Below, in pieces: positions 1 to 39,840 of a DNA stretch of 39,840 nt. The translations under genes and the position numbers were made by a program. The number at the start of each line of letters is the position of its first letter. Within the stretch, counting starts at the first letter, position 1. Source of the stretch: Pseudomonadota bacterium (GTDB lineage: Bacteria > Desulfobacterota > Desulfobacteria > Desulfobacterales > RPRI01); contig JBDRRF010000009.1 in assembly GCA_043825875.1 (NCBI GenBank), forward strand, positions 1 to 39,840, written 5' to 3'. Below the pieces are notes generated by a model. It was given only the letters and a program-made list of their open reading frames with translations. It had not been told where the DNA came from and ran no database searches.

Positions 1-2038
<2,038 letters not shown>

Positions 2039-2046
<8 letters not shown>

Positions 2047-4426
2047 TGGATAGACCCCATTTCCAGTTAAGAATCTCCGGCATGTCTTTGCCGTGCCGGA
2101 CGATATATTGTTTGTGCTCGATGAGTTTATCCTGAGCCATCTGTTTCAAATAAGCCCCCTTGGAACCCAACTGTGGCAGGCGATCGACTACGTCTTGCAC
2201 CAGGTGGAATCTGTCCAGATCGTTTAACACCGTCATATCGAAATATGTAGTGATGGTGCCTTCTTCCTTATAGCCACGAACATGCATGTTTTTGTGGTTG
2301 GTGCGGCGATATGTCAACCGGTGCACCAGCCAGGGATAACCATGGAAAGCGAACACTATCGGCTTGTCTTTGGTAAATAGCGCATCAAAGTCCTGATCGC
2401 TCAGTCCGTGAGGGTGTTCCGTATTAGGTTCCAGTTTCATCAGATCGACAACATTGATCACGCGGATTTTCAGATCGGGCAGATACTTACGAAGAATGGA
2501 AACAGCGGCAAGGGTTTCAAGCGTCGGCACATCGCCACAGCAGGCCATCACCACGTCAGGCTCCTTCCCCTGATCACTGCAGGCCCATTGCCATACGCCA
2601 ATTCCTTTGGTGCAATGTTCGATTGCGGCATCCATAGTCAACCATTGAGGCGCCTGGTATTTGCCTGCGATTACGACATTAACGTAATGCCGGCTCCTCA
2701 AACAATGATTCCAAACCGACAGCAGACAATTGGCATCCGGCGGAAGGTACACGCGCACGACTGAGGCCTTCTTGTTAGCCACATGATCGATAAAACCGGG
2801 ATCTTGATGGGTAAAACCATTATGAGCCTGCTGCCAGACGTGCGAAGCGAGCAGATAGTTCAGCGAGGCGATCTTACGCCGCCACGGCAATCCAGCGCCA
2901 ACTTTCAGCCACTTGGCGTGCTGGTTAAACATCGAATCGATGATGTGAATAAACGCCTCGTAGCAGTTAAATAACCCATGTCTTCCGGTAAGCAGATATC
3001 CTTCGAGCCAGCCCTCACATTGATGCTCGCTCAGCATCTCCATTACCCGGCCGTCGGATGCAAGAAATTCATCGTTCTCTTCAGTCCGGGCTTCCCACTG
3101 TCGGTTGGTAACCTCGAAAACGGCATTCAACCGATTGGAAAGCGTCTCGTCGGGTCCGAAAATCCTGAAATTTCGTTGTTCCCGATTAAGAGTTACCACC
3201 TCGCGCAGAAACTCTCCCAACACATGCGTATCGGCGGCCTGAACCGATCCCGGAGACAGTACATTTACCGCATAGTTTCGAAAGTCAGGCATAAGCAGGT
3301 CGCGCAATAACAGCCCGCCGTTGGCGTGAGGATTAGCGCCCATTCTTCGCTCGCCCCTGGGAGCCAGTTCGGCTAATTCCGGCAAAAAACGACCGCTCTC
3401 GTCGAAGAGTTCTTCAGGTTTATAGCTTTTCATCCAGTTTTCAAGTAACTTCAGATGGTCGGGATGCTCGGAATCAACCAGTAGCGGAATCTGGTGGGCT
3501 CGAAAGGTGCCCTCGATTTGTATCCCATCGACTACTTTCGGTCCCGTCCAGCCTTTAGGTGAATTGAGAACGATCATCGGCCAGCGTGGACGAGAGGCGT
3601 CATTTTTATTTCGCGCATTGCTTTGGATTTGCCGGATTTCCGTAATCGTTTTTTCTAAAACAGAGGCCATGAGCTGGTGCATTTTATCCGGCTCATCGCC
3701 TTCTACAAAGTAAGGTATCCAGCCATAGCCACGGAGCAGTTGATCCAGTTCTTCATGCGTGATGCGGGCCAGTATGGTCGGATTGGCTATTTTATAGCCG
3801 TTTAGATGCAGGATAGGCAGCACAGCTCCATCGGTAATCGGATTTAGAAATTTGTTGGAGTGCCATGCCGTAGCCAGCGGACCTGTTTCCGCTTCCCCGT
3901 CGCCTACGATGCAGGCGACAACCAGTTCCGGATTGTCAAAGACTGCCCCAAAGGCATGGCTGAGCGAATACCCCAACTCTCCACCCTCATGAATCGATCC
4001 CGGACATTCCGGCGAGACATGGCTGGGAATTCCTCCGGGAAACGAGAATTGCGTGAACAGCTTTTTCAGACCGGCTTCATCCTGACCGATATTCGGATAG
4101 ACTTCACTGTAGGTGCCTTCGAGATAAGTATTGCCCACCAATGCCGGGCCACCGTGGCCGGGTCCGGAAATATAGATCATATCCAGGTCAAACTTTTTAA
4201 TGACCCGGTTCAAATGCACATATATAAAGTTCTGCCCCGGTGTGGTGCCCCAATGCCCAAGCAGCATCGACTTCACGTGAGACAGCTTCAGCGGCTCACG
4301 AAGTAACGGATTATCATTGAGATAGAGCTGGCCGACCGACAGATAATTGGCAGCGCGCCAGTAGGCGTTCATCTTGTGGAGCAGTTCAGGGGAAAGCGTT
4401 TTTGTTTTCATGGTTTGATTCTCCAT
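2039..4426 (-). CDS. xfp: Phosphoketolase (xylulose-5-P/fructose-6-P)
   Basis: 795 aa; [34 protein letters not shown] motif [22 protein letters not shown]. Confidence 0.97.
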
Positions 4427-4469
4427 TTTTTTTAGCCAAGGCCGGGAAAGCGGTAAGCTGTCTTGGCGA

Positions 4470-6773
4470 TCATAGTCTTACCTTCCGCAGCCTTAAGGCG
4501 TTGCTGATGACCGAGACGGAACTCAAGCTCATCGCAGCGCCGGCAATGATCGGGCTGAGCAGTAGGCCGAAGAACGGGTAAAGCACCCCTGCCGCCACCG
4601 GAATTCCCAGCGAGTTGTAGATAAAGGCGAAGATCAGATTCTGCCGGATGTTCCCCATGGTGGCTCGACTGAGGCGGATGGCCTTTGCAATGCCGCGGAG
4701 ATCACCTTTCACGAGAGTGATGCCCGCGCTTTGCATGGCCACATCGGTGCCGGTACCCATGGCAATTCCCACTTCCGCTTCACTGAGGGCTGGTGCGTCG
4801 TTGATGCCGTCGCCGGCCATCGCAACGTGTTTGCCCTCCGCGCGCAGCTTTTTGATGTGGGCGACTTTTCCGGCAGGGTCAATTTCGGCTTCCACCGAAT
4901 CAAGACCGAGTTGTTTGACCACAGCGTCGGCAGTGCGGCGGTTGTCGCCGGTGAGCATGACGATCTCCAAGCCGAGCGCCTGGAGATCCTTGATGGCTTC
5001 TGCGGTGGTGGGTTTAATCGGGTCGGCTACGGTGAGGATTCCCGCCGGTTTGCCATCAATGGCGACAAACATCGCGGTCTTGCCTTCTTCCTGAAGTTTC
5101 ACGGCCGAGGCTTCCATTTGCTCCAAACCGGTGATCTTTTCGTTCCGCAGGAAATCCGGTTTTCCAATCATCACCGCACGACCGGCAACGGTGCCGACAA
5201 CACCGCCCGCTGTAACCGAGCGGAAGTCATTCACCTCCTCAAGAACGATGTCTTGTTCCCTGGCCCCCCGCACAATCGCTGCCGCGAGCGGATGTTCGCT
5301 GTTCTGCTCCAGAGAGGAGGCCATATGCAGTAACTCCTTCGCATCAAAACCGTCGTTGGGCAGGACATCCATGAGCTTGGGTTTGCCCTCTGTGAGCGTA
5401 CCCGTCTTGTCCACGACTATCGAGGTGATTTTTTCCAATCGTTCGAGCGCCTCGGCGTTTTTCACGAGCACACCTTCCTGAGCGCCGCGTCCCACACCGA
5501 CCATGATGGACATGGGAGTTGCCAGGCCCAGGGCGCAGGGGCAGGCAATGATGAGAACCGCAACTGCGTTGACAATGGCGTGCGCGAGCTTTGGCTCCGG
5601 CCCCAGCCACATCCAGAAAATGAAGGTAAGCATAGACACTGCCAACACCGCCGGTACGAAGATCCCCGCGACCTTGTCGGCGAGACCTTGGATGGGCGCA
5701 CGGCTACGCTGAGCCTCGGCCACCATGTTTACTATCTGGCCGAGCAAAGTATCGTTACCGATCCGTTCGGCACGCATGACAAAACTGCCGGAACCATTAA
5801 CGGTGCCGCCCGTCACTTTGTCGCCGACGTTTTTTTCCACCGGGAGCGGTTCGCCGGTGACCATCGATTCTTCCACGCTGGAATGACCTTCAACCACCTC
5901 GCCATCCACGGGCACCTTGTCACCGGGAACCACGCGCAACCAGTCACCGACCTTCACTTGTTCGAGCGGGACTTCATTATCGCCCCCGGGTGCGACTTGT
6001 CGAGCTGTGGGTGGCGCGAGGTTCAGCAAAGCTTTAATGGCACTGCCTGTCCGGCTGCGGGCCCGAAGTTCGAGCACCTGACCGAGGAGTACCAGCACCG
6101 TGACCATCCCGGCAGCCTCAAAGTAAATATCGACCTTGCCTTCATGCAACATTGTGTGTGGGAACAGCTCGGGCATGATCATTGCCACGGCGCCAAAAAC
6201 AAAGGCTGCACCCACACCGATACTGATCAGAGTGAACATGTTCAGGTTAAGGGTCATGATGGAACGTCCGCCACGTTTAAAAAACGGCCAGCCCGCCCAC
6301 AAGACCACGGGGGTGGTAAGCGCAAATTGAATCCATCGCGAAACATCGCCCTTTACCCAGGGCTGACTGCCCAGCACCGGGATCAAGTGTGCCATTGCCA
6401 GGACAAACACCGGCACCGCCAGTGCGGCGCCGATCCAGAAGCGTCTGGTCATGTCTCGCAGTTCAGCATTCTCTTCATCATCCGTGCCCGCTTTCACCGT
6501 TTTTGACTCCAGCGCCATACCACACTTTGGGCATTCGCCGGGATGATCCTGTTCGATCTTAGGGTGCATCGGGCAGGTGTAGGTGGACTTGCCCGGCGGC
6601 TTGGCTTCTGGTTTGGATTCGGGTTTAGCCTCGGACTTAGCTGTCGCGGGCGTTGACAGAAACTTCTGCCGGCAGGAGTCGCTGCAAAAGTAGAATGTTT
6701 TTCCGTCGCGCTCGGTATGCAGTGCGGACGCTTCATCCACCGTCATGCCGCAGATGGGATCTTTGGCCATCAT
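4470..6773 (-). CDS. copA: Cu(+)-type P1B ATPase with N-terminal YHS-like and heavy-metal-binding domains
   Basis: DPICGM...FCSDSC, YTCPMHP...[36 protein letters not shown] motifs. Confidence 0.92.
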
Positions 6774-6790
6774 TAGTCCTCCTTCTCAGG

Positions 6791-7276
6791 TTATTGTTGT
6801 CCCATCATTCCACGGCGATGTTCACCCATTTCCTTCCACATCGAACCATTGGTTTTATCGCCCATCCAACAATTGTTCCAATCGAACTCTTGGCGGTTAT
6901 TGTCCGCGCCGTTACCGATCCAACCGTGACGCACCTGACCTCCTCGTAACCAATCCGACTGGCCGTAAAACCGGCTGCAGAAACCGGGCGGGTCACTATC
7001 TGTCGGCTGGGGTTGAAGCTCGATCGTTTGATCGCCGCTCCCGATCATCATGGGTTTATTTTCAATGGGCCGGCTTTTTTTGAGGTTCTGGTCCCAGGTG
7101 TGGACCATCACCTCGCCAGTGTCAGTGTTGGCCACGATTTCGGCTTTCGCCTTGCCGTTATTTAACGTCACCACGTCGCCTCCGTTTGGACCTGCCTGCG
7201 TGGATGAGCAGGACTGTATGGTCATCATTGCAAGCAGCAGTCCGATACCGCCGATAACTGAAATTAAGCTTTTCAT
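6791..7276 (-). CDS. Hypothetical exported lipoprotein
   Basis: 161 aa; signal peptide with a lipobox-like Cys (IQSC), GPNGG motif, AGGAG RBS, directly upstream of the ATPase. Confidence 0.7.
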   Translation of the reverse strand: MKSLISVIGGIGLLLAMMTIQSCSSTQAGPNGGDVVTLNNGKAKAEIVANTDTGEVMVHTWDQNLKKSRPIENKPMMIGSGDQTIELQPQPTDSDPPGFCSRFYGQSDWLRGGQVRHGWIGNGADNNRQEFDWNNCWMGDKTNGSMWKEMGEHRRGMMGQQ

Positions 7277-7455
7277 ATAAGAATCTCCTGTTTGTTCGTG
7301 ATGCAGTGCATCCGCAGCGCATGATTACGGTTTGTGTTTATGCGCAGTAGGGCCGGTTACTACTAAGTAAATGCCCACCGCCGCTGTCCCAGCGACATCC
7401 CTTGTTCTTCGCTCGTTTGAATTTCGAATTTCGTAAGCGGTTTTTTCAACTGCTT

Positions 7456-8754
7456 TCACTCGCCGCCGCCGTGCTCACGGTTTTGCCGGTAGGTATTTTG
7501 ATCAGCATATGTTTCCTTTTTTTTATTGGCTATGCCAAGTCCGAGTGCGTGGCACACCATCTTGGCGATCATCTGTTCTTCATCAGTGCGAATGACGCGG
7601 GCTGCAACCCGGCTGGTCGTTGCGGAGATCACGCCCTCATTCGCAGCGTTTCGCTTTTCTTCGAGTTCGATTCCAAGAAATTCCAGACCACCGCAAATCC
7701 TGGCGCGAACTATGGGAGCATTTTCTCCTATGCCGCCTGCGAATACCAGAGTGTCAAGTCCGCCCAAGGCTGCCGCATATGCGCCGATCCATTTCTTGAC
7801 ATGGTAGCAAAACAATGCTACCGCTTCAGCCGCCCGAACATCATGTTTTTCAAGTTTGAGTAAGTCATGCATGTCGGAACTGGTTTCTGACACACCGAGC
7901 AGTCCGGACTGGAAATTTACCATCTCATTAAATTGTTTGTCATCCATGCCCTCGGTACGGAACAGATACCAGAGGAGTCCGGGGTCCAGGTCACCTGAGC
8001 GGGTGCTCATCGGCACACCGGCTGTTGGAGTGAAACTCATGCTTGTGTCTATGGATTTGCCTGCATGCACCGCAGCCAGGCTGGCGCCATTGCCGAGGTG
8101 GGCAAGGATGACCCGGCCTTGTGCCGCTTTTTCCCCGGCCAGGCTGGCCAGTTCTTCCATCAGAAACGCATATGATAATCCGTGAAACCCATACCGCCGC
8201 ACACCCATAGCTTCGTAACGGCGTGGAATCGGTAATAACCTGGCCACGCGCGGCAATTCATGGTGAAAAGCCGTGTCAAAACATGCCACTTGGGGCAGAT
8301 CGGGAAATCGTTTATGGAAAGCCTCGGTTAACAGAATTTCTTCCGGCAGATGCTCAGGATCGAATGGACTAAGCCGGTGAAGTTCTTCAACCATTTCAGT
8401 AGTAATTAGCTGTGGCTGGCTATACTTCGGCCCGCCATGAACAACACGATGCCCCACCGCGGTCAATGTATCATGTCCGCTGTGCTGCTCGATCCAATCC
8501 ATCAGAACTCCCACCGCTACCGTATGATCCGGCGCTGTAACTAAACGCGAAAAGTTGTCCTCCTGGTTTGAACCTTTCACCCGCAATGTGGCGTTCGATA
8601 GTCCAATGCGCTCAATTGTACCCTCCAGAATTCTTTTAAGCGCATCGCCGGCTTCAAATAGCGCAAACTTGATACTGGATGAGCCGCCATTAATCGTCAA
8701 AATTCGTGGGTTAGCCTCTCTCTTTGATGATTTTTTTGGCATTGTTGATTTCAT
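7456..8754 (-). CDS. ackA: Acetate/propionate kinase
   Basis: ILTINGGSSSIKF, GHRVVHGG, FDTAFH, RRYGFHGLSY, HLGNGAS, TRSGDLDP, FAGGIGEN, TDEE. Confidence 0.96.
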   Translation of the reverse strand: MKSTMPKKSSKREANPRILTINGGSSSIKFALFEAGDALKRILEGTIERIGLSNATLRVKGSNQEDNFSRLVTAPDHTVAVGVLMDWIEQHSGHDTLTAVGHRVVHGGPKYSQPQLITTEMVEELHRLSPFDPEHLPEEILLTEAFHKRFPDLPQVACFDTAFHHELPRVARLLPIPRRYEAMGVRRYGFHGLSYAFLMEELASLAGEKAAQGRVILAHLGNGASLAAVHAGKSIDTSMSFTPTAGVPMSTRSGDLDPGLLWYLFRTEGMDDKQFNEMVNFQSGLLGVSETSSDMHDLLKLEKHDVRAAEAVALFCYHVKKWIGAYAAALGGLDTLVFAGGIGENAPIVRARICGGLEFLGIELEEKRNAANEGVISATTSRVAARVIRTDEEQMIAKMVCHALGLGIANKKKETYADQNTYRQNREHGGGE

Positions 8755-8777
8755 CTTCTTTTTATCCGTTGATCAGA

Positions 8778-11324
8778 TCAGCGCTGCCACAGGATTTGCG
8801 GGGTTTCTAGTGGAACAGCAACACCGGAGCAAAGCGGAATCAGTCTTGCTGTATAGTCTGTCGCAGGCCGGTCGTCAGACACAGCAGCACCATAGATATG
8901 ACCACCCAAAGAGCCTGCCAGTTGGCGAAGTTGTTTCATCTCATGCCTTACCGGTGCATCGCCGTTTATTCCGTCTGCATAAAGCTCGACTCGCACCGCA
9001 TCAGGATTAATATCATTTAGATAAACCTGAACTTCATATACGTGCTGCTTGTCTTCGGTCTGAACCTTCATTTCGACGAAACGCAATGTTGGCCAAAGTT
9101 TCTCCAGCGCCTTGCACCAATTAACTATCCGGATGGCTACCTCACCTTTATTGGCAGCACGTTTCATATAGGCTAAAGCTGCCGGGAGATAGTGTTGTTC
9201 GGTATATTCGCGCACCGTGCGGTTGGCCGAAAAGCGTGGTGTCAACTGCGCCATGCTTTCACGCATCCGCCCAACCCAAGCAACAGGAATGCCGTTCTCG
9301 TCTCTGTTATAAAACTCAGGGATTACTTCCTGTTCAAGCAGGTCATAGAGTGCATCGGCTTCGGCAGCGTCCCATGCCGGATCATCGCCATGCTCCTGGC
9401 CGTCTCCCAACGCCCATCCCACTTCAGGTGTGTATGCTTCCGCCCACCAGCCGTCCAGTTCCGAAAGATTAATGCCTCCGTTTACGAGCACCTTCATTCC
9501 GCTTGTTCCGCAAGCCTCCCAGGGCCGCCGTGGAGTGTTGATCCAGACATCGACCCCTTGTACCAGATGTTCAGTTAACAGCATGTCGTAGTCGCTCAAA
9601 AAAACTATATGAGATCGGATTTCCGGCTGTCGGATAAAACTTATCCATTCATGGATCAATGCCTGCCCGTCCAGGTCATCCGGATGAGCCTTGCCGGCGA
9701 TAATGAGTTGTACCGAACGATCAGGGTTGGTTAACAGGCGAAGCAGCCGCTTTGGGTCATACAACAGCAGGTTAGGTCTTTTATAGGTAGCGAAGCGCCG
9801 CGCAAAGCCCAGCGTTAAAACATTTGGATCAAAGAGACGTTTGACACTTTCAAGCACATCGTCAGGCGAGCCATAGGCAGCCATTTGTCTGGAAAATCGC
9901 TTGCGGGCGTATTCAACAAGAGCCTTGCCGGCATCTATGCGAAATTGCCAAAGGTCGGCGTCGGAAACGTGGCGAATATCCTGCTCCATAGTTTCCATTG
10001 TCCCCAGCCAGCGGTCTTTTCCACAGGCTTTCGTCCAAAGATCGTCGGCTGCCGCTGAATCCCAGCTTGGCATGTGAACTCCGTTGGTCACGTGACCAAT
10101 GGGAACTTCGTTCGCCGGCCAGTTGGAAAAAAGAGGTTCAAAGAGGTGACGGCTGACTTTCCCATGTAAGCGACTCACGCCATTTACCGCACCGCTGCCA
10201 CGGATTGCCAGATAAGCCATGTTAAAGCTCTCCGAAGAATTATTCGGATTCTGACGGCCCAGGGCCAGCAAATCATGAAGTGTTATGTTAAGCCTCTGTT
10301 TGGCATAACCACCAAGGTATTGTTCGATAAGAGAAGGAGCAAAACGGTCAAAGCCTGCGGTAACCGCCGTGTGGGTGGTAAACAAGTTCCCAGCCCGGGT
10401 TGCAGTCAATGCTACTTCGAATGGTTGCCCGGTTTCTTCCATGAAACTGCGGGCGCGTTCCAGAACTGCAAAGGCCGCATGCCCTTCATTCAGATGGCAA
10501 ACTTCCGGATGGATTCCAAGTGCGTCAAGCAGTCTCCATCCTCCGATGCCGAGCAGCAATTCCTGCTTAAGACGCAGCTCCGGCCCGCCTCCATACAACT
10601 CGCTGGTAATTCCCCGATGTACTGGAAAGTTCGCGGCATCATTGCTGTCCAGCAGGTAAAGTTTTACTCTGCCTACCTGAGCCTGCCAGGCTCGCAACCA
10701 GACCGAATAACCGGGCAGAGAGATCTCCAGACGCAACCACTCGCCGTTTTCCTGGCGCAATGGCGTGATCGGCAGCTGTCCCGGATCATTATACGGGAAG
10801 AGTGCCTGTTGGTTTCCGTACTTGTCGATTACCTGTCGAAAATAGCCTTGCTGGTAGAGCAGACCTACGCCTACTACCGGCACGCCTAAATCGCTGGCGG
10901 CTTTGAGCTGATCACCGGCCACGTTGCCAAGCCCGCCTGAATAGATGGGCAGCGCTTCACTCAACATGAATTCCAGGCTGAAATACGCGACGCAGGTCAG
11001 AGGAGCCTGCGGATGATATTGCTGAAACCATGCCTGAGCTTCTTCCGCCTGATGCTTGGCTTGCAGCAGATCATCAATGTTCTTACGGAAGGCTGGATCT
11101 GTCAACACACGTTCGAGTTGGTCTCGTGAGACCGTTTGTAGGACAACCCATGGATTATGCGTGAGTTCCCACAATGCCGGATCAAGCTGCCTCCACACTT
11201 TATCTGTGGCATGATTCCATGATGAGCGCATATCCAGCGCAAGCTCAGCCAGGGAATCAAATCCTTCGATTTCCGTAGGCAAAAGGCTATATATCGGGTG
11301 GCCGGCACGTGCTTGCTCGGTCAT
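8778..11324 (-). CDS. glgP: Alpha-glucan (glycogen/maltodextrin) phosphorylase
   Basis: 848 aa; YSGGLGNVAGD, HLNEGH, ARRFATYKR, PLP site EACGTSGMK. Confidence 0.96.
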   Translation of the reverse strand: MTEQARAGHPIYSLLPTEIEGFDSLAELALDMRSSWNHATDKVWRQLDPALWELTHNPWVVLQTVSRDQLERVLTDPAFRKNIDDLLQAKHQAEEAQAWFQQYHPQAPLTCVAYFSLEFMLSEALPIYSGGLGNVAGDQLKAASDLGVPVVGVGLLYQQGYFRQVIDKYGNQQALFPYNDPGQLPITPLRQENGEWLRLEISLPGYSVWLRAWQAQVGRVKLYLLDSNDAANFPVHRGITSELYGGGPELRLKQELLLGIGGWRLLDALGIHPEVCHLNEGHAAFAVLERARSFMEETGQPFEVALTATRAGNLFTTHTAVTAGFDRFAPSLIEQYLGGYAKQRLNITLHDLLALGRQNPNNSSESFNMAYLAIRGSGAVNGVSRLHGKVSRHLFEPLFSNWPANEVPIGHVTNGVHMPSWDSAAADDLWTKACGKDRWLGTMETMEQDIRHVSDADLWQFRIDAGKALVEYARKRFSRQMAAYGSPDDVLESVKRLFDPNVLTLGFARRFATYKRPNLLLYDPKRLLRLLTNPDRSVQLIIAGKAHPDDLDGQALIHEWISFIRQPEIRSHIVFLSDYDMLLTEHLVQGVDVWINTPRRPWEACGTSGMKVLVNGGINLSELDGWWAEAYTPEVGWALGDGQEHGDDPAWDAAEADALYDLLEQEVIPEFYNRDENGIPVAWVGRMRESMAQLTPRFSANRTVREYTEQHYLPAALAYMKRAANKGEVAIRIVNWCKALEKLWPTLRFVEMKVQTEDKQHVYEVQVYLNDINPDAVRVELYADGINGDAPVRHEMKQLRQLAGSLGGHIYGAAVSDDRPATDYTARLIPLCSGVAVPLETPQILWQR

Positions 11325-11489
11325 AGTTTCTCCTTATGAATTGGATTTACATGAAAGGCCTGAGGTTGTGGAGCCCATAGCCAAAGCGCTGTAATAGTAT
11401 TAGATTATAACGCCAAGTTTTATCGGCTGTGTGTGATCTCTATGTGCAGCGACAAGAAACTGTTGTTTTGCTCTCAAGATGAACATGTG

Positions 11490-11939
11490 TTATCTTTTTA
11501 CCAGCAGAACCGGGATTTTGGTTTCTTTGTGGAGCACACCATAGGTTACACTTCCAAGGAGCACAGCTACTAAAGCGCTTTGTCCATGGGAACCCATAAC
11601 AATAAGGCCTGCTTTTGACTTTTCAGCTTCTTTAACAATCTCCTCAACAGGATGCCCTGTTTTTATAACAACCGTAGATTGAACACTTTTTTCTTCACAC
11701 AGTTTCACTATATCTTTGGTATATTTTTCAGCAGCCTCCTGAAGATAATCCTCGACTGGTTCTATCATATTCATTGCCGTAAGCCCGGCAGGAACTGCCC
11801 GGCTTACAAAAAAGCGTTGATCAATAACACTCATAATAATTACGGAAGCGTTTAACTGTTTTGCAAGGTCAACCCCATAATTTGCCGCCTTTTGTGCTGT
11901 CTTTGACCCGTCTGTCGGAACAAGGATTTTCGAAATCAT
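11490..11939 (-). CDS. Universal stress protein (UspA family)
   Basis: KILVPTDGS...LIVMGSHG...LLGSVT...PVLLVK. Confidence 0.95.
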   Translation of the reverse strand: MISKILVPTDGSKTAQKAANYGVDLAKQLNASVIIMSVIDQRFFVSRAVPAGLTAMNMIEPVEDYLQEAAEKYTKDIVKLCEEKSVQSTVVIKTGHPVEEIVKEAEKSKAGLIVMGSHGQSALVAVLLGSVTYGVLHKETKIPVLLVKR

Positions 11940-12045
11940 GACCTCTCCTTTAATGTTCTTGAAAATTAATCAAAAAAACAAATTGTATCATGGCCCCATA
12001 AAGGGCATCTTTTAACTAATCAGCATTAGATAATCATTACCGCTT

Positions 12046-12187
12046 GAGCCACTTTAAAAACGTTTCAGTTTGGTCAAGGTCAAGGCGGGCGAAAATTTTA
12101 ACCATAGGAATACATATAGTATTTCGAGGATTAAAATTTGAGCCCAACGCTGAGATCGGCCAAAATGGGACGTTTTGAAACTGGCTC
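12046..12187 (-). mobile_element. 142-bp MITE, copy 1 (inverted relative to copies 2 and 3)
   Basis: Ends GAGCCACTTTAAAAACG / CGTTTTGAAACTGGCTC; flanked by a direct GCTT duplication (12042-12045, 12188-12191); homologous to 14540-14681 and 39702-39840. Confidence 0.9.
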
Positions 12188-12199
12188 GCTTGTCGAAAA

Positions 12200-12472
12200 T
12201 CAGGTTTGGTGAGTGGTTAAGTTATGCATCGCCTTAATAATATCAAGAATCGCCTCATGCATTCCTTCGGCTGATGAATGAGGTTCTATTGCTTCTTTTT
12301 TTCCGGTATGGACCTTAGACTTGAGCTCATGGAATTTTTGAGCATGTGTTTCAAACTGGATGCGATGTTCTTCTTTCAGGTCTTTGATATGATCGGAATT
12401 AATTTTTTTAATAAGTTCGTCGGCTTCTGCCATTAATTGTTCTATGCTTTTTGCTTTTAAGTTTGTTGTCAT
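12200..12472 (-). CDS. Small helical hypothetical protein
   Basis: 90 aa ORF with AGGA RBS, co-oriented just downstream of the radical SAM gene. Confidence 0.7.
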   Translation of the reverse strand: MTTNLKAKSIEQLMAEADELIKKINSDHIKDLKEEHRIQFETHAQKFHELKSKVHTGKKEAIEPHSSAEGMHEAILDIIKAMHNLTTHQT

Positions 12473-12511
12473 AATGTTTCCTTTCCATTTTTAAAAGTAA
12501 TACCGCCCGGT

Positions 12512-13990
12512 TTAAAGAATATATTGTTCACATATTTTGCGGTAATGATGTCCATATATTGAAAGTGTGACAGCCAATGGTATCTGCTTGGGTTTGCTGA
12601 TTAGCGTCCAACTTATAAGTTTCCAGTATTGAAAACGCTCTTTCCCTAAAAACCCGAGCCGGAAAGCAGATCGAAAGAAAGAAAGAAATCGCTGAAAATT
12701 TATCGGCTGCTTGATTTCAGGCACCTTAAGTTCCTTAAGCAAAGTTCTGACCCGACGGTAGTAGTTTTTAGGAGAATAAATCTGTTCCATTATCGATTTA
12801 TACCCGTCCAAAAGCTTGTCTATGCCCATTCGGGGAATTATATTGGTTGTTCCATTAACATTATCTCCGGAAAAGATATTGTCCACCCGGCTTTCCCGTT
12901 GAAGCCGCTCAAAAAGGCGTGTTCCCGGAATGGCCTGTAGCATTCCAACCATTGCGGTGACGATTCCGCTCATTTGAATAAAATCGATCTGACGCTGGAA
13001 AATAGAAGGCATATCGCTGTCAAAGCCCACAATAAAACCACCCATCACCTGTAATCCGGAACGGTGGATAATTTTGACGCTTTCAAGAAGATCCCGGTTT
13101 TTATTCTGGGTTTTGTGGCATTCTGTAAGACTGACCTCATCGGGTGATTCGATACCGATAAAAACAGAATCGAATCCGGCCGTTACCATCATATCCAGAA
13201 GCTCAGTATCATCGGCGAGATTGATAGAGGCTTCAGTGAAAAAAACACATCCCTTTTTGTCTTTGCGCCATTCGATAAGAGCGGGCAGTAAATGCGTTTT
13301 AAGGTAGCCCTTATTTCCAATAAAATTATCGTCAACAAAAAATATGCTGCCGCGCCAGCCGGAAGTATAAATAATGTCCAGTTCTGAGATGATTTGCCGG
13401 GGTGTTTTCAAGCGTGACCGGTGACCGAACAGAGCCGTCACATTGCAGAATTCGCAATTGAAAGGGCATCCCCTGGAAAATTGTATGTTCATGGATGCAT
13501 ATCGGTTCATTTTTATCAGATTCCATGAGGGAACAGGAGTATCGCTAAGATCACAGAAACCGGAAGCTCTATAGATTTTTTTTGCTTGTCCGTTTTGTAA
13601 GTCCGACAAAAAAGCTGGAAGTGTCAATTCTGCTTCGTCGAGAACTAGATGGTCTACCTCCTTGAATTCCTCTGGCTCAGAAGTAAAAAGCGGCCCTCCT
13701 GCAACGATTTTTAAATTCAAAGCCTTACAGCGGGCGATGATTTGTTTGGCTGATATACGCTGAACGGCCATGCCTCCGATAAAGACCATATCCGCCCATA
13801 AAAGATCTTTATCCGTAAGACTATCCACATTCACATCCACAATGCGTTTAGACCATTTGTCCGGTAAAAGGGATGATACGGTAAGCAAGCCAAGCGGCGG
13901 GAAAGCCGATTTCTTTCCGATAAAACTTAAAGCGTACGTATAAGACCAAAAGGTATCCGGAAATTTTGGGTAAATAAGTAGAATGTTCAT
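12512..13990 (-). CDS. B12-binding radical SAM protein (DUF4070-type C-terminus)
   Basis: YPKFPDTFWS..PPLGLLT N-terminus; SRGCPFNCEFC CxxxCxxC motif; GFIVGFDSD. Confidence 0.92.
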   Translation of the reverse strand: MNILLIYPKFPDTFWSYTYALSFIGKKSAFPPLGLLTVSSLLPDKWSKRIVDVNVDSLTDKDLLWADMVFIGGMAVQRISAKQIIARCKALNLKIVAGGPLFTSEPEEFKEVDHLVLDEAELTLPAFLSDLQNGQAKKIYRASGFCDLSDTPVPSWNLIKMNRYASMNIQFSRGCPFNCEFCNVTALFGHRSRLKTPRQIISELDIIYTSGWRGSIFFVDDNFIGNKGYLKTHLLPALIEWRKDKKGCVFFTEASINLADDTELLDMMVTAGFDSVFIGIESPDEVSLTECHKTQNKNRDLLESVKIIHRSGLQVMGGFIVGFDSDMPSIFQRQIDFIQMSGIVTAMVGMLQAIPGTRLFERLQRESRVDNIFSGDNVNGTTNIIPRMGIDKLLDGYKSIMEQIYSPKNYYRRVRTLLKELKVPEIKQPINFQRFLSFFRSAFRLGFLGKERFQYWKLISWTLISKPKQIPLAVTLSIYGHHYRKICEQYIL

Positions 13991-14074
13991 ATTATTGGGT
14001 TCCTCTCTGCATTATAGCAGTTGTCAGAAATGGGTTTCATTCTTTATAATTACCAGGATCACGCAATATTAAAT

Positions 14075-14223
14075 GCAAAGAGTCTGCCAATAACTGAAGG
14101 GAAATCAGAAGCTTGGATTCATGATTTAATAACAGGGAATTAGGTTAAAAGTAGATGATAGCAAAATACTTTGAAATGATTAATTGAACCTCAACATTTG
14201 GTTGAACCTCAAAATATTGATGG
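14075..14223 (-). promoter_or_regulatory. Sigma54 promoter cassette copy 1 (ahead of radical SAM unit)
   Basis: Minus strand TTGGCAGACTCTTTGCA (GG-N10-GC, 14075-14088); upstream element CCTCAACATTTGGTTGAACCTCAAAATATTGATGG at 14189-14223. Confidence 0.85.
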
Positions 14224-14325
14224 ATGCTGGAAGAACCTGACACTTAAAGTCAGAGAGACAGGTCAGGAAAAGGCAAGGCACCTCTAACATAGATGATACG
14301 ATGTATCCGCTAAATCAGGAGAAGA

Positions 14326-14505
14326 TTATTGTGTGCCGGCAGTCTCTAAAAACCAGCATTCGCTCCAGTTAAACCAGTACTCCTTCCGGGCAGATGTTAT
14401 TTTGATAATGAAACTATTAGAACTATCGGCACCCTTATAGGTCGCATCTTTAATTTCCATAGGCGGAAGGCTCTTGTCCTTCCAATGAACAATTATTGTA
14501 GCCAT
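14326..14505 (-). CDS. 59-aa small protein, below the ORF-track cut-off
   Basis: MATIIVHWKDKSLPPMEIKDATYKGADSSNSFIIKITSARKEYWFNWSECWFLETAGTQ*; AGGAG RBS 9 nt upstream. Confidence 0.65.
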   Translation of the reverse strand: MATIIVHWKDKSLPPMEIKDATYKGADSSNSFIIKITSARKEYWFNWSECWFLETAGTQ

Positions 14506-14539
14506 GACATTTATCTCCTGTTCTGATTGTCACTCAACA

Positions 14540-14681
14540 GAGCCAGTTTCAAAACGCCCTATTTTGGCCGATCTCTGCGTTGGGCTCAAATTTCAATCCT
14601 CGAAATACTAAATGTATTCCTGTGGTTGAAATTTTCGCCCGCCTTGAGCTTGACCAAACTGGAACGTTTTGAAAGTGGCTC
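14540..14681 (+). mobile_element. 142-bp MITE, copy 2
   Basis: TIRs GAGCCAGTTTCAAAACG / CGTTTTGAAAGTGGCTC; AACA target duplication (14536-14539, 14682-14685). Confidence 0.92.
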
Positions 14682-14778
14682 AACATATTGTAATATTTTT
14701 CTTCCTTATTGACAATTGACTGGGCCTTCGTAAATGACCCAGTCTCATTAATTTTTAATTGCCGAATAGTTAAATGTT

Positions 14779-15846
14779 TTAGTTTCGCATCCTGTCTGCA
14801 GGGTTTACGCCTTCACTCAGGAGAAGTACTTCAACTCTTCTGTTTTGCTTACGTCCATCAATGGTGCCATTATCAGCGGTTGCGTATTCTTCACCATAGC
14901 CCTTCATCGTGATTCTTTCGGGATTGATCCCCTTGTCGGTCAGTTTTGCCCCTACCGCATCGGCGCGCTGTTCAGAAAGAGCAATGTTCATCTTCTCCTT
15001 CCCTACGCTGTCCGTATATCCCTCAACCAATACGTTGACACGCGGATATTTATTCATAAACGCAACGAGTTTATCTATGTTGTAATCAGCCTTCGGAGAC
15101 AAAGCGACTCTGCCGGTGGAAAATAAAACATCTCCTAACGTCACGACTACACCCCGGTCTGTTTGCCTGACCATAAGTTTGGAAAGCTCTCTGATATACA
15201 TCTTGTTTTCAGCTTTTTCTTTTTCCGCTTTCCGTGCTTTAGCCTCAGCATCCATTTTATCTCTTTCCGTTTGCGCCAAAACAAGTGTCCTGTTCTCGGC
15301 CTCCATCTCAGCCTCTTTCAACTCAAGGGATTTGGCATCGACTTCTCCTTCTGCTATCCGTGCTTGAGCTTCCGCATCCATTTTATCTCTTTCGGTCTGT
15401 GCCAAAACAACAGCACTATCCTTGGCATCCATTTTAGCCTCTTTCAGCTCAAAGGATTTGGCATCGACCTGCCTCTTTGTTTGAAGAACAAGCCGATCCT
15501 TTTGCCTGCTGTAGGCTTCTTCTTCTTTCTCTGCTAACTTCCCTTCTGTAATGGCTTTGGCAATTTGTGTCTTCCTCTCTGCCAGATAGGCCTGGTGATC
15601 AATCTCTTTATAATCTGAGGCCAGCTCCCCGGCCTTGATGGCATCGCCGGCTTCCGTCAGATGCCCCTGGCCGTAGTTTGTTACATATTGATTCGACTCT
15701 GCCTGAGCAAGACTATTTCGGGCACGGTCTAAATGGTCTTTGGCCATCATTTGATTATGGGATGGTCCGCATCCTGCCACGAGGGAAATGATCAGCACGA
15801 GTAGGCCACAGCTTTTCTTTACTACTGTATATTTAATATCAGTCAT
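14779..15846 (-). CDS. OmpA-family lipoprotein (DUF4398 + coiled coil + OmpA C-terminal domain)
   Basis: Lipobox VAGC; QTDRGVVVTLGDVLF; EGYTDSVG..LSEQRA..NRRVEV. Confidence 0.9.
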   Translation of the reverse strand: MTDIKYTVVKKSCGLLVLIISLVAGCGPSHNQMMAKDHLDRARNSLAQAESNQYVTNYGQGHLTEAGDAIKAGELASDYKEIDHQAYLAERKTQIAKAITEGKLAEKEEEAYSRQKDRLVLQTKRQVDAKSFELKEAKMDAKDSAVVLAQTERDKMDAEAQARIAEGEVDAKSLELKEAEMEAENRTLVLAQTERDKMDAEAKARKAEKEKAENKMYIRELSKLMVRQTDRGVVVTLGDVLFSTGRVALSPKADYNIDKLVAFMNKYPRVNVLVEGYTDSVGKEKMNIALSEQRADAVGAKLTDKGINPERITMKGYGEEYATADNGTIDGRKQNRRVEVLLLSEGVNPADRMRN

Positions 15847-15870
15847 GTATATTATCTCCTTATAAAGTTA

Positions 15871-16272
15871 TTATTCGGCGGGCATACGCTCAACTTCGTG
15901 TCGCAGTGCATTGATGTTTTCTCTACTCATTTCTGTTGCTTTTTTCTCTTTCATAGATATGGCCTTAACACGTGCATAATCCGCATCAACCGAAGCCTGT
16001 TCAGATAAACGGGTAGCCGTTTCGTAATCATCATTTTCCAAAGCTTTCCCGGCTCCCGCCAGCTTGTCTGTCGCCAATTCAAGAGCAGCAGGAGCAATGA
16101 TTGCTGCATTACTCTCCCTGGCAATACTGATGGCTTTCTCACCCTCGGAAAATTTCGTAGTCGAAGTCTCACGGGTAAATGTTGATGCGCACCCACTGAC
16201 TATCAGCGATGCGAGGGCAATTATGCCCATGATAAAGAACAAGGGCTGTAGATTTCTTATATTAACGTTCAT
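15871..16272 (-). CDS. DUF4398 lipoprotein
   Basis: Lipobox VSGC; APAALELATDKL...ATRLSEQASVDADYA; lies upstream of the OmpA gene as is typical. Confidence 0.85.
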   Translation of the reverse strand: MNVNIRNLQPLFFIMGIIALASLIVSGCASTFTRETSTTKFSEGEKAISIARESNAAIIAPAALELATDKLAGAGKALENDDYETATRLSEQASVDADYARVKAISMKEKKATEMSRENINALRHEVERMPAE

Positions 16273-16378
16273 TTTCTTCTCCTTTTCTAAGATTCATCTG
16301 ATAAACATTTCCATCTCCGGAACCGTTCCTTGGATTTGTACAACTTGTAATTAAAGTAGCAGATATCAGTTTTAAATT

Positions 16379-16480
16379 CCCTCCCCATCGATGGGGGATG
16401 GCTATGGTGGGGGTGAAAGAAAGAATAATCCACCTTATTATTCCCCCTTCACCCTGGCCCTCTCCCACAAGGGGAGAGGG
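16379..16480. repeat. REP/REPIN-like inverted pair of the CCCTCTCCC-N-GGGAGAGGG type
   Basis: TCACCCTGGCCCTCTCCCACAAGGGGAGAGGG (~16449-16480) and a degenerate inverted partner at 16379-16416. Confidence 0.55.
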
Positions 16481-16612
16481 AAAAAGTATTATTATTTTTT
16501 AATGCCCCTCTTTGGGGGGCTTCTTGAGGTTAGCCGCTCTGCGGGTAGATTTTTACTATAAGCCGACGATTGTTTGGTGATTTCTATCAATAACAGGCTG
16601 GGATTTAGGTGC

Positions 16613-17071
16613 TTATGAGTTTTTAAAACGAGCAATTACTTTGTCATAATCATCTCTCAGCTCATCTACTGCCTTGTCCATTCCCGATTTCACGTCATCC
16701 CAGGTTTCCCCGCTTGCTGACTTGAGCTCATTGAATTTTTCTGAAGCCGATTTTTTCTTCTTTTCTAATATAGCTATCTGATGGTTGTATTCATCCCTGG
16801 CATCATCTTTGAGCTCCATAGCCCCAGCTTTGAGTTTATCAATTTTTTGATCATAAGCTTTAAGATCGGCGTCGATTTGTTTCTGGTAAGCCTCTTTCTT
16901 CTGTTCGGTATACGCCACAACAGTATTCAAAGCTTCTTTGGATTCCTTTTTTACATCCTGCGCGGTTACCATTGATTCGGGTTCCTTTGCTTGATCCTGA
17001 TTGTTGCAAGCTGAAAAAAATAGTGAACTTACGAAGAGAGAGACAATAATAACCAAAGATTTCATTTTCAT
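16613..17071 (-). CDS. Coiled-coil lipoprotein, hypothetical
   Basis: Lipobox FSAC; Lys/Glu-rich helices; LKSASGETWDDVKSGMDKA motif; GGAG RBS. Confidence 0.8.
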   Translation of the reverse strand: MKMKSLVIIVSLFVSSLFFSACNNQDQAKEPESMVTAQDVKKESKEALNTVVAYTEQKKEAYQKQIDADLKAYDQKIDKLKAGAMELKDDARDEYNHQIAILEKKKKSASEKFNELKSASGETWDDVKSGMDKAVDELRDDYDKVIARFKNS

Positions 17072-17146
17072 TTTTTAACTCCTTTTAGTGATACAGAAAT
17101 AATATATAGCGTAATGAATAGTAACGAAAAATAAATTAAATATTGA

Positions 17147-18628
17147 TTATTTATCCTTTTTAGACTCAGTCCACTCTTCCAATTTACGGGCGGCAACATC
17201 ACGTCCACCGATACCAAAGGCTATGGCAGCCGCTACAGCTATTGCTCCTAAAATCAGACCGAAGGCCAGATTGATTATCTCGTTGGCTAAACCCATATGA
17301 CGGATTGCTATAGAGCCTGCCAGTATCAGGATTGCCACACGAGCCACGACTGACATCAGGCCCGCTTGAGCAGTTCCACTTGCCTGTATAGCCTTAGATG
17401 CCACATTCGCCAGGTACAGACCGATAACGATAATGATCAGACCCAACAGTATATGACCACCAAAGACAACAAGCTCTTCCATCAGATAAGAGAGCGATTT
17501 AAAGCCTATCAAATCAGATGCTTCAAATACTGCGATAAGCATAATCGTTATCAGCACCAGGTAGCCTGCTATTTCGGAAAGAGTTCTCTTTCCTTTTTCA
17601 GGTTCTTTACCTATGCCTAGGCGAAGAAGAATTGAGTTGAATCCAATGCCGGTCATGAGTTCGGTGATAAATCCTGAAACTACTTTCCCGACCACATAGG
17701 CAATTGTTATGACTAACACAGCAGCAAATATAGCCGGAAGCGCCCCCATGATCAGGTTCAACATGTTGCTGGCCGGTTGGGTGATAGAGTCCAGAGCTAG
17801 TGCATTAAGTGCGGCAATCATCACCGGGATAAGGATGAGTATGTAGACAATCAAGGCGATCATTTTGGACAGAGAAGTTACTTTTATCCGATCACTGAAT
17901 TTGTCCAGGCCGGTGGCAGCCAGCAGGGTACTCACAAGTTGTCTTACGATACGGGCAACGAACCAACCGATTACCCCGATCACACCAGCCGCCAGGATAT
18001 TGGGCAAGAAAGCTAAAAATTTGTCCAGCATACTCTGTACCGGATTGAGCAAGCCCTCAAGATTCAGTGCGCCTAACACCGCAGGTAGAAACAGCAAAAA
18101 GATCAGCCAATATATTACATCGCCGACCGTTTTTGTCAGTGGTACCCGCTTAGTTTGTTCATCGCTAATCCGGCCTCCTATCCGCTCGTCAAATTTTGCA
18201 ACATCCATCACCTTTGTGATGGCCAGGCGTGATACGGCTGCTGTTATCCAGGCAAGAAGCAGTAAAATACCCGCCCCAAGCAACCGGGGAAGAAATTGGA
18301 AAATATGATTCATAAGTTGCTCCAGAGGATCTATTACCATGGTGAGTCGTAATGCCTCGAAAAAGGCAATGAGTACCAAAACCATGATAAGCCAGAACAG
18401 GCCCCTGCCTATCACCTGGGCTGCGCTTTTCCCTTTACTTTCTTCTTCGCCCATGGCGCCTGAGATTTTACCGGCCAACCTTGTGCGCTGAAGTACATTG
18501 CGGACGACGGTAGATAAGATTAAAGCAACTAACCAACCGGCAATCAGGATGGCCAGGGCGCCGATAAGGTTAGGCAAATAATCAATAATCGATCCGATGA
18601 TCTGGTTTAACATATCTTTTCCTTGCAT
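17147..18628 (-). CDS. Multi-pass conserved TM-helix repeat protein (CmpX/mechanosensitive-channel-associated)
   Basis: Repeated (Y/F)LPxLxGAxxILxxGW units; C-terminal AIAFGIGGRDVA. Confidence 0.85.
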   Translation of the reverse strand: MQGKDMLNQIIGSIIDYLPNLIGALAILIAGWLVALILSTVVRNVLQRTRLAGKISGAMGEEESKGKSAAQVIGRGLFWLIMVLVLIAFFEALRLTMVIDPLEQLMNHIFQFLPRLLGAGILLLLAWITAAVSRLAITKVMDVAKFDERIGGRISDEQTKRVPLTKTVGDVIYWLIFLLFLPAVLGALNLEGLLNPVQSMLDKFLAFLPNILAAGVIGVIGWFVARIVRQLVSTLLAATGLDKFSDRIKVTSLSKMIALIVYILILIPVMIAALNALALDSITQPASNMLNLIMGALPAIFAAVLVITIAYVVGKVVSGFITELMTGIGFNSILLRLGIGKEPEKGKRTLSEIAGYLVLITIMLIAVFEASDLIGFKSLSYLMEELVVFGGHILLGLIIIVIGLYLANVASKAIQASGTAQAGLMSVVARVAILILAGSIAIRHMGLANEIINLAFGLILGAIAVAAAIAFGIGGRDVAARKLEEWTESKKDK

Positions 18629-18836
18629 CTTAGTATCTCCTTTATTTTGTTGTGACTAATATCTAATTGTGACAATGGTAAAAAACCAATCTAAAAAGAA
18701 AAATGGATTTGACCATTTTGACACTCCTCTCGATTTCATCCACATTATCGACGGGCCTTTTGAGAAGTAAATAAGCAGCTCAAGTGAACAACACCGTGGT
18801 AAGCTTCGACACTGAAAAGATTATATCACTATAATT

Positions 18837-18985
18837 GCAAAGAGCCTGCCAATACCCGGAGAAGAATTATAAGTTTGATTTTATCCTTTAATAACAGGAA
18901 AATATATTAACAGGCGATAACAGTCTAAAAGTATGAAACGATCCGTTTGGCCTCAATATATGGTGGAACATCAGTATATTGATGG
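18837..18985 (-). promoter_or_regulatory. Sigma54 promoter cassette copy 2
   Basis: TTGGCAGGCTCTTTGCA (18837-18850); element CCTCAATATATGGTGGAACATCAGTATATTGATGG at 18951-18985. Confidence 0.87.
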
Positions 18986-19089
18986 GTGTAAAGAGAATGT
19001 CCGGGCTAACCCCCCCGTTATCCCTCATAAGCGCTAAGTTAATTAATATATAACAACTATTGTCACATCAACGATGAAATGTACCAACC

Positions 19090-19163
19090 TGTCATTTCGA
19101 CCAACGGGAGAAATCTTTATAAATCTCTTAAAAGCAAGATCTCTCTTTTTAGTCGAGATGACA
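19090..19163. repeat. Palindromic REP-like element (TGTCATTTCGAC...GTCGAGATGACA)
   Basis: Inverted outer arms 19090-19101 and 19152-19163 with inner GAGAAATCT / AGATCTCTC arms. Confidence 0.6.
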
Positions 19164-19200
19164 ATTGATGCATGACACATCACTATATGAAAGTAATTTG

Positions 19201-19296
19201 AATATCGAATATAGAACAAGGAATAATGAATATCGAAGGAAGATAAAAGGTATGATATCGAAGAACGTTTGATAGATTTTGCTGTGTGAATAATCA
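19201..19296 (+). pseudogene. Remnant of a four-helix-bundle (23S rRNA IVP-like) gene with upstream heptamer repeats
   Basis: Heptamers AATATCG AATATAG AACAAGG AATAATG AATATCG, then a frame reading KRYDIEERLIDFAV*II. Confidence 0.55.
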
Positions 19297-19610
19297 AATC
19301 GGGTCATTAACAAAAACAAAAAATGGCCCGGTTTGAGTAAAATTGGACACCCTGTTTTTATATCGAGCTAATGAGAAGATTAGCTCAATAAGCCCGATTC
19401 GGATTATCTGAAGTTCTTTTATTGCGAGGGGAAAGCTTTATCTGTTTTTATCGTTGACTCATAAACATCAATGCTTGATTTGTAAACTTTCGATACAATG
19501 TTATGAGTCAACGATTCCTGTTAAATTATACTTTACCTTAATCACCCTCCGGGTAATATGTATTTGGAACACTTTATTATCTCGCAGAACGATAAAGCAC
19601 AGTCAGGAAA

Positions 19611-20675
19611 TTATTGTGGGGTTTCCTCAGTATTGGAAATTATTATTTCCACACGGCGATTTTGCTGCCGGCCGACAGAGGTATCATTGCCTGCCACAGG
19701 ATAGACCTCGCCCTTGCCTATAGTCTGAATTCGTGCCTGTTCAATCCCACTTGCAACAAGGGCATCTCGAACAGCATCAGCGCGTCGCTGCGAAAGGCCC
19801 AGATTATAAGTGTCGCTTCCTCTGCTATCGGTGTGCCCTTCAATTGTAACCATTCGCTCGGTGTGCTTCTTAAGAAACTCTGCGAGTTGGTCTATAGTGC
19901 GCATAGCTCCGGGTTGAAGGTTTGCCTTGTTGTTGGCAAAAAGCACATCGCCTAAAGTGAGCACAATGCCCCGGTCGGTCTGCTTCGCCTGAAGCTCATC
20001 AATCTCCGCTTTAAGCTCTGCTGCTTTTTTCCGGGCTTGTTCAGCCTCAAGAGCCATCGCTTGAGCTTCCTGTTTTGCCAATTCAAGCCGATTTGTTTGT
20101 TCTTCAGCTATCTTTCTGGCTTGCTCTATTTCCTGAAGCCGGGTTTGAGCTTCCTGTTTTGCCAGCTCAAGCTGTTTCATTTGTTCCAAAGCTTCCTGCT
20201 GTTTCATTGCAAGTTGTTGAGTTTTTTCTGTTGCCATCATGTTGGCTTGCTCTGCTTTCTTAGCGCTGGCATCGGCTTTAATATTGGCCTGCTTAGCTTC
20301 CATGCTGCGATTCTCCATCAGTATACGATTCCGCTCCTGATTAAGCCTCTCAACCTCAGATTCAGCCTTTTTTTGTTTCGCCATAGCCACAGCGATCTGA
20401 ACCTGCCTTTCGGCAAGATAAGCTTTCTGGTCTATATCTTGCATTTCCTTAGCTGCCTCAGCACTTTCCAGTGCCTTCTTGGCGTCATACATGGGCACTT
20501 GTGCATTAGCTACTATTTCAGGATTAGCGCTTGCATCAGAGTAAGCGGTGCGGGCACGTTCCAGTGCCTCGTTTGTCTTGGGAGTTGAAGCGCAACCAAG
20601 CATCATGCTTGTTGTCATCGTCACAATCATAAAAAACCCCAGATAGATTTTTACATTTTTCTTTGTTTTCACCAT
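19611..20675 (-). CDS. OmpA-family lipoprotein (DUF4398 + coiled coil + OmpA C-terminal domain)
   Basis: Lipobox MLGC; QTDRGIVLTLGDVLF; EGHTDSRG..LSQRRA..NRRVEI. Confidence 0.92.
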   Translation of the reverse strand: MVKTKKNVKIYLGFFMIVTMTTSMMLGCASTPKTNEALERARTAYSDASANPEIVANAQVPMYDAKKALESAEAAKEMQDIDQKAYLAERQVQIAVAMAKQKKAESEVERLNQERNRILMENRSMEAKQANIKADASAKKAEQANMMATEKTQQLAMKQQEALEQMKQLELAKQEAQTRLQEIEQARKIAEEQTNRLELAKQEAQAMALEAEQARKKAAELKAEIDELQAKQTDRGIVLTLGDVLFANNKANLQPGAMRTIDQLAEFLKKHTERMVTIEGHTDSRGSDTYNLGLSQRRADAVRDALVASGIEQARIQTIGKGEVYPVAGNDTSVGRQQNRRVEIIISNTEETPQ

Positions 20676-20712
20676 GGTGTGTCTCCTCCTTAATCCTTAA
20701 AACCGTTGATTT

Positions 20713-21105
20713 CTATTTTGATTGCATACGATTGATTTCTGACTGAAGGGTTTTAATGCTATCCCGAAGCTCTTCGGCGAATTTTTTCGCCTTTGCTTCG
20801 TTTGATTTTGCTCTCGCAAGAGTGGCGTCAGCTAAGGCTCTATCAGCAAGCCTCTGAGCCTTTTCATATTCTTCGTTTTCCATAGCAGCCTTTGCAGCCT
20901 TCAAATTATCCTGCGCCAATCTCAGTTCCAGCGGAGCGTATTTGTTGGCATCACTTTCTGCTGCCTGTTGAATGTTCATTTCCGTGTTTGCTATCTGACT
21001 TGTGGGTGGTACCCCAGTAGTACCACAGCCACACAAAGCTACCGAGCCCAAAATCAGGGGAACCGCAACTGCCTTTGTGATGTATTTACTTGCTTTCATA
21101 ACCAT
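20713..21105 (-). CDS. DUF4398 lipoprotein
   Basis: Lipobox LCGC; ANKYAPLELRLAQDNL...AQRLADRALADATLA. Confidence 0.9.
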   Translation of the reverse strand: MVMKASKYITKAVAVPLILGSVALCGCGTTGVPPTSQIANTEMNIQQAAESDANKYAPLELRLAQDNLKAAKAAMENEEYEKAQRLADRALADATLARAKSNEAKAKKFAEELRDSIKTLQSEINRMQSK

Positions 21106-21169
21106 TGATCCTCCTTATTATTTAATGTTTATTCATTCGCATGATTACAAGATTCATACGGCTATAGCA

Positions 21170-21318
21170 GCAAATAGTCTGCCAATAGCTGACAGAAAGT
21201 CAAAATATTGTATTAGTCATTTTATTGCTGTATGTTATATTGATAAGACAGAACAATCTAAAAGTATGAAATGATTCATTTGGCATCAATATATAGCGGA
21301 ACATCAGTATATTGATGG
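21170..21318 (-). promoter_or_regulatory. Sigma54 promoter cassette copy 3
   Basis: TTGGCAGACTATTTGCT (21170-21183); element CATCAATATATAGCGGAACATCAGTATATTGATGG at 21284-21318. Confidence 0.85.
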
Positions 21319-21341
21319 GTGTAAAGAGAAGTGCCGGGCCG

Positions 21342-22781
21342 TTATTCCTCCGGATGTGCTACTGAACCTGAATAAAATACCGGACATTCTTCATTCTGAA
21401 TGAAGTCCCACGTATCCTCCAGCGGATTTAATACAGAACCGCCAATTGATTTAAAGATATTTTCCTTTTCTATCTGCGGTTTATCGAAAGGCCCACGTAC
21501 TTTCTCTAAATAAACAGCGCACCCCTGTTTATCAAGGGCCGCAATAGTTACATCTTCAAACCGGTTTCTGATGAAGTTTAATCTCCCCTTCATGGCAATC
21601 CTCTGTTTAGTTGAGGATAGGGCTACATCAAGCGCCTCAGCAATGCCGTTTTTTACCTTCCAGACCGAGACGAGTTTTTTGACGATTCCTTTTCCACCTT
21701 GCGACTCTGCATAAAGGCTGGCAAAATGATAGCTTTTTGTGAGTAACGGTCCGAAAGGTCCAGCTAGTAAAATCGACCCAACATCAACGAGGTTAAAATT
21801 CTGACTTCGTTTGTACTTCATGATTAGAGCATCGATATCGATGCCATACAGCATAAGGTTTTCCCCATTTAAAGATAGGTTGCCGTTAAGCGATCGTTTG
21901 ATATCATCTGCGCTTTTCCCCAATGCTGTCAGGTCCGCGGAAAAGTTAATCGGCCCTTCTATGGTTTTTTTTGGGATTTTCTTATGCGAGTATTGCTGAA
22001 GAAGTTCTTCGATCCTGAACCGATTAAGAGTATATATTACCCTGTATTGTGGCAACGGCCCCGTCAGATCGACATGAATGCTTCCTTTCCCGGTACCACC
22101 GGCGATATTCATGCTGACTGGCTTGATATCGAGTATTCCATTTTCGCCTTCTGCTTTCATCGCGAGGTTCATCAGGGTGACGCTATATATCTTGAGTGTC
22201 TTGCATCGTACATTTCCGGTGAATGAGGTGCTTTTAGCTGGTTTGGTACTATCCGTCTCATTGTATGAAAGGTTTTTTAGGATCAAATCGAAGTTATTAG
22301 CTTCAATTTTCTCGCCTGATGTTTCATCCGTATAAACAAGGTTCCCCTGAGAGATAGATATAGTTTCAACAGCAAAGGGCTTTCCTGGTGGCGCGCTTCC
22401 AGGTTTAGTATAATTAAACATTCCATTTTTATACCTAACTATGGAGAAAACCGGCTGGATAAGCCAGATTCTGCTTATCTGAAAATCTTTCCTCATGAGG
22501 GGGAAGATCTTCAGACCTATCCTCATCTTCTCAATCGTAACAAAATCCAATCCCCTGTTTTGAACACTGACGTTTTGCAGCGATAGACCGAAACCTGGAA
22601 ACAAAGCGATACTCATTTTGCCTTTGACCTTGGCATCCATTCCTATAGCAGTAGATACAGTTGCCTCGATTTGCGGTTTAAAGGCTTTGATATTGAGCAG
22701 GCAAGTGAGGATACCCGCAATGAAAACAATCGTGATGACACCCGTTGTTATTAAAAGAACCTTTTTCTTATTGAGAGCCAT
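21342..22781 (-). CDS. AsmA family protein (start corrected to MALNKKK)
   Basis: N-terminal TM anchor then FKPQIEATVSTAIG..KMSIALFPGFGLSLQNV AsmA-type N-terminus; the longer ORF-track start would overlap two other genes. Confidence 0.8.
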   Translation of the reverse strand: MALNKKKVLLITTGVITIVFIAGILTCLLNIKAFKPQIEATVSTAIGMDAKVKGKMSIALFPGFGLSLQNVSVQNRGLDFVTIEKMRIGLKIFPLMRKDFQISRIWLIQPVFSIVRYKNGMFNYTKPGSAPPGKPFAVETISISQGNLVYTDETSGEKIEANNFDLILKNLSYNETDSTKPAKSTSFTGNVRCKTLKIYSVTLMNLAMKAEGENGILDIKPVSMNIAGGTGKGSIHVDLTGPLPQYRVIYTLNRFRIEELLQQYSHKKIPKKTIEGPINFSADLTALGKSADDIKRSLNGNLSLNGENLMLYGIDIDALIMKYKRSQNFNLVDVGSILLAGPFGPLLTKSYHFASLYAESQGGKGIVKKLVSVWKVKNGIAEALDVALSSTKQRIAMKGRLNFIRNRFEDVTIAALDKQGCAVYLEKVRGPFDKPQIEKENIFKSIGGSVLNPLEDTWDFIQNEECPVFYSGSVAHPEE

Positions 22782-22789
22782 GTTTCCTG

Positions 22790-23011
22790 TCAGCCCTTTT
22801 TGTTTCCCATGACAAGCAATACTATACCGCCAAAGAGTGCTACCCCTCCCACGATTGGCGGCAGAGGAAACGTTTTGGTTTTCTCGGCAGTCATCTGGAG
22901 AGGGCCGATATCGATGACATTCTCCCTGGTCGTGTAGGTGATGCCCTGATATGCGAACGCGACTATTCCGATCACAATAAGGATGATGCCTATCAATGTG
23001 TATTTTCTCAT
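22790..23011 (-). CDS. DUF3185-like small membrane protein
   Basis: GIILIVIGIVAFAYQGITYTTRENVIDIGPLQ...PLPPIVGGVAL; GGGAG RBS. Confidence 0.85.
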   Translation of the reverse strand: MRKYTLIGIILIVIGIVAFAYQGITYTTRENVIDIGPLQMTAEKTKTFPLPPIVGGVALFGGIVLLVMGNKKG

Positions 23012-23064
23012 TTTGCTCCCCCATTTCTGTCGTCAGCCCTGGTGGGTTGATAACTTTCTGCAGG

Positions 23065-23214
23065 CTACGATGATCTGCGTCCCTGAATAATGTTAACCAC
23101 CACCATGATAACAGCAATTACAAGCAATATGTGAATTAAACCTCCCATCGTGTAACTGCTCACCAGCCCCAAAAGCCATAAAATTATCAGTACCACAGCA
23201 ATCGTCCACAACAT
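23065..23214 (-). CDS. lmo0937-family small membrane protein (49 aa; not in ORF track)
   Basis: MLWTIAVVLIILWLLGLVSSYTMGGLIHILLVIAVIMVVVNIIQGRRSS*; AGGAGG RBS. Confidence 0.9.
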   Translation of the reverse strand: MLWTIAVVLIILWLLGLVSSYTMGGLIHILLVIAVIMVVVNIIQGRRSS

Positions 23215-23341
23215 AACATCCTCCTTTCAGTAGTTTATTGATAGCAATCCCTAAATCCTTATTTTGTTCGGGATAATTGTTTTCAAGGGGAAGGGACCGG
23301 ATCAACTTAAAACGTCTTTCCGGTTCCTTGCTCTCGTGCTC

Positions 23342-24394
23342 CTATTTTACAATGATTTCAAAAAGAACTCTCATGTTTGCCTTTGCTGCTTTTGAGTAAA
23401 GCTTTTTAGGCGCTACTTCGTGGACTTCCGGGCTTGTCTCCCCGTAGCCGATTGTGGAAAGCCTATCCCGTGTAATGACGCCTTCGTTAATGAGATATTC
23501 CCTGACAGCATTTGCTCTTCTTTCGCTTAACTTCTGGTTGTAGGGCTCAGTGCCGGAAGCAGAGGTATACCCTGCAATACGGATTTGAGCTTTAGGGTTT
23601 TCTTTCAGAAGCTGGATATTCCTTTTCAGTATCGTCTTCGCTTCCGGTTTGAGGATCGACTGATCGAAACCGAAATGTATGTCCTCAAAAGCAAGAATAA
23701 TGATCTTCGGCTCAACTGATGCAGCCATAACCTTCTCCTCAACCTTTGGTTCAGACGCCATGATGACGACCTTCTCCTCCTCAACCTTTTTAGGCGCTTC
23801 AACAACCTTGGGCGTTTCCTTTGCTTCTACTTTAGGTGTTTCCTTTTCGCCGCCGAATAAGAAAGATACTCCAACTGTGCATAATAAATTGTTTACGGAG
23901 TCATCCTTTCCAAGAGATCCATAAGGAAGAATGTGTCTTACATCTCCGCGTAATGCGACATTGTCTGTAATAAAGTACTTTAATCCGGCTCCGTAATTAA
24001 ATAAAAAATCGTTTTCCGCACCTCCTCTGTCCGGATTTAATGTAATTCCTCCAACACCTGCTGCAAGATAAGGAACCAGTTTGCCAAAGTTTGTTATATT
24101 ATACAGAGCATCAAATTTATAAAGAAAACCTTCTACATCTCCACCAATATTTTCGCGGCCGGAATCGATATAGTTTAATGATCCCTCAATACCCCAGTTT
24201 TTGGTTAAGTCATAACCAAGATTCAAACCGGATGTAATTCCATCGTCTAAATTCTGGTTTCCTTCAAAAAAATACCAGCCGATATTTGGTGTAACTGTAA
24301 ATGCACCTTGCCGATCTTCAGCAATGCTCAATGTCATAAATAAGGTTAGTAATAAGAAAACAGAAATTGTCAGTGTTAAGCTAATTTTTTTCAT
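23342..24394 (-). CDS. OmpA-family outer membrane protein (beta-barrel + peptidoglycan-binding domain)
   Basis: Signal peptide; beta-strands PYLAAGVGG, NYGAGLKYFIT; DIHFGFD..AGYTS..LSERRA. Confidence 0.9.
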   Translation of the reverse strand: MKKISLTLTISVFLLLTLFMTLSIAEDRQGAFTVTPNIGWYFFEGNQNLDDGITSGLNLGYDLTKNWGIEGSLNYIDSGRENIGGDVEGFLYKFDALYNITNFGKLVPYLAAGVGGITLNPDRGGAENDFLFNYGAGLKYFITDNVALRGDVRHILPYGSLGKDDSVNNLLCTVGVSFLFGGEKETPKVEAKETPKVVEAPKKVEEEKVVIMASEPKVEEKVMAASVEPKIIILAFEDIHFGFDQSILKPEAKTILKRNIQLLKENPKAQIRIAGYTSASGTEPYNQKLSERRANAVREYLINEGVITRDRLSTIGYGETSPEVHEVAPKKLYSKAAKANMRVLFEIIVK

Positions 24395-24603
24395 TTAATT
24401 CCTCTATTTATTAATAATGTATCAACATGAAAATTCTTATCGCAGGATGAAATAGCAGGCAGTAATTCTTTTGTTTTCAAGCAATTTCCACCGCAGTTGA
24501 TGAACTTGTATATCAGACCATCAATAATGTGCGATATTACTATCCGATTTAATAAGTACTTCAGTGTTTACTGTTTCTATGAATCTGTATCCTCCTTTCT
24601 TTC

Positions 24604-24768
24604 CTAACGCCGTTCATAATGTACTCCACCGCTGTCATGACCTCCGCCATGACCTCCACCATCACCTCTTCCTCTTCCATCCCAGCCATCTTCCCACCCG
24701 ATAAAACATCCTCCAAGAGATACAAGCATCATCACAAAAACAATTGCCAGTATAATCCTTTTCTTCAT
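24604..24768 (-). CDS. 54-aa Gly/His-rich small lipoprotein (not in ORF track)
   Basis: MKKRIILAIVFVMMLVSLGGCFIGWEDGWDGRGRGDGGGHGGGHDSGGVHYERR*; lipobox LGGC. Confidence 0.75.
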   Translation of the reverse strand: MKKRIILAIVFVMMLVSLGGCFIGWEDGWDGRGRGDGGGHGGGHDSGGVHYERR

Positions 24769-24935
24769 TTTCTCTTCCTTTGTTGCTCATTGAAGGATAA
24801 GGGATAACTTTCCCTCTCCATTTCCTTCTCCTTTCCTTATTGAACCGATAAGGAAAAAAATCATCCGGGACAATTCCACACACTACCCGGAAAGTACATT
24901 AACTCAAATGATTAGAAGTATTATGAAGGGTAATA

Positions 24936-25083
24936 GCAAATAGTCTGCCAATAGCCGGAGAATAATTATGAGTTTGGAATTATCCCTTAATAACAGAAAG
25001 TTAGGTTAACAGGAGAGAGCAGGTTAAAAGTATGAAACGATTTGCTTCCCTCCATATTTGGTGGAACCTCAGAATGTTGATGG
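24936..25083 (-). promoter_or_regulatory. Sigma54 promoter cassette copy 4
   Basis: TTGGCAGACTATTTGCT (24936-24949); element CCTCCATATTTGGTGGAACCTCAGAATGTTGATGG at 25049-25083. Confidence 0.85.
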
Positions 25084-25190
25084 GTATGGGAAGAGGCGGA
25101 CATCTTAAGCCGGGAGGCAAGTCAGGAAAGGGCAAGGCACCTCTAACAGGGCTCACTTTATTAAGCCGCCCGACGAGAGAATATACCATT

Positions 25191-25706
25191 TCAATGGTCC
25201 AAAGGGCTGCAATGGTCTTCATTACATCCCTGATCCGCTAAAAAGCCATATAGTGTTTCCTCAAGGTCTTTGAGGGCGAATGGTTTGAATAAAACGGAAT
25301 CCGCATGACCATTTTTCATCCCCTCTATCACGGCATCCTTTATCATGCCGGTCATCAAAATCACCGGTGTTTCCGGGGATGTTTTTTTAATATTACAGGC
25401 CAGTTCCCAACCGTTCATGCCGGGCATCTGAATATCCGTCAATACCAACTCAAATTCCTCATTGATAAAAAGATCCAATGCATCATATGCATTATTAACG
25501 GATTTCACTTCAAATTTTAGTTCGCTAAGCATGATGGCCAGTAAATTACAAAGAGCATTGTCATCATCTACTACTAGTATGCGTTTAGGTTTTACAATAT
25601 CCACATTCCCGGCTTTCCTGTGGACGCATAGATCATGAAGACCCTGTGGCCGGGTATGAATAATATGGGAATCGTCTGATTTTTTTGTCTCGGCTATATT
25701 GAACAT
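25191..25706 (-). CDS. Stand-alone response regulator receiver protein (start uncertain)
   Basis: RILVVDDD, LVLTDIQMPGMNG, VILMTG, LFKPF receiver motifs; no output domain. Confidence 0.85.
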   Translation of the reverse strand: MFNIAETKKSDDSHIIHTRPQGLHDLCVHRKAGNVDIVKPKRILVVDDDNALCNLLAIMLSELKFEVKSVNNAYDALDLFINEEFELVLTDIQMPGMNGWELACNIKKTSPETPVILMTGMIKDAVIEGMKNGHADSVLFKPFALKDLEETLYGFLADQGCNEDHCSPLDH

Positions 25707-25883
25707 TTGTACCCCTTCAATAAGGCATTTGGTAAAAAGCAATTTATCCATTAAGCTTCCTTCACTCCCTTCGGCAGGAAAACGGAGTGAAACCGGATAG
25801 CGAAGCAATTGTCTGTGATAACTCCGTGCGATTCTCAGGAAGAAATTTCATTCATATGATTTTAAGAATGATATTTTGTAAAT

Positions 25884-26032
25884 GCAAATAGTCTGCCAAT
25901 AGCCGAATGAATATCATAAGTTTGGATTAATCCTCTAATAACATGTGGTTAGATTAACAGGGGAAAACAGTAGAAAATTATGACATGATTCATTTGACCT
26001 CAATATTAGGCGGAACATCAACATATTGAGGA
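25884..26032 (-). promoter_or_regulatory. Sigma54 promoter cassette copy 5
   Basis: TTGGCAGACTATTTGCA (25884-25897); element CCTCAATATTAGGCGGAACATCAACATATTGAGG from 25998. Confidence 0.85.
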
Positions 26033-26118
26033 ATATTTTGAAGAGAAGTGGATTGTCTGAAACCCAACATATATCAAAAAGGCCAATAGTTCAATAGGTT
26101 ATTGGAAACATAGTTTGT

Positions 26119-26135
26119 GAGGCATATTTCTTGCT
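26119..26135 (+). promoter_or_regulatory. Divergent sigma54 -24/-12 promoter for the ice-binding-like gene
   Basis: GAGGCATATTTCTTGCT: GG 26121-22, GC 26133-34, 10-nt spacer. Confidence 0.65.
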
Positions 26136-26200
26136 TCTAGTTAGCCTATACAGAAGTCGGAATCTGTATCAAATTATCTAAAGAAAGAAAGGAGAAATCG

Positions 26201-27136
26201 ATGAGAAATATTTCTAAGGAAATGGGGCAGATTATGGATAAACGTATAGTATCTAAAATGAAGCACAAGTTTTTGATTCTATTCGTAGTAGCGGCATTGA
26301 CCGCGCTTCTTTACCCTCCCTTGGTATCGGCCACGCCATACCTGGGTTCGGCGCAGAGCTTCGCGGTTCTGGGTCACGAAACGGTAACCAATGGTCATAG
26401 CGACCCGAACCTGCCCACTCAGATCTACGGGAATTTGGGTGTGACGCCAAACACTTCGATCACTGGCTTTTATCCTGACGGGAGCGTGAGCGGAGGAACG
26501 ATACACATAAATGATGGGGTCGCGCAACTTGCTATGGTGGATGCTACGACTGCGTATAATACGCTATCAGGCTTGCCGTTTGTTTACAACTATACTGGTT
26601 TTGTCTTGGGTTCAGCGGGATACGCCACGCTTACGCCGGGTGTCTATCATTTTGAAACATCGGTTCAGTTGACCGGAGCACTCACGCTCGATTTCCAGGG
26701 CAACCCCGATGCGGACTTCATTTTCCAGATAGGGAGTACGCTCACGACCGCAAGCAGCTCTTCTGTTAACGTCATCAATGGGAATTCACTTGGTGGTGTG
26801 TATTGGCAGGTCGGAAGCTCTGCAACTCTGGGTACAGACACTACGTTCGCAGGAAATATTCTTGCCCTTGCAAGTGTTAGCCTTGATCCCAGGGCAGAGA
26901 TTCTTTGCGGGAGAGCCATCGCGCTAACAGGGTCAGTGACATTGATAGACAATCTTATCTCCAACAATAACACCGCCGAAGACTATGATAGCGACCGCTC
27001 CGATTTCGGCAGTTACGGCTTCAGCGGGGGCAGCGAGGGCAGCGCGGCGTCGGTTCCGGAACCCTCAACCATGCTCCTCCTTAGTACCGGGCTGACTGGA
27101 TTGGTTGCATTTAGAAAAAAGCTCAGGAAAGAATAG
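26201..27136 (+). CDS. DUF3494 (ice-binding-like) protein with C-terminal PEP-CTERM signal
   Basis: LGSAQSFAVLG, TLTPGVY, FIFQIGSTLTTAS, YWQVGSSATLG..FAGNILA; tail VPEPSTMLLLSTGLTGLVAFRKKLRK. Confidence 0.9.
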   Translation: MRNISKEMGQIMDKRIVSKMKHKFLILFVVAALTALLYPPLVSATPYLGSAQSFAVLGHETVTNGHSDPNLPTQIYGNLGVTPNTSITGFYPDGSVSGGTIHINDGVAQLAMVDATTAYNTLSGLPFVYNYTGFVLGSAGYATLTPGVYHFETSVQLTGALTLDFQGNPDADFIFQIGSTLTTASSSSVNVINGNSLGGVYWQVGSSATLGTDTTFAGNILALASVSLDPRAEILCGRAIALTGSVTLIDNLISNNNTAEDYDSDRSDFGSYGFSGGSEGSAASVPEPSTMLLLSTGLTGLVAFRKKLRKE

Positions 27137-27471
27137 CCAGGTTTAACAGGCGCATTCTACAGGGGGAGGGGGTTGGGGTGATTATGAGGTTGACCCTTGC
27201 CCCATGTGTAATAAGGAACGATAAGGATAATGGCCTTTCTTGCGTTGAGTAAGAGTCTGTAATTCGAAAAATACTACATACAAAGAAAAGCTTGATGATT
27301 CTCATATGCTGATTACCTAAAAAATCTCATTCGCCATGAGTATCTCCCACCAGTTGCAGAGGTGATACTTTTTTTCATATAACGTATTTTTCAGGGTTTT
27401 TGCTATTTTCATCTCATTTCTTTTCGTCTTTAAACCGTTCGACATCCTTTCCCATGTTCGGTTTGAAATAC

Positions 27472-27846
27472 TTACCAGTGCCGGTACTCTTTATCCCGGA
27501 TTACCCGGATCTCATCGGGATTGTGACAACGAAGGCTTTGTGGGAGTTGATTACTATTTACTGCCCGCCACGGTCCATTGTAATATGTTCCACGGTACCA
27601 TCCATTATCGTAGAAGAGAAAGTAGATGTTGCTTATCTGATAAAGGTCAAAGGGGATGTCAACCGCCACATAAAACCCAAGAGGATATGGCATGATGAAA
27701 TCAGGGGGTCCGGATAAAATAATCATTGGACCAGGTATTTCAATATTCAAATCATCATTCTCATTTAGTTTATCCCACGCCGTTGTTGTGAGTAAGAACG
27801 CTGCGATGGTTACTGCCAGAAATATCCGACCAAAATGTTTCATCAT
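27472..27846 (-). CDS. Exported hypothetical protein (Tyr/Trp/Pro-rich)
   Basis: Signal-like N-terminus; GFYVAVDIPFDLY..YFLFYDNGWYRGTYYNGPW. Confidence 0.65.
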   Translation of the reverse strand: MMKHFGRIFLAVTIAAFLLTTTAWDKLNENDDLNIEIPGPMIILSGPPDFIMPYPLGFYVAVDIPFDLYQISNIYFLFYDNGWYRGTYYNGPWRAVNSNQLPQSLRCHNPDEIRVIRDKEYRHW

Positions 27847-28064
27847 CAGGTTTCCGCTCCTTATTCACGGTTTTCTTTATGGTAGTATTGCATCGGTATG
27901 TGTTATAAAAATTGAAATGATTTGTTTAACCTCAACCTTTGGGTAAACACCTATATCTTGAGATATACTTTTAACGCAGAAGGAAGCAGATAGAGAAACC
28001 GGACCGCTATCGGAATTAAAATCGGTGTTTAACAACAATTTAGCAAGAAGCCACTCAGTTTTTC

Positions 28065-28102
28065 TACTGCCGGCTATAGCATTACTTTTGCAGCCGGCAG
28101 TA
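28065..28102. terminator. Stem-loop, probable terminator
   Basis: TACTGCCGGCT...AGCCGGCAGTA, 11-bp inverted repeat. Confidence 0.55.
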
Positions 28103-28130
28103 TTTTATGTGCTGAAGTTTATGAAAAAGT

Positions 28131-28268
28131 TTAGAAGCGGAGGCCTATGTCACCCGTCGCAGTAAAGCCGTCTATCTTGACGTCCTGGCCGCCATAAGAT
28201 GGTTTAGCCCAGAGGTATCTCCCTTCGACACCCAGAAATACGGTATCCGTAATGTTGAAATTTGCTCG
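28131..28268 (-). pseudogene. C-terminal remnant of an outer-membrane beta-barrel gene
   Basis: Startless frame RANFNITDTVFLGVEGRYLWAKPSYGGQDVKIDGFTATGDIGLRF*: amphipathic strands and terminal Phe, immediately after the BON gene stop. Confidence 0.7.
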
Positions 28269-28270
28269 GA

Positions 28271-29026
28271 CTACCCGATGGTCATCTGGTTTTTTACACT
28301 CTTTACGCCGTTTACGTCATTGACCAATTTGCCGGCCAGGTCCTTTTCGGCTGCGTTTTCCGCATTGCCGGTTAATGTAACCACACCTTTCTTCGTGGTG
28401 ACCGAGGTTTCAAGGGCGCTGGTTGAGCGGTGGTATAGAAGCGTCATCTTCACCTGAGCAGTAATGGAAGCATCATCAATCTTTTGGCCTGCTGTTTCTG
28501 TTTTTTTCGGGGTCTTTGCTATTTTCATCTCATTTTTTACGTCTTTAACCCCATCTACATCCCTGGCGTATTCGGTTGTCAGATCTTTTTGCGCCTGGTT
28601 GCTTGCTTCGCCTTGCAGGGTTACGATTCCGCCTTCGGTGTTAACTTCTGTCATGGCACTCACGTTCCGATGAAACAGGAGCATGGTTTTCAATTTCATT
28701 GTGATCCACGCATCAGATTTTTCAGCGGGGCCTTCGTCTTTTACTTCCAAACTGTTGTCCACACTCTTAACACCAGGCAAGCTTGCCACGGTATCCTGAG
28801 CTAATGATTTGTGGGATTCTTCCGAGACAGTTCCCGTTAAGCCCACAACTCCATCCACAGACTGAATTTTAATATCATCAGCCTTAAGGTAGGTTTTGAA
28901 TACATACGACTTTTTGGCGGATGATTCGATACGGCTGTCCGCTTTTGATGCGTGAACAGGCATACTCAGCGCCAGCAGAGCCACCGCTGTCCCCATCATT
29001 ACTGATAATTTACACATTGTTTTCAT
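28271..29026 (-). CDS. BON-domain (OsmY-like) periplasmic protein, three BON domains
   Basis: Signal peptide; three repeats of D..I....K...GVV.L.G...GVK.V.N. Confidence 0.92.
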   Translation of the reverse strand: MKTMCKLSVMMGTAVALLALSMPVHASKADSRIESSAKKSYVFKTYLKADDIKIQSVDGVVGLTGTVSEESHKSLAQDTVASLPGVKSVDNSLEVKDEGPAEKSDAWITMKLKTMLLFHRNVSAMTEVNTEGGIVTLQGEASNQAQKDLTTEYARDVDGVKDVKNEMKIAKTPKKTETAGQKIDDASITAQVKMTLLYHRSTSALETSVTTKKGVVTLTGNAENAAEKDLAGKLVNDVNGVKSVKNQMTIG

Positions 29027-29175
29027 TTGTACGTTCTCCTTTTTTTGGTGTTACTGTTGTTTTTTGAACTCTTTTACTCCGAAGACATCATGCCTTTCGG
29101 AGTTATGGTTGTGGTGAATCATGCAACTGCAACCGGGAACACAAGAATATACGGGTGCATGATGCGCCGTTTTCA

Positions 29176-29355
29176 CTACTTTTCAAAAACCTTCTTGACC
29201 TGACCGATTTTTTCCTGAACTTCACCGGCTATCTTCTCGCCGGTACCTTCGGCTTCCAAATCCGGGTTATCGCTTAATTTCCCGGCGACCTCCTTGATCT
29301 TACCTTTAACCTGGTGCAGCTTGCCTTCTGCGTTGTCTTTTGTGCTTGGCTTCAT
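29176..29355 (-). CDS. CsbD family stress protein (59 aa; not in ORF track)
   Basis: MKPSTKDNAEGKLHQVKGKIKEVAGKLSDNPDLEAEGTGEKIAGEVQEKIGQVKKVFEK*; AGGAG RBS. Confidence 0.93.
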   Translation of the reverse strand: MKPSTKDNAEGKLHQVKGKIKEVAGKLSDNPDLEAEGTGEKIAGEVQEKIGQVKKVFEK

Positions 29356-29440
29356 TATATCTCCTGTTTAATTTATGGAAATCTCCGGTTTTTTCTGTAT
29401 CATTGCTTGTAAGAACCAATTCATGTGCCTCAAAGCTACC

Positions 29441-29593
29441 TCAAATCCGCCCCAGTACTAAAAGGATGACCAGGACCAAAAGGATCAATCCGACTCCTCC
29501 GCTGGGATATGGTCCCCAGGACTTACTGTGGGGCCAGGTTGGCAGGGCTCCGATGAGCACGATGACTAGTATGATTATCAGAATGGTTCCCAT
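29441..29593 (-). CDS. DUF3309 small membrane protein (50 aa; not in ORF track)
   Basis: MGTILIIILVIVLIGALPTWPHSKSWGPYPSGGVGLILLVLVILLVLGRI*; AGGAG RBS. Confidence 0.92.
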   Translation of the reverse strand: MGTILIIILVIVLIGALPTWPHSKSWGPYPSGGVGLILLVLVILLVLGRI

Positions 29594-29930
29594 GATTTAT
29601 CTCCTTTACTGTTATTTGACTCTCTTGTTTGTTAGCTAACAAAGGGCGCCCGTAGCGAGCAATAAATGCGATTGCCATAATATCTTTCTTTTTTGTCATT
29701 TTTGGCATTATTCCGCGTATACTGCTGACAATTTCTGCCAATTCGACACTATCTTTATATTCCAGCCTGGATTTGTCCCTGATATATCCATATTTATTCT
29801 GTAAAAGCCCAAAAAGTTTCTCGCCTTTTCCATCGATCTCGCTAAGATCGTTAGCAGTAAATTTGCCCCACTTCTCTTTAACGCTTCCTTTGATCTCCTG
29901 CCATTTGCCTTTCAGAATATCTTCATTCAT
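29523..29930 (-). CDS. CsbD/YjbJ family protein with C-terminal extension
   Basis: MNEDILKGKWQEIKGSVKEKWGKFTANDLSEIDGK..GLLQNKYGY; AGGAGG RBS; tail overlaps the DUF3309 gene. Confidence 0.8.
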   Translation of the reverse strand: MNEDILKGKWQEIKGSVKEKWGKFTANDLSEIDGKGEKLFGLLQNKYGYIRDKSRLEYKDSVELAEIVSSIRGIMPKMTKKKDIMAIAFIARYGRPLLANKQESQITVKEINHGNHSDNHTSHRAHRSPANLAPQ

Positions 29931-30119
29931 ATTCATCCTCCTTTCGGCTGAAGTTACCACTTCTCTTCAATATTCAAGCTGATCTTATCTGATTGTTAAT
30001 GCACATTACCGGGGGATGCACCCCAACATCAGCTAAGGAAGAGCTGCCCCGGTCTGTCTGTTGATGAATGGAAATAACTTGCTTTGGGGCGAGATGAGCA
30101 TAACTATTAATAGGTAATA

Positions 30120-30268
30120 GCAAATAGCCTGCCAAGAACCGAAGGAGAATTATATATTTGGATTCGCCCTTTAATAACAGATGATTAGATTAACAGAAGA
30201 GAACAGCGGAAAAGTATGAAACGATTTGTTTGCCCTCAATATTTAGGGGAACCTCAGCATATGGACGG
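30120..30268 (-). promoter_or_regulatory. Sigma54 promoter cassette copy 6
   Basis: TTGGCAGGCTATTTGCT (30120-30133); element CCTCAATATTTAGGGGAACCTCAGCATATGGACGG at 30234-30268. Confidence 0.85.
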
Positions 30269-30334
30269 CTATTTTTGGAGGTGGACGGTTGACGCATGGG
30301 CAACCTTGAAGCGGCAGACCTGCAGGCAGAAATA

Positions 30335-30371
30335 AAAATGACCGGCAAAATTAAGAACTGCCGGTCATTTT
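30335..30371 (-). terminator. Rho-independent terminator after the PEP-CTERM gene
   Basis: AAAATGACCGGCA...TGCCGGTCATTTT hairpin with T-tracts. Confidence 0.7.
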
Positions 30372-30399
30372 ATGCTTTGCGATGTTTATCGGTAATTTA

Positions 30400-30978
30400 T
30401 TATTTTTTAGAAATTTTCCGAGAAAAGGTTCCAACGCCTACCAACCCCATTCCAAGAAGCATCAAGGTGGCTGGTTCAGGAACAGGCGAGGGAGGAACGT
30501 GGCCCGACGCTGAGAAACTGGCCGTTCCACCGTCTGAGTTTGCGCTGAAATACAAGTCACCAGGGGTGTCCTCGAAACCGGTTATATGCGCAATGCCGTT
30601 CGCAGCAAGGCTTATGGTGTTGAAATCGCTGTAATTGATTTTAATCTCAGTTGCGTCAAAGCTGTAGGTTTTCCCTTCACAGTCAAATGTCCAGAGTGGT
30701 ACAAGGGGATTTGGAGAAAGCGACGGCAAAAACGTGAAGGGGGTAAATGTAACAGCCTGATCGGAACCAACCGCATCATAGTCGCCGGTCCCTCCTGTGG
30801 CTGATACTACAACATCGCTGAAACTAATGAATGCCGTAGCCAATGACAAATTCGCATTATCCTGTACGGATGTTCCGCTAAATGAGATGGCACCCTTAAT
30901 CGGGGTGGCCATCGCGTTAACCGCCATGAAACAGCTCAATACAGCCAGCAAACTGCAAACTTTTAAAATTTTTTTCAT
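30400..30978 (-). CDS. PEP-CTERM surface protein
   Basis: Signal peptide MKKILKVCSLLAVLSCFMAVNAMA; tail VPEPATLMLLGMGLVGVGTFSRKISKK. Confidence 0.9.
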   Translation of the reverse strand: MKKILKVCSLLAVLSCFMAVNAMATPIKGAISFSGTSVQDNANLSLATAFISFSDVVVSATGGTGDYDAVGSDQAVTFTPFTFLPSLSPNPLVPLWTFDCEGKTYSFDATEIKINYSDFNTISLAANGIAHITGFEDTPGDLYFSANSDGGTASFSASGHVPPSPVPEPATLMLLGMGLVGVGTFSRKISKK

Positions 30979-31254
30979 AATCTTCCCCTCTTTAATTAAT
31001 ATACTATTTTTTTTATAAAATCGGCCATAAAATTCCAAGCTTTTATGCTCGGGAACAACTGGTCACCTTAATACAAAGACATCGAAGACTTGGTAAAATT
31101 ATTCTGTGCCTGCGCACCTCCTTTCAAAATGACTCATGTTCTCCGGCAAGTATCTTAACGGTTGTAAAGGTCTTCTTTGTTTACGAGGCTAATTATAGTT
31201 TGACCTTTAGATGAAGTATATGGCTATAAGGACCATAACAATAAAAGGGTATAA

Positions 31255-31403
31255 GCAAATAGTCTGCCAATACCCGAAGGAGAATTATATATTTGGATTC
31301 GCCCTTTAATAACAGATGATTAGATTAACAGAAGTGAACAGCGGAAAAGTATAAAGCGACTCATTTAGCCTCAAGATTTGGTGGAACACCAACATGTTGA
31401 TAG
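31255..31403 (-). promoter_or_regulatory. Sigma54 promoter cassette copy 7, 23 bp after the bEBP1 stop
   Basis: TTGGCAGACTATTTGCT (31255-31268); element CCTCAAGATTTGGTGGAACACCAACATGTTGATAG at 31369-31403. Confidence 0.85.
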
Positions 31404-31426
31404 ATACTTTGAAGGGAGGCTGACAG

Positions 31427-33160
31427 TTAATCTGCCTCTTTTATTTCCGGCCGGACTATCCCGAGCTTATGCATCCTTGCTCTTAAGGTACTCGGATGAA
31501 GGCCAAGGATCAGTGCGGCTCCGTCCTTTCCATCGATGCGCCATCGGGTTTCGGAAAGAATTTTAAGAATCTGGTTTCGCTCCGTCTCTTCTAATGTCCT
31601 TACGACGGATGAAAGTGAGGCGGATGAAATTTTCAGTTTATCTGCTAGCTTCAAAACCGGCCCGGAGCACATGATCACGGCCCGTTCAATAATGCTTTCA
31701 AGCTCCCGGACGTTTCCGGGCCAAGGATAATTCTGAAGTTCCTTCATTGTCTCGTTCTGTATCGTGGTAATCTGTTTGCCCAATTTTCTGGAATACCGCT
31801 CAATGAATGTCTGGACCATCATGGGAATGTCATCTTGACGCTGCCTTAGTGGTGGAACAGTAATTGGGAAAACGTTTAGCCGATAGTAAAGATCCTGCCG
31901 GAACCGTCCTTTGCGGACCTCTTCCTCAAGGTCTCGATTGGTCGTTGCCACGATTCGCACATCGACTTTGATGGTACGTGATGAGCCCAGGCGCTCAAAC
32001 TCGTGATGTTGAACCACCCGGAGCAGCTTTGCCTGCAACAAAAGCGGTAGCTCCCCGATCTCGTCTAAGCAAACAGTGGAATTGTTGGCGATCTCGAACC
32101 GGCCTATCTGCTTGGTATCGGCTCCAGTATATGCCCCCTTCTCCCGGCCGAATAATTCGCTTTCTATTAAATTTTCCGGCAGTGCAGCACAGTTGACCAC
32201 AATTAATGGCCTTTCTTTACGGGGACTCATCTCATGGATAGCGGCAGCGATCAATTCTTTTCCGGTACCGGTTTCTCCGAGAACGAGAACAGTTGTGTTT
32301 GAGGGAGCAACTTGTTCCGCTCGATATATAACATACTTAAGGCCATCACTTTGCCCGATAATATTCTCAAATTGATATTTCATTTTGTGTTCGTGACGAA
32401 AGTAAAGATTTTCTGCTTCGAGCTGGGTTTTCAAAGTTTTGATTTCAGAAAGTGCTGTCCGAAGTGACTCTTCCGATATCTTTTGTTCGTCTAATTTCTG
32501 CGAGAGCCGCTCGTTTGCTATGATCAACTCTCCAGTCTTTTCCTTTATCTTAAGGTCAAGCTCGCGATACGCTTTTTCCAGTAGTTCTTCCGTTCGCTTT
32601 TGCTCGGTGATATCAATTATTGTGGTAAGTATATAATCGGCACTATCATCAATATTCTCTTTAGCTACGCTTTGGAGCTGGGCATAGAATGTTGTGCCAT
32701 CTTTTTTCTTAAGTCTGATTTCACAGGTATGCTTGCCAGGTTTTTGAAAAACTTCTTTACGGTGGTTCGAAAAAAATTTCCTCCCGTCTGCATCGGGAAT
32801 AAAACTGATAAAAGGTTTTTTTGCCAGCAGCCGCCTCTCTATTCCCAGCAGTTGGCAGCCGGTAAGATTTACCTCATCTATAAGTCCGTGCGTATCAATG
32901 GTGAAATAACCCACGGGTGCAAAGTCATATAGTTCGGAATACTTATTCCGCGACAACTCAAGCTCCTCCTGGGCTTGGCGCAGCTCTGCATTCTGCATCT
33001 CCAGTTCGATCTGGTGGACCTCGAGTTCATGGACAAGCCTCTGTGCGGCTTCCTCGGCCTTGGGATGCTGCAAATCCTCTTTTTTCTCATACAACCGTGC
33101 TTCTGCCTGGCGGCGCAGTTCGGTGGCTGTTGAATGTTTCTTCTCTTTGGAAATACCCAT
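31427..33160 (-). CDS. Sigma54 enhancer-binding protein 1 (coiled coil + PAS + AAA+ + Fis-type HTH)
   Basis: [13 protein letters not shown] coil, [75 protein letters not shown]. Confidence 0.95.
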   Translation of the reverse strand: MGISKEKKHSTATELRRQAEARLYEKKEDLQHPKAEEAAQRLVHELEVHQIELEMQNAELRQAQEELELSRNKYSELYDFAPVGYFTIDTHGLIDEVNLTGCQLLGIERRLLAKKPFISFIPDADGRKFFSNHRKEVFQKPGKHTCEIRLKKKDGTTFYAQLQSVAKENIDDSADYILTTIIDITEQKRTEELLEKAYRELDLKIKEKTGELIIANERLSQKLDEQKISEESLRTALSEIKTLKTQLEAENLYFRHEHKMKYQFENIIGQSDGLKYVIYRAEQVAPSNTTVLVLGETGTGKELIAAAIHEMSPRKERPLIVVNCAALPENLIESELFGREKGAYTGADTKQIGRFEIANNSTVCLDEIGELPLLLQAKLLRVVQHHEFERLGSSRTIKVDVRIVATTNRDLEEEVRKGRFRQDLYYRLNVFPITVPPLRQRQDDIPMMVQTFIERYSRKLGKQITTIQNETMKELQNYPWPGNVRELESIIERAVIMCSGPVLKLADKLKISSASLSSVVRTLEETERNQILKILSETRWRIDGKDGAALILGLHPSTLRARMHKLGIVRPEIKEAD

Positions 33161-33359
33161 TGCTAACCTTGATCCTCAAACAGACTTTAAAGCCTTGCAT
33201 ATTCTTGGCGCAGATCCGCCTCCAGCCAGCAGGAGGCGATGCCGATACCGACAATTGGAAAAAGGATGGCTCTCTTGCCACGATGGTGTGCCTTTTGGGG
33301 AAGACCCGTCTCGTTTATTGCCCCAGTTAGCCGGTTTAGTTTGATTTTTCATAATTTTA

Positions 33360-33387
33360 AATATATCAGATTTTTTTATATATACAA
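33360..33387 (-). promoter_or_regulatory. Putative sigma70 promoter of bEBP1
   Basis: TTGTAT-N16-TATATT with TG extension; paralogous position upstream of bEBP2. Confidence 0.4.
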
Positions 33388-33480
33388 AGGGTATTTTCAA
33401 TGGTTTCGGATAATTTGAGCCATTTTAGAGGTGGAGTTGCTGAGAAAAAGGGTATGGTGCAGAGTGGGGGAGTCTTAAGA

Positions 33481-33600
33481 TTATAAGTTTCTAAAAACTT
33501 TAATAATTTCCATTGCTGAAAATCCGTCAAATTCACCTATCAGGTCAATATATAAATTAACTTCACTTTGGTGAGCAGTTATTCTGAAATTTGATGTCAT
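33481..33600 (-). pseudogene. Truncated STAS-like paralog (39 aa)
   Basis: MTSNFRITAHQSEVNLYIDLIGEFDGFSAMEIIKVFRNL*; nearly identical to the N-terminus of 34776-35069, then diverges. Confidence 0.8.
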
Positions 33601-33631
33601 TGGTTTAAAGCTCTATTGTTTACAGTATTGA

Positions 33632-33844
33632 TCAGGGCTTAGAATATGAAAGAGAAAATGCCTCAAGTTCTGAATAATTATTCGAGCATGTTGTTATTTT
33701 AACCAAACTCCTCTGCAACTGATTCAATATCTTGCAATCATTAGTGCAAGACGGTAAATTCTTTTTTAACTTGCAATCTCTGCAAGGGCTTTTCTTAAGA
33801 TGTCCGGCATAGTGATCAAGTTTTATTTCACATGAAATATCCAT
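33632..33844 (-). CDS. Small Cys-rich protein (CxxC-x8-CxxxC), copy A
   Basis: GHLKKSPCRDCKLKKNLPSCTNDCKIL; paralog at 38684-38896. Confidence 0.8.
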   Translation of the reverse strand: MDISCEIKLDHYAGHLKKSPCRDCKLKKNLPSCTNDCKILNQLQRSLVKITTCSNNYSELEAFSLSYSKP

Positions 33845-33927
33845 TGTATCTTCCTTCCTGATTGTTCATTTCCACCGCCGGTTATTGCATCACCATACAT
33901 GCCGGGGCATGATATGCCGCTTTCTTA

Positions 33928-34314
33928 CTATTTGTCCAAAACCTTTTTGGCCTGAACGGTCTTTTCCTGAACTTTGCCTTCTGTCCGGTCCTTTGTGCTG
34001 GATTTCATGTAAATATCCTCCATCCCTGCCGGGTCGAAAACGGTGTGGAACATCCTTTCATAGGGCTTTTTGAGAAGAATCATCGCTCCCTCAAGCACCT
34101 TATAATGCTCCGAGTTCAGGTGGGCCATAAGGTTTTCCCGGGTATCCCATTCTTCAAGAAGAAAGAGTCGATTTTCATCCTCTATACTCTGGAAGAAGTC
34201 ACAGCGCCGGCATCCTTTCTCCATCCTTATGGAACCAGACAGTGAAGTAATCGTCTGTGACAATTCCATTCGCTTTTCTGAATGTACCTTCATTCGAGTG
34301 GTTACAAGTATCAT
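33928..34314 (-). CDS. ABM-fold (antibiotic biosynthesis monooxygenase / putative quinol monooxygenase) protein
   Basis: EKGCRRCDFFQSIEDENRLFLLEEWDT..AHLNSEHY. Confidence 0.88.
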   Translation of the reverse strand: MILVTTRMKVHSEKRMELSQTITSLSGSIRMEKGCRRCDFFQSIEDENRLFLLEEWDTRENLMAHLNSEHYKVLEGAMILLKKPYERMFHTVFDPAGMEDIYMKSSTKDRTEGKVQEKTVQAKKVLDK

Positions 34315-34326
34315 AACAAATTTAAA

Positions 34327-34475
34327 GCAAATACCCTGCCAATACCAAAATGAGAATTGTAAGTTTGGTTTTATCCTTTAATAACAGAGAATTAAATTAA
34401 CAGGGGAGAGCAGTCTGAAAGTATGAAATGATTTGTTTGTCCTCAATATTTGGTGGAGCCTCAGCATATCGATGG
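34327..34475 (-). promoter_or_regulatory. Sigma54 promoter cassette copy 8
   Basis: TTGGCAGGGTATTTGCT (34327-34340); element CCTCAATATTTGGTGGAGCCTCAGCATATCGATGG at 34441-34475. Confidence 0.87.
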
Positions 34476-34500
34476 TTGCGAAGAGAAAAGACAGAAAAAT

Positions 34501-34640
34501 TTATTCCGGTTATTTTAACCCGGGCCGGACTATTCCAGGCATATGCATCCTTGATCTTAAGGTACTTGAATGAAAGAACAGGATCGCTGCGGCCCTGTTC
34601 TTTTTTGTCTATACGCCATCAAATTTCGGAAAGGGTTTTA
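34501..34640 (-). pseudogene. Degenerate 3' end (HTH) of a third bEBP
   Basis: KTLSEI*WRID[frameshift][32 protein letters not shown] aligns to the bEBP2 C-terminus. Confidence 0.85.
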
Positions 34641-34775
34641 TGAAGCTATAACCATTGAAGGACAAAAGGAGTCACCCGTCGGGATAGAGAATAATGGACT
34701 CGAAAAAAACCCAGCTCCAGGTTGAGGAGGGAAGAACTTTGTCCTGGAGCCGGGTGGGGGAGAGAATTGCTAGTA

Positions 34776-35069
34776 TTAACACCAAAATGGATTGCCCTCT
34801 TGAGGCTCCATTATGTTTCCATGTTTGCCGATAATCTGTAGTCCATTCAGAGAATCATCAGTCATAAGCTCTTTTTGAAGCATACCCACTACAATAGGAT
34901 TTATTAGATAAAGATCTTTTGAGTTAATTATGATGTTTTTAACCTTGTTGCTATATTCTTTTAAAACATTAATCAGTTCCATCGCTGAAAATCCGTCAAA
35001 TTCACCAATCAGGTCAAGATATAAATTAACTTCACTTTGGTGCGCAGTTATTCTGAAATTTGATGCCAT
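34776..35069 (-). CDS. STAS-like small protein
   Basis: LYLDLIGEFDGFSAMELINVL..NIIINSKDLYLINP; 97 aa; GGAGG RBS. Confidence 0.7.
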   Translation of the reverse strand: MASNFRITAHQSEVNLYLDLIGEFDGFSAMELINVLKEYSNKVKNIIINSKDLYLINPIVVGMLQKELMTDDSLNGLQIIGKHGNIMEPQEGNPFWC

Positions 35070-35107
35070 TATTTTAAACCTCCATTGATGATTTTATGCT
35101 ATAACCA

Positions 35108-35407
35108 TCATACATCCTTGCTGGGTATAAAACGGTGTAGAATATCCATATCGTAAGGCTCTATAAGAAGGCTCATCGCCCCCCTCAGCACCTTAAAATG
35201 CTCCGATTCCATGTAGGCAGTAAGGTTCTTCCGGATATCCCATTCTTCAATAAGAAAGAGTTGGTTCTCATCCTCGAAACTTTGGTATAAGTCGCAACGC
35301 CGGCAACCCATCTCCATCTTTATCGAAGAGGAGAGAGAAGCAATCGCCTGCGACAATTCCATGCGTTTCTCTGGAAGTACCTTCATATGTATGATTGTGA
35401 TAATCAT
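35108..35407 (-). CDS. ABM-fold protein, paralog (start corrected to MIITIIH)
   Basis: EMGCRRCDLYQSFEDENQLFLIEEWD..SEHF; the ORF-track start at 35419 lies between the -12 element and the predicted +1. Confidence 0.85.
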   Translation of the reverse strand: MIITIIHMKVLPEKRMELSQAIASLSSSIKMEMGCRRCDLYQSFEDENQLFLIEEWDIRKNLTAYMESEHFKVLRGAMSLLIEPYDMDILHRFIPSKDV

Positions 35408-35420
35408 CACATTAGCCATT

Positions 35421-35569
35421 GCAAATATTTTGCCAATAGCCGAAAAGTAATCGAAAAATTGAATATATCAATTGATAACAGATGATTAAAATAACAAGTG
35501 TGAAAGGCGGAAAACTTTAAATTGATCTATTTAGCCTCAACAATTGGTGAAACATCAATATATTGATAG
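35421..35569 (-). promoter_or_regulatory. Sigma54 promoter cassette copy 9, 24 bp after the bEBP2 stop
   Basis: TTGGCAAAATATTTGCA (35421-35434); element CCTCAACAATTGGTGAAACATCAATATATTGATAG at 35535-35569. Confidence 0.85.
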
Positions 35570-35593
35570 ATAAGCTGAGATGGGACAGACAGT

Positions 35594-37645
35594 TTATGAT
35601 TCCGGCTCTTTTAAACCAGGCCGGACTATACCGAGCTTATGCATCCTCGCTCTTAAGGTGCTTGGGTGAAGGCCCAGGATCACTGCGGCTCCGTTTTTTC
35701 CATTAATGCGCCATCTGGTTTCGGAAAGGATTTTAAGAATTTGGGTTCTATCAGTTTCTTCCAATGATCTCACTCCGGATAAAAGTGAGGGGGGTAAATT
35801 TTGCAGTCTATCTGCAAGATAAAAAACCGGTTCGGGACTCAAGACTACTGACCGTTCAATAATGCTTTCAAGTTCCCGGACATTTCCGGGCCATGAATAG
35901 TTCTGAAGCGTCTTCATCGTATTGTCCTGGATTGAGGTAATCTTTTTGCCCAGTTTCCTGGAATATCGCTCTATGAAGGCCTTTACCATCAGCGGGATGT
36001 CGTCTTTCCGTTGTCTGAGAGGCGGGACAGATATTGGGAAAACGTTGAGCCGGTAGAAAAGGTCCTGCCTGAAGTGACCTTTACGGACCTCTGCCTCAAG
36101 GTCTCGATTGGTTGTTGCCACAATCCTTACATCGACTTTGATGGTTTTAGACGAGCCCAGGCGCTCAAATTCGCTATGCTGGATTACACGGAGCAACTTT
36201 GCCTGCAACTCTATTGGTAGTTCCCCGATCTCGTCTAAGCAAAGGGTGGAACCATTGGCGATTTCGAATCGGCCTATCTGCCTGGTGTCGGCTCCGGTAA
36301 ATGCTCCCTTCTCCCGGCCGAATAATTCACTTTCTATTAAATTTGCCGGCAGGGCGGCACAGTTGACCGTGATCAAGGGCCCTTCCCTACGGGGACTCAT
36401 TTCATGGATGGCGGCAGCGATCAGCTCTTTCCCCGTACCGGTTTCTCCGAGAATAAGGACTGTTGTATTCGCAGGGGCAACCTGCTCCGCCCGATAGAGA
36501 ACATACTTTAAGCCGTCACTTTCACCGATAATATTCTCAAATTGATGTTTCATTTTATTTTCTTGACGAAAGTAAATATTCTCTACTTCAAGCTGGTCTT
36601 TCATTGTTTTAATTTCAGAAAGAGCCGTCTTAAGCTCGGCTGTACGTTTATCTACCTGGTGTTCAAGTTCATCATGGGCTTTTTGTAGAGTCTCCCTCAT
36701 TTTATTGCGTTCGGTGATGTCTATGCAGATGCCAACCCATTCCAGAATACTTCCGTCTTTCTTAAATGTAGGAACACCACGAACCAAAAAAAGCCGATAT
36801 ATCCCGTCTTGTCTGCGTATACGGTATTCGACTTCATATTCACTTTTTGTTGAGACTGCTTTATTCCATGCCTCCAATGTATGTTTAACATCATCCGGAT
36901 GAAGCGCTTTTGCCCATTCCGAGCCTGTTATTTCTTCTTTGCTTTGGCCGGTAAATTTTCTCCATGCAGGAAGATCCTCTATAACATAGCCTTCAGAATT
37001 TGTACTCCAGGCCAATTCCCCTGTAACTTCAATATAGGATCTATAGCGTGCTTCACTTGCGCGCAGCTTTTCATCTGCATTTTTGGTCTCGGTGATATCA
37101 AGCATTGCTGTATAAATATAACTTGCCTTATCGTCTATATCCTCCTTTGTTATGCTTTGGAGCTGTGCATGGAATACAGTTTCATCTTTTCTCTTAAGAC
37201 TGATTTCGCAGGTCTGGTTGCTCTGGTTTTGAAATACTTCTTCACAGTATTTCGAAAAATCCACCCTACCTTTTGCATCGGCAATAAAATTTATAAAGGG
37301 TTTATTGGCCAGCTGTTGTCTTTCTATTCCCAGCATTTGTGCTCCGGTAAGATTTATCTTCTTTATCAATCTTTGCGTATTAAGGGTGAAATAGCCAACT
37401 GGTGCAAAGTCATATAGTTCGGTATATATATTCTTCGATAATTCAAGCTCCTCATGGGCACGGCGCAGCTCTGCATTTTGCATTTCCAACTCAATCTGGT
37501 GGACCTCAAGTTCATGAAAGAGCCTCTGTGATTCTTCATCGGTCATTGGAAGTTGCATATGCGCCTTTTTAGCATGTAACTGCTCCTCTGCCTGGCCGCG
37601 CAGTTTAACTGATTCTGGTTGTTTCTGTTTTTTAGAGATATCCAT
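35594..37645 (-). CDS. Sigma54 enhancer-binding protein 2 (coiled coil + 2 PAS + AAA+ + Fis-type HTH)
   Basis: As bEBP1 plus an extra PAS ([18 protein letters not shown]); canonical GAFTGA. Confidence 0.96.
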
Positions 37646-37793
37646 TGTTAACCATGAGCCTTGAGCAGACTTTTAAGTCTTGCATTTTCTTGTGCAGATC
37701 CGCTTTGAGAATCTTTGCAGGTGTAATGTCAGAAAAGATGATCGTAACCCCGCCGGGTTTATTGCCAGTCTGATTTGCTTTTTCGTGATGTTA

Positions 37794-37822
37794 AATATAA
37801 CAGGATTTCCTTAATTTGCCAA
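37794..37822 (-). promoter_or_regulatory. Putative sigma70 promoter of bEBP2
   Basis: TTGGCA-N17-TATATT with TG extension. Confidence 0.45.
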
Positions 37823-37926
37823 AGGTATTTTTACACATTAATAAACCGGGCTGGGGAGAGGAGTTGCTGATTAAATCAACGCGGATTGATTTTGTTGTTT
37901 CTAACTGATGCCGGCAGGGGAGTTTC

Positions 37927-38313
37927 TCATGCGAATCCTTCTCCCTTGTTATATAAAACCCAATGACGTTTGCCCTGACGCTGATAGTGCTGTTCTCTAA
38001 ATGGGGCAACAAGATGTATCCTCCAGTCTTGATATGGATCTGCTGCCGCCAGTTCTTCAGCCTGAGCTACTGTCATATAATCGTTACAGCTTTGTGTTTC
38101 AATCTCTGAATATATGCACTCACCATTTTTAGTCAGTAACGCATTGCCGAATCCAACAGCGATTACTTCTTCCATAGGCAGAATTATATGTCTGCATGTA
38201 CGAGAAGGGTTTGTATTATCATCTGTATCAAAGTCGTTAAGCGGTATAAAACCTAATATTTCTCGAAATAAAGAAGCGCGATCGTTTCCCGATATAATTG
38301 TTTGGCTATTCAT
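37927..38313 (-). CDS. Hypothetical protein
   Basis: 128 aa ORF; IAVGFGNA..DWRIHLVAPF..YQRQG..W..GEGFA; function not recognised. Confidence 0.65.
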   Translation of the reverse strand: MNSQTIISGNDRASLFREILGFIPLNDFDTDDNTNPSRTCRHIILPMEEVIAVGFGNALLTKNGECIYSEIETQSCNDYMTVAQAEELAAADPYQDWRIHLVAPFREQHYQRQGKRHWVLYNKGEGFA

Positions 38314-38381
38314 AAAAACCTTGTTTATATTGTTATAATTTTAAATGTTGTAAATGTCTTTCAGATATCAAACTATTCCTT

Positions 38382-38675
38382 CTAATACCAGAAGGAATAG
38401 TCTTCTTGAGGTTCCATCATATTTCCATGTTTGCCAATAAATCTAAGTCCATGTAAAGAATTATTGGTCATACATTCTTTTTGAAGTACACCCAATCCAA
38501 AAGGATGTATTAAATAAAGACCACTTGTGTTGATGATGATGTTTTTCGTTTTTTTGCTGTAGGCTTTTAAAATATTGATCAGTTCAGTTGCTGAAGATCC
38601 GTCAAATTCTCCTATCAGCTCAAGATATATGTTAACTTTACTCTGGTGAGTAGTTATTCTGAAATTTGTTGCCAT
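38382..38675 (-). CDS. STAS-like small protein, paralog
   Basis: IYLELIGEFDGSSATELINIL..IIINTSGLYLIHPFGLGVL. Confidence 0.75.
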   Translation of the reverse strand: MATNFRITTHQSKVNIYLELIGEFDGSSATELINILKAYSKKTKNIIINTSGLYLIHPFGLGVLQKECMTNNSLHGLRFIGKHGNMMEPQEDYSFWY

Positions 38676-38683
38676 AATATAAA

Positions 38684-38896
38684 TTAAGATCGGGTATATG
38701 AAAGAGAAAATGATTCAAGCTCAGAATAATTATTTGAGCATGATATTATATCCACCAAATCTGTTTGCAATTGGCTCAATATTTTGCAATCATTAGTACA
38801 AGACGGTAAATTCTTTTTTAACTTGCAATCTCTACAAGGGCTTTTTTTAAGATGTCCGGTATAGCAATCAAGTTTTTTTCCATAAGAAATATCCAT
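38684..38896 (-). CDS. Small Cys-rich protein, copy B
   Basis: Identical core GHLKKSPCRDCKLKKNLPSCTNDCKIL; AGGAGG RBS. Confidence 0.82.
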   Translation of the reverse strand: MDISYGKKLDCYTGHLKKSPCRDCKLKKNLPSCTNDCKILSQLQTDLVDIISCSNNYSELESFSLSYTRS

Positions 38897-38936
38897 TTTG
38901 TCCTCCTGTGATTTCTGAAGTTAATTACTTGATATA

Positions 38937-39185
38937 TTATGCCAAGTCTATATTGGAACGTAGTTGCGCAATCTGAATTCCCAACCCGATACATTGTTTT
39001 CCGGCCATACAGGTATCAGCATCTTCAGGCTCCAAATGAGTTTTCAGTTCATGCTCCCCTTTTTTCAGATCAACAATCCAGGCTTTTTTTGCCTTATCAT
39101 AATCAACTTTGACATCTATTCCACATGCGCCGATATCCGGATATATTGATTTAATTTTTTCGCATAATTCCTTTTTGTTAAACAT
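38937..39185 (-). CDS. Small hypothetical protein with four Cys
   Basis: MFNKKELCEKIKSIYPDIGACGIDVKV...DADTCMAGKQCIGLGIQIAQL; AGGGG RBS. Confidence 0.75.
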   Translation of the reverse strand: MFNKKELCEKIKSIYPDIGACGIDVKVDYDKAKKAWIVDLKKGEHELKTHLEPEDADTCMAGKQCIGLGIQIAQLRSNIDLA

Positions 39186-39359
39186 GGCCGCCCCTTTCAA
39201 TATTAAAATTTAAATTAAGATAAGTAAAAGCTGCTATATCAATTGATTCCGGGTTAATTTATGCTTAGTATAAATCAGTATCATTTCACATAACGGCAAA
39301 TATTCTATATATTGTTTGGTACAACTTGTTTCTATATTACGAAAACTTTCATTTTTAAT

Positions 39360-39530
39360 GCAATTACCTTGCCATTAATAGGAATAAAAACCAATATATT
39401 AGTATAATGCTATAAATCCAATTTATTAGCTAAGTATTAAGATTAAGTTAGATTAGTGATAGAATTGAAAGCGTATAGCAAAACAGCATAGATAGTGTCA
39501 GCATTTGGTCAGGTATCAAAATAGTGATAT
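39360..39530 (-). promoter_or_regulatory. Divergent-sequence sigma54 cassette copy 10
   Basis: ATGGCAAGGTAATTGCA (39360-39373); element TGTCAGCATTTGGTCAGGTATCAAAATAGTGATA from 39496. Confidence 0.65.
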
Positions 39531-39551
39531 TATGTGGATAGATATAATTGT

Positions 39552-39701
39552 TTATCTCATGTTAACATTTTCTGGGCGTTTTATCTGAAGTTTATGCATC
39601 TTTGACCTTAATGTGCTCGGATGTATGCCAAGCAAAGCGGCAGCTCCATTTTTTCCATTAATACGCCATCCGGTGTGATTTGAAATTTTACTATTTCTAA
39701 A
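39552..39701 (-). pseudogene. 3' end (HTH) of a fourth bEBP, cut off by a MITE
   Basis: [45 protein letters not shown]; upstream frame replaced by the MITE at 39702. Confidence 0.8.
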
Positions 39702-39840
39702 GAGCCAGTTTCAAAACGCCCCATTTTGGCCGATCTCTGCGTTGGGCTCAAATTTCAATCCTCGAAATACTCAATGTATTCCTGTGGTTGAAATTTTCGC
39801 CCGCCTTGAGCTTGACCAAACTGAAACGTTTTGAAAGTGG
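39702..39840 (+). mobile_element. 142-bp MITE, copy 3 (last 3 bp beyond the window)
   Basis: Nearly identical to 14540-14678. Confidence 0.9.

Follow-up and report, generated by a model that had tools for sequence, protein, structure and literature searches.

Homologous copies of a predicted sigma-54 enhancer-promoter module precede stress and envelope genes in a Desulfobacterota genome

The window, a stretch of 39,840 nucleotides, contains repeated noncoding blocks that are homologous copies of one predicted sigma-54 enhancer-promoter module. The explanation that we consider likely is that this module stems from the intergenic region between a bEBP gene and an ABM gene, that it was duplicated segmentally, and that its copies now head stress operons under the control of bEBPs.

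Results

Occurrence of the cassette

The motif TGGCA-N6-TTGC was found 10 times in the window, each time on the minus strand, at the lower coordinates given for c1 to c10 in Table 1. The chance expectation was 0.60 (mean of 100 dinucleotide shuffles, none of which reached 10 matches). The ten co-oriented copies reported in an initial annotation of this DNA were thus confirmed. Nine of the ten sites lay inside strongly homologous blocks of ~165 nt, and a repeat search of the window returned two families, one with 9 copies of 180 nt and one with 10 copies of the 50-nt UAS region. Copy 10 was more diverged, as had been noted before: it was not recovered by a profile of the other nine, gave a weak match with a 52-copy model (E 5.2e-4), and carried an insertion of ~22 nt in the aligned spacer.

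The initial annotation had proposed aligning the copies and scanning the genome and its relatives with the resulting profile. Applied to the whole 4.77-Mb genome, the nine-copy profile recovered the same nine copies (E 1e-34 to 9e-46), a UAS-only relic (cX in Table 1), and, on contig C111, two further complete cassettes; orthologs were found in relatives. The two C111 copies and the relic were missing from the initial list. All cassettes in the window were oriented toward co-oriented minus-strand ORFs, all 13 copies of this genome were directed at downstream genes, and 11 of the 13 lay in one 26-kb array. The genome is a 118-contig metagenome-style assembly, and the GC content of the window (45.6%) is the highest among the 65 contigs of at least 20 kb; both points were counted against the preferred explanation. 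A repeat with 312 BLAST hits genome-wide ties the contig of the window to this genome. The genome holds a true high-copy palindromic repeat of 144 bp, three copies of which lie within the window.

Table 1. Cassettes, activator genes, and gene relics in the window
Feature	Position	Strand	Properties	Downstream genes
Cassette c1	14075..14222	-	-24/-12 at 14075-14089, two UAS sites at 14189-14222; profile E 2.9e-38	B12-radical-SAM gene 12512-13990, perhaps genes beyond too
Cassette c2	18837..18984	-	Profile E 7e-45	Mechanosensitive-channel-like gene 17147-18628, sll1863-family stress gene 16613-17071; also DUF4398 and DUF4398-OmpA genes
Cassette c3	21170..21317	-	Followed by 26-nt ABM relic, E 0.0036	DUF4398 20713-21105, DUF4398-OmpA 19611-20675
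Cassette c4	24936..25082	-	Spacer shorter by 1 nt	~100-nt ABM relic (E 1.4e-11), OmpA/OprF-like porin 23342-24394, AsmA-like gene 21342-23117
Cassette c5	25884..26031	-	Profile match	ABM relic 25768-25872 (E 4e-6; 5'-end profile E 1.5e-15), response-regulator receiver gene 25191-25808
UAS-only relic cX	27912..27967	-	Without -24/-12; E 2.7e-5	124-aa ORF 27472-27846
Cassette c6	30120..30267	-	Profile E 8.8e-46	CsbD-like gene 29523-29960, OsmY-like triple-BON gene 28271-29026
Cassette c7	31255..31402	-	Start 15 nt past bEBP1 stop	PEP-CTERM protein gene 30400-31038
bEBP1	31427..33160	-	577 aa: coiled coil, PAS, AAA+ with Walker motif, HTH_8	
ABM8	33928..34314	-	PF03992, conserved G-C-x-R-C-D motif; predicted to partner with bEBP AAA+ domain; ATG 12 nt past c8 -12 GC	
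Cassette c8	34327..34474	-		Intact ABM gene 33928-34314
bEBP 3'-end relic (HTH region)	34504..34644	-	Just upstream of c8; 33 aa, 73% identity, E 4e-10	
ABM9	35108..35407	-	Second intact cassette-linked ABM gene; ATG at 35407, 13 nt past GC	
Cassette c9	35421..35568	-	Start ~25 nt past bEBP2 stop	Intact ABM gene 35108..35407, 97-aa STAS-like gene 34776-35069
bEBP2	35594..37645	-	683 aa: coiled coil, two PAS domains, AAA+ (GAFTGA), HTH_8	
Diverged cassette c10	39360..39529	-	TGGCAAGGTAATTGC; ~22 nt inserted in spacer	87-aa, 97-aa STAS-like, and 128-aa ORFs; possibly bEBP2 via read-through
bEBP 3'-end relic	39570..39689	-	Upstream of c10; 40 aa, 68-72% identity, E 1e-15	

Anatomy of the cassette

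In each cassette, a conserved, AT-rich spacer whose length is fixed separates two 16-bp UAS sites from a -24/-12 promoter with the consensus TTGGCAG-N4-TTTGC. The UAS sites, a palindrome of the CCTCAATATATTGAGG type and the half-degenerate site CCACCAAATATTGAGG, are 18 bp apart from centre to centre. The distance from the proximal end of the 34-bp element to the -12 GC was measured again, with the same values as in the initial annotation: most copies (1-3 and 5-9) have 114 nt, whereas copy 4 has 113 nt and copy 10 has 136 nt. In pairwise comparisons, the 11 full copies of this genome were on average 88% identical in the promoter, 79% in the UAS, and 66% in the spacer, whose ~97 nt aligned nearly without gaps.

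In an alignment of 52 family members, the UAS and the -24/-12 element were the best-conserved columns. The GG was invariant (52/52) and the GC nearly so (52/52 and 51/52), the distance from site 1 to TGGC was 131 nt in 34 of the 52 members (range 128-133), and the inter-site register was constant in 50 of them. The genome encodes one rpoN gene. At the sequence level, the claim that each copy combines a sigma-54 promoter and an activator site upstream of it was thus upheld, and transcription from the cassettes would depend on sigma-54. The fixed spacer length implies looping. When the spacer was inspected by eye, nothing that matched the E. coli IHF consensus was recognised, which was counted against the preferred explanation.

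Activators linked to the cassette

The genome contains ~39 full bEBP genes. Two bEBPs with PAS domains are encoded within the array, with intact Walker A and GAFTGA/GAYTGA motifs; the bEBP1 motif is GAYTGA and not GAFTGA, another point counted against the preferred explanation. The last 120 residues of bEBP2 are 73% identical to those of bEBP1, and the helix-turn-helix stretch is almost the same. No NCBIfam equivalog scored above its cut-off for an array activator. At the sequence level, the idea of locally encoded activators stands, but the predicted regulon is not confined to the window, given the two copies on C111.

Among 77 loci fetched, 15 carried a cassette; in 14 of these, which come from unrelated MAGs, it lay directly behind the bEBP ortholog, at a distance of 20-260 nt. 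Of 16 other genomes of the genus, 10 have a homolog of the bEBP C-terminus, and a cassette match was detected in nine of them, those whose homolog has 62% identity or above; two of the nine matches were weak and short. None of the 6 genomes lacking such a homolog gave a match. Cassette and bEBP presence go together within the genus.

Genes downstream of the copies

The genes that follow the copies here and in relatives belong to the CsbD, BON/OsmY, OmpA/DUF4398, mechanosensitive channel, and sll1863 families and further to the YtxH, DUF5670, DUF3096, PLD, and PEP-CTERM families. They had been described as unrelated; their families do differ, but as annotated they are functionally coherent (stress and envelope). 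The presence of CsbD, BON/OsmY, OmpA/DUF4398, mechanosensitive channel, and YtxH genes suggests that the copies together form a sigma-54 general-stress-like regulon. No gene of this genome was found to pass the curated cut-off for rpoS.

It could be argued that promoters work only next to bEBP and ABM genes and that the other copies are decaying by-products without a real regulon. The loss of the promoter from cX, the divergence of c10, and the gene relics, taken as ongoing decay in the array, fit this view. However, copies that head non-ABM genes have kept the -24/-12 core and its spacing, as have the orthologs of these copies in other species, and the same stress-gene families follow the copies in independently expanded lineages. 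We consider the by-product explanation unlikely.

Mode of copying and age of the copies

Relics of bEBP 3' ends were found upstream of c8 and c10 (Table 1). A profile of the ABM 5' end, built from other genomes only (best of 240 shuffled targets, 1.6 bits), detected intact starts or relics after 7 of 12 copies of this genome, always from 13-15 nt past the GC; no relic was detected after the other five (c1, c2, c6, c7, and c10). The ends of the homology varied between copy pairs, and neither fixed ends nor terminal inverted repeats were found for the cassette. Because such ends are missing and neighbouring bEBP and ABM relics were dragged along, the copying points to segmental duplication of a bEBP-cassette-ABM unit and not to a transposon. 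The term "portable" in the initial annotation needs correction, as the module is not a free element.

A small, non-autonomous, MITE-like element that carries a promoter and transposes ahead of genes was considered as well. In its favour, blocks of ~165 nt occur in multiple copies, a true high-copy palindromic repeat is present in the genome (see above), and promoter-bearing MITEs such as Correia elements are known (PMC3575422). However, the ends of the consensus are not mutual inverted repeats, and the homology ends vary by pair and run into bEBP and ABM gene relics. The single orientation toward downstream genes (13/13), the concentration of 11 of 13 copies in one array, the orthologous positions retained between species, and the low copy number in most positive genomes (one detected, as a lower bound) also speak against such an element. 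It was disfavoured and appears quite improbable.

Orthologous copies paired across species in a tree, which implies that the copies are old, a point added here to the initial reading. Spacer identity between this genome and the related genome G008 was 86-98% in 5 of 6 pairs, compared with 75.5% at 237 four-fold sites of bEBP2, the one gene that served as the neutral yardstick. The ancestral order bEBP-cassette-ABM is probable rather than certain, since in several distant loci a bEBP-adjacent cassette is followed by other genes and no ABM gene.

Convergent selection for the same binding sites of bEBP, bending protein, and sigma-54, without common descent, would explain why the UAS and the -24/-12 element are the most conserved columns, but not the nearly gapless spacer with its mean identity of 66% or the extension of homology into flanking coding relics, for which binding plays no part. 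Convergence is contradicted by these relics, which lie in register, and we regard it as very improbable; the relics also bear out the earlier reading of the spacer similarity as physical copying. That the block is a structured RNA (bEBP 3' UTR, terminator, or sRNA) is hardly credible either: it does directly follow a bEBP stop codon, and a hairpin could form at its first site, which is perfectly palindromic, but the window has no Rfam match at the gathering score, RNAalifold on the 52 copies yielded -2.17 kcal/mol with 5 pairs and 0 compensatory changes, most copies have no preceding bEBP gene, and the columns without variation coincide with the GG and GC of the -24/-12 promoter.

Distribution in relatives

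In the genome scans of the order and phylum, no more than 18 candidates were scored per genome, so that all counts are lower bounds. At least 13 copies were detected in this genome and at least 10 in G013, whereas the count was one in most of the remaining positive genomes from the order. Outside the order, G298 has at least 8 copies and G251 and G300, which likewise belong to different families of the phylum, at least 2 each. In distant genomes too, the cassette is flanked by a bEBP stop region and an ABM start. The bEBP-cassette-ABM unit was found in other families of the phylum, the named relatives being Syntrophaceae/Smithellaceae-like MAGs. The G298 copies cluster apart from those of this genus. 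Separate duplication of the unit also took place in at least one further family, reaching at least 8 copies.

The ABM gene and its product

In all 16 intact ABM genes, the ATG lies 12 nt (5 genes), 13 nt (9 genes), or 14 nt (2 genes) past the -12 GC, which implies that the ABM mRNA would be leaderless. Across 11 aligned ABM proteins, M1 does not vary and the first strand is conserved. Models of an ABM-bEBP complex gave ipSAE values of 0.81, 0.81, and 0.80, whereas the best of 3 controls reached 0.00. The ipSAE mark is reached by 116 of 157 solved complexes and by 2 of 215 mismatched pairs, counts that are only rough because our own alignments were used for modelling. Contact agreement between runs was 100%, the pLDDT of the partner was 88, and the modelled interface maps to invariant columns in both alignments. 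Among solved structures, a PDB sequence search found none in which these ABM relatives are in complex with an AAA+ protein. The modelling supports binding of the ABM protein to the AAA+ domain of the bEBP, and ABM probably feeds back on its activator.

Discussion

At the level that sequence can test, the interpretation given in the initial annotation is mostly supported. A description of this duplicated sigma-54 cassette system was not found in print. In the ancestral unit, the module would have followed the stop codon of a PAS-domain bEBP gene and preceded an ABM-domain gene. This unit would have been duplicated segmentally many times in this genus while the flanking gene pieces decayed, so that copies would by now stand ahead of operons encoding envelope, osmotic, and general-stress proteins. 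The paired sites would be bound by bEBPs, namely the two of the array and paralogs elsewhere with a similar HTH, and the bound bEBPs would form an AAA+ ring. Looping of the spacer would bring the ring into contact with sigma-54 RNA polymerase, and ATP hydrolysis would open the promoter when the variable PAS modules sense their signals. ABM, which the ancestral unit encodes as its first product, is a probable ligand of the activator's AAA+ domain and probably feeds back on the activator.

Classical sigma-54 enhancer-promoter units are those of NtrC at glnAp2, NifA at the nif promoters, and XylR at Pu. With these the cassette shares a GG-N10-GC promoter, paired dyad sites ~100-150 bp upstream, and a spacer of fixed length that implies looping, and the array activators share the AAA+ domain with a GAFTGA loop and the C-terminal HTH. 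In contrast to the classical units, the whole ~150-bp cassette including its spacer is one homologous sequence family, reused at least 8 to at least 13 times per genome and recognisable across families of the phylum, and its ancestral target gene would be leaderless.

General stress regulons are controlled by sigma-B in Bacillus, sigma-S in enterobacteria, and EcfG in alphaproteobacteria, and CsbD, YtxH, OsmY/BON, Usp, and OmpA-like lipoproteins are typical of them. The same gene families are headed by the cassettes, but control would be exerted by sigma-54 with an ATP-dependent activator instead of a stress sigma factor of the sigma-70 family.

In the sigma-54-dependent phage-shock system, PspA, the first target product, binds the AAA+ domain of PspF and feeds back. 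The predicted system resembles it as an envelope-stress regulon under a bEBP whose first target product, here in a model, binds the AAA+ domain. However, the partner has an ABM fold and does not belong to the PspA/IM30 family, and the array bEBPs have PAS sensor modules, which PspF does not. For Desulfovibrio vulgaris, from the former Deltaproteobacteria, the sigma-54 regulome was described by Kazakov et al. (2015). Like this genome, that species has many bEBPs: dozens are present, some were assigned to envelope or general stress, and AT-rich palindromic sites were predicted (PMC4641369). In the portions of that paper available to us, PspF is mentioned, neither "duplicat" nor "OmpA" occurs, and no repeated homologous promoter cassette or ABM partner is described.

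Nijveen, Matus-Garcia, and van Passel (2012) surveyed putative mobile promoters, similar upstream regions before non-paralogous genes with at least 80% identity over at least 50 nt, and left mechanism and function open (PMC3575422). The cassettes likewise are closely similar upstream regions before non-paralogous genes of one genome, and the pairs c6-c7 (85% over 165 nt), c2-c8 (82% over 161), c2-c4 (81% over 156), and c6-c8 (80% over 150) lie within these limits. Unlike in that survey, the predicted promoter class is evident (sigma-54 with an enhancer), the source locus can be named as the bEBP-ABM intergenic region, segmental duplication is visible from the gene relics, and the copies are old and not recent. 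The cassette family illustrates how a regulon can expand through promoter duplication, by which many envelope and general-stress genes have apparently come under one family of locally encoded activators.

Organization of the promoter cassettes

The initial annotation had described ten copies of a putative sigma-54 promoter cassette in the window, all in the same orientation. The motif TGGCA-N6-TTGC was found ten times, always on the minus strand and at exactly the coordinates claimed, whereas dinucleotide shuffles of the window gave a mean of 0.60 and never reached ten. A repeat search grouped nine of the sites into one 180-nt direct-repeat family and detected a 50-nt upstream element common to all ten. 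In an alignment of the copies, homology was unbroken across the upstream element, the spacer and the promoter. The profile search suggested as a check was performed with the nine good copies (c1 to c9). The profile recovered all nine genome-wide with E values of 1e-34 to 9e-46 and found, in the whole source genome G000, two further full copies on another contig, C111, and one relic consisting of the upstream activator sites (UAS) only. The tenth copy (c10), which had been called diverged, was missed by this profile and was found at E 5.2e-4 with a broader model. The cassette family in G000 has 13 members, 11 of them inside one 26-kb array. The earlier observation of the array is confirmed and slightly enlarged.

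For the anatomy of the cassette, 52 full-length members from G000, genomes of the same genus and named MAG loci were aligned. The upstream element consists of two 16-bp sites, 18 bp apart from centre to centre. The first is the palindrome CCTCAATATATTGAGG; the second, CCACCAAATATTGAGG, is conserved in its right half only. Of the 52 members, 50 keep the two sites in one register, and 34 place TGGC 131 nt from the first site (range 128-133). The spacer has conserved blocks of its own, CTGTTAAT, TGTTATTAAAGGAT-AATCCAA and TTCGG. Comparison by eye of the spacer consensus with WATCAANNNNTTR, the E. coli consensus for IHF, gave no good match.

Features of the window and of contig C111 (cassettes by start position)
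Feature	Position	Strand	Size	Remark
Gene block	1-12000			co-oriented genes, downstream of c1
144-bp repeat	12044-12187
Cassette c1	14075	-
144-bp repeat	14540-14683			opposite orientation
In-frame tandem repeat	15217-15468		126 nt x 2	in DUF4398-OmpA gene
Cassette c2	18837	-
In-frame tandem repeat	20017-20184		84 nt x 2	in DUF4398-OmpA gene
Cassette c3	21170	-
Cassette c4	24936	-
Cassette c5	25884	-
Ice-binding-like (PF11999) PEP-CTERM gene	26201-27136	+		divergent from c5
UAS-only relic	27912-27967
Cassette c6	30120	-
Cassette c7	31255	-
bEBP1	31427-33160		577 aa	loop GAYTGA instead of the canonical GAFTGA
97-aa gene, decayed copy	33494-33900
Cassette c8	34327	-
97-aa gene	34776-35069		97 aa
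Cassette c9	35421	-
bEBP2	35594-37645		683 aa	paralog of bEBP1, loop GAFTGA
97-aa gene	38382-38675		97 aa
Cassette c10	39360	-		diverged
144-bp repeat	39701-39840			contig end
Cyclic beta-1,2-glucan synthase-like gene (GH94 domains)	C111, 5490-14162		2890 aa	between two C111 cassettes

The window is the entire contig C9 (39,840 bp) of a 4.77-Mb, metagenome-style assembly in 118 contigs. Its GC content of 45.6% compares with 39.1% genome-wide and is the highest of the contigs of at least 20 kb; the first 12 kb reach 50-55%. This first block, which looks horizontally acquired, encodes ATP synthase alpha/beta subunit, DUF2254, phosphoketolase, heavy-metal P-type ATPase, acetate kinase, alpha-glucan phosphorylase and Usp proteins. 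A partly palindromic 144-bp repeat, unrelated to the promoter cassette, is present three times in the window (copies 93-98% identical) and has 312 BLAST matches genome-wide, many of them at the ends of contigs, as though a high-copy MITE/REPIN-like element were interrupting the assembly. Because the repeat occurs genome-wide as well as in the window, it ties the contig to the G000 genome. Among the public sequencing runs listed, one DNA run and no RNA run contains the window, and two metatranscriptome runs of the same study share next to none of its sequence words.

Probable sigma-54 class and candidate activators of the array

Sigma-54 enhancer-promoter units and the regulons of their activators (bEBPs, AAA+ proteins) are textbook matter. 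The GG-N10-GC signature of sigma-54 promoters, in a TGGCAC-N5-TTGCW-like context, is present in 10/10 window copies. Across the family, GG (the -24 dinucleotide) is kept in 52/52 members and GC (-12) in 52/52 and 51/52, and the consensus TTGGCAG-N4-TTTGC fits the -24/-12 class. A single rpoN gene is encoded in G000, on contig C76 (481-aa open frame matching PF04552 at 208 bits), alongside roughly 39 full bEBP genes. A scan of 20000-39840 for sigma-70 promoters and terminators turned up promoter-like sites less often than in shuffled sequence and no consistent signal within the cassettes.

Both an activator and upstream sites are found locally: the array encodes two bEBPs, and the paired 16-bp sites lie 114-147 nt upstream of -12. 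bEBP1 and bEBP2 have in common a coiled coil, PAS domain(s), an AAA+ domain and HTH_8. The two proteins also resemble each other closely in the C-terminal DNA-binding region, where the last 120 residues are 73% identical, and c7 and c9 start about 15-25 nt past the stop codons of bEBP1 and bEBP2. Further G000 paralogs with a similar C terminus are encoded on contigs C15 (436 aa, 80% identity) and C66 (935 aa, 62% identity). In orthologs from other genomes the AAA+ and HTH parts are kept and the N-terminal sensor modules differ, so that several inputs may converge on one operator.

The association of activator and cassette was followed beyond G000. A bEBP1 scan of species-representative genomes returned 77 loci, labelled mostly as Deltaproteobacteria, Syntrophaceae, Smithellaceae or Syntrophus MAGs. 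The cassette profile matched 15 of them, and in 14 of these 15 the cassette follows the end of the bEBP match at a distance of 20-260 nt. Within the genus, a homolog of the C-terminal 90 residues (E 1e-10 or better) was present in 10 of 16 other genomes. Nine of the ten, all with at least 62% identity, have a cassette BLAST match, two of them short, weak matches; the remaining genome, at only 51% identity, gave none. None of the six genus genomes lacking the homolog gave a match. As the sample consists of incomplete MAGs and close kin, this co-occurrence is consistent evidence, not statistical proof, that activator and cassette belong together. Conserved adjacency and co-occurrence suggest that the array bEBPs bind the 16-bp sites. 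Sigma-54 dependence, start sites, bEBP binding, DNA bending and ABM function (see below) are likewise what we infer from sequence.

Probable origin of the copies by duplication

Gene remnants flank several cassettes. Relics of a bEBP 3' end were found upstream of c8 (33 aa, 73% identity, E 4e-10) and c10 (40 aa, 68-72% identity, E 1e-15). Three copies, c8, c9 and one of those on C111, are followed by an intact gene with a PF03992 domain (ABM gene). A DNA profile of the ABM 5' end, built from other genomes only, recovered all three intact G000 ABM starts and detected relics after c5 (E 1.5e-15), the other C111 copy (3.4e-13), c4 (1.4e-11) and c3 (0.0036), with starts and relics always beginning 13-15 nt past GC. 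The profile had no match after c1, c2, c6, c7 and c10, and the best score among 240 shuffled controls was 1.6 bits. The region from 31 to 39.8 kb is made of tandem paralogous modules of bEBP, cassette, ABM gene and a 97-aa STAS-like gene. The paralogous 97-aa genes, two intact and one decayed, travel with the bEBP-cassette-ABM module and have a faint STAS/anti-sigma-antagonist likeness (TIGR00377 E 3.7e-6; Pfam STAS E 0.049).

Self-comparison of the window showed that the ends of homology between copies differ from pair to pair. Since gene relics flank the copies, the homology ends vary and the modules are tandem, the copies are best explained by segmental duplication: a bEBP-cassette-ABM unit would have been the source and would have spread in this way, the flanking gene pieces decaying afterwards. 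Movement as a MITE or other transposon-like element would also place similar blocks before unrelated genes, but is unlikely because the termini are not constant between pairs and the consensus ends, by inspection, are not terminal inverted repeats. Conservation as an RNA is very unlikely: the window has no Rfam match to a known cis-regulatory or small RNA, and the 52-copy consensus folds at -2.17 kcal/mol with no compensatory pairs.

Age and distribution of the cassettes

In trees of the copies, those of G000 pair with copies from three related genomes (G008, G011 and G013) rather than with each other. This pairing argues that most cassette duplications predate these species and that the copies are not being homogenized by gene conversion. 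Spacer identity between G000 and G008 is 86-98% in five of six orthologous pairs and 64% in the sixth, compared with 75.5% (179/237) at four-fold degenerate sites of bEBP2; with this one gene as neutral yardstick, the values suggest that selection acts on the spacer.

BLAST with a single copy gave matches only inside the genus and in none of 24 genomes from the other families of the order. The 52-copy model does reach other families, so the confinement seen with one copy reflects a limit of sensitivity. In the order, 14 of 151 sampled genomes had a match at E 1e-3 or better; copy numbers are at least 13 in G000, at least 10 in G013 and at least 1 in most other positives. In the phylum, a match at E 1e-5 or better was found in 8 of 151 sampled genomes, G000 included, with at least eight copies in G298, at least two each in G251 and G300, and at least one each in G232, G266 and G270 among other families. 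All these counts are lower bounds, as at most 18 candidates were scored per genome. In the distant genomes, too, a bEBP stop region lies 5' of the cassette and an ABM start 3' of it. The eight G298 copies group with those of G232, G266 and a single named MAG locus and separately from every copy in the genus of G000, which argues that the cassette module was amplified independently at least twice. Some of the eight (loci L101-L106) precede intact ABM genes and others decayed ABM starts, mirroring the process in the window.

Genes behind the cassettes

The window cassettes head a B12-radical-SAM gene; genes for a mechanosensitive-channel-like protein and an sll1863-family stress protein; for DUF4398 and DUF4398-OmpA lipoproteins; for an OprF/OmpA porin and an AsmA-like protein; for a response-regulator receiver; for CsbD and an OsmY-like triple-BON protein; for a PEP-CTERM protein; and the ABM and STAS-like genes. 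The two DUF4398-OmpA genes contain in-frame tandem repeats, and the array has a single sizeable plus-strand gene, which encodes an ice-binding-like protein. The C111 cassettes head BON proteins and an ABM gene, the latter followed by a TolC/HlyD/C39-ABC exporter. The cyclic beta-1,2-glucan synthase-like gene between them adjoins the BON-domain genes and fits an osmotic theme.

Cassette-headed families recur in relatives, including the independently expanded lineage, and in these relatives YtxH, DUF5670, DUF3096, LapA-domain, AI-2E transporter, PLD-like, SPFH and FtsH families also follow cassettes. Such gene families are the set of general-stress regulons in other bacteria. By this analogy, the cassette-headed genes may be read as a regulon for envelope, osmotic and general stress. 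No rpoS gene scored above the curated cut-off in G000.

The ABM gene and its product

The window ABM proteins score 60.6 and 47.4 bits against a PF03992 gathering cut-off of 23.1. In all 16 intact cassette-linked ABM members across the loci, the ATG follows the -12 GC by 12 nt (5), 13 nt (9) or 14 nt (2), too short a stretch to accommodate a ribosome-binding site. The first methionine and first beta-strand are conserved in 11 aligned ABM proteins, and the DNA varies at third positions. If transcription begins at the usual sigma-54 distance of about 12 nt past GC, the ABM mRNA would be leaderless; a full-text literature search found no description of sigma-54 dependence combined with a leaderless mRNA.

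A complex of bEBP1 residues 230-577 with ABM residues 1-100 was modelled. The runs gave ipSAE values of 0.81, 0.81 and 0.80, with 100% contact agreement and a partner pLDDT of 88; the best of three controls scored 0.00. Of 157 solved complexes, 116 attain the ipSAE mark applied, as do 2 of 215 mismatched pairs; these counts are rough because own alignments were used. Predicted contacts involve bEBP1 271-283, 410-412 and 429-440 and ABM 13-24 and 69-80, and the contact residues are largely invariant alignment columns. A PDB sequence search returned ABM-family relatives only as stand-alone structures, so the result is not due to a solved look-alike complex findable by sequence. The model supports, without demonstrating, binding of ABM to the AAA+ domain of bEBP1. 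By analogy with PspA and PspF, the ABM protein may feed back on its own activator.

Relation to known systems and implications

The likeness to PspF-PspA would be functional only: the Psp system has a PspA/IM30-family partner and a sensorless bEBP, whereas here an ABM-fold partner goes with PAS-containing bEBPs. Reuse of similar promoters before unrelated genes has been catalogued as 'putative mobile promoters', defined by 80% identity or more along 50 nt or more in front of non-paralogous coding sequences (PMC3575422). Several cassette pairs fall within this definition, c6-c7 (85%/165 nt), c2-c8 (82%/161), c2-c4 (81%/156) and c6-c8 (80%/150), and the genes behind them belong to different Pfam families. 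A full-text literature search, covering mainly open-access journals, found no description of the cassette, operator, bEBP family or ABM partner; matches to the operator motif were unrelated PCR primers.

Tentatively, and with more doubt than confidence, we propose an unrecognised sigma-54-run general stress response of Desulfobacterota, the phylum of the former Deltaproteobacteria. PAS-sensor bEBPs with interchangeable sensors would share one DNA-binding domain, and an ABM-fold feedback partner, made from a leaderless sigma-54 transcript, would dock on the AAA+ domain. The wiring would have arisen by duplication of an enhancer-promoter module, not by new sites, independently in at least two lineages.

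Regulon growth is usually pictured as small binding sites arising before genes. The unit of growth here appears to be a complete enhancer-spacer-promoter of about 150 bp, and because gene relics show the source and movement of this unit, promoter duplication can be read directly from the sequence. If starts sit where sigma-54 promoters predict, the ABM genes would give sigma-54-dependent leaderless mRNAs. The array may also represent a general-stress system in a large group of anaerobes without an obvious RpoS, and it supplies a defined 16-bp operator, a candidate activator family and a candidate protein modulator that are testable in E. coli.
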